A program made the translations under genes and the position numbers. A stretch of 63,806 nucleotides of DNA, filler included, from Lama guanicoe (Eukaryota): assembly GCA_013239625.1 (NCBI GenBank). It is 77 parts of 75 records of this genome, joined end to end, with 100 filler letters (N's around TTAATTAATTAA, not from the genome) between each part and the next. Parts side by side here need not be neighbours in the genome. Positions count along the whole stretch, not along the records: positions 33,834 to 34,739 come from PNXV01010282.1; positions 34,840 to 35,817 come from MU054880.1; positions 35,918 to 36,766 come from MU054881.1; positions 36,867 to 37,649 come from MU054884.1; positions 37,750 to 38,831 come from MU054887.1; positions 38,932 to 39,719 come from MU054893.1; positions 39,820 to 40,648 come from PNXV01010452.1; positions 40,749 to 41,786 come from MU054896.1; 69 more parts are not named here. One strand, 5' to 3'. Shown piece after piece: positions 1 to 63,806 of this stretch (positions are counted from its first letter, which is position 1; every line of letters begins with the position of its first letter). The notes beneath the pieces were generated by a model, which searched no databases, was not told the origin of the DNA, and saw only the letters and a program-made list of their open reading frames with translations.

Positions 1-565
1 CTGGAGTCCCAGGCGCTGGGGACTTCTCAGGAAGCTGCGTTAGATGGAACGAGGAGAATGCCCAAGATAGATGGGGGCCTCTAGAGATCAGTCAGTCTTG
101 GGGCTTCTATATGGCCTGATGCTTTGGCAGAAGGATAATTCAAAATTAATTAGAGCAATGGCAGATTCCACGGGAGTATTTAGACAGGATTCAGAAGTTC
201 TTGAATGCCCCTGGAAGATAGTCCTAGAGTTAGCTGAGGATTTAGGGAGCTGGCCAGAAGCGACCACCAACAGGAGCAAACTGGTCATTTCCCTGAGATG
301 CTCAGGCTGGGTGCCAAAGCCGGATACTGAATGAGGTTCACTGCCAGGTCTCGGAGGCCCAAAGGCCAGAAGGACAGAGATGTTTCCCTTGGAAAGGGGA
401 GACTGGTTAAATCTCTAGAGCAACATATGAAGCTCTAAGAGTAGACTGCACCCTCTCTGGTCCTCGAGTTCTCCACTCTTGCACAGCTTCCTCCATCTCA
501 CCTCCCAGTCCTCATCGACAGTCCTACTCACAAGGGTTGTACCCCTCTGACTACCACCTTCTGTC

Positions 566-665
566 NNNNNNNNNNNNNNNNNNNNNNNNNNNNNNNNNNN
601 NNNNNNNNNTTAATTAATTAANNNNNNNNNNNNNNNNNNNNNNNNNNNNNNNNNNNNNNNNNNNN
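566..665. other. Artificial scaffold-joining linker N44-TTAATTAATTAA-N44 (first of about 76 copies in the window)
   Basis: Identical 100-bp block; 12-mer at 610-621 is palindromic with TAA in all six frames; unrelated sequence on each side at nearly every occurrence. Confidence 0.98.
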
Positions 666-1189
666 TACAAAATGCTGAATATAGGATTTATACTATAGAA
701 TGTAGAACACAGAACTTAAAATATACACTACAGAATACTGAATATAGGATTTAGAAAATTGAAAGTAGAACACAGAGTATAGAATACAAAATAGAGAATA
801 TAGAATCAAAAATTTAACTTGGAATACAGAACACAGAATTTAAAATATAGACCACAGAATACTGAATATAGAATATAGAATATAGAACACAGAATATAAA
901 ATATAGAATACGGAATGCAGAATAGAGAATACAGAATATAGAATTTAGAATTCAGNNNNNNNNNNNNNNNNNNNNNNNNNNNNNNNNNNNNNNNNNNNNN
1001 NNNNNNNNNNNNNNNNNNNNACAGAATTTATAAAATAAAGTATACTGAATATAGAATTTAGAATATAGAAATCAGAACACAGAATTTAGAAAAGATAATA
1101 CAGAATACTGAATATAGAATTTATAATATGGTATGCATAGCACAGAATTTAGAATATAGACTACAGGACACTGAATATAGAATATAGAA
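666..1189. repeat. AT-rich heptamer satellite (ATAGAAT/ATTCTAT variants)
   Basis: Tandem degenerate 7-mers: atagaat, acagaat, ttagaat, actgaat. Confidence 0.95.
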
Positions 1190-1289
1190 NNNNNNNNNNN
1201 NNNNNNNNNNNNNNNNNNNNNNNNNNNNNNNNNTTAATTAATTAANNNNNNNNNNNNNNNNNNNNNNNNNNNNNNNNNNNNNNNNNNNN

Positions 1290-1690
1290 TAAATAAAACT
1301 GCTTTTGTTCAGATACATGATTGTCTATGTAGAAAACACCAATGAATTAACAATAAAAAAAGCCTCCTGAAACTAGTAACCAATTATAGCAAAATTGCAG
1401 GATGTGTAGTAAATATACAAAAGTCAGGTGCTTTTCTATATACTAGCAAGGAACTATTGGAATTTTATGTTAAAAACACAATACCATTTATGTTAACCCC
1501 AAAAAAAGAAATACTTCAGTACAAATTGAACAAAATATGTACAAGATCTACATGAGGAAAACTACAGAACTCTGATAAAAAAGATCAAAAAGATCTTAAT
1601 GAGTTATTTCAAGTTTGCATGTTCATGGACTGGAAGACTCAATATAGTTGGGATGTCAATTCTTTTCAACTTGGTTTGTAGACTCAAATG
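1290..1690 (+). mobile_element. Old LINE-1 ORF2 RT-domain fragment (decayed)
   Basis: ttcagatacatgattgtctatgtagaaaac resembles FADDMIVYVENP; catgttcatggactggaagactcaatat resembles CSWIGRLNI. Confidence 0.85.
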
Positions 1691-1790
1691 NNNNNNNNNN
1701 NNNNNNNNNNNNNNNNNNNNNNNNNNNNNNNNNNTTAATTAATTAANNNNNNNNNNNNNNNNNNNNNNNNNNNNNNNNNNNNNNNNNNNN

Positions 1791-1966
1791 GAGAGAGAGA
1801 GAATCATCTCTCTTGTGTGACTTCTTATAAGAATTCTAATCCCATCATGAAGTCTCCACCTTCATGACCTAATTACCTCCCAAAGGCCACACCCTTAAAT
1901 ATCATCACATGGGGAGTTTAGCATTTTAACATATAAAATTTTAGAGGACACATTCAGTCTGTAGCA
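1791..1966 (-). mobile_element. MaLR LTR fragment (MLT1A-like)
   Basis: cttcttataag...ctaatcccatcatga...catgacctaattacctcccaaaggcc...cattcagtctgtagca. Confidence 0.85.
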
Positions 1967-2789
1967 GGGAGTCATGGTAAGTCACCCAGAGACTTTGCAG
2001 ATAAAGTGAAGACAAACCCATCCTCTGAGAATCATGCTAGAAAAGTCAACCCAACAGTTGCGACGAGTCATGAGCAGATGTGATCGACTTTAACTATAAA
2101 CATGTTTCTGTTAGCAAGACCAAGCAAAGTAGCCTGTGGAAATCTTTGTACCTAGACTATATCCAAGGAAAGCTAAGAAAAGAGTCACAGGCTTTTAATA
2201 GCAGAGTAACAGCCAAAGGAATGTATCCAAGGAGTCAAAGCGCAGAGCCCTGAACGCTCATCACACAACAGAAATACTCCTACAGCAGAGATGGATGCAG
2301 ATGAATGAATAAAACTCTTGGAGATGGCGACAGTACCCATTGACGTTCTGCTGTTTTGGCTTTTGATTCCTTGTGGGCCAAGGATGTTTGACATTCCAGG
2401 GAGACTTTGTTAGGGCAGAGAATGTATTGTGGATGTAAGGGTTATCTTGCCCAATCACTTCTTTTCTATATAGGCTAGTTTCTTGTGGGTTTTAAAAAAA
2501 GTGTCGCCGAGACCCTGAGTATGAGATGAGTTTCTGGTTTATGCTCAAGATGTGACATGAAGGAATTTGCAGCAAGATTTTTCTGTGTATTTTTCCCTCA
2601 GAAAGATGTATTTCAAAAGTTACAACAAATNNNNNNNNNNNNNNNNNNNNNNNNNNNNNNNNNNNNNNNNNNNNTTAATTAATTAANNNNNNNNNNNNNN
2701 NNNNNNNNNNNNNNNNNNNNNNNNNNNNNNGAATTAGAAAGAAGTGGGTTCTGTTTTATGCTTCTAGTAAAGTGTTATTCCTGCTCTGA

Positions 2790-2910
2790 GTGTAGCAACT
2801 CAGGCCCAAGGAGGTGAAGCACCTGGCCCAGGGTCATATACTATGTCAGCTGCTGATTTAGACCTTTTTTATTCTGGACTCCTGTATTTCTTCTCTAAAC
2901 CACACTGCCT
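2790..2910 (-). mobile_element. MIR SINE fragment
   Basis: actcaggcccaaggaggtgaagcacctggcccagggtcatatact resembles the MIR core. Confidence 0.65.
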
Positions 2911-3567
2911 TCAGACGTGGTCCCTTCAGGCTTCACTGCATAGTATACTGACCCATATCCGGGTTGAATTTTATTAAGTCGCACAAGGTTAAGCCCTTTA
3001 CGAAAGAGGCCTGAGTCAACAGGGAGCGCATTGCATCTCTGTTAGGTCCAAGATCTCCATGTGAATGAGCTGTANNNNNNNNNNNNNNNNNNNNNNNNNN
3101 NNNNNNNNNNNNNNNNNNTTAATTAATTAANNNNNNNNNNNNNNNNNNNNNNNNNNNNNNNNNNNNNNNNNNNNTGTGTGTGTGTGTGTGTAAAATTCAC
3201 TGAAACAGAACCAGTATCACCCAAGCGTCTTCTGAAAAGAAAAGCAGATTGTTTTAAAAACAGTTACAATTTAGATGGTCAGACAATGACGGAAACCCCC
3301 ACTGAAAAGAACCCCCAGTGACTCTGTGGTCAGACAGAACAACCTGCTGTCTGGAACCTGCCTCTCCTGATACCGTACTCTTTCATGCCTTTGGGTCTTT
3401 GCTGGCCTGTTAACTTTGACAGGGATGACTCCCTCCTTTCAGGTCTGAAACTCAAGCACGTGTCCCATGCGAAGTCAGTCTTCTCTGACTTCTCTCAAAA
3501 GAACCACTGCTGCCACCTTTTATGAACCTGCTGCATCTTGTACCTTCATTTTGGCACCTAGTGCATT

Positions 3568-4104
3568 TGTTACCGTGAGGAGGGGAAAAGACCCCAGTTC
3601 TTGTCTTTTCTGAGAGAAAGAATTCAAATGGGGAGACTGAAGCATGGCATTTTATTAGTAGAGCACAAAGTTCTTAGAGTACACCTTTGAGAATTGAAGG
3701 CGGGCCAACCCAAGAGAGGAAAATGGTGGCGCTCCTTTGTTTCTCCTGTCTTACATCCTGGCTCAGGGACGTTCTGGTGATTGATTGACAGCTTGCATCC
3801 CTTGAGTGCTTATGCACGTTTGTTTCTTTTGCGCATGCTCTGACCCATAATGCACACAGAAAGACCTATGGGAGGGGGCCCAAACCGCAGTGCTAATTAC
3901 ATTATGATGAGCACTGATTAGTTATGTTAAGTTGAGCTGCAGCAATGTCCGATTCTGACCAGCTGCTTTGTTGGCACTCATTTAGAGAAAGTAACTCTTT
4001 GAGGCCCCTTATCCTGCGTGCAGGCGTACTGTTATCTTCTGGATTGTCCCCTCCGCTTTCCTCTCCCCCGTACCTCGTGCTTATTTCTATCCAACCTCCT
4101 AAAA
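3568..4104 (-). mobile_element. ERV solo LTR (ERV1-like), about 537 bp
   Basis: Starts tgtta and ends cctaaaa (one change from taaca); flanked by catt/cgtt (4-bp TSD with one CpG-type change); gttcttgtc...gaaagaattcaa...ttttatta motif typical of reversed ERV1 LTRs. Confidence 0.65.
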
Positions 4105-4641
4105 CGTTGAGCTGGAATTGTTGGTNNNNNNNNNNNNNNNNNNNNNNNNNNNNNNNNNNNNNNNNNNNNTTAATTAATTAANNNNNNNNNNNNNNNNNNN
4201 NNNNNNNNNNNNNNNNNNNNNNNNNCCTTCCTGTCAGAGCCCAGTCCCTCACTCCTGTCTGCAGGGGAGCAAATGTAGGCAGCCATCATCAGCGCTGGCA
4301 CCACCCTCTGAATGGCAGTGACAGCAGTGACTGTGTGTGGACGTGCAAAGCGTTGTTCCAGGAGCTTTACATGCATTTTTGCATTTAATAAATAAAGCCT
4401 TCCTGTGAGGAATCATTTTATGATTTTAATGAATAATACATTTTATTTTGATTTTGATAGACTTCAAACCTCTGGAAAATTCACTGGAATAGTTCAATAA
4501 ACGCTTAGATACAGTTCACCTAAAGGGGTACTATTCGCCCTTTAAAATTCGCCCTTTCTGGCTTATTTTAGTATAAACTTTCAAGGTTCAACCATGTTGT
4601 AGCCTCAATCAGTACTTTATTCTTTTGGTTTGATAATATCC

Positions 4642-5113
4642 TTTTTCTTTTTTTTTTTTGTTTTTTCTATTTAAAAATATTTTCATTGAATTCTAGTCAG
4701 TTTATAATATTGAATCATTTTCTTGTGTACAGCACAACACTTCATCTATATAGGAACATACCTGTATTCATTTTCATATTCTTTTTCAACATAAGTTACT
4801 ACAAGATATTAAATATATTCTCCTGTGCTATACAGTATAAACTTGCTGTTTATTCTATACATACTCAGTATCTGCAAACCTTGAAATCGCAATTTATTCC
4901 TTCCCACACCCTCTCCCCTCTGGTAACCATAGTTTGGTTTCTATGTCTCTGTGTCTATTTCTGTACTGTAGATAATTTTATCTTTTTGTTTGTTTGTTTT
5001 TTCTTGTTTTTTTTTTAATTCCATATGTGAGAGATCTCATATGGTATTTTTCTTTCTCTTTCTCTGTTGCTTCACTTAGAATGACATTCCCCAGTTCCAT
5101 TGATGTTGGTACA
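4642..5113 (-). mobile_element. LINE-1 3' end (poly-A tail, 3' UTR, ORF2 C-terminus), lineage-specific
   Basis: Poly-T followed by 3' UTR and cttcacttagaatgacattcccc (IVILSEV region). Confidence 0.9.
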
Positions 5114-5504
5114 NNNNNNNNNNNNNNNNNNNNNNNNNNNNNNNNNNNNNNNNNNNNTTAATTAATTAANNNNNNNNNNNNNNNNNNNNNNNNNNNNNNN
5201 NNNNNNNNNNNNNTTGCCAGGAGCTCTTTAGGAGTGCAGTGTCACTGGGTCTCCAACGCCTCCTGTTGTGCTGTTCCTGTTAACACACAATAGCTGGGCT
5301 GGACTAGTTAGGGACTATAAGTATCTTTTTAAGATCGACGGTCTCACGTTTCACCCTGGGAGAGTGAAGGATGGAGGATGAGACAGCCTCATGCATCATT
5401 TTTAACTGAACAAAGCCCTGCTTTCACCACTGTAATTCCTCTCAGTATAAAAACACGTGACATCAACAAGCACCGCCATCATAACACCTGAAAGAGTTCA
5501 AGGT

Positions 5505-5513
5505 ACTTACCTG
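5505..5513 (-). promoter_or_regulatory. Consensus 5' splice donor (CAG|GTAAGT) ending a possible non-coding exon spanning 5511 to about 5677
   Basis: Reverse complement reads ccccag|gtaagtac; the upstream segment contains several CpGs; gene not identified. Confidence 0.3.
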
Positions 5514-5777
5514 GGGCAGAAATAATGATCAAGGAGACAGAAGCTCCCTCAGCACTGCTGCTCCGTTTTCCCGACTCCACCAAGAGAAGCTGGGCGTTAC
5601 AGCCGCGGGCTCTCAGCCCAGGGAGCAACGCCCACGCCGCTAATCTTGACCTCAGGGATCGGGAAAGGGAGAGGAAGNNNNNNNNNNNNNNNNNNNNNNN
5701 NNNNNNNNNNNNNNNNNNNNNTTAATTAATTAANNNNNNNNNNNNNNNNNNNNNNNNNNNNNNNNNNNNNNNNNNNN

Positions 5778-5934
5778 CTGTACAGGACAGGGAAATGTAT
5801 AAAATATCTGACGGCAGCTCACAGAAGAAAAAAATGGGACAACAAATGTATATAAGTTCATTTTAACTGAAAATTTGTGCTCTACGATGGAATTGGAGAC
5901 AACTTTGTAAAATGACTGTAAACCAATAAAAAAA
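5778..5934 (+). mobile_element. LINE-1 extreme 3' end with poly-A
   Basis: ...caactttgtaaaatgactgtaaaccaataaaaaaa, similar to the reversed L1 tail at 4660-4720. Confidence 0.75.
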
Positions 5935-6342
5935 NNNNNNNNNNNNNNNNNNNNNNNNNNNNNNNNNNNNNNNNNNNNNNNNNNNNNNNNNNNNNNNNNN
6001 NNNNNNNNNNNNNNNNNNNNNNNNNNNNNNNNNNNNNNNNNNNNNNNNNNNNNNNNNNNNNNNNNNNNNNNNNNNNNNNNNNNNNNNNNNNNNNNNNNNN
6101 NNNNNNNNNNNNNNNNNNNNNNNNNNNNNNNNNNNNNNNNNNNNNNNNNNNNNNNNNNNNNNNNNNNNNNNNNNNNNNNNNNNNNNNNNNNNNNNNNNNN
6201 NNNNNNNNNNNNNNNNNNNNNNNNNNNNNNNNNNNNNNNNNNNNNNNNNNNNNNNNNNNNNNNNNNNNNNNNNNNNNNNNNNNNNNNNNNNNNNNNNNNN
6301 NNNNNNNNNNNNNNNNNNNNNNNNNNNNNNNNNNNNNNNNNN

Positions 6343-6573
6343 CAGCTCCTGTAATGTACAAAAATACAAAGCAGAACTTATACTCTTCAGACTATTCAAA
6401 AATTGTGAAGGTGTGGGAAACTCTCAAATTAATTCTATAAAGATTTCATCACACTGATAGCATAGCAAAAAACAAAGTATGGGCAAACACAACTTCTAGC
6501 AAATATATTTGATTGATTTAAATTCAAATATTCTACAAAATATTATTAGCAAACTAAACCCAGCAAAACCAAA
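6343..6573 (+). mobile_element. Decayed LINE-1 ORF2 fragment
   Basis: Aligns by eye to the L1 ORF2 at 17090-17300 (ctattcaaaaattg...ttctat...atcacactgata...attagcaaac). Confidence 0.65.
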
Positions 6574-6673
6574 NNNNNNNNNNNNNNNNNNNNNNNNNNN
6601 NNNNNNNNNNNNNNNNNTTAATTAATTAANNNNNNNNNNNNNNNNNNNNNNNNNNNNNNNNNNNNNNNNNNNN

Positions 6674-8768
6674 TTAACCTACAACCCACAACCATGGAAT
6701 AAATGTTCCCCCTGAAAGATGCCTTGACTGTTTCCATACATCCAGCACACACGCGAAGAAGTGTTCTGTTATTCTGAGTGTGGGGAGGTTCCTCAAACTG
6801 ACAGCAGCACCTGGGTTCTATTAGTATCCCTTAGCTTCTGTTCCCTGAGTGTTCCTTTAGGCCAGGCCATGAGGNNNNNNNNNNNNNNNNNNNNNNNNNN
6901 NNNNNNNNNNNNNNNNNNNNNNNNNNNNNNNNNNNNNNNNNNNNNNNNNNNNNNNNNNNNNNNNNNNNNNNNNNNNNNNNNNNNNNNNNNNNNNNNNNNN
7001 NNNNNNNNNNNNNNNNNNNNNNNNNNNNNNNNNNNNNNNNNNNNNNNNNNNNNNNNNNNNNNNNNNNNNNNNNNNNNNNNNNNNNNNNNNNNNNNNNNNN
7101 NNNNNNNNNNNNNNNNNNNNNNNNNNNNNNNNNNNNNNNNNNNNNNNNNNNNNNNNNNNNNNNNNNNNNNNNNNNNNNNNNNNNNNNNNNNNNNNNNNNN
7201 NNNNNNNNNNNNNNNNNNNNNNNNNNNNNNNNNNNNNNNNCCCATAAATAGGAGTCTATTTCCACACCTCCAGCACACACACGAACACTTGCACAGTTAT
7301 CCTGAGAGTGGGCAGCCTCCTCCAACTGAGAGCAGGGCCTTGGTTCTTATAAAATCGCTTCGCTTANNNNNNNNNNNNNNNNNNNNNNNNNNNNNNNNNN
7401 NNNNNNNNNNNNNNNNNNNNNNNNNNNNNNNNNNNNNNNNNNNNNNNNNNNNNNNNNNNNNNNNNNNNNNNNNNNNNNNNNNNNNNNNNNNNNNNNNNNN
7501 NNNNNNNNNNNNNNNNNNNNNNNNNNNNNNNNNNNNNNNNNNNNNNNNNNNNNNNNNNNNNNNNNNNNNNNNNNNNNNNNNNNNNNNNNNNNNNNNNNNN
7601 NNNNNNNNNNNNNNNNNNNNNNNNNNNNNNNNNNNNNNNNNNNNNNNNNNNNNNNNNNNNNNNNNNNNNNNNNNNNNNNNNNNNNNNNNNNNNNNNNNNN
7701 NNNNNNNNNNNNNNNNNNNNNNNNNNNNNNNNNNNNNNNNNNNNNNNNNNNNNNNNNNNNNNNNNNNNNNNNNNNNNNNNNNNNNNNNNNNNNNNNNNNN
7801 NNNNNNNNNNNNNNNNNNNNNNNNNNNNNNNNNNNNNNNNNNNNNNNNNNNNNNNNNNNNNNNNNNNNNNNNNNNNNNNNNNNNNNNNNNNNNNNNNNNN
7901 NNNNNNNNNNNNNNNNNNNNNNNNNNNNNNNNNNNNNNNNNNNNNNNNNNNNNNNNNNNNNNNNNNNNNNNNNNNNNNNNNNNNNNNNNNNNNNNNNNNN
8001 NNNNNNNNNNNNNNNNNNNNNNNNNNNNNNNNNNNNNNNNNNNNNNNNNNNNNNNNNNNNNNNNNNNNNNNNNNNNNNNNNNNNNNNNNNNNNNNNNNNN
8101 NNNNNNNNNNNNNNNNNNNNNNNNNNNNNNNNNNNNNNNNNNNNNNNNNNNNNNNNNNNNNNNNNNNNNNNNNNNNNNNNNNNNNNNNNNNNNNNNNNNN
8201 NNNNNNNNNNNNNNNNNNAGCGAGTGCATCTCTGTGGGTAGTGGAGGGTTTTAAACTACTTCCCCAACCTTGGAACACCTGTGCCCCATAAAGATGCGTG
8301 GAATCTGTTTCCCCACCTCCAGCACACACACGGAGACGTGCTCAGTTATCCTGATTGTGGGGAGGCTCCTCCAAATGACAGCAGCGCCTGGGTTCTAAAA
8401 GAATCCCTTAGCTTGTCTTCCCTGATGCCATGCCTACGCTGGAGAGTGGGGGAAAGTGGGGCTTGGGCTCTAAACCAAGTATAAGCGAGAGCCTATCCAT
8501 GGGATGTGGGTTTTTAACCTACAACCCAAAACCATGGAATAAATGTGCCCCCTGAAAAATGCTTTGACTATTTCCCTACATCCAGCACACACGCGAAGAA
8601 TTGTTCTGGTATTCTGAGTGTGGGGAGGTTCCTCAAACTGACAGCCGCACCTGGGTTCTATAAGTATCCATTAGCTTCTGTTTCCTGAGTGTTCCTTTAG
8701 GCCAGGCCATGAGGGAAACCTGGGAGTTGGGCTTGGAGGCCAAGTAGCAGTGAGTGCCCCCTGATCCA
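6674..8768. repeat. Diverged ~263-bp satellite (family B, related to the 267-bp satellite)
   Basis: Core tgacagcagcrcctgggttcta; ctgggttct at 8388 and 8651 (period 263). Confidence 0.92.
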
Positions 8769-8876
8769 NNNNNNNNNNNNNNNNNNNNNNNNNNNNNNNN
8801 NNNNNNNNNNNNTTAATTAATTAANNNNNNNNNNNNNNNNNNNNNNNNNNNNNNNNNNNNNNNNNNNNTTAAAATG

Positions 8877-8950
8877 AGATACTGGGGTTTGAACCCAGGA
8901 CCTCATACATGCTGAGCTTGTGTTCTACCACTGAAATGTACCCTCTTTCC
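8877..8950 (-). mobile_element. tRNA-derived SINE (camelid Vic-type), head region
   Basis: tactggggtttgaacccaggacctc...ttctaccactga is the reverse complement of the B and A boxes; matches the copy at 48415. Confidence 0.8.
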
Positions 8951-9416
8951 CAAGGCAAGTTTTCTTATCCATTATTATGAAACTTAGGTATTCAAATATA
9001 TTGGGTATAAATCTAGATCTTTTGATCCTACTGTAGTCCTTTTCTTTATCTTCTGCTGAAGGGGGTTGGGGAAAGCAGATCATTTGTTCATTTCTTTATT
9101 TAGCATTCTTGAGCAGTGACTTTGCATCAGGGCCTTGCTAGTTGCTTGGAAACAGAAAATAAGAAATGNNNNNNNNNNNNNNNNNNNNNNNNNNNNNNNN
9201 NNNNNNNNNNNNNNNNNNNNNNNNNNNNNNNNNNNNNNNNNNNNNNNNNNNNNNNNNNNNNNNNNNNNNNNNNNNNNNNNNNNNNNNNNNNNNNNNNNNN
9301 NNNNNNNNNNNNNNNNNNNNNNNNNNNNNNNNNNNNNNNNNNNNNNNNNNNNNNNNNNNNNNNNNNNNNNNNNNNNNNNNNNNNNNNNNNNNNNNNNNNN
9401 NNNNNNNNNNNNNNNN

Positions 9417-9947
9417 TGAGGACCACCAGACGCTTCCCGTTGTGGTCAAACCCATGGGGATCATCTCAGAGGAGAATTTCTTTTGCATCAATAAGCGAAT
9501 CTCCTTGGTGAGCCATATCAGCCCTTGTGGCCCCCAGTGGGCATTCTGTATCCACTAAAAGTACCAATATGCGCCCGAGAATGTGTGGAGCGGATTCCAG
9601 AATCACCGCAATGTCGTGGGCCTTGTCACCATTACTGACTGTCTCTCGACCAGGGCCTTCGAGAAGCTCCACATGCAGACGAGCTGTATGGCACCACGCT
9701 TAATGACTCTCAGCTCTTTGTCTTTGTGCTGCACGGGGAGGTAACCGAGCAGCCACCCACCGACTTGTCCTTCAAACTACGAGGACTGCAGGGTGGTGGA
9801 GAAGATGGTCGAAGACTTCACTGAGTCACTCTTTATCTTGCCCAAGTCCAAGTGGCTGGATGGGGCCCCCAAGAAATCTGAGGACAAGATCCCCCTCGTC
9901 TAAATCCCGTTCGAGGAGGATGTCATGGGACTGGACACAGACAGCAG
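9417..9947 (+). pseudogene. TRAPPC9: TRAPPC9 (NIBP) first coding exon, disabled duplicated copy
   Basis: Translates across frameshifts as [95 protein letters not shown], matching the TRAPPC9 N-terminus ([29 protein letters not shown]); stops at 9556-9558 and 9901-9903; two frameshifts; donor AG|gtaagt at 9948. Confidence 0.93.
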
Positions 9948-10062
9948 GTAAGTCTACCTGGANNNNNNNNNNNNNNNNNNNNNNNNNNNNNNNNNNNNNN
10001 NNNNNNTTAATTAATTAANNNNNNNNNNNNNNNNNNNNNNNNNNNNNNNNNNNNNNNNNNNN

Positions 10063-10924
10063 CTTCCCTGATGGATTTCATAAGCTGGAGTGCGGTTCAA
10101 AGTTGGATTTGAGCTCTAAATCCAACTGTTAGTGAGTGCCTCTCCATGGGAATATGAGGTGTTTAAACAACAACCCCCAACAAGGGAATACCTTAGCCCC
10201 CTGGAATATGCGTGGACACTGTTTCCCCACCAACAGCACACACACGAAGAAGTTTTCTGGAATCCTGGGCATGAGGAGGCTACTCCAAATGACAGCAGCA
10301 CCTGGGTTCTATTAGAATCCCTTAGCTTGTGTTCCCTGAGTGTTTCCATTGTCCAGAGCGAAGTTGGGGGCACTAAAGACTAGTAATAGCGAGTGCCTCT
10401 CTTTGGGCAGTGGAGGTCTTTAAAATACATCCCCAAACTTGGAACAACTGTGCCCCCCAAAAAATGCGTCGACTTTGTTTCCCCACCTCCAGCACACAGA
10501 CGAAGAGGAGTTGAGGATTCCTGAGTGTGAGGAGGCACCTACAACTGACAGCAGGGCCTGGGTTCTAATACAATCCATTAACTTGTCTTCAATGATGGCT
10601 AGCCTAGGCGGGAGTGCAAGGGAATGTGAGGGTTTGGCTCTAAAACCAAGTATTATTGAGTGCCTCTCCACGGGATTTATAGTGGTTTAACCTACAACCA
10701 AATATTTGGGAATAGCTGTGCCCCCTGTAAGTTGCAAGGACACTGTTTCCCCACCTTCAGCACACACACGATGTGGTGTTCTGGAATCCTGAGTGTGGAG
10801 AGACTCCTCCAATTGACAGCAGCACCTGGGATCTAATATAATCCCTATGTTTGTCATCCTTCAGTGTTTACATATGGCCGGGCTCTGAGCCTAGGTGGGG
10901 GTTGGGCTCTAAAGCCAAGTATTN
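10063..10924. repeat. Family B satellite
   Basis: Core motif at 10302, 10558, 10826 (periods 256, 268). Confidence 0.92.
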
Positions 10925-11399
10925 NNNNNNNNNNNNNNNNNNNNNNNNNNNNNNNNNNNNNNNNNNNTTAATTAATTAANNNNNNNNNNNNNNNNNNNNN
11001 NNNNNNNNNNNNNNNNNNNNNNNTAGATAACAGGGTAGAGACTTTCACCAGAGAAATATACTGGAATGTATTCTTAAGAAAAATCAAACAGATACTGTAG
11101 AACTGAAGCTTTCAGCTCTGGAAACAGGTAAACAGAGCTAATTAGGATCCCTTTTAAGTAAAACTTTCAGTAATTCCGGGTAAAATATAACAACAGTGTA
11201 ACACAGAGCTAACTATGGAGAGAGAAGTTCCCTGATGACGATACAAAGAGGACACTTAAAGCCCAGAGTGGTCATCTTGTGAGCTGATGCCACCGCACCC
11301 TGGAGGGAAGGGGTTTTCATCTGCACATAAATAGGGATACAATGTCCATTTAGGAAAAAGGGTCCATACCAGATGTAGAAGACTCTTCCTCTATATCTA

Positions 11400-11615
11400 T
11401 ATAGTCAGAGACAGAGATGTAAAGTGGCAGCAGAGGTCACAGTGACACAGGGCCCTGGGCCAAGGAGTGTGAGCACCTCTGCAAGCTGGGAAAGATAGGA
11501 AGATGAATCCCTCCCAAGAGCCTTGGTGTGGAACTTAGCCTTGGCCACTCGTTGCTTTTAGCAACTGACATTGACTTTGCACTTCTGCACCCTAGAACAG
11601 TGGGAAGATGAATGT
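11400..11615 (+). mobile_element. MaLR LTR fragment (MLT1-like)
   Basis: gccaaggagtgtgagcacctctgcaagctgggaaag...cttctgcaccctagaacagtgggaagatgaatgt. Confidence 0.75.
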
Positions 11616-11715
11616 NNNNNNNNNNNNNNNNNNNNNNNNNNNNNNNNNNNNNNNNNNNNTTAATTAATTAANNNNNNNNNNNNNNNNNNNNNNNNNNNNN
11701 NNNNNNNNNNNNNNN

Positions 11716-12263
11716 TTAAGAACATGGAATGCAGAACACATAGTTTAGATTTTAGAATACAGAACACAGAATATAGAATTTAGAATATAGAATGTAAAAC
11801 ACAGAATATATAATATAGAATACCGTTTGAAGAATAAATAATGTGGAATATAGAAAGAACAACACAAAGTATAGAATATATAATAGAGTGTATAGAAGCC
11901 AGAATTTAGATCATGGAATACAGAACACAGAATTTAGAATATAGAATACAGAATACTGAATATAGAATTTAGAATATAGTATGTAGAACACAGAATACAG
12001 AATAGAGAATNNNNNNNNNNNNNNNNNNNNNNNNNNNNNNNNNNNNNNNNNNNNNNNNNNNNNNNNNNATAGAATATGAATACCTAATATAGAATTTAGA
12101 ATATAGAATGTAGAACACAGAATATAGAATGTAAATTCGGAATGCAGAATATAGAATACAGAACATAGAATGTTGAACAAGAATATAGAACATGTAAAAC
12201 AGAATACAGAACCTAGAATTTAGAATATGGATTGCAGAACACAAAATTTAGAATATACAATAC
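11716..12263. repeat. AT-rich heptamer satellite
   Basis: Tandem agaatat/agaacac/ggaatgc 7-mers. Confidence 0.95.
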
Positions 12264-12363
12264 NNNNNNNNNNNNNNNNNNNNNNNNNNNNNNNNNNNNN
12301 NNNNNNNTTAATTAATTAANNNNNNNNNNNNNNNNNNNNNNNNNNNNNNNNNNNNNNNNNNNN

Positions 12364-13258
12364 TTTTCCTTTGTATTATCTTGGATTGTATTTAGTTTTT
12401 GTGACTCACTTGGAAGTTTTTGGCTTCTGGTTACACTTTTTTGTAAGTGTGTTAACAATTACTCTAACTGTGTGTACTAAACAGATAGTAATATAATCTC
12501 AAACCCATCCTACCGAGAACAAAAAATTTTAAAAAAAGAAGAAGAAAGAAAAAAATCCTCTATATTTTCTTGCTTCCCTCTCCCACTCAATGATTTAGAT
12601 GTCTTCTTTTACAATTTCATGTTTATTCTATTTGTATTTCATGGTAGTTATCACCTTTCCAGTTAGAGTTCTCATTTCTTTAGCATCCTACTTCTTTTCT
12701 ATTTAGAGTAGACCTTCCAATATTTCTTTTACCATGGGTTTAGTGTTGCTAAAGTCTTTTAGATTTTGCTTCTCTGTGAAAATCTATATCACTCATTCTA
12801 TTCTAAAGGATAGCCTTGCTGCAGAAAGTATCCTAGGCTGCATCTGTCTTTTCATTCAGGACTTTGAATATATCTTGCCACTCCCTTCTGGCCTGTAGTG
12901 TTTCTGTAGAGAAATCAGCTGAGAGCCTTCTCTTGTAACTCACTCTTTGTTTTTCTCTTGCTGCCTTTAGGATCATTTTTTTATCCTTCAGTCTGGCCAT
13001 CTTGATTATGATATGTCTTGGTGTGGGTCTCTTTAGGCTCTTCCTGTATGGAAAACTCTGAGCCTCCTGTGCTTGGCTGTCTCATTCCTTCTTTAGGTTT
13101 GGGAAGTTTTCAGTCATGATTTCTTTAAATACCTTTTCCATCCCCTTTGTTCTTTCTTCCCATTCTAGAACCCCTATTTTGCATAGATTGGCACGCTTCA
13201 TATTATCCGATAGGTTCCTTATATTGTTTTCATTGTTTTATATTTGTTTTTCTCTCAG
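12364..13258 (-). mobile_element. LINE-1 ORF1 3' half and inter-ORF spacer
   Basis: gtagagaaatcagctgagagcc and tttgggaagttttcagtcatgatttc are reverse complements of ORF1 motifs seen at 32790-33010. Confidence 0.9.
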
Positions 13259-13358
13259 NNNNNNNNNNNNNNNNNNNNNNNNNNNNNNNNNNNNNNNNNN
13301 NNTTAATTAATTAANNNNNNNNNNNNNNNNNNNNNNNNNNNNNNNNNNNNNNNNNNNN

Positions 13359-13841
13359 AGTGGATCAGGGGGCACTCACTGCTACTTGGCCTCCAAGCCC
13401 AACCCCCGGCTTTCCCTCATAGCCTGGCCTAAAGTAACACTCATGGAACAGAAGCTAAGGGATACTAATAGAACCCAGGTGCTGCTGTCAGTTTGAGTAA
13501 CTTCCCCACACTCAGAATATCAGAACACATCTTCGTGTGTGTGCTGGATGTAGGGAAAAAGTCAAAGCATTTTACAGGGGGCACATTTATTCCATAGTTG
13601 TGGGTTGTAGGTTAAAAACCAACATCCCATGGATAGGCTCTCGCTAATACTTGGTTATGCACAACCCTTCCCCCACTCTCCAGCCTAGGCATACCATCAG
13701 GGAAGACAAGCTAAGGGATTCTATTAGAACCGAGGTGCTGCTGTCATTTGGAGGAGCCTCCCCACAATCAGGATACATTAGCACGTCTCCGGGTGTGTGC
13801 TGGAAGTGGGGAAAAAGATTCCACGCATCTTTATGGGGCAC
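13359..13841. repeat. Family B satellite (opposite orientation to 8280-8768)
   Basis: Near reverse complement of 8280-8768. Confidence 0.92.
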
Positions 13842-13941
13842 NNNNNNNNNNNNNNNNNNNNNNNNNNNNNNNNNNNNNNNNNNNNTTAATTAATTAANNN
13901 NNNNNNNNNNNNNNNNNNNNNNNNNNNNNNNNNNNNNNNNN

Positions 13942-14391
13942 ACTTTGAGGAGGGCCTTGTCACTATGAACTTCCCTCTTGAGCCTGCTTTAACAGTATTC
14001 CATAGACTTTGTGTAGTTTTTTGTCATATTTCTCAAGATATTTTTTAATTTCTTCTTTTACTTCATCACCTCCACCCCTTGTTTTATTACCATATTTTTT
14101 AATCTGGATGCTGTCTTTTTTTCTCCCAGTTTTTCTCTGATTGATTTCTAGTTTCATAGTATTATACTCAGAAAAGATGCTTAAAATAATTTTTATCTTC
14201 TTAAATTTTTTGAGGCTTCTTCTGTGCCTGAGTACATAACCTTTCGTAGAAAACATACCTTGTGCACAGGAAAAGAATTTATATTCTGTTTTGGGGATAT
14301 ATGGGCACTCTTTTGAATATATCAAGCATCTCCAATTATTTAATAATGTACTTTAGTATCTTTGTTCCCTTATTAATTTTCTGTGTGAAAG
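13942..14391 (-). mobile_element. LINE-1 ORF2 endonuclease C-terminal part (decayed)
   Basis: YKFFSCAQGMFS..LKKFKKIKIILSIFSEYNTMKLEIN resembles YTFFSSAHGTFSRIDH..IFSDHNGMKLEIN. Confidence 0.88.
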
Positions 14392-14491
14392 NNNNNNNNN
14401 NNNNNNNNNNNNNNNNNNNNNNNNNNNNNNNNNNNTTAATTAATTAANNNNNNNNNNNNNNNNNNNNNNNNNNNNNNNNNNNNNNNNNNNN

Positions 14492-15287
14492 CGCGCTGCC
14501 GACCGTTGGTGTAACCTCCCCACTCTCAGGATTCCGGAACTATTATCAGTGCGTTGGGGAGCTCGAGAGACAACTCCACGCAGCTCTCGTCAGTCACAGG
14601 GGTTCACTGTTCGTGGAAGTCCGAGAAATAACTTCCCTGAGCTTGGGGAGGCATCCTATGTCACTGGGACTTCCTGCAAACACCCCTAGCATTCCCTGGC
14701 ACAGAGACATTAGGAAAACCCTAAGGGGAGACGAGCTTAGGCATTCCGTTAGAACCTACGCGCTGCCGACCGTTGGTGGAACCTCCCCACCCTCAGGNNN
14801 NNNNNNNNNNNNNNNNNNNNNNNNNNNNNNNNNNNNNNNNNNNNNNNNNNNNNNNNNNNNNNNNNNNNNNNNNNNNNNNNNNNNNNNNNNNNNNNNNNNN
14901 NNNNNNNNNNNNNNNNNNNNNNNNNNNNNNNNNNNNNNNNNNNNNNNNNNNNNNNNNNNNNNNNNNNNNNNNNNNNNNNNNNNNNNNNNNNNNNNNNNNN
15001 NNCATTCCGTTAGAACCTACGCGCTGCCGACCGTTGGTGGAACCTCCCAACCCTCAGGATTACGGAACAATTGTCAGTGCGTGGGGGAGCTCGAGAGACA
15101 ACTCCACGCAGCTCTCTTCAGTCACAGGTGTTCCCTGTTCGGGGGAGTCCGAGAAAGACCTTCCCTGACCTTGGGGAGGCAGCCTCTGTCCCTCGGAATT
15201 CCTGCAAACCCCCCTAGCCTTCCCTGGCCGAGAGACAGTAGGAAAACCCTCAGGGGTGACGAGGTTAGGCATTCCGTTAGAACCCAC
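14492..15287. repeat. 267-bp GC-rich satellite (family A, homogeneous)
   Basis: cgcgctgccgaccgttggtg at 14492 and 14759 (period 267). Confidence 0.95.
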
Positions 15288-15387
15288 NNNNNNNNNNNNN
15301 NNNNNNNNNNNNNNNNNNNNNNNNNNNNNNNTTAATTAATTAANNNNNNNNNNNNNNNNNNNNNNNNNNNNNNNNNNNNNNNNNNNN

Positions 15388-15853
15388 ACAGACAGAGTGC
15401 TATGGACAAGATTTTTTTTTAAACAAATCCCTGAATTCATTGCAGGTCTTGTTTCTACCGAGACACAAATGTCTTATATGTATAATGTTTCACAAAAGCC
15501 TTAAAATATTATCACCCCAACTTGACACATCAAGAAACAGTAGAGAAGTTTATCACATTCTACAAAATTAGAGAGAGGACACGTCAGACGCCGTATTTAA
15601 ATCCAGGCCCCTGCTCCAGTGCTCACACTAGAAAGTGTGACTTACTGCCCCTTTCCTGCCCTCTCCCTGCAATAAATCTCTGAAGAGTCTTTTCTGTGTC
15701 ATCTGGAATCACAATCACATCAATTTTCCACAAAGGGCTATGTCACTCCTTGGAGGACTTATCAAAATCTTAAGTGTTGGGATGAGAGGAGAGATTTGCA
15801 TTCTCTGTTTCTTAAAGGAAACATGGCTTTAAAAGAAACTGAAAAGCACTTAN
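15388..15853. repeat. Low-copy duplicated segment, inverted paralog of about 51880-52312
   Basis: Long shared blocks, e.g. cacactagaaagtgtgac, ccctgcaataaatctctgaag, gctatgtcactccttggagga. Confidence 0.85.
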
Positions 15854-15952
15854 NNNNNNNNNNNNNNNNNNNNNNNNNNNNNNNNNNNNNNNNNNNTTAA
15901 TTAATTAANNNNNNNNNNNNNNNNNNNNNNNNNNNNNNNNNNNNNNNNNNNN

Positions 15953-16380
15953 AGATATTGAATAGTTTCCTGCACTATACAGAAGAAACTTGTTTTTCAA
16001 TTTATTTATATATATTAGTTAATATTTGCAAATCTCAAACTCGCAAATTTATCCCTTCCCACTCCCTATTCCTGGTAACCATAAGGTTATTTACTGTATC
16101 TGTGAGTCTTTCTGTTTTGTAGATGAGTTTATAGTGTCCTCTTTTTTCTTTTTTTTTTAGATTCCACATGTAAGTGTTATCATATGGTATTTTTATTTCT
16201 CTCTCTGTCTTACTTCACTTAGAATGACAATCTCTAGATCCATCCATGTTGCAGCAAATGGCATTATTTTATTTTTTAGGGTTAAGTAATATTTCATTGT
16301 ATAAATATACCATAGCTTCTTTATCCAGCCCTCTGTCAATGGACATTTAAGTTGCTTCCAAGTCTTGGCAACAATTGATA
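15953..16380 (-). mobile_element. LINE-1 ORF2 C-terminus and 3' UTR, 5'-truncated
   Basis: [45 protein letters not shown]. Confidence 0.92.
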
Positions 16381-16728
16381 GTTTTGACTCCAAATTTAAG
16401 AGTTGCATTTAAGGACAGACACCATGGATAAAGTTAGAAACACATATGGAGAGAAATGTACCAGTCAAACAGTGCAAATATATCTGGAACACACAGAAAT
16501 GTTCTATAAATTAGTAAGAGGTAGACATTCAGTAGAAAGTGGGCAATGGATAAACTAGCAATTTGCAGAAAAAGAAATTCAAATGGAAAATAAGTACCCA
16601 AGAAGATGTTTGACTTTGTAAATATACANNNNNNNNNNNNNNNNNNNNNNNNNNNNNNNNNNNNNNNNNNNNTTAATTAATTAANNNNNNNNNNNNNNNN
16701 NNNNNNNNNNNNNNNNNNNNNNNNNNNN

Positions 16729-17340
16729 AGGAAAATGGAGAAATTACAACAAATAAAATAGAAATACAGAATATTATTGGAGAATATTATGAGAAACTAT
16801 ATGGAATCAAACTGGATAACCTAGAGGAGATGGACAAGTTTCTGGAAACATACTGTCTAAGAAGGCTGAATCAAGAAGAAACTGAACACTTGAACAATCC
16901 GATCACTAGAAAGGAAATAGAAATAGCAATTAAAAACCTCCCTACAAATAAAACTAAGAAGGCTGAATCAAGAAGAAACTGAACACTTGAACAATCCGAT
17001 CACTAGAAAGGAAATAGAAATAGCAATTAAAAACCTCCCTACAAATAAAGGTCCAGGACCGAATGGCTTCACTGGGGAATTCTACCAAACATACAAAGAA
17101 GAACTCATACCAGTCCTTGTCAAACTCTTCCAGAAGATTGAAAAGGAGGGAATACTCCCAAACTCATTCTATGAAGCCACCATCACCCTGATACCAAAAC
17201 CTGGCAAAGACATTACAAAAAAAGAGAATTTTAGGCCAATAAAACTGATGAACATAGACACCAAAATCCTCACCAAAATTTTAGCAAATACAATCCAACA
17301 ATACATAAAAAAGATTATACATCATGACCAAGTGGGGTTC
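16729..17340 (+). mobile_element. Young LINE-1 ORF2 fragment (Z domain to start of RT) with internal tandem duplication
   Basis: [57 protein letters not shown]. Confidence 0.95.
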
Positions 17341-18100
17341 NNNNNNNNNNNNNNNNNNNNNNNNNNNNNNNNNNNNNNNNNNNNTTAATTAATTAANNNN
17401 NNNNNNNNNNNNNNNNNNNNNNNNNNNNNNNNNNNNNNNNAGCAAGACACACCTGAGCCGCCGTCTCATTGTTCTGCCTCATCCCTAAGCTCTCTTTGTC
17501 TGCCTGTCTGTGTCTGTCTCCCTTTCAGGACCAGCCTGGCACCGCTTCATTCCCTGCCTCCTTTCTTCTAATCTTGCCTCCCTAGCCTGTTCCATCTACT
17601 CCAGATTAACTGAGAAACACTGAAGAGGTTTTAAAACCTAGGAACAACAGATGTGCTAGATACAAAGAATACAGGGCAGTGCCATCCTCAGTCACATCCC
17701 TCCTGCCCTCTCCCATTCCCACAATGAGTTTTATAAATATTTTGTCAGACAGACATTGCACTCCCAGTTGTTATCATTATCAGCCATTTCCTTATTATCT
17801 GTGGTTTACGATGCATTTGCTACAGGGAAGTTCCCGAGATAAGGCAGGAGCAGATGACTGAGCCAGTTGTTGTTGTCCACTGTGTCAAGCCTGTTAAGAA
17901 TGAACTTTGGGGGGATTTGTTGAATGTGCCAGACTGTCTAGTCAGTGGTGGTGATCCCCTGCATCTGCTCTGGAGTCGGCCTCATCCCCTCCTTTGCTCT
18001 NNNNNNNNNNNNNNNNNNNNNNNNNNNNNNNNNNNNNNNNNNNNTTAATTAATTAANNNNNNNNNNNNNNNNNNNNNNNNNNNNNNNNNNNNNNNNNNNN

Positions 18101-19224
18101 GGAATATGCAGTCACAGGAGGGAGCAGGCCCAGCAGTGTGCAGGCCAAGCAGAGCGCAGGCCCAGGCCTGTGCAGTCCCAGGTGTGTGCAGGCCCAGGAG
18201 AGGGCAGGACCCGGTGTGTGCAGGCCCAGGAGTTGCAGACCCAGGTGTGTGCAGACACCGGCGTGTGCAGAGACAGGAGTGTGTAGGCCCAGGATTGTAC
18301 AGGCACCCAGCAGTGTTCAGGCCCAGGAGTGTGCAAAATTAGGAGTATACAGGCCCAGGTGTGTTCAGGCTCAAGATTGTGCAAGTCCTGGATTGTGCAG
18401 GCCCATGAGTGTGCAATCCAGGAGTGTGCAGGCCCAGTAGTGTGCACACACAGGAGGGAGGAGGCACACGATTGTGCTGGCCTGGAGTGTTCAGGCCTGT
18501 GTGTGTGTTTAGGCCCAAGATTGTACAGGCCCAGGTGTGTGCAGGCTGTGGGATGTGCAGGCCCAGGAGTGTGCAGGCCCAGGAGTGTGCAGGCCCAGGA
18601 GNNNNNNNNNNNNNNNNNNNNNNNNNNNNNNNNNNNNNNNNNNNNNNNNNNNNNNNNNNNNNNNNNNNNNNNNNNNNNNNNNNNNNNNNNNNNNNNNNNN
18701 NNNNNNNNNNNNNNNNNNNNNNNNNNNNNNNNNNNNNNNNNNNNNNNNNNNNNNNNNNNNNNNNNNNNNNNNNNNNNNNNNNNNNNNNNNNNNNNNNNNN
18801 NNNNNNNNNNNNNNNNNNNNNNNNNNNNNNNNNNNNNNNNNNNNNNNNNNNNNNNNNNNNNNNNNNNNNNNNNNNNNNNNNNNNNNNNNNNNNNNNNNNN
18901 NNNNNNNNNNNNNNNNNNNNNNNNNNNNNNNNNNNNNNNNNNNNNNNNNNNNNNNNNNNNNNNNNNNNNNNNNNNNNNNNNNNNNNNNNNNNNNNNNNNN
19001 NNNNNNNNNNNNNNNNNNNNNNNNNNNNNNNNNNNNNNNNNNNNNNNNNNNNNNNNNNNNNNNNNNNNNNNNNNNNNNNNNNNNNNNNNNNNNNNNNNNN
19101 NNNNNNNNNNNNNNNNNNNNNNNNNNNNNNNNNNNNNNNNNNGTCCAGGTGTGGCTCAAGATTGTCCATGTCCTGGAGTGTGCAGGCCCATGAGTGTGCA
19201 ATCCAGGATTGTGCAGGCCCAGTA
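18101..19224. repeat. GC-rich 16-bp minisatellite (GCAGGCCCAGGAGTGT)n
   Basis: Perfect units at 18557-18601, degenerate units elsewhere on both sides of the gap. Confidence 0.92.
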
Positions 19225-19324
19225 NNNNNNNNNNNNNNNNNNNNNNNNNNNNNNNNNNNNNNNNNNNNTTAATTAATTAANNNNNNNNNNNNNNNNNNNN
19301 NNNNNNNNNNNNNNNNNNNNNNNN

Positions 19325-20488
19325 TGACAATTGTTCCGGAATCCTGAGCGTGGGGAGGTTGCACCAACGGTCGACAGAGCGTGGGTTGTAATGGACTGCC
19401 TAAGCTCGTCTCCCCTGAGGGTTTTCCTAATGTCTCTGTGCCAGGGAATGCAAGGGAGGATTGCAGGAAGTCACAGGGACAGAGGCTTCCTCCCCAAGTT
19501 CNNNNNNNNNNNNNNNNNNNNNNNNNNNNNNNNNNNNNNNNNNNNNNNNNNNNNNNNNNNNNNNNNNNNNNNNNNNNNNNNNNNNNNNNNNNNNNNNNNN
19601 NNNNNNNNNNNNNNNNNNNNNNNNNNNNNNNNNNNNNNNNNNNNNNNNNNNNNNNNNNNNNNNNNNNNNNNNNNNNNNNNNNNNNNNNNNNNNNNNNNNN
19701 NNNNNNNNNNNNNNNNNNNNNNNNNNNNNNNNNNNNNNNNNNNNNNNNNNNNNNNNNNNNNNNNNNNNNNNNNNNNNNNNNNNNNNNNNNNNNNNNNNNN
19801 NNNNNNNNNNNNNNNNNNNNNNNNNNNNNNNNNNNNNNNNNNNNNNNNNNNNNNNNNNNNNNNNNNNNNNNNNNNNNNNNNNNNNNNNNNNNNNNNNNNN
19901 NNNNNNNNNNNNNNNNNNNNNNNNNNNNNNNNNNNNNNNNNNNNNNNNNNNNNNNNNNNNNNNNNNNNNNNNNNNNNNNNNNNNNNNNNNNNNNNNNNNN
20001 NNNNNNNNNNNNNNNNNNNNNNNNNNNNNNNNNNNNNNNNNNNNNNNNNNNNNNNNNNNNNNNNNNNNNNNNNNNNNNNNNNNNNNNNNNNNNNNNNNNN
20101 NNNNNNGGCTCCCCAACGCACTGACAATGGTTCCGGAATTCTGAGCTTGGGGAGGTTCCACCAACGGTCCGCAGCACGTGGGTTCTAACGGAATGCCTAA
20201 GCTCGTCTCCCCTGAGGGTTTTCCTAATGTCTATGTGCCAGGGAATGCTAGGGGTGTTTGCAGGAGTCCCAGGGTCAGAGGCTGCCTCCCCAAGGTCAGG
20301 GAAGATATTTCTCGTACTTCCCCGAACAGGGAACACCTGTGCCTGAAGAGAGCTGCATGGAGTTGTCTCTCGAGCTCCCCCACGCACTGACAATGGTTTC
20401 GGAATCCTGAGCGTGGAGAGGTTCCACCACCGGTCGACCGCGCGTGTATTCTAACGGAATGCCTAAGCTCGTCTCCCCTGAGGGTTTT
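19325..20488. repeat. 267-bp satellite (family A)
   Basis: ttctaacggaatgcctaagctcgtctcccctgagggtttt repeated; reverse complement of 14492-15287. Confidence 0.95.
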
Positions 20489-20588
20489 NNNNNNNNNNNN
20501 NNNNNNNNNNNNNNNNNNNNNNNNNNNNNNNNTTAATTAATTAANNNNNNNNNNNNNNNNNNNNNNNNNNNNNNNNNNNNNNNNNNNN

Positions 20589-20990
20589 TTTGTGGACTTT
20601 TGAATGTTGGGCATTCTGATCCGTGTCAGGTGATGCCTCATTGGAGTTTTGATTTGCACTTCTCTGTTAATGAGCGACTTTGAGCCTTTTTTCATGTGCC
20701 TGCGGCCCATTTGTATGTCTTCATGGGATAAATGGTGATTTAGATATTCTGCCCAGTTTTGGATTGGCTTGCTTGTTTGTTTGTTGTTGTTAAGTTGTAT
20801 GAGCTGCTTTTATATTCTGGAAATTAAACCTTTGTCAGTCTCATCTTTTGCAAATATTTCCTGCCATCCTGTAGGTTGTCATTTTGTTCTGCTTGTGGTT
20901 TCCCTTGCTGTGCAAAGGCTTATGAGTTCAGTTTCATCCCGTTTGTCTGTTTATTTTTGCTTTTATTTCTATTGCTTGTGTAGACTGCTT
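20589..20990 (-). mobile_element. LINE-1 ORF2 3' region
   Basis: tgtcaggtgatgcctcattggagttttgatttgcacttctct is a typical antisense L1 ORF2 segment; same region as 56771-57109. Confidence 0.88.
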
Positions 20991-21092
20991 NNNNNNNNNN
21001 NNNNNNNNNNNNNNNNNNNNNNNNNNNNNNNNNNTTAATTAATTAANNNNNNNNNNNNNNNNNNNNNNNNNNNNNNNNNNNNNNNNNNNNCC

Positions 21093-21541
21093 AACATCCA
21101 CCACGGCGCTCAACAATTGCCTCCAACTGATCCACTGGAGAGCTTCAGGTCCCTTGCCGCGGCAGCCCCTCCTCTGTCCCCCAGCTTCTTTGTGCCTTGT
21201 GCGCCCCCTGGTGGCTGGGTGGGCCAGCCACTGATGCTCCTGGTGCTCCAGCCCACCCCGGCTTGGCAGGGAGTTGAGAACCCTCCACATCCGGGAACAG
21301 ACCCAAGCGGCACCACAGCAGGGCCGAGTCCAGGNNNNNNNNNNNNNNNNNNNNNNNNNNNNNNNNNNNNNNNNNNNNNNNNNNNNNNNNNNNNNNNNNN
21401 NNNNNNNNNNNNNNNNNNNNNNNNTCAGCCTGTCCCCCGCAGCGGTCCTCCACAGACCGGGCAGCATCCGGCTCAGCCACGCAGCCCCCACACGGCAATT
21501 CTGCCGCCCGAACAGGCCGAGACACACCTGTGGCAGCAGCA
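21093..21541 (+). CDS. Partial Pro-rich reading frame, tentatively DUX4/DUXC-like post-homeodomain region
   Basis: Frame is open on both sides of the gap (NIHHGAQQLPPTDPLES..FFVPCAPPGGWVGQPLMLLVLQPTPAWQGVENPP..AILPPEQAETHLWQQ); VPCAP..LQP recalls DUX4 HVPCAPG..ALQP; no homeodomain in view. Confidence 0.35.
21201..21215 (-). promoter_or_regulatory. CTCF core motif
   Basis: gcgccccctggtggc is the reverse complement of GCCACCAGGGGGCGC. Confidence 0.55.
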
Positions 21542-21641
21542 NNNNNNNNNNNNNNNNNNNNNNNNNNNNNNNNNNNNNNNNNNNNTTAATTAATTAANNN
21601 NNNNNNNNNNNNNNNNNNNNNNNNNNNNNNNNNNNNNNNNN

Positions 21642-21873
21642 CATATGTGTGTGTTTTTATTTTAGGACTCTTTATTTTGTTCCATTTATCCATGTGATTC
21701 TTTTAGTGACATATTTTGATGTTTTGATTACTGTAGCTTTGTAGTATGTTTTAAAGTCAGGGAGGATAATACCTACAGCTTTGTTCATTTTTCAAAGATA
21801 ATTTAAAAAATTTGGGTCTTTCAGAATTTAGTATAAATTTTATTATTTTTCTCCTTGTTTTGTGAAGAAACAT
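21642..21873 (-). mobile_element. LINE-1 ORF2 post-RT fragment
   Basis: Reverse complement encodes NKAVGIILPDFKTYYKATVIKT. Confidence 0.85.
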
Positions 21874-21893
21874 ATGGATTCTGATGGATTCTG

Positions 21894-22482
21894 CGAGAAT
21901 AGAAATATACTAAAAGAAGAAAATGAGAAAAATTGTAAAGTTTGGAGGATAAATCACACAATATTAAACAACCAATGGATTGTTACATAAATCAAAGGAA
22001 AAATACATAAAGAAATATAACAGCAAAAACGAAGTCCATGTGATATAGCAAAAGCAGTATTAATAAGGATGCTAATAGCAAAATAATCCCACTTAAACAA
22101 ATAAGAAACATCTCTCTCTTATAACATAATCTTACAAACAAAAGATGTAGCAAAATAATAAACAAACTTGCTAGTAGAAAGAAAGACAGCTGAAAGATCA
22201 GAACATAAATACATAAAATAAAGATTAAAAATAGAAACATCAAAACAAACTACATAAAGGCCTTTGAAAGATAAATAAAACTGATAAACTTTAACGAGAC
22301 TCATGAGCAGAAAGAGAATACAGATTAAAAAGCTCCAAAATAAATGAGAAGTTACAGCTTATATCAAAGTAACACAAAGCATCATAAGATAATACAACAA
22401 ATTATATGTCAATTAAAATGGAATCCCTAGAAAAAATGGACAATTTCTTAGAAAGACCCAATCTCCAGAATAGAATGAGAAA
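21894..22482 (+). mobile_element. Decayed LINE-1 ORF2 post-endonuclease fragment, inverted relative to 21642-21873
   Basis: ttaaacaaccaatggat (LNNQW), gatatagcaaaagcagtatta (D.AKAVL), ctagaaaaaatggacaatttctta (LE.MD.FL). Confidence 0.82.
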
Positions 22483-22582
22483 NNNNNNNNNNNNNNNNNN
22501 NNNNNNNNNNNNNNNNNNNNNNNNNNTTAATTAATTAANNNNNNNNNNNNNNNNNNNNNNNNNNNNNNNNNNNNNNNNNNNN

Positions 22583-24036
22583 TATATTCTATATTCCGTG
22601 TTCTAATTTCCATATTCTTCATTCTATATTCTGTATTTAATATTCGATATTCTGTGTTCTACATTCTGTATTCTACATTCTATATTCTGTATTCTGCATT
22701 CTATATTCTATATTCTGTGTTCTACATTCTATATTCTACATTCTATATTCTGTATTCTGCATTCTATATTCTATATTCTGTGTTCTACATTCTATATTCT
22801 ACATTCTATATTCTGTATTCTGCATTCTATATTCTATATTCTGTGTTCTACATTCTATATTCTACATTCTATATTCTGTATTCTGCATTCTATATTCTAT
22901 ATTCTGTGTTCTACATTCTATATTCTACATTCTATATTCTGTATTCTGTATTCTACATTCTATTTTCTACATTCTATTTCTGTATTCTCTATTCTATATT
23001 CTGTCCTGCATTCCATGCTCTAAAATCTGGGTTCTCTATTTTTTATTCTATATTCAATATTGTGTGTTCTACAATCTATATTCTACATTGTATATGCTGT
23101 ATTCTGTATTCTACATCCTATATTCTCTGTTCTGCATTCCATGTTCTAAATTCTTTGTTCTGTAATATGTATTATATTTTCTTTACTCTATGTTCTGCAT
23201 TCCATGTAACAAATTCTGTATTCTGAATTCATTACTCTATATTCTGTGTTCTACATTCTGTATTCAACATTCTATATTCTGTATACTGTATTCTATATTC
23301 TTAATTCCGTGTTCTGAATTCCATGTTCAAAGTTCTAGTTTTTCTGTATTCTATATTCGATATTGTGTGTTCTACATTCTGTATTTTTCATTTTATATTC
23401 TGTCTTCTTTGTTCTATATTCTTTATCTTGTGTTCNNNNNNNNNNNNNNNNNNNNNNNNNNNNNNNNNNNNNNNNNNNNTTAATTAATTAANNNNNNNNN
23501 NNNNNNNNNNNNNNNNNNNNNNNNNNNNNNNNNNNCAATATTCTCTATTCTATAATCTTAATTCTGTGTTCTGCATTCCATGTTTTAAATTTTCGGTTCT
23601 CTATTCTCTATTCTATATTCTGTGTTCTACATTCTATATTCTAAATTTTGTGTTCTGCATTCCATATTCTAAATTCTTTATTCAGTATTCTGTATTCCAT
23701 AGTCTATATTCTGGGTCTTACATTTTATATTCTAAATACTATATTCAGAATTCAGTATTCTATAAAGTATTCTATATTCTAAATTCTGAGTTCAGCATTC
23801 CATTTCTAAATTCAGGATTCTATATTCTGTTTTATATATTCTAAATTTTGTGTTCTTCATTCTTTTTTCCAAATACAAAATCCTGCTTTTCGTATTCCAT
23901 ATACTATATTGGGTGTTCTAAATTCTAAATTCTAAATTTTATATTCAGTATTATGTATGCTATATTTTAAATTCTCTGTTCTGCATCCCATGTTCTAAAT
24001 TCTGGGTTCTGTGTTCTCTATTCTATATCCTATATT
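22583..24036. repeat. AT-rich heptamer satellite (two scaffolds: 22583-23435 and 23536-24036)
   Basis: attctat/attctgt/gttctac 7-mers; exact 63-bp copies at 22681, 22744, 22807, 22870. Confidence 0.95.
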
Positions 24037-24136
24037 NNNNNNNNNNNNNNNNNNNNNNNNNNNNNNNNNNNNNNNNNNNNTTAATTAATTAANNNNNNNN
24101 NNNNNNNNNNNNNNNNNNNNNNNNNNNNNNNNNNNN

Positions 24137-24747
24137 ACAAACAAGCAGCTGGGTCTTGGCTCGGAGCAGGGACGAGACTGCCCCTAGGTCTTCCCCGAGC
24201 CCACCCCTAGAGCGCGACCAGGGCGGAGCGCCGAACGGGGCGGAGCGCGACCAGGGCGGAGTGCCGGCGCAGAGCGCGCAGCCGCACAGAACAGCGGAGC
24301 TACCGGCGGCGCAGGCAGGGGGAGNNNNNNNNNNNNNNNNNNNNNNNNNNNNNNNNNNNNNNNNNNNNNNNNNNNNNNNNNNNNNNNNNNNNNNNNNNNN
24401 NNNNNNNNNNNNNNNNNNNNNNNNNNNNNNNNNNNNNNGGGCAGTGACCCGCCCGCCCACAGCAGAGGAGAGCTGCATCTGACCCCGTGTTAGGAGGAGG
24501 CGCATCGGCTTGCCGAGAGGTGCTGGGAGCAGCACAGAAGAGGGCGCCAACGGAGGGCCTATGAAAACAAGCTGAACTTCCAAAACAGGACGAAGACAGG
24601 ACATCACATTAAAAGCACACACACTCCAGGAGAACACCGACAACCCCCCCCCCTTTTTTTTCTTTTTGGTTTTTGTTTTGTTTTGTTTTGTTTTTTTATT
24701 TTTTGTTTTTTTTTTAATCTGTTTTTACCTGTTCTATTTTCAATTAC
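24137..24747 (+). mobile_element. Probable young LINE-1 5' UTR (CpG-rich internal promoter followed by T-rich tract)
   Basis: High CpG, duplicated gagcgcgaccagggcggag with GC boxes, then a C run and a T-rich region like that preceding ORF1 at 32151-32230. Confidence 0.55.
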
Positions 24748-24847
24748 NNNNNNNNNNNNNNNNNNNNNNNNNNNNNNNNNNNNNNNNNNNNTTAATTAAT
24801 TAANNNNNNNNNNNNNNNNNNNNNNNNNNNNNNNNNNNNNNNNNNNN

Positions 24848-24940
24848 CAGACAGATAGATAGATATATAGATACATAGATGATAGATAGATAGATATATT
24901 GATAGAATGATAGATTGATAGATTGATTGATTGATAGAGA
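24848..24940. repeat. Imperfect (GATA)n/(GATT)n microsatellite
   Basis: Seen directly. Confidence 0.9.
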
Positions 24941-24969
24941 CATGGTAGAGAGATATAGAGTTTAGATAG

Positions 24970-25106
24970 GCAAGACTGAAGCAGACTGAAATATACGGGA
25001 AAAAATTTGTGTTTACCAAAGTGGAAGGGATAGACAATTAAATGGTAGGACACTGACAGACAAAAATTAGTATACGTAAAGGAGATAAGCAACAAAGATG
25101 ATCTGT
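24970..25106 (+). mobile_element. LINE-1 3' UTR fragment
   Basis: tttaccaaagtggaaggg...gataagcaacaaagat. Confidence 0.6.
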
Positions 25107-25863
25107 NNNNNNNNNNNNNNNNNNNNNNNNNNNNNNNNNNNNNNNNNNNNNNNNNNNNNNNNNNNNNNNNNNNNNNNNNNNNNNNNNNNNNNNNNNNNNN
25201 NNNNNNNNNNNNNNNNNNNNNNNNNNNNNNNNNNNNNNNNNNNNNNNNNNNNNNNNNNNNNNNNNNNNNNNNNNNNNNNNNNNNNNNNNNNNNNNNNNNN
25301 NNNNNNNNNNNNNTTTTTTTTTACTCTTTTCCTTTTATTATTACTGACTCAAATTATTTCTATTTCTTTTGTGAACATGTTACCAGATAGATGTATTTAT
25401 ATTTATTGCAACTGATTTCCTATATTTCTCTCTTTAATTCATATAGAATAGTAGCATTTAAAAACATACCCAAATAAACAGTTTCAAATTCCTGGTGGTC
25501 TCTGCTTAGTATTTTGCTCAATGTTTTGCATATATTTGCCATTTTATTTTTCTTAGAATACCTGTTTTCTGCACCTCTTTTAAGGTGCCTCGGTTTTGTT
25601 TTTTACATCTCACTCAGGTTAGTTTTTCTGGTAAAGTCTTTATTTTCACTTTATACCTAAGTGATAACTGTATAAAGTAGAGTATTCTTGGGTGAGATAT
25701 TTCTTATTTCAGTGGTTTGAAAATGTCATTTTAATTACCCTTGGCGTCTGTTTTCTTCTCAGCNNNNNNNNNNNNNNNNNNNNNNNNNNNNNNNNNNNNN
25801 NNNNNNNTTAATTAATTAANNNNNNNNNNNNNNNNNNNNNNNNNNNNNNNNNNNNNNNNNNNN

Positions 25864-26795
25864 CCGTATTCTATAATCTATACTCTGTGTTCAACATTCT
25901 ATATTCTAAATTATATATTAAGAATTTTGTATTCTATATTCTAAATTCTGTGTTCTGCTTTCCGTGTTCAAAGTTCTCTGTGCTATACTCTCTATTCTCT
26001 GTTCTATATTCTGTTTCTACATTCTATATTCTTAATTCTATATTCAGTATTCTTTATTTTATATTCTAAATTCTGTGTTCTACATTTTATAGTCGAAATT
26101 CTATATTCAGTATTCTGTTTTCTATATTCAATTCTTAATTTTCTGCATTCCATGTTCTCAATTCTGTGTTTTGTTTCTGTTTTTCATATTCTATATTCTG
26201 TGTTCTACATTCTATATTCTGTATTCTATATTCTGCATTGCGTTTTCTATAGTCTATATTCTGTGTTCTACATTGTATATTCATATCCTATATTCAGTAT
26301 TCGGTATTCTATATACTTAATTCTGTGTTCTGCATTCCATGTTCTCAATTCTGTGTTTTGTTTCTGTTTTTCATATTCTATATTCTGTGTTCTACATTCT
26401 ATATTCTAAATTCTATATTCAGTAATCTGTATTCTATATTCTTAATTCTGTGTTCTGCATTTCATGTTCTAAATTCTGACTTCTAGATTCTGTTTTCCAT
26501 ATTCTAAATTCTGTGTTCAGTATTCTACATTCTGTATTCAATATTCTGCATTCCGTATTCTGTATTCCATATTCTGTGTTCTACATTCTATATTCTAAAT
26601 TTTTTATTCAGTATTCTGTATTATATACTCTTAATTCTGTGTTCTGCATTCCATGTTCTAAATTTTGTGTTCTGTATTCTGTTATCCTTATTCTATATTT
26701 TGTGTTCTACTTTCTATATTCTTTATTCTATAATTTACATTCCGTGTCCTATATTCTATATTCTGAATTCTACATTCTATATTCTAAGTTCGATA
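25864..26795. repeat. AT-rich heptamer satellite
   Basis: Marker ctgcatt(c/t)catg at 26143, 26330, 26455, 26644. Confidence 0.95.
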
Positions 26796-28054
26796 NNNNN
26801 NNNNNNNNNNNNNNNNNNNNNNNNNNNNNNNNNNNNNNNTTAATTAATTAANNNNNNNNNNNNNNNNNNNNNNNNNNNNNNNNNNNNNNNNNNNNTTTCA
26901 CTCCAGTGTTGGTCACCATTGGGAAGCACCTGGGATACTCAGCTTCATGGCAGGAAAGCCCTATGCATGAAGGGGCACGTCTTCTCAAGGGAAGGCTCGC
27001 TGTGGCCCAGAGCTTCATGGGACATGGTGAGTCTCTACTTCTGGGACACAGTATCATGACACGCATTTTCCCACAGCCTTGAAGTTCATGGAGAATGTGG
27101 CTTCATCAGTAACAAAGAAGACATTTATCGCCTGTCTACTCTTTTGTGTCATCTCTCAGTTGGCTGCTGGAGACAACATGAGTATAAGTATTGGATCTCC
27201 TTAAGCCCCAAAATATATGAAGTAACAAATAATTCTGTGGCTTAACATTGGTTCAGGGTGACTGTGTAACAGTTTTGACTCTGCTGATGCTAAATTATGG
27301 GTATAGGAACTATGGAACCTCCTCAAATATCTTTCATCATAAAAACANNNNNNNNNNNNNNNNNNNNNNNNNNNNNNNNNNNNNNNNNNNNNNNNNNNNN
27401 NNNNNNNNNNNNNNNNNNNNNNNNNNNNNNNNNNNNNNNNNNNNNNNNNNNNNNNNNNNNNNNNNNNNNNNNNNNNNNNNNNNNNNNNNNNNNNNNNNNN
27501 NNNNNNNNNNNNNNNNNNNNNNNNNNNNNNNNNNNNNNNNNNNNNNNNNNNNNNNNNNNNNNNNNNNNNNNNNNNNNNNNNNNNNNNNNNNNNNNNNNNN
27601 NNNNNNNNNNNNNNNNNNNNNNNNNNNNNNNNNNNNNNNNNNNNNNNNNNNNNNNNNNNNNNNNNNNNNNNNNNNNNNNNNNNNNNNNNNNNNNNNNNNN
27701 NNNNNNNNNNNNNNNNNNNNNNNNNNNNNNNNNNNNNNNNNNNNNNCAAAGTCTCTGACCCTCACCACTCACAGGAGTAGAACGGCCACAGCAGAAGATG
27801 GCTCTTCACATTGCAGGATGAGAACAAAATAAAGACGCCCCAACAGGCACTCCCAGAGACAGCGCTCAGCAGTCTTCTGCACAATCACGGTTGTGTAGCC
27901 CTCATCACCTTCTATTTCCAGAACACTTCACCAGCCCAAAAGAATCCCCCTATCNNNNNNNNNNNNNNNNNNNNNNNNNNNNNNNNNNNNNNNNNNNNTT
28001 AATTAATTAANNNNNNNNNNNNNNNNNNNNNNNNNNNNNNNNNNNNNNNNNNNN

Positions 28055-28883
28055 CTTCCACTGCTCATAGAGAGGCACTCGCTATTTCTTTGGTTTAGTG
28101 TCCTACCACACCTTCGCTCAGAGCCCGGGCTATGGAAACACTCAGGGAAGTCAAGCCAAGTGATTCTATTAGATCCCAGGTGCTGCTGTCATTTGGAGGA
28201 GCCTTCCCACAATCAGGATACCTGAGCACGTCTCCGTTTGTGTGCTGGAGGTGGGGAATCAGAGTCCACGCATCTTTATGGGGACCCAGGTGTTCCAAGT
28301 TTGGGGAAGAAGTTTCAAATCCTCCAGTGCCCACAGTAATGCACTCGCTTATTCTTGGCTTTAGAGCCCATTCCCCACCATTGCTCACTGCTAGGTCTAG
28401 GAAAAAACTTAGGGAAGTCAAGCAGAGTTATTCTAATAGAACGCAGGCGCTGCTGTCAGTTGGAGGATCTTCCACACACTCAGGATTCCGGATCCCAGCC
28501 TTGTGTGTGGGGGAGGTGGGTATACCCAACCCACACAGATGAAAGGGGGCACAGGTGTTCCACATTAGCGTGAAATCCTCTAAGTACTTCCTCAGTAAAT
28601 AGGGGGGCACTCGTTGCTACTTGGACTTCAAACCCAACCCCCACTTTCCCCCACACTCCAGCCTAGGCATGCCATCAGATAAGACAAGCTAAGGGATTCT
28701 ATTAGAACCCAGGCGCTGCTGTCAGTTGGAGGAGACTCCCCACACTCAGGATACATGAACAAGTCTTTGTGTGTGTGCTGTTGTTGGAGATACATAGTCC
28801 ACGCTACTTTAAGGCGGCACAGGTGTTCCCAGGAAGTGAATGTACTTTAAACACCTCCACTGCCCATAGAGAGGCACTCGCTA
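28055..28883. repeat. Family B satellite
   Basis: Three gctgctgtca cores; 28577-28883 is near-identical to 49275-49581. Confidence 0.92.
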
Positions 28884-28983
28884 NNNNNNNNNNNNNNNNN
28901 NNNNNNNNNNNNNNNNNNNNNNNNNNNTTAATTAATTAANNNNNNNNNNNNNNNNNNNNNNNNNNNNNNNNNNNNNNNNNNNN

Positions 28984-29615
28984 GTGGTGTTAGGGCACTG
29001 CCCGACCGATATATATAACAGCAGGAATAAGCACTAACTAGGTTTCTGAGTGAAAAATGCTATTAGTTTTAAATCTACTCAAGTAAACATGCAGAGAAAT
29101 CATGGTAAGTGCTTGAGATGTAGCCTTGCTGTTTAGGTGAGATAAAGGAATGCTTCTACACTTGTTCCATTTTGGAAACATATGTGAGTGGAAGCCAATC
29201 TTCACCTAGGTTTTTGAGAACCCAGAGTTTCTGGCCTCGGGGAATTACGGTGCTTACTTATATAAGGGGAGGCACAAGCTCCAGGTGGCTTTTCCATTCC
29301 AAAGAGCTTTTACTTGAAACCGGCTTTCAGAATCATGCTGAGAAATCAGTTAGTGTTTCTATATGTCACTCTACCATTTATGCTAAGAACTCCACACCAC
29401 ATGCTCAATTTTCAGATATGTATGAGTTTGGAAGCCATCCTTCAACTAGCTAATTGGGAACCCATAGTTTCTGGGGTAGGGAAACTACGCTATATACATA
29501 TCTATGGGGATGCACTAGTACCAAAATGGTTTTTGACTGCAAACCGCGTTTACTTGCAACCGGCTCAAAAACATACTGAGAAATCAGAGTAAGTGTTTCA
29601 GTATGTCACTTAACC
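28984..29615. repeat. ~240-bp satellite (family C, diverged subfamily)
   Basis: gagaaatca at 29094, 29340, 29578; reverse complement shares ggagcttgtrcctcccc and aacctaggtgaag with 31822-32050. Confidence 0.8.
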
Positions 29616-29715
29616 NNNNNNNNNNNNNNNNNNNNNNNNNNNNNNNNNNNNNNNNNNNNTTAATTAATTAANNNNNNNNNNNNNNNNNNNNNNNNNNNNN
29701 NNNNNNNNNNNNNNN

Positions 29716-30139
29716 TTTTGTGCAACAAGAGAAAAGCAACTTGTCACATAAAAGGGTATATCCAAAAGACTAATAAATGAATTTCTCAGCCCAAACCTTG
29801 CTTATCAGAAGATAATGGGATGATATACTCAAAGTGTTCAAAGAGAAAAAAAAAACTTACTAACAAGCACTACTTTACCCAACAAAGCTCATCATCTAAG
29901 ATTAGGAACAGGACAAAGATCCTTACTCCTGACATTTCTATTCAAAATAGTACCGGAATTCCCAGCCAGAGAAATTTAGGCAATTTTTTAAAAGGCATAC
30001 AAATTATAATGTAAGAAGTAAAGTTGTCTCTGTTTGCAGATGACTGATTATAAATGTTTTCCCTAAAAAAAAACTACTATTAAGCTATTGGAACTGATCA
30101 ACAAATTCAGTAATGTTGAAGAATACTAACTATATCAAT
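29716..30139 (+). mobile_element. Old LINE-1 with ORF1 3' part fused directly to the RT region
   Basis: gaatttctcagcccaaaccttgc..tgggatgatatactcaaagtg (ORF1), then ggaacaggacaaagat..tctctgtttgcagatgac (SLFADD). Confidence 0.78.
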
Positions 30140-30239
30140 NNNNNNNNNNNNNNNNNNNNNNNNNNNNNNNNNNNNNNNNNNNNTTAATTAATTAANNNNN
30201 NNNNNNNNNNNNNNNNNNNNNNNNNNNNNNNNNNNNNNN

Positions 30240-31199
30240 GAAAGATAAATAAGGTTGATAAACTTTAGCCAGACACATGAGCAAAAAATAGAGTACAGAT
30301 TCATTAACTCTGAAATAAATGAGAAATTAAAGCTTACATCAAAGAAATACAAAGCATCATATGAAGATACAACAAATTATTATATGCTAATAAAATGGAA
30401 ACCCTGGAAGAAATGGACAATATCTAAGAAAGAACTAATCTCCAGGATGGAATGAGAAGTAGAAAATATTAACAGATTAACACTAATGAAATTGAATAAG
30501 TAAATAAACAAAATCTCCCAAGAATCAAAATTCCAGGCCTAGAGAGCTTCACAGGTGATTTCTGCCAAACATTTAGAGAAGAGCTATCACCTATACTTCT
30601 CAGCATATTCCAAAAATTTTGAGAGGAAGGGAGGCTTCCTACCCCACATTTCTGTATCACACTACTACTAAAACAGGAATAAATACCTCAAAAAATTACA
30701 GGTTACATATTAGCGATTAGCATAGATTCAAAATTCATCACTAAATTGTTAGCATCTCAAACAATACATTAAGAGGATTATACATTATGAATCAGTCAAT
30801 TTTATTCCAGGGATACAAAAGTGATTCAATACCCACAAATTAATCAGTATGATACACCACACTAAGAACCTGAAGAATAAAATTAATATGGTCACCTCAA
30901 TAGAGTCATAAAATGTTTTGACAAATTCAGTATCTATCTATGAATATATTTCTCCTCAAATTGGGCATGAGGAAACATACCTCAAAACAGTTAAGGTCTT
31001 ATATGACAAGAACTCAGCTAACATGACACTCACTGATTAAAAGCTTAAAGCATCTCCAATAAGAGCAGGAAGAAGACAAGGGTGCTCACTCTTACAACTT
31101 ATAGTCATTGTAGTATTGGAAATTCTAGCCATAGCTATTCAAAATAAATTTAAATAAAATATAGCTGATTAAGAAAAGGAGTAAAAGTATCTGTTTGCA
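30240..31199 (+). mobile_element. Decayed LINE-1 ORF2 (Z domain to RT)
   Basis: ccaggcctagagagcttcacaggtgatttctgccaaacattt; ggaagaagacaagggtgctcactct; ends tctgtttgca. Confidence 0.9.
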
Positions 31200-31487
31200 N
31201 NNNNNNNNNNNNNNNNNNNNNNNNNNNNNNNNNNNNNNNNNNNTTAATTAATTAANNNNNNNNNNNNNNNNNNNNNNNNNNNNNNNNNNNNNNNNNNNNA
31301 AGTACTTATTTAAGTCATTTGCTGGTTTTTTGTTTTGTTTTGTTTTTTTGTGGTTTTTTGGGGTTTTTTTTCTGTCTGTTGGCATGTCTATCGTAGGGAT
31401 TTTTATAGTTATTTTCCATATGCAAGCTTTCAGTTGGTTACACGTTTTGTAAATATTTTTTATTCTGTGGGTTGTGTTTCACTCTCC

Positions 31488-31721
31488 ATCTTACTCTGTT
31501 TGGACTGCTATAACAAAAGCACCATAGACTGGGTGGCTTCGACAACAGACGGTGATCTCTCACAGTCCTAGAGGCTGGCAGTCTAAGACCAAGGGATGGG
31601 CAGAGTCCATGTCTGGTGAGGAGAGGCTGTTTCTGGGTCATAGTGTGCTGTGTCCTCTAAGGAGCTCTGGCATTCCTGTTATAAGGGCACTAGTCCCATT
31701 CACAAGGGATCCATCCTCGTG
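31488..31721 (-). mobile_element. MaLR LTR fragment (MLT1A-like)
   Basis: ctgctataacaaaagcaccatagactgggtggctt..tctcacagtcctagaggctgg..ataagggcactagtcccattca. Confidence 0.85.
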
Positions 31722-31821
31722 NNNNNNNNNNNNNNNNNNNNNNNNNNNNNNNNNNNNNNNNNNNNTTAATTAATTAANNNNNNNNNNNNNNNNNNNNNNN
31801 NNNNNNNNNNNNNNNNNNNNN

Positions 31822-32050
31822 GTTTGAAGTGCCTGCCGTTTTCACTGTAAAACCGAGTTGGAGCTTGTACCTCCCCATATATATGTATGGAGGGGAGTTG
31901 GCAACTGAAAAGAATATTGTGTTCCCTTCAACCTAGGTGAAGGTGAAGGACGTCTTTCACACACACTTACCTCTCAAAACTGAGCATGTTGAGGGACGTT
32001 GGTTCATCCAGCACAAAGGGAACGTGAGGCAGTAGAGACACTAACTCTGG
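31822..32050. repeat. Family C satellite monomer
   Basis: Shares ttttcactgtaaaac, cttgtacctcccca and gttcatccagcacaaagggaacgtg with 46897-47377. Confidence 0.88.
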
Positions 32051-32150
32051 NNNNNNNNNNNNNNNNNNNNNNNNNNNNNNNNNNNNNNNNNNNNTTAATT
32101 AATTAANNNNNNNNNNNNNNNNNNNNNNNNNNNNNNNNNNNNNNNNNNNN

Positions 32151-33118
32151 TTTTCATTATAAAATGTCTTGAAACCTTTATTTATCACTTCTGTAAAATC
32201 TTTATCTCTCTCTTTCTTTTTTCTCTTTTACAAGTTGCATTAATTCATAGGCATTAGGTTGATAAACTCAATTAGGACGACAGTAGATAACTGAAACACT
32301 ATAAACCTCAGTGCCAGAGATGTAGGAGCAAGAAGCAGAGAAACCATTCCCAATTAAAAGAATGAGAGGAATCCCCTGAAAGAATGATCAGTGAAATAGA
32401 CATCGATATCATACTAGATCAAGATTTCAAAAAAGGAGTGATCAAATTACTGAAGGAAATAAAAGAGATAGTGTTTAGAGATATAAAATATGTCAAAAAT
32501 GAAATGGAAGCTATAAAGAAGAGACAAGAAGTATAGGTAAACACGTTGAATGAGATCAGGAATGATCTAAAGGTGTAGCAAAGCTCACTAGATAACATAG
32601 AAGTACGAATAAGTGACTTAGAAGACAGGAAAATAGAAACTTCCAATTAGAAGAGCTACAGGAGAAACAATGAGAAACAAATGAAAAAAACAAAAGGGAT
32701 CTATGGGATAATAGAAAGAATGCCAATCTTGGCATGATAGAAGTCCCAGAATGGGAAGAAAAATCAAAGTGGATTGCAAAGGTTTTTGTAGAAATCATGA
32801 CTGAGAACTTCCCAAACTTAAAGAAGGAATCAGATATCCAACTACAGGAAGCTCAAAGTGTCCCAAACAGGAAGAACCCAAATACACCCACACCAAGACA
32901 TATAATTAAGTTGGCCAGAGTCAAGGATAAAGGAATTATCCTAAAGGCAGCATGAGAATAGCAAAGAGTGAGTTACAAGGGAATCCCCATAAGGCTCCCA
33001 GCTGATTTCACTACGCAAATACTACAAGCCAGAAGGGAGTGGCAAGATATATTCAAAGTTCTGAATGATAGAAATGATATTCCATAGTATACATTGATCA
33101 GCAAGGCTATCATTTATG
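32151..33118 (+). mobile_element. LINE-1 5' UTR end and ORF1 (disrupted)
   Basis: EIMTENFPNLKKESDIQLQEAQSVPNRKNPNTPTPRHIIKLARVKDKGIILKAA; in-frame stops. Confidence 0.93.
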
Positions 33119-33218
33119 NNNNNNNNNNNNNNNNNNNNNNNNNNNNNNNNNNNNNNNNNNNNTTAATTAATTAANNNNNNNNNNNNNNNNNNNNNNNNNN
33201 NNNNNNNNNNNNNNNNNN

Positions 33219-33733
33219 ATTACTCTGTATTGTATATTGTATATACTGTTTTCTGCATTCAATGTTCTAAATTCTGTATTCAGTATTCCATGTTCTAAGT
33301 ACTTGGTTCTATATTCTCTCTTGTTTATTCTTTATTATGTGTTCTACATTCTATTTCTGAATTCTATATTCAGTATTCTGTATTCTATATTCTAAATTCT
33401 GTGTTCTGCTTTCCATGTTCTAAATTCAGGGTTCTATATTCTGTTTTCCATATTCTTTATTCTGTGTTCTAAATTCTATTATCTGTATACATTTTCCTAT
33501 ATTCCGTATTCTAAAATCTATATTCTGTGTTCTTCATTCTATCTTCATTCTCTAAATTCTATATTCAGTATTCTGTATTCTATATTCATTATTCTGTGTT
33601 TTGAATTCCATGTTCGAAATTGTTGGTTCTATATTCTGTATTATATAATCTATAATTTGTGTTATTCATTCATTATTCTAAACCCTATATTTTGAATTCA
33701 AAATTAAATGTTCTATTTTCTGTGTTCTATATT
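33219..33733. repeat. AT-rich heptamer satellite
   Basis: Same 7-mer vocabulary as the other copies. Confidence 0.93.
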
Positions 33734-33833
33734 NNNNNNNNNNNNNNNNNNNNNNNNNNNNNNNNNNNNNNNNNNNNTTAATTAATTAANNNNNNNNNNN
33801 NNNNNNNNNNNNNNNNNNNNNNNNNNNNNNNNN

Positions 33834-34739
33834 GGCCAAATGCTGCCACCTAGGGTTGCCTATGCCACATGAACACCATTTCTAATAACAGCAGAACTAG
33901 AGAATTCCACAGACCAGCAAATCTTAAAAGTATTCAGCAGTTCAAAACTTCCTCTAAAAGGAAGGTTGAGAATACTCCCCTGAATAGAAAAGCAGCAAGA
34001 TGAAATGGAAAGAAGAAAACCATTATTGGAAATGCAAGAAGAGCATGAGTGGCAAAGAAGAAACAAGAAGAAGGCAAGGAGGACATCAAAACCCTAAAAA
34101 AACCTAAAGATGGGCGAGGGAAGCTGGAAATCATAGGTGATTGGAAGCACTCTTTTAAGTGAATCAGCTTATTTGACTCTCTGAAGCGAAAGGAGAGATG
34201 CATGGCCTGCGGTCATTGCAAAACTAGCAAGAAGCAGACCAACAAAGAAACAAACCAACAAACAAGCACCAAAATGGTACGGTTGGCTGACATATACCAA
34301 GGGAACCATGATTATTCAAAAGAAAATACTCAAGGTGATGTCAAGGATCCTTCAGCAAGCATCGACCCAGTATCGCGGCTTGCATGTACTCAGCACACTT
34401 GTATTCGGAAATCAGAAGCGTGCATTCATATTCGTAAATATAGATTCATAAGAGCATATCGTGACCTCAGCAAAATGCCGATTTGGAATCAAATTGATTC
34501 CTAGTACGTGATGTAGAATTGTATGTCTTCCAACAGGATGAAGGAATGCCATATTCTACGCTACGTAGAGAAGAAATGTAAGAAGCCTATAACAAAGGCA
34601 AGTAGCTCTGCCAAAGTGTACTAAGAGCAAAAGAGTCAGACAGTAAATGCACATTGGGATTGGTTTCATTTCTTGGAATTTCAGCCCCCGTGAAACCAAT
34701 GGATTCATGTCCTGAGAGTGTGGGTGTTTCAGCAGAAAT
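33834..34739 (+). repeat. L1-derived multi-kb repeat unit: ORF1 end, spacer and an L1M-3'-like segment
   Basis: 33834-34015 is a near reverse complement of 59539-59715 and overlaps 44349-44395. Confidence 0.8.
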
Positions 34740-35572
34740 NNNNNNNNNNNNNNNNNNNNNNNNNNNNNNNNNNNNNNNNNNNNTTAATTAATTAANNNNN
34801 NNNNNNNNNNNNNNNNNNNNNNNNNNNNNNNNNNNNNNNGGTGCATCTGGACCCCAGTGCTCCACTAAATCAGGACATCTTATTAAAACACTCCCATGTA
34901 ACCATGAGAAGTCAACAAAAGGGATAAGAGTCCCTCTTGTGAACATGGAGCCCTAAATGCACAAGGTCAGAACCACTGGGAGCCATTGCTCCGACCACAT
35001 GGAGGAGCCTGACAGGATATTAACATGAACTTTGCATGTATCTTCTCTATTAATGCTATTCATCTTCATATTACATCTGGAAATACAGTATCTTTCTAAT
35101 AGCTTTCTAGTAATTCTAGGAACATCATCAAGGATCTGCTTTTTCTTCAGCTCTTATAGGCTACACGCCAGATGGTCGCCAGATTATCCACTTAAACTAT
35201 CAAAGCGTTTAACCTTACTACTGTAAACAATCTTTTCACAGGGATGCAACTCACAGTTTATGAACCTGAAGAAAGCTCTTCCTAGCGGGAATACCCTGTC
35301 AGGGCGCTGTCCTGCGGCAGGAGTCCCAGCCTCTCCCCTTCTAGAAAAGGATGAGGTGCACTTCAGGGGACCTACCAGCTGCCACGCCACGGNNNNNNNN
35401 NNNNNNNNNNNNNNNNNNNNNNNNNNNNNNNNNNNNNNNNNNNNNNNNNNNNNNNNNNNNNNNNNNNNNNNNNNNNNNNNNNNNNNNNNNNNNNNNNNNN
35501 NNNNNNNNNNNNNNNNNNNNNNNNNNNNNNNNNNNNNNNNNNNNNNNNNNNNNNNNNNNNNNNNNNNNNNNN

Positions 35573-35810
35573 CTCTGCAACCGACAGTCAGAAGGAGCAC
35601 AGGGACGAGCACCAGGCGGTCCCACGAGGTGCATCCTCAGGTGTGAGGCCACTTTTTCCTCACGAAATGTGTAATGGTGTCCATGCTTCTGCTCTGCAAC
35701 CGACAGTCAGAAGGAGCACAGGGACGAGCACCAGGCGGTCCCACGAGGTGCATCCTCAGGTGTGAGGCCACTTTTTCCTCACGAAATGTGTAATGGTGTC
35801 CATGCTTCTG
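35573..35810. repeat. Exact 119-bp tandem duplication beside a gap
   Basis: ctctgcaaccgacagtc at 35573 and 35692. Confidence 0.9.
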
Positions 35811-35917
35811 TTCTGCCNNNNNNNNNNNNNNNNNNNNNNNNNNNNNNNNNNNNNNNNNNNNTTAATTAATTAANNNNNNNNNNNNNNNNNNNNNNNNNNN
35901 NNNNNNNNNNNNNNNNN

Positions 35918-36766
35918 AGAGAGCTTCGTGGAGTTATCTCTCGAGCTCCCGCACTCAATGACAATGTTTCCGGAGTCCTGAGCGTGGGGAGGTTACACCA
36001 ACGGTCGACAGCGCGTGGGTTCTCAGGGAATGCCTGTGCTCGTCTCCCCTGAGGGTTTTCCTCATTTCTCTGTGCCAGCTAATGCTAGGGGGGGTTGCAG
36101 GGAATCCCAGTGACAGAGGCTGCCTCCCCAAGGTCAGGGAAGTTATTTCTCGGACTTCCCCGAGCAGGGAACACCTGTGACTGAAGAGAGCTGCGTGGAG
36201 TTGTCTCTCGAGCTCCCCCACTCAATGACAATGGTTCCGGAATCCTGAGCGTGGGGAGGTTCCACCAACGGTCGGCAGCGCGTGGNNNNNNNNNNNNNNN
36301 NNNNNNNNNNNNNNNNNNNNNNNNNNNNNNNNNNNNNNNNNNNNNNNNNNNNNNNNNNNNNNNNNNNNNNNNNNNNNNNNNNNNNNNNNNNNNNNNNNNN
36401 NNNNNNNNNNNNNNNNNNNNNNNNNNNNNNNNNNNNNNNNNNNNNNNNNNNNNNNNNNNNNNNNNNNNNNNNNNNNNNNNNNNNNNNNNNNNNNNNNNNN
36501 NNNNNNNNNNNNNNNNNNNNNNNNNNNNNNNNNNNNNNNNNNNNNNNNNNNNNNNNNNNNNNNNNNNNNNNNNNNNNNNNNNNNNNNNNNNNNNNNNNNN
36601 NNNNNNNNNNNNNNNNNNNNNNNNNNNNNNNNNNNNNNNNNNNNNNNNNNNNNNNNNNNNNNNNNNNNNNNNNNNNNNNNNNNNNNNNNNNNNNNNNNNN
36701 NAAGAGAGCTGAGTTTCCTCTCGATCTCCACCACTCAATGACAATGGTTCCGGAATCCTGAGCGTG
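35918..36766. repeat. 267-bp satellite (family A)
   Basis: ctcaatgacaatg at 35954 and 36221 (period 267). Confidence 0.95.
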
Positions 36767-37479
36767 NNNNNNNNNNNNNNNNNNNNNNNNNNNNNNNNNN
36801 NNNNNNNNNNTTAATTAATTAANNNNNNNNNNNNNNNNNNNNNNNNNNNNNNNNNNNNNNNNNNNNAATTATATTTTATTTCACTTAAGGAAACAATAAT
36901 GTAAAAATTTCTATTAACATGCGCAATAAAAATACATAAAAATATCACTCACTTTTACAGAACTATTATTCAAAGTGTTTTACATATGCAGAGTCAGACT
37001 TGCCATGAAGCTGATGGAATTTGTTTCCGAGCATCTCATTTGTACAAGCCTTTCCAGGGACCTGAAAGTAGTCCTAGAATGAGTTTATATAGGCAGTTTT
37101 TTTTTGTTACATTTAGAAATACATTTATAATTGTGATTTTTTTCTTATTGTAGTTAATATTTTATTTTGTCACTGATATTTATAATCTGTCTTCTATTCC
37201 TTAAATAAAGCCACTTCAAAATGGAGGGGCTTTAAAAATTAAAGGGTCATATAGCCTTGAGCTGTGTTAGGTAGCTATATGAATGGACTGCATTAATTTG
37301 TTTAATTAATATGACAATATGCTTTACACACAAAGAAACAGGACAGGAAAGTTAAGGAACTTCTCTATGAAGGCTGTTTAGTTAATGATATAATATTCAA
37401 AACAAGGCCGTCCGGCTCTTGAGTCCCCTGTTCTGAAAGTCCACACTTATAGACATAGATATTAACACAGATGGAACTC

Positions 37480-37649
37480 CAGACTCTGTCATATATGTAT
37501 GCAGTATGGCTTAATTTATGTAAAATTCCAAACAGGCAAAAATAAATGGCATGTTTCACAGATACATACATTTACAGTAAAAATACAAAGACTAGCAAAG
37601 TACTGGTTAACATAGGACCCATGGTAGGAGTTACCTCTAGAGAAAAAGG
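37480..37649 (+). mobile_element. Ancient L1M-type 3' fragment
   Basis: atttatgtaaaattccaaacaggcaaaa..catacata..gtaaaa..gttacctct. Confidence 0.55.
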
Positions 37650-37749
37650 NNNNNNNNNNNNNNNNNNNNNNNNNNNNNNNNNNNNNNNNNNNNTTAATTA
37701 ATTAANNNNNNNNNNNNNNNNNNNNNNNNNNNNNNNNNNNNNNNNNNNN

Positions 37750-38831
37750 CTTTGTGTGTGTGCTGTTGTTGGAGATACATAGTCCACGCAACCTTATGTG
37801 GGCACAGGTGTTCCCAGGGAGGGAATATACTTTAAAATCCTCCACTGCCAATAGAGAGGCACTCGCTATTACTTGGCTTTTGAGCCCAACCCCCACCTTC
37901 GCTCACTGCTAGGTCTAGGAAAACACTCAGGGAAGATAACCTAAGGGATAATATTAGATCCCAGAAGCTGCTGTCAGTGGGACGTGCCTCCCCACACTCA
38001 GGATACCAGAACAATTCTTCATGTGTGTGCTGGAGNNNNNNNNNNNNNNNNNNNNNNNNNNNNNNNNNNNNNNNNNNNNNNNNNNNNNNNNNNNNNNNNN
38101 NNNNNNNNNNNNNNNNNNNNNNNNNNNNNNNNNNNNNNNNNNNNNNNNNNNNNNNNNNNNNNNNNNNNNNNNNNNNNNNNNNNNNNNNNNNNNNNNNNNN
38201 NNNNNNNNNNNNNNNNNNNNNNNNNNNNNNNNNNNNNNNNNNNNNNNNNNNNNNNNNNNNNNNNNNNNNNNNNNNNNNNNNNNNNNNNNNNNNNNNNNNN
38301 NNNNNNNNNNNNNNNNNNNNNNNNNNNNNNNNNNNNNNNNNNNNNNNNNNNNNNNNNNNNNNNNNNNNNNNNNNNNNNNNNNNNNNNNNNNNNNNNNNNN
38401 NNNNNNNNNNNNNNNNNNNNNNNNNNNNNNNNNNNNNNNNNNNNNNNNNNNNNNNNNNNNNNNNNNNNNNNNNNNNNNNNNNNNNNNNNNNNNNNNNNNN
38501 NNNNNNNNNNNNNNNNNNNNNNNNNNNNNNNNNNNNNNNNNNNNNNNNNNNNNNNNNNNNNNNNNNNNNNNNNNNNNNNNNNNNNNNNNNNNNNNNNNNN
38601 NNNNNNNNNNNNNNNNNNNNNNNNNNNNNNNNNNNNNNNNNNNNNNNNNNNNNNNNNNNNNNNNNNNNNNNNNNNNNNNNNNNNNNNNNNNNNNNNNNNN
38701 NNNNNNNNNNNNNNNNNNNNNNNNNNNNNNNNNNNNNNNNNNNNNNNNNNNNNNNNNNNNGTGCTGCCGTCAGTTTGAAGATCCTCCCCACACTTAGGAT
38801 AGCCGAAGAGTTTTTCGTGTGTGTGCTGGAG
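37750..38831. repeat. Family B satellite
   Basis: 37750-38035 matches 49463-49772. Confidence 0.9.
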
Positions 38832-39819
38832 NNNNNNNNNNNNNNNNNNNNNNNNNNNNNNNNNNNNNNNNNNNNTTAATTAATTAANNNNNNNNNNNNN
38901 NNNNNNNNNNNNNNNNNNNNNNNNNNNNNNNCTATCCCAGTTTGAATTCCTTAATCAAGTCATATTTATGATAAGTCCCTGACACTTTCCCATGAGCACT
39001 CATAGAAACAGAACAGGGCCTGGCAGTGGCTGTGGGCCAGGTTCCTGGGTGAGGGGACTTGCTGGGCCCTTCAGGTTCTGTAGTCTGGCCCGAGCTTAGC
39101 TCCCAGCACGGCNNNNNNNNNNNNNNNNNNNNNNNNNNNNNNNNNNNNNNNNNNNNNNNNNNNNNNNNNNNNNNNNNNNNNNNNNNNNNNNNNNNNNNNN
39201 NNNNNNNNNNNNNNNNNNNNNNNNNNNNNNNNNNNNNNNNNNNNNNNNNNNNNNNNNNNNNNNNNNNNNNNNNNNNNNNNNNNNNNNNNNNNNNNNNNNN
39301 NNNNNNNNNNNNNNNNNNNNNNNNNNNNNNNNNNNNNNNNNNNNNNNNNNNNNNNNNNNNNNNNNNNNNNNNNNNNNNNNNNNNNNNNNNNNNNNNNNNN
39401 NNNNNNNNNNNNNNNNNNNNNNNNNNNNNNNNNNNNNNNNNNNNNNNNNNNNNNNNNNNNNNNNNNNNNNNNNNNNNNNNNNNNNNNNNNNNNNNNNNNN
39501 NNNNNNNNNNNNNNNNNNNNNNNNNNNNNNNNNNNNNNNNNNNCATTCACTCAATTTGCCCCATTTTCAGTATCCACTGTGCTGCAAAACATAGACTAAT
39601 GTTCAGAATATGACAGCAAGGCCTTTCCCGTTCCACAGTCAGAGAAGCATGAATGTGTTATGTTTAATGCACCATATGACACTAAGCAAGGCAGGAAAAC
39701 AGGCTCCTGTGCTTTAAGANNNNNNNNNNNNNNNNNNNNNNNNNNNNNNNNNNNNNNNNNNNNTTAATTAATTAANNNNNNNNNNNNNNNNNNNNNNNNN
39801 NNNNNNNNNNNNNNNNNNN

Positions 39820-40318
39820 CAATAATGCTTTGGCAATTCTAGGTCTTTTATGGTTCCATATAAATTTTGCTATGATTTGTTCTAGTTCTGTGAAAAATGT
39901 CCTGGGTAATTGGATAGGGATTGCATTAAATCTGTAGATTGCCTTGGGCAGTTGTGACCATTTTAACAATATTGATTCTTCCAATCCAGGAGCATAGGAT
40001 ATCTTTCCATTTTTTTAAGTCTTCTTTAATTTTCTTCATCAATGTTGTATAGTTCTCCGTGTATAATTCTTTCACCTCCTTGGTTAGATTTATTCCTAGA
40101 TTATTACTTTGGGTTCTATTTTAAAGGGGATTGTTTCTTTATTTTCTTTTACTGTTGATTCATCATTAGTGTAAAGAAATGCAACAGATTTTTGTACATT
40201 AATCTTGCAACCTGCTACATTTCTGAAAGCTTTGATCGGCTCTAGCAGTTTTTATGTGGACCTTTTATGGTTTTCTATACACAGTATCATGTCATCTGCA
40301 TATAGTGACACTTTTACC
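39820..40318 (-). mobile_element. Young LINE-1 ORF2 (RT and post-RT), 5'-truncated
   Basis: [44 protein letters not shown]; catgtcatctgcata = YADDM on the minus strand. Confidence 0.93.
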
Positions 40319-40748
40319 AATCCAGATTCAAGTGAAGAGAATATAGCCACTGTGTCTTGTTAGGGGAAGCTGTAAACTCAGATTGCAAACAGCATGGATT
40401 TTAAGGAGGTCATCAATTGATGCCATCAATAGAATAAATCAATACATAAGAAACTTGGAAACATTTGGTTAGAAGGATTGAAAATAGTAAACAAAGCCAA
40501 ATGCCAAGAGCTGGGTCGAAATGTAATGAACACAGCAACTTTAATGATAAAGAGAGTTCTGGATAATTAGTAACAGTTCACATGACTATGACTCACATAT
40601 ATTGATGTTTGATTCACAAAAGTGAACGTAGCTCACTTTTAAAGGTACNNNNNNNNNNNNNNNNNNNNNNNNNNNNNNNNNNNNNNNNNNNNTTAATTAA
40701 TTAANNNNNNNNNNNNNNNNNNNNNNNNNNNNNNNNNNNNNNNNNNNN

Positions 40749-41786
40749 GGAAAAGGTGTACCGTTTAGGGAGAAGTCCTCTAAGTATTTCCTCAGTGTAT
40801 CAGGAGGCAATCACTGCTACTTGGCCTGCAAGCCCAACCCCCAGCTTTCCCTCATGGCCTGTCCTAAAGGAACACTCAGGGAACAGAAGCTAAGTGATAC
40901 TAAAAGAACCCAGGTGCTGCTGTCAGTTGGAGGAAACTCCCCACACTCAGAAAACCAGAACAATTCTTCGCGTGTGTGCTGCATGTAGGGAAACAGTCAA
41001 AGCATCATTCAGGGGGCACATTTATTCCATGGTTGTGNNNNNNNNNNNNNNNNNNNNNNNNNNNNNNNNNNNNNNNNNNNNNNNNNNNNNNNNNNNNNNN
41101 NNNNNNNNNNNNNNNNNNNNNNNNNNNNNNNNNNNNNNNNNNNNNNNNNNNNNNNNNNNNNNNNNNNNNNNNNNNNNNCAGGCGCTGCTGTCATTTGGAG
41201 GAGTCTCCACACAATCAGAATACCTGAGCACGTTTCCGTGTGTGTGCTGGAGGTGGGGAAACAGATTCCACGCATCTTTAAGGGGCACAGGTGTTCCAAT
41301 GTTGGGGAAGTATTTTAAAACCGTCCACTACCCACAGAGATGCACTCGCTAATACTTGGCTTTAGAGCCCATCCCCCACCATCGCTTACTGCTAGGCCTA
41401 GGAAAACACTTAGGGAAGTCAAGCTAAGGGATTCTATTACAACCCAGGTGCTGCTGTCAGTTGGAGGAACCTACCCACACTCAGAACCCCAGAACACTTC
41501 TTCCTGTGTGTGCAGGACATGGGGAAAGAGCACACGCATTTTCATGGGTCACAGTAATTCCCAAGTTGTGGGTTGTAGTTTAAACATCTCCACTACCCAT
41601 GGAGAGGCACACGCTAATACTTAGTTTTAGATCCCAAATCCCACTTTCAAAGACACACTGGCCTAGGCAAACCATCAGGGAATACAAGCAAAGGGATTCT
41701 ATTTAAACGAAGACGCTGATATCAGTTGGAGGAACTTCCCCACCCTCAGGATACTGTAACCCAACCTTGTGTGGTGGGGAGATTTG
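40749..41786. repeat. Family B satellite
   Basis: Four cores; 40790-41037 matches 13359-13604. Confidence 0.92.
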
Positions 41787-41886
41787 NNNNNNNNNNNNNN
41801 NNNNNNNNNNNNNNNNNNNNNNNNNNNNNNTTAATTAATTAANNNNNNNNNNNNNNNNNNNNNNNNNNNNNNNNNNNNNNNNNNNN

Positions 41887-42327
41887 ATCTTGCTTCTTTC
41901 CTATTTAGAGTAGACCTGTCAATATTTCTTCTAGCGGGGGTTTAGTGTTGCTAAACTATTTTAGTTTTTGCTTGTCTGTGAAATTCTTTATTTCTCCTTC
42001 TATTCTGAAGGATAGCCTTGCTGGATAGAGTTTCCTAGGCTGCATCTTTTGTTCATTCAGGACTTTGAATATATCTTGCCACACTCCCTTCTGGCCTGTA
42101 GTATTTGTGTAGTGAAATCAGCTGAGAGCCTTATGGGGGTTCCCTTATAACTCACTCTTTGTTTTTCTCTTGCTGCCTTTAGGATCATTTCTTTATCCTT
42201 GAATCTGGCCATTTTGATGATGATATGTCTTGATGTGAGTCTGTTTGGGTTTTTCCTGTTTGGGACCCTCTGAGCCTCCTGTAGTTGAATATCTGATTTC
42301 TTCTTTAGGTTTGGAAAGTTTTCAGTC
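41887..42327 (-). mobile_element. LINE-1 ORF1 3' half
   Basis: Same segment as 12685-13115. Confidence 0.92.
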
Positions 42328-42427
42328 NNNNNNNNNNNNNNNNNNNNNNNNNNNNNNNNNNNNNNNNNNNNTTAATTAATTAANNNNNNNNNNNNNNNNN
42401 NNNNNNNNNNNNNNNNNNNNNNNNNNN

Positions 42428-43145
42428 TAATATTGAATTTAGAAAATACAATATAGAACACAGAATATGGAATGTACAATACGGAATGTCTAATATTGAA
42501 TACAGAGTATAGAATGTAGAACACAGAATGAAGAATATGGAAAACAGAATACAGAAACGAGAATTTAGAACATGGAATGCACAACACAGAATTTAGAATA
42601 TAGAATACCGAATACTAAATATAGAATATGAATATACAATGTANNNNNNNNNNNNNNNNNNNNNNNNNNNNNNNNNNNNNNNNNNNNNNNNNNNNNNNNN
42701 NNNNNNNNNNNNNNNNNNNNNNNNNNNNNNNNNNNNNNNNNNNNNNNNNNNNNNNNNNNNNNNNNNNNNNNNNNNNNNNNNNNNNNNNNNNNNNNNNNNN
42801 NNNNNNNNNNNNNNNNNNNNNNNNNNNNNNNNNNNNNNNNNNNNNNNNNNNNNNNNNNNNNNNNNNNNNNNNNNNNNNNNNNNNNNNNNNNNNNNNNNNN
42901 NNNNNNNNNNNNNNNNNNNNNNNNNNNNNNNNNNNNNNNNNNNNNNNNNNNNNNNNNNNNNNNNNNNNNNNNNNNNNNNNNNNNNNNNNNNNNNNNNNNN
43001 NNNNNNNNNNNNNNNNNNNNNNNNNNNGAATATAGAAAATATAGAATTTAGAACACAGAATTAAGAATATAGAGTATAGTATATAGAACCCAGAACTTAG
43101 AACATGGAGTGCAGAACACAGAATTTAGAATATAGAATACAGAAT
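42428..43145. repeat. AT-rich heptamer satellite
   Basis: agaatat/agaacac/ggaatgc units. Confidence 0.93.
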
Positions 43146-43245
43146 NNNNNNNNNNNNNNNNNNNNNNNNNNNNNNNNNNNNNNNNNNNNTTAATTAATTA
43201 ANNNNNNNNNNNNNNNNNNNNNNNNNNNNNNNNNNNNNNNNNNNN

Positions 43246-44606
43246 CGACGAGCGTTTCCTAAGGTAAATGTGATTCTACCCACTAGCGTCCCATAAGCCT
43301 ATGTTCTTCCCTCTCTCCTTCTCTTCAGATCTGTATGCACAGTGCCAACGGAGGGAAGTGTGTCCATTTTCAGTTGATTTATTTCACACGTCTTTAAACT
43401 TTCTAACCGTTCACAGTACACAGAGACCCACTAAAGGNNNNNNNNNNNNNNNNNNNNNNNNNNNNNNNNNNNNNNNNNNNNNNNNNNNNNNNNNNNNNNN
43501 NNNNNNNNNNNNNNNNNNNNNNNNNNNNNNNNNNNNNNNNNNNNNNNNNNNNNNNNNNNNNNNNNNNNNNNNNNNNNNNNNNNNNNNNNNNNNNNNNNNN
43601 NNNNNNNNNNNNNNNNNNNNNNNNNNNNNNNNNNNNNNNNNNNNNNNNNNNNNNNNNNNNNNNNNNNNNNNNNNNNNNNNNNNNNNNNNNNNNNNNNNNN
43701 NNNNNNNNNNNNNNNNNNNNNNNNNNNNNNNNNNNNNNNNNNNNNNNNNNNNNNNNNNNNNNNNNNNNNNNNNNNNNNNNNNNNNNNNNNNNNNNNNNNN
43801 NNNNNNNNNNNNNNNNNNNNNNNNNNNNNNNNNNNNNNNNNNNNNNNNNNNNNNNNNNNNNNNNNNNNNNNNNNNNNNNNNNNNNNNNNNNNNNNNNNNN
43901 NNNNNNNNNNNNNNNNNNNNNNNNNNNNNNNNNNNNNNNNNNNNNNNNNNNNNNNNNNNNNNNNNNNNNNNNNNNNNNNNNNNNNNNNNNNNNNNNNNNN
44001 NNNNNNNNNNNNNNNNNNNNNNNNNNNNNNNNNNNNNNNNNNNNNNNNNNNNNNNNNNNNNNNNNNNNNNNNNNNNNNNNNNNNNNNNNNNNNNNNNNNN
44101 NNNNNNNNNNNNNNNNNNNNNNNNNNNNNNNNNNNNNNNNNNNNNNNNNNNNNNNNNNNNNNNNNNNNNNNNNNNNNNNNNNNNNNNNNNNNNNNNNNNN
44201 NNNNNNNNNNNNNNNNNNNNNNNNNNNNNNNNNNNNNNNNNNNNNNNNNNNNNNNNNNNNNNNNNNNNNNNNNNNNNNNNNNNNNNNNNNNNNNNNNNNN
44301 NNNNNNNNNNNNNNNNNNNNNNNNNNNNNNNNNNNNNNNNNNNNNNNNGGCGGTCATGTGGCATAGGCTACCCGAGATGGCAGCATTTTGCCATTCAGGT
44401 TATGGTCTATGTCCTGGCACTCCTCCCTGTCCTGCAATATTGCTGCCCGAGATATCAGCTGAAACCCCTCTGGAGGTTCTCTTGTGACTATGGTGATTTT
44501 TTCCAGGCGCGTTTTAAATCACTGGGATGCTCATGAACTTTGTTGATTTTAATAATACAGCAGCCGGTAGGTCTATTGGGATTCCAACACCTTTGGACCC
44601 TGTGTA
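43246..44606 (-). repeat. L1-derived multi-kb repeat unit (scaffold links the ORF1 end to the downstream segment)
   Basis: 43246-43425 is a reverse-complement match to 61700-61875; 44392-44600 is a reverse-complement match to 45020-45230. Confidence 0.85.
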
Positions 44607-44706
44607 NNNNNNNNNNNNNNNNNNNNNNNNNNNNNNNNNNNNNNNNNNNNTTAATTAATTAANNNNNNNNNNNNNNNNNNNNNNNNNNNNNNNNNNNNNN
44701 NNNNNN

Positions 44707-45241
44707 GATAATATCAGGGGTAAAATTCAGTCCTAAGCAGACAAGATAATGCAGAACGACGCGTGAATGACTGTGAAGACAGGGGAACAGAATTCCCTCG
44801 GTCAGAAGCAGACATAGGAAAGCAAGTGCAAACCAATGAAAACATTGCTGTTGAATCCTCGGGTAAGACAAGGCATGAAAGACTAGGATTCGTAAGAGTC
44901 CCAGATGGAAAAGGAAGAGATAAAGAAACAAAAATTTTTGAAATGTTATCTGTAGAAAAATCAGACTGAAACTTGCTGAAAGCCAAGAAAGAATCATCTA
45001 TTTGAATTCAGGAAGTAAACAGGGTCCAAAGGAGGTGGAATCCCAATAGACCTACCAGCAGCTGTATGATTGAAATCAACGAAGTTCATGAGCATCCCAG
45101 GGAATTGAAATGAGCTTGGAGGAATGCAAATTAGTCACAAGAGAATCTCCAGAGGGTTTCAGCTGATATATCGGCAGCAATATTGCAGGACTGGGAGGAG
45201 TGCCAGGACATAGACCATATCCTGAATGGTATTTGGGTATT
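44707..45241 (+). repeat. L1-derived repeat unit, dead ORF1 middle
   Basis: gtcacaagagaatctccagagggtttcagctgat..gagtgccaggacata aligns to L1 ORF1 at 32972-33050; 44707-44815 matches 60136-60245 reversed. Confidence 0.85.
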
Positions 45242-45341
45242 NNNNNNNNNNNNNNNNNNNNNNNNNNNNNNNNNNNNNNNNNNNNTTAATTAATTAANNN
45301 NNNNNNNNNNNNNNNNNNNNNNNNNNNNNNNNNNNNNNNNN

Positions 45342-45946
45342 ACAAGATGCAGCAGCCATTGGGGATGGCAGTTAGCGGTTGGATTCCTGGAGGAATGTTG
45401 ATGTGTACCGCGAGGCTTGTTGTTTCTGGTGGAACCTAGGCAACCGGGCAGAGTTCTGTGGGTGGATCAGTGCGATGGAGGGGCTGCCGCCCTCTGTGGA
45501 GCTTGGCTTAGGTCTTTGGTCCGGGAAGCTGTGTCAGTTCGAGATACTGCTGCTGCCCAAAGACCTCAGTTCACGGGTCAGTTTCCAGAACCTGANNNNN
45601 NNNNNNNNNNNNNNNNNNNNNNNNNNNNNNNNNNNNNNNNNNNNNNNNNNNNNNGGTCCTTTCAGACTTGCCCAGTCCTGTTGAAGTCGACTTTATGGGA
45701 GACATTAAGAGAAGCTGGCCGAACATATGGCTGCACGGATTGAGGAGAGATGCGAACACATTGATGAGAGATGTTCTGCTACAATAGAGAATACTGGCCT
45801 GGAGACAGCTGTAGAGGATAGCAGGCTCGAAAGGCATTCATGAGACATATTGGATCTCGCTGATACTAGCAGAAACATACGGAGGCACAACGTGGAATGG
45901 AGGAAGTTCCTCAAATCTCTGCTCCAAGAACGGGTCCAAGATCCCT
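45342..45946 (+). repeat. L1-derived repeat unit, downstream non-L1 segment
   Basis: 45342-45718 aligns closely with 61900-62270. Confidence 0.88.
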
Positions 45947-46046
45947 NNNNNNNNNNNNNNNNNNNNNNNNNNNNNNNNNNNNNNNNNNNNTTAATTAATT
46001 AANNNNNNNNNNNNNNNNNNNNNNNNNNNNNNNNNNNNNNNNNNNN

Positions 46047-46796
46047 CCCATACTATTTTGATTAGGATAACCTCATTTTGATTACGCTTATCTCATAAAA
46101 TGTGAAAGAGCACAGGACACTTCCTCTGGTGGAAATGGAGCTTCTAACGGTTCTCAGCTCTGCATTCTACTCTATGTTATTTTGGAGTGTTTCCAGAAGA
46201 GCAGAGTGTGAGTGCGCTTGTGCTTTTTAGTGCCACGGGAATGTCCCACTGAAACCAGTTCTTCCAAGAGCTTCTCTGTCTACAGAAACATCAGTGGAAG
46301 CATATCTATGGATATCAGACATCAGGGCCTGCTGGAATGATCCCGCAGCCCGAACTTGCTGTCCTCGCTGCCGAAAAGTGCCAGTGCCATCCAAAATGTA
46401 GCATCCGCTTTTGAGAGATAAACGGAAGGAAATCCTTCCTCTTCTCACGCTGTGGTCTTGGACCACACTTCCTTGTCCTCTCATCCTTGTGGCACGGGTG
46501 CACGAAGGCAACCACANNNNNNNNNNNNNNNNNNNNNNNNNNNNNNNNNNNNNNNNNNNNNNNNNNNNNNNNNNNNNNNNNGGTGTTCATCACAACAAAG
46601 GCAACACCAGCAATTGGAGATAGACCAGACAACACACACAGGAACAGGACATGGCATCAATGTCTAGGAAAATTTGTCCTCACAGAAATCCCATGCAATT
46701 GTGAAGAGCCAAGAGTCTAAAGTTTTCATTTAACCAAGCCCTAGAAATTTACATTAGATACCTGAAATTACCTGACCAGTAGAGATGAAGAAATAC
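46047..46796 (+). repeat. L1-derived repeat unit, upstream segment and ORF1 start region
   Basis: 46607-46796 is a near-identical reverse complement of 60478-60667. Confidence 0.85.
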
Positions 46797-46896
46797 NNNN
46801 NNNNNNNNNNNNNNNNNNNNNNNNNNNNNNNNNNNNNNNNTTAATTAATTAANNNNNNNNNNNNNNNNNNNNNNNNNNNNNNNNNNNNNNNNNNNN

Positions 46897-47377
46897 AAAC
46901 ACTTACACTGGTTTCTCAGTGTGTTTCCAAGTGTCGGTTGGAATTTCTGCACTTTTCACTGTAAAACTGTGATGGAGCTTGTACCTCCCCATGTATATGT
47001 ATGTGGAGTAGTTTGAAACTGGAAAGAAACTTTGCGTTCCCTTTAAGAGGGTTGAAGGACGGTTATCACACACAGTTATTTCTCAGAACTGAGCATGTGG
47101 AGAGACGTTCGTTCATCCAGCACAAAGGGAACGTGTTGCAGGAGAAACACTTTCACTGGTTTCTCAGTCGGTTTCCTAGTGCCGGTTTGATGTTCTTGCA
47201 GTTTTCACTGTAAAACAGATTTGGATATTGTACCTCCCCATATATATGTATGTAGTGGAGTAGGCAACTTATAAAAAACTTTGTATTCCCTTCATGCTTG
47301 GTGAAGAGAAGCTTTCAGACGCACATATCCCTCAGAACTGAGCATTGGAAGAGATGTTCGTTCATCCAGCACAAACG
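46897..47377. repeat. Family C satellite, period 248
   Basis: cactggtttctcagt at 46906 and 47154. Confidence 0.92.
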
Positions 47378-47477
47378 NNNNNNNNNNNNNNNNNNNNNNN
47401 NNNNNNNNNNNNNNNNNNNNNTTAATTAATTAANNNNNNNNNNNNNNNNNNNNNNNNNNNNNNNNNNNNNNNNNNNN

Positions 47478-48176
47478 CAGTGACAGAGGCGGCCTCCCCA
47501 AGGTCAGGGAAGGTGTTTCTCGGACTAACCCATTCAGGGAACACCTGTGAATGAACATAGCTGCGTGAAGTTGTCTCTCGAGCTCCCGCACGCACTGACA
47601 ATTGTTCCGGAAGCCTGAGCGTGGGGAGGTTCCACCAACGGTCGGCAGCNNNNNNNNNNNNNNNNNNNNNNNNNNNNNNNNNNNNNNNNNTTTTTCCTAA
47701 TGTCTCTGTGCCAGGGAATGCTAGGGGTGTTTGTAGGAAATCCCAGTGACAGAGGCTGCGTCCCCAAGGTCAGGAATGGTATTTCCCAGAATTCCCCATA
47801 ACAGGGAATACCTGTGACAGAAGAGAGCTGCGTGGAGTTGTCTCTCGAGCTCCCCACGCACTGACAATTGTTCCGGAATCCTGACCGTGGGGAGGTTCCA
47901 GCAACGGTCGGCAGCGCGTGGGTTCTAACGGAATGCCTAAGCTCGACTCCCCTGGGTTTTTTCCTAATGTCTTTGTGCCAGGGAATGCTAGGGGGTTTGC
48001 AGGAAATCCCAGTGACAGAGGCTGCCTCCCCAAGTTCAGGGAAAGTATTTCTCAAAATTCCCCCTAACAGGGAACACCTGTGACAGAATAGAGCTGCGTG
48101 GATTTGTCTCTTGAGCTCCCCCACGCAGACAATGGTTCCGGAATCCTGACCGTGGGGAGGTTCCAGCAACGGTCGG
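47478..48176. repeat. 267-bp satellite (family A)
   Basis: cagtgacagaggc repeated three times at about 266-267 bp spacing. Confidence 0.95.
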
Positions 48177-48414
48177 NNNNNNNNNNNNNNNNNNNNNNNN
48201 NNNNNNNNNNNNNNNNNNNNTTAATTAATTAANNNNNNNNNNNNNNNNNNNNNNNNNNNNNNNNNNNNNNNNNNNNTTATGGAACCACAGGAGTTTGAAG
48301 CTGGAGGGACAGAACTCATCTCTCAGCAGCTGAAAGGAGTTGTCAGGGCCAACACTTGGACATTTGTTGGCTTCTGGAAGGAGTGCGATCCTGTGATAGA
48401 CACATCGGGAAAGA

Positions 48415-48535
48415 GGGGAGAGGGTATAGCTCAGTGGTAGAGCGGGTGCTTAGCATGCACGAGGTCCTGGGTTCAGTCCCCAGCACTGAAATAAACCTAA
48501 TTATCTCCCCACAATAAATAAATAAATAAAAATAG
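48415..48535 (+). mobile_element. tRNA-derived SINE (camelid Vic-type) with A-rich tail
   Basis: tagctcagtggtagagc (A box), gggttcagtccc (B box), then (aaat)n tail. Confidence 0.88.
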
Positions 48536-49274
48536 TAATGAAAAATACTTTAAAAAAAATTTTGGAAAAGAAAAACCTGGGACAGATGAGATCCTTACCT
48601 GCCCAGGCCCTTAAATTCTCATTGTCTATCCCTGGACACAAGCACAGCCTTTCCGAGGTATCTGGGACTCTCAAAAGCCCCCCAGCCCTGGGAGACTGGC
48701 CCCCACAGTGGAAGGATCTTCCAGCTCTCAGGAGGTGGGTGAGGGCTGGGCCCCGCTGCCCCATGGACACACATCCTTGGTGTCTCCTTCCTTGTGACAC
48801 CTGGGCCTCGGTCTCAAGTCTACACTTTGTAATGACTCCCCTGAGTGAGGAACATAGCACTGGGCATCTAGAAAAGATGTTATGAATAGCTGTCAGTTGA
48901 TCTTAAAGCTTTGACTTATGAGTGGATGGCTGCTTCCGAAAAATAGATAAAAAGACGGCCTGTAGCTCAGCTGAGTGCAGTCTCCTTAGTTCCAGCCTGG
49001 AATTCTGCACTGTTGACTGGAATTCTGCACTGTTGCTTTGGTCTGGTCCTTTTAGAAATAGGGGTAATGTCTTTCAGTCGGTCCACTGGGTGGACTTTGG
49101 AAGGTGGAAGATGCCTGGCTCCTCACACTCCATCCCATCACATCCAGACTCCAGACACTGACCTCTCCTTGGTGNNNNNNNNNNNNNNNNNNNNNNNNNN
49201 NNNNNNNNNNNNNNNNNNTTAATTAATTAANNNNNNNNNNNNNNNNNNNNNNNNNNNNNNNNNNNNNNNNNNNN

Positions 49275-49782
49275 CCTCTAAGTAATTCCTCAGTAAATCA
49301 GGGGGCACTCGTTGCTACTTGGAATTCAAACCCAAACCCCACTTTCCCCCACCCTCCAGCCTAGGCATGCCATCAGGTAAGACAAGCTAAGGGATTCTAT
49401 TAGAACCCAGGCGCTGCTGTCAGTTGGAGGAGGCTCCCCACACTCAGGATACATGAACAAGTCTTTGTGTGAGTGCTTTTGTTGGAGATACATAGTCCAC
49501 GCAACTTTAAGGGGGCACAGGTGTTCCCAGGGAGGGAATGTTCTTTAAACACCTCCACTGCCCATAGAGAGGCACTCGCTATTACTTGGCTTTAGAGCCC
49601 AACCCCCACCTTCGCTCCCATCCCGTCCTTGGAAAACACTCAGGGAAGATAACCTAAGGGAACCAATTACAAGGGAAGATAAGGGACCCTATTAGATCCG
49701 AGATGCTGCTGTCAGTGGGAGGTGCCTCCCCAAACTCAGGATACCAGAACAATTCTTCATGTGTGTGCTGGAGGTGGGGAAA
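49275..49782. repeat. Family B satellite
   Basis: Matches 28577-28883 and 37750-38035. Confidence 0.92.
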
Positions 49783-49911
49783 NNNNNNNNNNNNNNNNNN
49801 NNNNNNNNNNNNNNNNNNNNNNNNNNTTAATTAATTAANNNNNNNNNNNNNNNNNNNNNNNNNNNNNNNNNNNNNNNNNNNNTATTATAACTGCGTCGCG
49901 TAGTGCTAGTT

Positions 49912-50075
49912 TAAGATCCTCGGTTGATTGAATTTGAGGATGTAAAGCCCACGGATGCAGATATGGGGGGCCAAGTAGGGAACTTGAGCATCCTTGGATT
50001 TTGGTGTCCACAGGGGGTCCTGGGAAAAAACCCTCCCCTGCTCCCACCCCCAAGCAGATACCTAAGGACAACAGT
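49912..50075 (-). mobile_element. MER2/Tigger-type non-autonomous DNA transposon fragment
   Basis: acttgagcatccttggattttggtgtccacagggggtcctgg..gatacctaaggacaacag. Confidence 0.75.
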
Positions 50076-50786
50076 GTGTATATATACACATATATGTATA
50101 CATATGTGTGTGTATATATGTATACTTATAAACACTTAATCATAGGAAGTTGGTATTTTTGTTGTCCCTACTTTACATGTAAAGAAACTGAAACTTCATA
50201 TAATTTGTGTTTTGAAGCAACAGTATTTCAAAACTCCAGATTATTAAAAAGAATAATATCAACTAATTCTCTTGCTCAGAGGATTAACTTAGAAGAAAAT
50301 CTTTGCATGTTATGTTAATTNNNNNNNNNNNNNNNNNNNNNNNNNNNNNNNNNNNNNNNNNNNNTTAATTAATTAANNNNNNNNNNNNNNNNNNNNNNNN
50401 NNNNNNNNNNNNNNNNNNNNTGATTTGATACAAATAAACAAGGTTTTCTGGTCTGATTTAAAAAATTTCATTTAGAAATGAGTGTTTTTCTTTTTGTAAT
50501 TTTCGAGCCAAGATCCTTCCTCTCTTCTAGTCATGCGTCAAGTTGAACTTTTAGCGAAGACATACCATATTACAAGAAAAAGGAAAAGGAATAAACACTG
50601 ATATAAAAGGTCAAAGCTAAGTAACTGAGCTCTGGCAGTTTTTCTTCCTCTTATGATTGATAGAAAAGGAAATTGAAATGTGGAAATCCTGGTTTAAAAT
50701 TAGTTGTTCTTTCTATCAAGTTAATATTACATATCTGCTAAATGTTGTAGTACATATAATATATAACTGCGTCACGTAGTGCTAGT

Positions 50787-50952
50787 TTAAGATCCTCGGT
50801 TGTTTGAATTTGAGGATGCAAAGCCCACGGATGCAGATATGGGGGGCCAAGTAGGGAACTTGAGCATCCTTGGATTTTGGTGTCCACAGGGGGTCCTGGG
50901 AAAAAACCCTCCCCTGCTCCCACCCCCAAGCAGATACCTAAGGACAACAGTG
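50787..50952 (-). mobile_element. MER2/Tigger-type fragment (second copy of the same locus)
   Basis: Near-identical to 49912-50075 including flanks. Confidence 0.75.
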
Positions 50953-51879
50953 TGTATATATACATATATATGTATATATATATGTATACTTATAAACACT
51001 TAATCATAGGAAGTTGGTATTTTTGNNNNNNNNNNNNNNNNNNNNNNNNNNNNNNNNNNNNNNNNNNNNTTAATTAATTAANNNNNNNNNNNNNNNNNNN
51101 NNNNNNNNNNNNNNNNNNNNNNNNNAACTTGTTTATGTATTTAATTTAGTCCCATGCATCTGTCATTAAGGGTAGTGTTAGATATTTTAATAAGGAGACA
51201 GAAATGCTTTTCACTGGCGACAAATTTTTTTCCCTAAGACAGATTTACCTATATTTTCTCCTTTCAGCTAGACTCCTTTATGTCTTTTTGTCTTTGTTGT
51301 GTGAGCAAGAAATTTCAGAATGATGTTGGTAAAATGGGGTCATGTGGATTACCCATTCAATACTTAATGTCAAAAGCATTTAGCACTTCACTGATGACTA
51401 ATACTTTTGATTAGATAGATATTCATCACTGCTGACTTCTACTGTTCTTTTAAAGTGTTAGAAATGTTTGTTGAACTTTACCAAATGACGGATCATCTAT
51501 CGGAAGGAGTTTTGTTTCCTAATTTGTTCAATGGACATTTTATGCTGTAGACAGATGGCCATCTATTATCTTAACATCTTGCTTTTATTGATCAGAATCA
51601 ACCCTACTGTGGTGTTTATTACCCTCCAGGGCCACCAGGCCATGAGAGTTCTCATAACTACTATTATTTCTNNNNNNNNNNNNNNNNNNNNNNNNNNNNN
51701 NNNNNNNNNNNNNNNTTAATTAATTAANNNNNNNNNNNNNNNNNNNNNNNNNNNNNNNNNNNNNNNNNNNNCTGAGGCAATATTTGTTAATAAGGCCCTT
51801 TCCTCATCTCTTCTGAGCCATCATTTCTTTCTCTGCATAATGAGGGTTTAGACTAGATAAGTGCTTTTCAGTTTCTTTT

Positions 51880-52312
51880 AAAGCAATGGTCCCTTTGAGA
51901 AACAGAAAATGCAAATCTCTCCTCTCAAACCAACCCTTTAGATTTTGATAAATCCTCCAAGGAGTGACATAGCTATTTGTGGAAAATTGAAGTGACTGTG
52001 ATTCCAGGTGGCACAGAAGAGACTTCAGAGATTTATTGCAGGGAGAGTGCAGGAAAGAGGCAGTATGTCACACTTTCTAGTGTGAGCATTGGAGCAGGGG
52101 CTTGGATTTAAATACGGTGTCTGACATGGCCTCTCTCTAATCTTGTACAATATCTACCTCAGTTTCTTGATGTGTCAAGATGGAGTGATAATATTTTAGG
52201 GCTTTAGTGAAACATTATACACAGAATCCATTTGTGTCTCGGTAGAAACAGACCTGCTAGGGATTCAGGGATTTAAAAGAAAAAAGAATCTTGTCCTTAG
52301 CACTGTGTCGGT
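51880..52312. repeat. Low-copy duplicated segment, paralog of 15388-15853
   Basis: Reverse-complement alignment with scattered substitutions and indels. Confidence 0.85.
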
Positions 52313-52619
52313 TTGTATTTCGAAGTTCCTGGTGGGTGAGGCTTGAGTCTAAAGTCCATCGTGGGACAGATGGCCCATAGTTCTCTTTGCCCCAGATTGC
52401 CCCCTCCTCCACAGTCCTCTTCATCAGTCCAGGATGAAGTTCCCTAGTAGATTTACACAGNNNNNNNNNNNNNNNNNNNNNNNNNNNNNNNNNNNNNNNN
52501 NNNNTTAATTAATTAANNNNNNNNNNNNNNNNNNNNNNNNNNNNNNNNNNNNNNNNNNNNACCAGCAACAATATGGATACAAAATTAAAGAAATAGAAGA
52601 AAAAAATTCCGTGTGCTGC

Positions 52620-52900
52620 CTTTAGGATTTACTCTCTAACAATTTTTATATATAACATGTAGCACTTAATTATATATATAATTTATTCTATCTATTATAT
52701 ATATAATTTATCAGTTTGTACATATCAGCTCCAGTATTTATCTTACTATAGCTGGAATTTGTAGTGACTTTTGACTGTCTTCATCCAGCTCCCCCTCTCC
52801 CTCACCTCTGGTATCCACAAATCTCTTTTTCTATGAGTGTTTTGTATGTGTGCTTTTGAAGTAAAAGGCACCTACGACACTCTTGTTAGTTCCTGTTACA
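52620..52900 (-). mobile_element. Old LINE-1 3' UTR fragment (L1M-type)
   Basis: ttaggatttactctctaacaatttt..ctccagtatttatctt..atagctggaa..cacctctggtatccacaaatct. Confidence 0.65.
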
Positions 52901-53759
52901 AGCACGCTGTGTTTTAAGCATCAAAGGGGAGCTCTGGTTTGCCCTCCTGTTCTGAGACAAGTCAGAGAACATTTCCAAAGACCAAACTGTGCTGCCGAGA
53001 ACTGACGACTACAGCTCCGGGTTTACGCTGAAAGGTTTACACTGAAAAGCGTGTTACCTCGAAACGATCTACTTTAACTGATTCAGAATCTTACCCTTTT
53101 ACCCCTCAATTTCTTGTACGGATTTCTAGACTTTTTAACATTCTCTGCACTCAAGTAGAGTTGATTTATAAAGTTGTGTTAGTTTCTGGTAGATTATCAC
53201 ACTAAGTGAATGCCGCTACGTTTTNNNNNNNNNNNNNNNNNNNNNNNNNNNNNNNNNNNNNNNNNNNNTTAATTAATTAANNNNNNNNNNNNNNNNNNNN
53301 NNNNNNNNNNNNNNNNNNNNNNNNGGAGGGGGCCAGGGCAGTAAGGGGAGTTGAATATTGAAATACATTGCTAGTATTTCTAAAAATTAAACTATCTTTT
53401 TATTTCTTCAACACACAAAACAGTGATGGACAGGCACTAAAATAAAGCCAGCAACATGTGAAACTCAAGGTCAAATATAACTGAAGAGTTATTTCACTGT
53501 AAGAATGAGGACAAGGCCACTTTCTAAATTATTTACATCCATTTCATAGCATATAGATGAACTTTAACCATTAAGTAGCGTAAAATGTTCCCTGTGTGTT
53601 GAGCACCTCTCATTCGATAAACTATTCTCAGAGGACTATGCATTTTTCGGAGCTGAAACAACTCTTCAAGGCCACCCTGGCCATGTAACGGGTGATGCTC
53701 AAGGTGTCGAAAATCTCCCTCAAATTTTCACTCCTAAGTATTAATACAAGAAACTAGGA

Positions 53760-53886
53760 AACAAAACAGGAAAGAAGCAGACTCACAAATACAGAGAACA
53801 AACTAGAGGTTACTGGGGGGGAGGGGGAACATGGGGGAGGGGGAGGCATGAACTATTGGGTGTAAGACAGACCCAAGGATGGACTG
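53760..53886 (+). mobile_element. Old LINE-1 3' UTR fragment
   Basis: aagaagcagactcacaaatacagagaacaaactagaggttact..aactattgggtgtaagacag. Confidence 0.7.
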
Positions 53887-54556
53887 NNNNNNNNNNNNNN
53901 NNNNNNNNNNNNNNNNNNNNNNNNNNNNNNTTAATTAATTAANNNNNNNNNNNNNNNNNNNNNNNNNNNNNNNNNNNNNNNNNNNNAGAGGCTGGCTCAC
54001 CTGTATCTGGTGGACAAATGGACCGCTAAAGGGGATCGAAGGTTCCACTCTGTTTCAGCCAGTGGGCATTCATAGCCGGGTCTGTGGTTTGCCTCAGCAG
54101 CCGCGCTGGCCTCCCTGCACCGGCCTTTATTTTAACCCATGTTGGCAGTAAATAGCTGACTCCGTGTCTGTTGCAGCTGAAGACGGCCGTGTCGTTAGTT
54201 TGTGGTAGTGAGACACCAACACCTCAGTCAGCCGTGAAGGAAGATGCTTTGGCCGACCTAGGACGTTGCATTCTCACCCCCACCATGGTTCATCTCACCC
54301 GGGGGAAGGGTTTGGCCACCACCATCATGCTGACCATGAGGCCTTGTTTCTTCTTTCATACTCTGGTCCAAATGTCAACTCTGCGTTTTTCACTGACTTG
54401 GTCTCGTTTGAGACAGGCCAGAATTTCTGAATGAGTCCATCACATTCTGGGTGGGGNNNNNNNNNNNNNNNNNNNNNNNNNNNNNNNNNNNNNNNNNNNN
54501 TTAATTAATTAANNNNNNNNNNNNNNNNNNNNNNNNNNNNNNNNNNNNNNNNNNNN

Positions 54557-55180
54557 TCCCACCATCTCTCAACTGGCCCAATCCAAGAGCCTCCTACCCG
54601 GCCTCTCTGCTACCTGGGTCCCTGCCGTTCATTCTCCACATTATCTTTGCAAAATGTGAGTGAGAGAAAATTACTTTGGTCCTTAAACTATCATGACTGC
54701 TTCTCACTGCGCTTAGAGTCTACACTCCTTTCCGTGCTCCTGATGCCCTTCTAAACCGCGCATCTCAGCACCCTCACCAGCGCTGGCTCCAGTATCTCCT
54801 CAAACCTGCTGAGCACATTTGTGCCTTGGGGCCAATGGACAAGCTGCCTCTATTCCATGGGTGACTTTCCCCAGATCCTCAAAGTCCAGCCTCCTTATCG
54901 CCATCTCAGCTCACATGTAACCTACTCAAAGATAGCTTTCTTGACTCACTTCCCCCCAAGTCTCCCATCTCAACACTGTGTTATTTCTTCATTTCAATCT
55001 GACATTGTTTCCTTACTCGCCCGATTATTTTTTTTCTTGGTTGTCCTTGTCCTACATCCCCCCAGCAGCCTTGCCCAAACAGCATAAGCTCCCAGGGAGC
55101 AGCCAGCACTGGTGCTCTGAGAAGACACATGCTGAGAGCGACATTACAATCACGTGGTGTAGTGAAACGGTGTTGAACAG
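54557..55180 (+). mobile_element. L2 LINE 3' fragment (ancient)
   Basis: agcctcctacccggcctctctgc..cattctccaca..ctcagctcacatgtaacctactcaaagatagctttcttgac. Confidence 0.65.
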
Positions 55181-55394
55181 CAGATATAGCAAAGCAGTGA
55201 GAATTTCTCTCTTATTTTATAATTTAAATGATCATTTACTACTGCTTAATAAAGAATTTGGTAGGTCTTTGTTCCCAGTTCCTAGACAGCAACCNNNNNN
55301 NNNNNNNNNNNNNNNNNNNNNNNNNNNNNNNNNNNNNNTTAATTAATTAANNNNNNNNNNNNNNNNNNNNNNNNNNNNNNNNNNNNNNNNNNNN

Positions 55395-55556
55395 CTCTAC
55401 TAGCTATATGATCTTGGTAAAAAATTTTATACTGTTTGGTGCTCAGTACACTCATTTTTTAAAAAGGGGAAGCAGAGATAAATAATGTATGGTATGTAAA
55501 CCATAGAGCACAGAGCCAGTGCATGGCAAACACTCAATAAGAGAGCGTTATTATTC
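55395..55556 (+). mobile_element. MIR SINE fragment
   Basis: tactagctatatgatcttggtaa..ctcag..ctcat..tagagcacagagccagtgcatggcaaacactcaataa. Confidence 0.7.
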
Positions 55557-56770
55557 GAATAAGGAGTCTTTAAACCTCTTTAAACCTCTTTAAAGGGCAG
55601 CTATTTTAGACTTTACAGTTCATCANNNNNNNNNNNNNNNNNNNNNNNNNNNNNNNNNNNNNNNNNNNNTTAATTAATTAANNNNNNNNNNNNNNNNNNN
55701 NNNNNNNNNNNNNNNNNNNNNNNNNACTGACCCTCAACTGTCCCTCAACTGTCCCTCCAGAGCCAGTGTCCCTGGGAGTGCGCACAGAGGCCCGGAGGCC
55801 CAGTGTGCCTGGTGCGCACATGGGAGCCTAAGGCATTTCAAATCTCTGCAATTGCTTGTGGGCCATTTTGGATTCCTTCCAAATGGTGGTGCTAGGTGGC
55901 TAAGCATTTCCGGACATTTCCAGAAGTGAGGCTTGCCCCTGAGAAAGCCATGTTTGTATGCAACTGCGGTTAGAGTGGGGTGGAACCACAGGATGCTGAA
56001 GGTCTAGTCCCCCAGAGAGCTCCCCACCAAAAATCTCTACATCTCCTTATCCCTCAGTGTGTTCCTTTCCCCATCCCTCTGGGCCCCAGCCAGTCTCCAG
56101 GGAATTTAGCAGATGCAAACAGCAGAAAGCTGTTTTCATGGTTTCAGAGATTATGGCACTATGTATCATTAAGTACAAACTTGAGAAACCAACACACGCT
56201 CTCCAGATGAAACGAAAATGTGTTTCCACATGTCTGCTGACCCTGCTCCGTGGCTCAGCCTTATGTTTACACACTTTCTTCACTTTATTTTTTTTGCTTT
56301 TATTTCCACCAATTAAATCTTGAAGCAATCTGAGATTTATTTGGGAGCATGGTATAACATTTGAGAACTTTTTAACCACGTGACTATGAAATCACCACGT
56401 CAGTTACTCAGCGAGACCACGCTGCTGGCTGACCACTTGCAGGAGTGGGAGAAGGCAGGGCAGGCCTCTTCTTCCTGCCTAACTCCATCCTTCCTCAGCT
56501 GGCTAATCATGGCTTCCGGCCCTGCCAGGATCAAAACTACAGGGGGCAGTAGAGTTCCTAAGTGGCTGACACTCCTGGGAGCTGGTCTTGAGTGAACTGG
56601 ACCTGGCAAATGTTTTGAAGTTAACTTCTCTCAGGGGCATTTCTGTGCCCCACCTGCCCTCACCTGCAACNNNNNNNNNNNNNNNNNNNNNNNNNNNNNN
56701 NNNNNNNNNNNNNNTTAATTAATTAANNNNNNNNNNNNNNNNNNNNNNNNNNNNNNNNNNNNNNNNNNNN

Positions 56771-57109
56771 CATTTGGCATTTGTGGATTTTTAAAAGGCG
56801 GCCATTCAGACTGGTGTGAAGTGATGCCTCATTGTAGTTTTGATTTGCAATTCTCTGATTATTAGTGATATTGAGCATTTTTTCATGTGCTTTTTGATCA
56901 TTTGTATGTCTCCCTTGGAGAATTGCTTATTTAGGTCTTCTGCCCATTTTTGGATTGGGTTGTTTATTTTTTTCTAATTGAGTTGTATGTGCTGCTTATA
57001 TATTTTAGAGATCAAGCTTTTGTCAGTTTAACTTACAAAAATTTTCTTCCGTTCTGTAGATTTTATTCTTGTTTTATTTCTGGTTTCCTTTGCTCTGCAG
57101 AAGCTTGTA
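56771..57109 (-). mobile_element. LINE-1 ORF2 3' region
   Basis: ggccattcagactggtgtgaagtgatgcctcattgtagttttgatttgca. Confidence 0.9.
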
Positions 57110-58383
57110 NNNNNNNNNNNNNNNNNNNNNNNNNNNNNNNNNNNNNNNNNNNNTTAATTAATTAANNNNNNNNNNNNNNNNNNNNNNNNNNNNNNNNNNN
57201 NNNNNNNNNAGTTTTGAGGAAAAGTATCTTGTCTGGAGGCAATACAATTATTTTCATTGTTGGAAATTTTCTAGCTTCCAGAAGCACATCTGCAGGTGAT
57301 TCTGTAAAAGTCTAGAGTTGACTTAAATAGCAGGAAATTTTAGCCTATTGAAATCAGGAGAAGTGAAATATTTTTGCCTACCACCGCCACCACCACCAGC
57401 AGCAGGCAAGCACGTGTACACCCAGAAAGATTTCACATCAGACGGAATGACAAAGCTGGTTCTGTTACCGAGGCCAAACTNNNNNNNNNNNNNNNNNNNN
57501 NNNNNNNNNNNNNNNNNNNNNNNNNNNNNNNNNNNNNNNNNNNNNNNNNNNNNNNNNNNNNNNNNNNNNNNNNNNNNNNNNNNNNNNNNNNNNNNNNNNN
57601 NNNNNNNNNNNNNNNNNNNNNNNNNNNNNNNNNNNNNNNNNNNNNNNNNNNNNNNNNNNNNNNNNNNNNNNNNNNNNNNNNNNNNNNNNNNNNNNNNNNN
57701 NNNNNNNNNNNNNNNACCATGTGGGTCAGGCTGTGGTGTCCCTGTAAACCTCCAACAAAACAAAGGTTATTCTCTATTTTGCAACTTGCCATCCCTGCAT
57801 AAGTGCAGAAGTTCTAACATCATTAAAGGTCAGAGCCCCAAGAATAGGCTTTTCTGTTGGTTTTAGGCTAAAGGCAACGTTGTTTTACAAAAGGTGCAGA
57901 GCCAGAAAGTTTAAGCCTGGAAAACAGGACACAGTGCTTCAAACTAAATGAACAGATCCAATGTGGCGTCAGATTTGTTCTCTATTAGTTCGAGTTAGGG
58001 GAAATTTTTCAGTAGAAAATCCCCTCAGTTTTTTTTCTTGCTTTACCTGATATCTTATTTGTTGTCTTGTGGTCTCATGGTGTCTAAACCATATGTTCAG
58101 ATGAATACTGTTAAAATCATATGGCGCATAAAACATATCTGTTCTGCTTCAAAAAATGACTGAAACATTTAGCTTTGTTTATTCCCATAGAATTTGGATT
58201 GAATCATTTCTCAAATTTCTTCTTCCTTCAAAAAAGTATTTTACTGGAGGGATTAAAGCCCAAATTAAAGAATTTTGCAGGGANNNNNNNNNNNNNNNNN
58301 NNNNNNNNNNNNNNNNNNNNNNNNNNNTTAATTAATTAANNNNNNNNNNNNNNNNNNNNNNNNNNNNNNNNNNNNNNNNNNNN

Positions 58384-58835
58384 TAGTTTGGTGCAGTTGT
58401 TATGGAAAACAGTATGGAGATTCCTTAAAAAACTAAAAAGAGAGTCACTATATGATCCAGCAATCCCACTCCTGGGCATATATCCAGAGGGAACTCAAAT
58501 TTGAAAAGAATACATGCACCCCAGTGTTCATAGCAGCACTATTTACAGTAGCCAAGACATGGAAACAGCCTAAATGTCCACTGACAGATGACTAGATAAA
58601 GAAATTGTGGTATATTTATACAGTGGAATACTACTCAGCCATAAAAAGAATAAAATAATGCCATTTGCAGCAACATAGATGGACCTGGAGATTGTCATTC
58701 TANNNNNNNNNNNNNNNNNNNNNNNNNNNNNNNNNNNNNNNNNNNNNNNNNAAGAAAAATAGATATCACTTATACGTGGAATCTGAAAAAAAAAAAAGAC
58801 ACAAATTAACTTACTTACAAAACAGACACAGACTC
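58384..58835 (+). mobile_element. LINE-1 ORF2 C-terminus and start of 3' UTR
   Basis: tatgatccagcaatcccactcctgggcatatatcca ([12 protein letters not shown]); gccaagacatggaaacagcctaaatgtcca (AKTWKQPKCP). Confidence 0.93.
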
Positions 58836-58935
58836 NNNNNNNNNNNNNNNNNNNNNNNNNNNNNNNNNNNNNNNNNNNNTTAATTAATTAANNNNNNNNN
58901 NNNNNNNNNNNNNNNNNNNNNNNNNNNNNNNNNNN

Positions 58936-59438
58936 TAATGTATTAGTGTTGTTTTCTCCCTTAATGTCCGTTAGCGCTTGCTTACTACATTTAGGTGCTC
59001 CTGTACTAGGTGCGTACATGTTATGCATGTTCTGTTCTCTTCTTGTGTTGATCCTTTCTCATTATGTAATGCCCTTCTTTGTCCTTTATTACAGACTTTA
59101 AAAAAATTTTTAAAGTCTCCTTTGTCTGATATGAGTATTGCTGCACAGCTTTCTTTTTGTTTCCATTTGCATGGATATCTTCTTTCATCCTCTCTCTTTC
59201 ACTCTGCATGTGTCTTTAGCTCTGAAGTGAGTTTCTTGTAGGCATCATATAAAGGTCTTGTTTTTTATCCAATCAGCCATCCTATGTAGTTGGATTGGGT
59301 CATTTAGTCCAAGTGATTATTGATAATTATGTACTTATTCTCATTTTGTTAATCGTCTTCTGATGTTTCTGTAGTTCTTCTCTTTTTTTGTCTTCTCTTA
59401 GTCTCTTACGTTGTATTTTGATAACTTTCATTAGTTAA
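58936..59438 (-). mobile_element. LINE-1 ORF2 endonuclease N-terminus
   Basis: IHANGNKKKAV..KDKEGHYIM on the minus strand. Confidence 0.85.
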
Positions 59439-59538
59439 NNNNNNNNNNNNNNNNNNNNNNNNNNNNNNNNNNNNNNNNNNNNTTAATTAATTAANNNNNN
59501 NNNNNNNNNNNNNNNNNNNNNNNNNNNNNNNNNNNNNN

Positions 59539-60667
59539 TTCCATTTCTTCTTGCTGCTTATCCTTTCAGGGGAGAATTCTCAACCTTCCTTTTAGAATAA
59601 GTTTCGAACTGCTGAATTCTTTTAAGATTTGCAAGTCTGTGGCATTCTCTAGCTCTGCTGTTATTAGAAATGGTGGTCATGTGGCATAGGCTACCCTAGA
59701 TGGCAGCATTTTGCCATTCAAGCTATGGTCTGTNNNNNNNNNNNNNNNNNNNNNNNNNNNNNNNNNNNNNNNNNNNNNNNNNNNNNNNNNNNNNNNNNNN
59801 NNNNNNNNNNNNNNNNNNNNNNNNNNNNNNNNNNNNNNNNNNNNNNNNNNNNNNNNNNNNNNNNNNNNNNNNNNNNNNNNNNNNNNNNNNNNNNNNNNNN
59901 NNNNNNNNNNNNNNNNNNNNNNNNNNNNNNNNNNNNNNNNNNNNNNNNNNNNNNNNNNNNNNNNNNNNNNNNNNNNNNNNNNNNNNNNNNNNNNNNNNNN
60001 NNNNNNNNNNNNNNNNNNNNNNNNNNNNNNNNNNNNNNNNNNNNNNNNNNNNNNNNNNNNNNNNNNNNNNNNNNNNNNNNNNNNNNNNNNNNNNNNNNNN
60101 NNNNNNNNNNNNNNNNNNNNNNNNNNNNNNNNNNNCTATGTGTGATTCTGACCGAGGGATTTCTGTTCCCCTGTCTTCAAAGTCATTCACGCGTCCCTCT
60201 GCAATATCTCGTTTTCTTAGGATGGAATGTTAGCCCTGATATATTCTCAACCACTGAGTTTTCTGATATTATTTGGCTCGTCTTTAGGCTTTCTCTTCCC
60301 CTTTTCTGGTATTCTGCCTTTTGTGATTCTGAGACACTGTTGTTCTTCAGTGTTTCCCTCACCTCCATTTTCAATACTTGCTCTGGAGAGCGTTTTGCAG
60401 TCTAGTTGTCTGAAAGCTTATCTTTAGGGCCTTCAATCTCTTTGGAACTGAAAATGGTACTTCCTTTTCCTTTTACTGTATTTCTTCATCTCTACTGGTC
60501 AGGTAATTTCAGGTATCTAATGTAGACTTCTAGGGCTTGGTTAAGTGGAAACTTTAGACTCTTGGCTCAACACAATTGCATGGGATTTCTGTGAGGACAA
60601 ATATTCCTAGACATTGAGGCCATGTCCTTTTCCTGTGTGTGTTGTCTGGTCTATCTCCAATTGCTGG
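59539..60667 (-). repeat. L1-derived repeat unit spanning dead ORF1 from start to end
   Basis: Overlaps 33834-34015, 44707-44815 and 46607-46796. Confidence 0.85.
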
Positions 60668-60767
60668 NNNNNNNNNNNNNNNNNNNNNNNNNNNNNNNNN
60701 NNNNNNNNNNNTTAATTAATTAANNNNNNNNNNNNNNNNNNNNNNNNNNNNNNNNNNNNNNNNNNNN

Positions 60768-61599
60768 TACCACATTCTATATTCTGCATTCTGTATACTG
60801 TATACTATATTCTTTGATTTACATTCTATATTCAAAGTGCTATATATAGTATTCTGTATTCTATAATCTAAATTCTGTGTTCTGCATTCCATGTTGTAAA
60901 TTCTGAGTTCTATATTCTCTACCATATTCCATATTGTGTGTTTTTCATTCTATATTCTACATACTATATTCTGCATTCCGTATTCTATGTTTTATGTTAT
61001 ATGTTCTACATTCTGTATTGTAAATTCTATATTCAGAATTCTGTATTCTATATTCTAAATTCTGTGTTCTATATTCCATGTTCTAAATTCTGTGTTCTAT
61101 ATTCCGTATTTTCTATTCTATATTTTGAGTTCTAAATTCTATATTCTAAATTCTATATTCAGTATTTTGTTTTCTATTTTCTATATACTGTGTTCTGCAA
61201 TCCATGTTCTATATTCAATATTCAATATTCTGTATTCTATATTCCAAATTCTGTCTTGTGTATTCTATGTTCTAAATTCTATATTCAGTATTTTGTATTC
61301 TATTTTCTAAATTCTGTGATCTGCATTCCATCTTTTAAATTCTGGGTTCTATATTTACTATTCTATATTCCATATTCTGTGTTCTACATTCTATATTCTA
61401 AATTCTATATTGAGAATTCAGTATTCGATTTTCTAAATTCTGTGTTCTGCACTCCAAGTTCTAAATTCTATATTCAGTATTCTGTGTTCTGTATTCTACA
61501 TATATTCTTCATTCGGTGTTCTACATACTATACACTAAATTCCATATTCTGGATTCTGTATTCTATATTCTAAATTCTGTGTTCTGCATTCCATTTCTA
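60768..61599. repeat. AT-rich heptamer satellite with 126-bp period
   Basis: Marker heptamer pair at 61069, 61195, 61321, 61447. Confidence 0.95.
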
Positions 61600-61699
61600 N
61601 NNNNNNNNNNNNNNNNNNNNNNNNNNNNNNNNNNNNNNNNNNNTTAATTAATTAANNNNNNNNNNNNNNNNNNNNNNNNNNNNNNNNNNNNNNNNNNNN

Positions 61700-63083
61700 C
61701 TGTGTACTGTGAACTGTTAGAAAGTTAAAGAAGTGTGAAACCATCAACAGAAAAGGGACACACTTCCTTCCATTGGTTCTGTGAATACAGATCTGAACAA
61801 AAGGAAAGAGAGAAGAAGAAAGGCGCATGGGACTCTAGTGGGTAGAATCACATTTGACTTAGTAACCATTCGTCAGATGCAGCCCCTCCCCCAACACTGA
61901 CAAGATGCAGCAGCCATTGGAGATGTCAGTTACCGGTTGGATTCCAGGTGGAATGTTGGTGTGTACCGCGAGGCTTGTTGTGGCTGTTGGATCCTAGGTA
62001 ACCGGGCAGATATCTGTGGGTGGATCAGTGTGATGGAGGGGCTGCCGCCCTCTGTGGAGCTTGGCTTAGGTGTTTGATCAGGGAAGCTGTGTATGTTCGA
62101 GATACTGCTGCTGCCCAAAGACCTGAGTTCACAGGTCAGTTTCCAGAACCTGAAAGGGCAGACAGTGGAAGATCTGCCTGTCATCAGCTTACTGGTCAGG
62201 CTCCGAGGTACTGTCAGACTTCCCCGGTCTTATTGAAGTCGACTTTAGGGGAGACACGAAGAGAAGCTGGNNNNNNNNNNNNNNNNNNNNNNNNNNNNNN
62301 NNNNNNNNNNNNNNNNNNNNNNNNNNNNNNNNNNNNNNNNNNNNNNNNNNNNNNNNNNNNNNNNNNNNNNNNNNNNNNNNNNNNNNNNNNNNNNNNNNNN
62401 NNNNNNNNNNNNNNNNNNNNNNNNNNNNNNNNNNNNNNNNNNNNNNNNNNNNNNNNNNNNNNNNNNNNNNNNNNNNNNNNNNNNNNNNNNNNNNNNNNNN
62501 NNNNNNNNNNNNNNNNNNNNNNNNNNNNNNNNNNNNNNNNNNNNNNNNNNNNNNNNNNNNNNNNNNNNNNNNNNNNNNNNNNNNNNNNNNNNNNNNNNNN
62601 NNNNNNNNNNNNNNNNNNNNNNNNNNNNNNNNNNNNNNNNNNNNNNNNNNNNNNNNNNNNNNNNNNNNNNNNNNNNNNNNNNNNNNNNNNNNNNNNNNNN
62701 NNNNNNNNNNNNNNNNNNNNNNNNNNNNNNNNNNNNNNNNNNNNNNNNNNNNNNNNNNNNNNNNNNNNTTCCTAGAATCAGAGTTCCTCCAGCTTCACAC
62801 TCTGTGAACAACAGTGAACTCCTTAAAGTTCAAAAAGTCTCGGCTGAAATAGATAGGAATTGAATACTTAGCTCACACATAGAAACGATGGCCTTCCGCT
62901 AGATTCAGCAAATGTTGTGTATGTCTTCACTGGGGTGAAGGGAATGTGGTAAGTGAGGGGAATCTTTGACTGAACTTGAATCTGTATTAGGCCTCAGTTT
63001 TTCAAGAATGTATAGGTAAATAGTACAAGCCAGAATGTGAACTGTACTGTTTAAGCCGCCAATGAAATTAAACACACAGCTTA
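61700..63083 (+). repeat. L1-derived repeat unit, downstream segment
   Basis: Overlaps 43246-43425 (reversed) and 45342-45718. Confidence 0.82.
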
Positions 63084-63183
63084 NNNNNNNNNNNNNNNNN
63101 NNNNNNNNNNNNNNNNNNNNNNNNNNNTTAATTAATTAANNNNNNNNNNNNNNNNNNNNNNNNNNNNNNNNNNNNNNNNNNNN

Positions 63184-63700
63184 CGCGGGGCGGGCTCCTT
63201 CGCCTCGGCTCTCACGCCGCCCGCCTCTGGCCTCACCGGAGCCCTCTCTGCCTTCCCTCTTTCTCCGACCACTTCCCCGACACGTGTCAGGAAGCGCTCC
63301 CGCTCCGCGCGGCAGGAACCGGGCCCTTGTTCGCTCACAACGATGACAGCAGCGCGCTGGGTGCCGCCGCCGCCGCCGCCGCCGCCGCTTCGTGGAGCCG
63401 TTCGCGGGGCCTGCCTTTTCGAACAGTACCCACGCCCTCGATGGCTCCAACACCCCTTTTCTCGTAACTCCGCTTGCATGGGGCCCCAGGAGCCACTCCA
63501 CGTTCGCTGAAAGGCCTGGAGAACACACAGCGCAGCACCGCTCCTCCTCGGCGCAGGTCCTCTCTGGAAGCCACTGGAACAAGGCGGGGCCCGCCCCCGG
63601 GAAGAGGGCGTGCCCACGGCGCCCGCTCCAAGGACCCCGGGTCAGGCTGCCCTCCGCGCCGCCTGAAGAAACGCAGCCCCACGGCGCTGAAGGCGTTCCT
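63184..63700. promoter_or_regulatory. CpG island / probable promoter and first exon of an unidentified gene
   Basis: Dense CpG, GC boxes, (GCC)8 at 63363-63386, minus-strand GGAAGT and candidate donor ccg|gtgagg at 63236. Confidence 0.65.
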
Positions 63701-63806
63701 GTAGAAAAAAAGTTTGAATCCAGTGATTTTTAAACCCTCGTAGCTCTGAAGTGATACTCCATGAGAAACAGATTTTATATTTTGGGGTTGTTGTTAACGG
63801 AGGTCC

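Follow-up and report, generated by a model that had tools for sequence, protein, structure and literature searches.

Seven scaffolds of one repeat family

The window analysed here, a stretch of 63,806 nucleotides from Lama guanicoe (GCA_013239625.1), consists of 77 scaffolds joined by artificial linker, seven of which carry pieces of one composite unit with a decayed L1 ORF1, the spacer behind it and non-L1 DNA (Table 1). These seven form a single closed blastn cluster that matches none of the remaining 70 scaffolds at E ≤ 1e-5, and the order and strands given in an initial annotation were recovered through blastn overlaps of 84-95% identity along a path of ~3.86 kb. The tile is linear (~3,855 nt) and its two ends do not overlap each other, therefore a head-to-tail arrangement is not demonstrable from the window alone; ~1.4 kb of the 5.28-5.31-kb monomer introduced below, together with the head-to-tail junction, fall outside the window sequence. 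The link from 34739 to 43437(-) involves no sequence overlap and has an N gap as its sole basis within the window. Scaffold 33834-34739 nearly fills this gap of 43246-44606, as had been proposed, covering 862 of its 911 N and leaving 49, and the published start of the satellite consensus VpaSat11 bridges the link with ~52 bases (hand count), motifs from both sides being found in that start. At the downstream end, 45342..45946 supplies ~230 nt of sequence within the N gap of scaffold 61700-63083.

Table 1. Parts of the unit and the overlaps that join them, in window positions (VpaSat motif matches refer to the consensus starts)
Position	Strand	Feature	Match
46047..46796	+	Upstream part of unit, ending at likely ORF1 start ATG 46785-46787	95% to 60667-60478
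60136..60667	-	~95 nt of L1 upstream of ORF1, likely ATG 60489-60487, opening third of dead ORF1	
44707..45241	+	Central portion of dead ORF1 (end of the coiled coil, RRM, beginning of the CTD)	
44349..44606	-	Second copy of ORF1 RRM/CTD, premature TGA 44356-44354	
59539..59733	-	Copy of ORF1 C-terminus, shared premature TGA 59679-59677	
33834..33983	+	C-terminal end of ORF1 with the premature TGA common to the copies (33870-33872) and the position of the original stop (33981-33983)	
33984..34326	+	L1 ORF1-ORF2 spacer, camelid type	Aligns to 12700-12364(-)
34327..34739	+	DNA at expected ORF2 start	End matches VpaSat11 start (motif)
43246..43437	-	Unit part mate-linked to 44349-44606 across 911 N	84% to 61700-61874; VpaSat11 motif
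61700..62270	+	Non-L1 part of unit	Exact VpaSat08 forward primer site 62054-62073
45342..45946	+	Further copy of the non-L1 part seen at 61700..62270	VpaSat08 forward primer at 45496-45515 with one mismatch
62769..63083	+	Downstream tile end, reverse complement of VpaSat09 start	25-nt motif
46607-46796/60667-60478		Overlap, 190 nt	95%, blastn
60242-60136/44711-44817		Overlap, 107 nt	87%, blastn
45016-45229/44606-44391		Overlap, 216 nt	87.5%, blastn
44349-44408/59672-59731		Overlap, 60 nt	93%, blastn
33834-34010/59715-59539		Overlap, 177 nt	90%, blastn
43247-43423/61874-61700		Overlap, 177 nt	84%, blastn
45342-45595/61900-62153		Overlap, 254 nt	92%, blastn

L1-derived part of the unit

On sequence comparison, ~1.35 kb, about a quarter of the unit, represents the 5' half of an L1 of camelid type, with the last part of the 5' UTR, ORF1 at full length and the spacer between ORF1 and ORF2. 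The first third of ORF1 with its upstream DNA (60585-60146) aligns to an ordinary L1 of the window at 32224-32652 with z 10.8, and the middle of ORF1 (44707..45241) aligns to 32151-33118 with z 31, matches the intact ORF1 of the reference L1 L002 (tblastn E 1e-13) and has LINE-1 ORF1p as its best PDB match (E 2e-5), while the spacer alignment reaches z 10.5 (0 of 200 shuffles). A camelid-type source is indicated by the 43 columns at which the family agrees with the ordinary L1s of the window, as against 16 at which it agrees with L002 and 21 with neither (p 6e-4). The upstream part 46047..46796 gave no significant L1 alignment, and its portion 46047-46516, for which no homologue was detected, may be L1 5' UTR or flank.

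The composite described in the initial annotation, several kb long with a dead L1 ORF1 and non-L1 DNA, holds, except that its segment resembling an older L1M 3' end has no significant alignment. Comparison of 34300-34739, 43437-43246 and 61700-61900 with the L1 3' ends of the window yielded nothing above noise, the highest z among 320 segment pairs from fetched loci was 4.2, for a pair in the wrong orientation, and a 3'-end profile built on young L1 references had no sense-strand match in the family at E ≤ 10. Any likeness of ~34540-34690 to an L1M 3' end is putative.

Within the 3.86 kb covered, no family match was found to ~3 kb of L002 ORF2 DNA, which matched 10 other scaffolds, and 120 fetched ORF2 fragments produced two matches only, at E ~0.04. 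The 113-aa frame at 34163-34501 retrieved nothing relevant from PDB. A post hoc candidate similarity between 34283-34468 and endonuclease residues 128-183 (reached by 13 of 1,000 shuffles) was taken as noise, because it did not recur when the nearer copy from the window was used (213 of 500 shuffles) and because part of it falls within the aligned spacer. Pfam recognised no L1 domain in nine family translations (the control scored E 4e-18), the single Rfam match in the window lies outside the family, and the 3.86 kb covered yielded no gene. The junction at 34326, where the spacer ends, is spanned by at least two contigs of run X9 among those listed.

Death of ORF1 in the common ancestor

A stop codon, a frameshift and defects in essential motifs are common to the copies. 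A TGA replaces the Arg of the YPARxS motif in all three copies that cover it, ARR has become DWE or DRE and REKQ is lost in two of two, and a net 5-nt loss is common to 44349..44606 and 44707-45241 (2/2 copies). The derived state quoted in the initial annotation and its ordinary-L1 counterpart are both present in the window. Among 308 columns that are conserved in L002 and the ordinary copies and covered by at least two family copies, there are 89 at which every family copy has one and the same other letter and 36 at which the family copies disagree. The family departs from the conserved state at 189 of 559 columns (34%) compared with 5-14% in three ordinary copies, and its divergence at codon positions 1/2/3 is 0.29/0.36/0.38 without bias (p 0.12), compared with 0.14/0.14/0.37 between L002 and an ordinary copy (p 2e-7). 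Since the copies share stop, frameshift and broken motifs and lack a codon-position bias, ORF1 was, as judged by alignment, already dead in their common ancestor. Of the earlier claim that amplification followed inactivation, the dead ancestor of today's copies stands; the order of death and amplification itself is a proposal.

The same satellite could also have arisen in the other order, with the L1 piece amplified first and the lesions fixed later by array homogenisation, as the dating that shared lesions allow is limited to the ancestor of the copies sampled and the 34% difference could reflect long array turnover. We consider this order the less probable one, though a serious contender, given that the flat codon-position divergence demands a long unselected phase in either case and that the majority letters are common to runs from three organisms.

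Identity with a published alpaca satellite

The family is not new: one exact primer match and window motifs in the starts of three consensus monomers identify it with VpaSat08-5290, VpaSat09-5280, VpaSat11-5308 and VpaSat12-5280, an alpaca satellite with a monomer of 5.28-5.31 kb (PMC13751797; deposited monomers QB059672, QB059673, QB059675 and the VpaSat12 record). Its arrays were found by self dot-plot as a tandem repeat of the chromosome short arms, FISH gave block-like signals on 16-20 chromosome pairs, located above the centromere, and PCR amplified it in all camelids tested; pairwise identity among the four is stated as 25-50% and abundance is not quantified (PMC13751797).

The VpaSat08 forward primer has the exact and the one-mismatch site of Table 1 (0 of 100 shuffles), and the VpaSat12 reverse primer matches 46339-46358 with three mismatches (0 of 100 shuffles), its partner not being found where a 734-bp product predicts it. 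In total two of the eight published family primers have a site in the window, from which ~1.4 kb of monomer and the internal N gaps are absent; the remaining six have no site there at up to three mismatches, and two of their sites are visible in the consensus beyond the tile. The published consensuses were compared over the first 400 bases of each rather than end to end, and on these comparable parts they match the family. All four window motifs sought in the VpaSat09 and VpaSat11 starts were found, having been picked after a match by eye, and for 62769..63083 the match to the VpaSat09 start read by eye extends beyond the 25-nt motif. A separate motif search of the consensus starts found one of five, a 17-nt motif of 44707..45241 in VpaSat12; one of the four that failed is the VpaSat08 primer site, known to be present, therefore that search covered the 400-character starts only. 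The AT content of the family (55.5% over 4,735 bases) lies within the published 54.2-55.6% (PMC13751797), an agreement that is weak by itself.

The four satellites match the tile in AT content, in a primer site, in their consensus starts and in how the parts are ordered, and because each of them finds its place on a single collinear tile, VpaSat09 reversed, we suggest that they are one unit in different phases. We put at roughly 0.87 the probability that the scaffolds represent pieces, collapsed and unplaced, from different copies of a single ~5.3-kb camelid macrosatellite, VpaSat08/09/11/12. Sex linkage is unlikely because the family was mapped to 16-20 chromosome pairs. The main text of PMC13751797 makes no mention of an L1 origin, transposons, ORF1, RepeatMasker or Dfam.

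Copy number and transcription

The proposed high copy number is supported by thousands of variant contigs in three public runs; at 7 of 77, the family's share of scaffolds resembles that of the window's short satellites (8 and 11 of 77). On 906 bases these runs gave 8,017, 2,008 and 4,950 contigs, counted without a single-copy control, with identities spread over 85-100%; summed contig depth in public runs is not equal to copy number. The share of contigs running on into unlike sequence is 0 in all three, and among the loose ends listed one in run X11 at 34473 (2 contigs) is unlike the unit. Three RNA-type runs show a small share of 0.06-0.07. There is no evidence of transcription, the presumed RNA run X18 amounting to 4 contigs at a depth of ~3, and an exact 21-mer scan of metagenome contigs returned 0 matches.

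A low-copy segmental duplication holding an old L1 fragment by chance would fit the enrichment of small unplaced scaffolds for any duplicated DNA and the duplication-rich blocks described in alpaca (PMC13751797), but is very improbable in view of the scaffold share, the variant contigs and the FISH signals on 16-20 pairs (PMC13751797). Equally remote is a dispersed non-autonomous element spread by retrotransposition. Copies that diverge by 5-16% and a window with no tandem junction would suit it, but the ORF1 lesions are common to copies, the family matched was established from tandem patterns in dot-plots and from FISH signals in blocks (PMC13751797), no contig share into unlike flanks was measurable in the three runs, and the tile has no poly-A run above 7.

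Comparison with known systems

HAL1 spreads as dispersed insertions with a poly-A tail and target-site duplications. Like the camelid unit it is L1-derived, with ORF1 and no ORF2 (for the unit, within the 3.86 kb seen), but HAL1 (half-L1) encodes ORF1p (PMC5753468), whereas the ORF1 of the camelid unit was broken in a shared ancestor and the unit is tandem. An ORF1 open in the master, as in HAL1, conflicts with the shared lesions and flat divergence of the family; the longest A run in the tile is 7, no unlike flanks were measured in contigs, and the ends of the unit lie beyond the sequence seen. The initial preference for a satellite over a spreading HAL1-like element was upheld, with ORF1 broken in the ancestor and tandem organisation known from PMC13751797. 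A captured element that was itself ORF1-only, died and was then tandemly amplified would account for a complete ORF1 and spacer with no ORF2 after them, and HAL1 arose several times in mammals (PMC5753468). We regard this as rather unlikely, as the tile has no poly-A run above 7, no detected L1 3' end and no third-position excess, and plain 3' truncation or deletion gives the same structure.

The macrosatellite reading has partial parallels. The common cetacean satellite, likewise heterochromatic, mammalian and partly built from L1, derives from the L1 3'-terminal part (Kapitonov et al. 1998 as cited in PMC9659126), whereas the camelid unit retains ORF1 and spacer from the 5' half. PROsat of Phodopus roborovskii also contains L1 coding sequence, in its case a small ORF2 region (as cited in PMC9659126), in contrast to the whole ORF1 and no detected ORF2 here. 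The human RNU2 and TAF11-like macrosatellites are multi-kb composite tandem units with embedded dead transposon pieces (PMC5687341), but form single-locus arrays with a gene, unlike a satellite on 16-20 chromosome pairs with no gene found in 3.86 kb. The camel transposable element paper PMC8605555 contains no words beginning HAL1, satellite, tandem or ORF1.

Proposed history

A camelid-lineage L1 would have inserted, its ORF2 and 3' part lost or never carried. The piece decayed neutrally as DNA, as the shared lesions and flat codon-position divergence show. Tandem duplication of a 5.3-kb segment, the L1 piece plus flanking DNA, may have followed, with recombination at the DNA level, for example unequal crossing-over or gene conversion, carrying it from one short arm to another, as general satellite biology would predict; the tandem arrays and chromosomal location in this scheme come from PMC13751797 and not from the window. 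Amplification by PCR in all camelids tested (PMC13751797) points to an onset before the split of South American camelids and camels. The unit would encode nothing and most likely forms bulk constitutive heterochromatin.

That a dead L1 5' half seeded short-arm heterochromatin is likely. The wider proposal, in which it seeded the main short-arm heterochromatin of 16-20 chromosome pairs, the four families are one unit and the retained 5' UTR putatively acts, is unlikely as a whole. If true, the 5' UTR would putatively drive transcription or recruit L1-directed silencing (KRAB zinc fingers, HUSH, piRNA) and so nucleate heterochromatin, and the unit would be the first ORF1-derived mammalian macrosatellite within the literature searched.

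Implications

The family is a real, already catalogued macrosatellite, therefore no new repeat is added, and what is new is a modest annotation of its L1 origin. It would be a second cetartiodactyl L1-derived satellite, from the opposite L1 end to the cetacean one. Where a single dead locus is present in very many copies, counts and age profiles of old L1 ORF1 in camelid repeat annotation can come out inflated, and the shared lesions offer markers to find the ancestral single-copy locus and date the amplification.

The tile and the published alpaca satellites

An artificial linker connects the 77 short scaffolds of the window, which are unplaced fragments from the short-read assembly of a mammal, probably a South American camelid given the matches to alpaca satellites below. 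Seven of them group together as a closed cluster of 84-95% identity (blastn within the window), in the order and on the strands that the initial annotation had given: 46047-46796(+) > 60667-59539(-) > 44707-45241(+) > 44606-44349(-) > 33834-34739(+) > 43437-43246(-) > 61700-63083(+)/45342-45946(+). The link from 34739 to 43437(-) is without overlap and rests on a 911-N gap, 862 of which are filled by 33834-34739. A loose end before 33838 in contigs from the public sequencing run X9 repeats 45202-45229 and offers independent support for that part of the order, the ORF1 link. The path of ~3,855 nt is linear, so that a tandem arrangement is not visible from the window.

Judged by sequence, the family is already catalogued as the alpaca satellites VpaSat08, 09, 11 and 12. 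The text available for these describes monomers (repeat units) of 5,280-5,308 bp detected as tandem dot-plot patterns, FISH signals that co-localise on 16-20 chromosome pairs, above the centromere, and amplification in every camelid tested (PMC13751797). The VpaSat08 forward primer has an exact site at 62054-62073 and a one-mismatch site at 45496-45515, while 0 of 100 shuffles match. Comparison with the monomers covers the first 400 characters of each consensus and is not an end-to-end alignment; within it, all four window motifs, picked once a match had been noticed by eye, are found in the VpaSat09 and VpaSat11 starts, and one motif of the ORF1 part is present in that of VpaSat12. The VpaSat11 start spans the end of 33834-34739, 43437-43246(-) and 61700-61920, with ~52 bases at the 34739/43437 link versus 49 predicted by the gap, and the VpaSat08 product comes to ~620 bp across the estimated gap versus 603 published (both hand counts). 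The AT content of 55.5% compares with 54.2-55.6% published for the monomers. Six of the eight family primers have no site in the window at up to three mismatches, two of these sites being visible in off-tile consensus; the VpaSat12 reverse primer matches 46339 with three mismatches, its partner being absent at the predicted distance. The four names likely denote one unit.

L1 origin and inactivation of ORF1

ORF1 of the unit, about 300 codons, runs from ~60489(-) through 44707-45241 and 44606-44349(-) to a stop position at 33981-33983. It aligns with the ordinary L1 fragments, which form another cluster in the window, at z 8-31, and with the intact ORF1 of L002 at E 1e-13, the latter being a reference L1 from a metagenome contig (L002:920-5323) with an open ORF1 and 968 codons of ORF2. 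The top PDB match is LINE-1 ORF1p (E 2e-5); Pfam finds no L1 domain in nine family translations. Homology reaches ~95 nt upstream of the ORF1 start and continues through the ORF1-ORF2 spacer up to 34326 (z 10.5; 0 of 200 shuffles), a stretch of ~1.35 kb or a quarter of the monomer. The start of VpaSat08 may resemble an L1 5' start. The source L1 is of camelid type: 43 columns go with the L1s of the window, 16 with L002 and 21 with neither.

Beyond the spacer, the tile shows no alignment to the ORF2 start, no match to ~3 kb of ORF2 DNA, though this picked up 10 other scaffolds, and no alignment to L1 3' ends. The L1M 3' end proposed for the unit is unconfirmed rather than excluded, because the reference set is without L1M. 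A marginal protein similarity of 34283-34468 to residues 128-183 of the L1 endonuclease (13 of 1,000 shuffles) failed to recur when a nearer L1 copy was used and was rejected.

As proposed initially, ORF1 is dead. In 3/3 tile copies the YPARxS motif has a TGA in place of its Arg, ARR has become DWE or DRE and REKQ is lost (2/2 each), and two copies have in common a net 5-nt loss in 45070-45131. The human counterparts of ARR, REKQ and YPARxS are RR261-262, REKG and YPAKLS; in the portion of the human study available, retrotransposition drops severely when RR261-262 or YPAKLS is mutated, and a REKG mutant is termed retrotransposition-defective (PMC2951350). Divergence over codon positions is flat (0.29/0.36/0.38, p 0.12), versus 0.14/0.14/0.37 (p 2e-7) between L002 and an ordinary copy. 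Among 308 conserved columns with at least two family copies, the family copies agree on another letter at 89 and disagree with one another at 36, and no variant of at least 20% appears at the TGA among the rows listed for contigs mapped on 33834-34739. The last ancestor shared by the present copies thus already carried a dead ORF1. Of the proposal that amplification followed inactivation, this much stands, that death predates that ancestor; it is also possible that the unit was amplified earlier and the lesions were then homogenised across copies.

Variants among sequencing runs

Across 17 DNA-type or unlabelled runs (24 rows overall) from seven studies and three coded organisms, 41-48% of sampled words were recovered. 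For 4 of the 24 runs, contigs were mapped on 33834-34739, with 8,017, 2,008, 4,950 and 4 contigs placed. Summed depth is not a copy number and there is no single-copy control, so the contigs indicate many variants and give no copy-number figure. The three large sets span 85-100% identity with majority letters in common, and the share continuing into unlike sequence is 0; dispersed 5'-truncated retrocopies would be expected to show unlike flanks. The spacer junction at 34326 lies within at least two contigs of X9. Scaffold 33834-34739 is an outlier copy, because nearly all mapped depth carries another letter at many places. At 33906, 33916 and 34053 the variant shares, which are depth sums and not copy shares, are very unlike one another in X1, X11 and X9, a hint that these runs contain different mixtures of subfamilies.

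Further features of the window
Feature	Positions	Remark
AT-rich satellite, 7-bp unit, 21/63-bp higher periods, eight scaffolds	666-1189, 11716-12263, 22583-24036, 25864-26795, 33219-33733, 42428-43145, 60768-61599	
265-267-bp satellite, eleven scaffolds	6674-8768, 10063-10923, 13359-13841, 14492-15287, 19325-20488, 28055-28883, 35918-36766, 37750-38831, 40749-41786, 47478-48176, 49275-49782	At least two subfamilies; TRF consensus looks by eye like VpaSat16 start
249-bp tandem repeat/satellite, three scaffolds	28984-29615, 31822-32050, 46897-47377	
GC-rich 16-bp tandem repeat	18101-19224	By eye like reverse strand of VpaSat04 start
Scaffold pair, 87% over 466 nt	15388-15852, 51858-52312	
Scaffold pair, 94% over 276 nt	49886-50161, 50762-51025	
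Tandem duplication, exact, 97-bp	16857-17049	Probably assembly artefact
Tandem duplication, 99%, 119-bp	35573-35816	Probably assembly artefact
Weak tRNA match, 32.7 bits, sole Rfam match	48427-48483	Probably tRNA-derived SINE
65% GC scaffold with GCC run	63184-63806	CpG-island-promoter-like

Known parallels and proposed history

The macrosatellite is real and the family already known. As to the cetacean parallel drawn initially, the excerpt at hand traces the common satellite to the 3' end of L1 and describes a piece of ORF2 in PROsat (PMC9659126, which cites Kapitonov 1998 for the former); human RNU2 and TAF11-like macrosatellites, in the section covered, likewise contain dead transposon pieces (PMC5687341). 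HAL1, the alternative raised initially, encodes ORF1p according to the part available (PMC5753468), which the VpaSat08/09/11/12 unit does not. The accessible part of PMC3183009 gives no young transposon families for alpaca, a term search of PMC8605555 finds satellites and HAL1 undiscussed, and the main text of PMC13751797 has 0 occurrences of transposons, ORF1, RepeatMasker or Dfam. An L1 origin of these satellites is unreported among the top matches listed from the open literature.

L1 origin, decay, the common junction and the many variants are established in this analysis; tandem arrays, chromosomal location and presence across camelids come from the available text of PMC13751797. Most likely, the 5' half of a camelid L1 decayed in place and the 5.3-kb segment holding it was then duplicated in tandem. 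DNA recombination may have spread this segment between short arms, duplication and spread most likely predating the split of the camel and South American lineages, and its role would be a passive one in heterochromatin. What is new is modest, namely the origin of this camelid satellite in L1 ORF1 and the likely unity of four VpaSat names.
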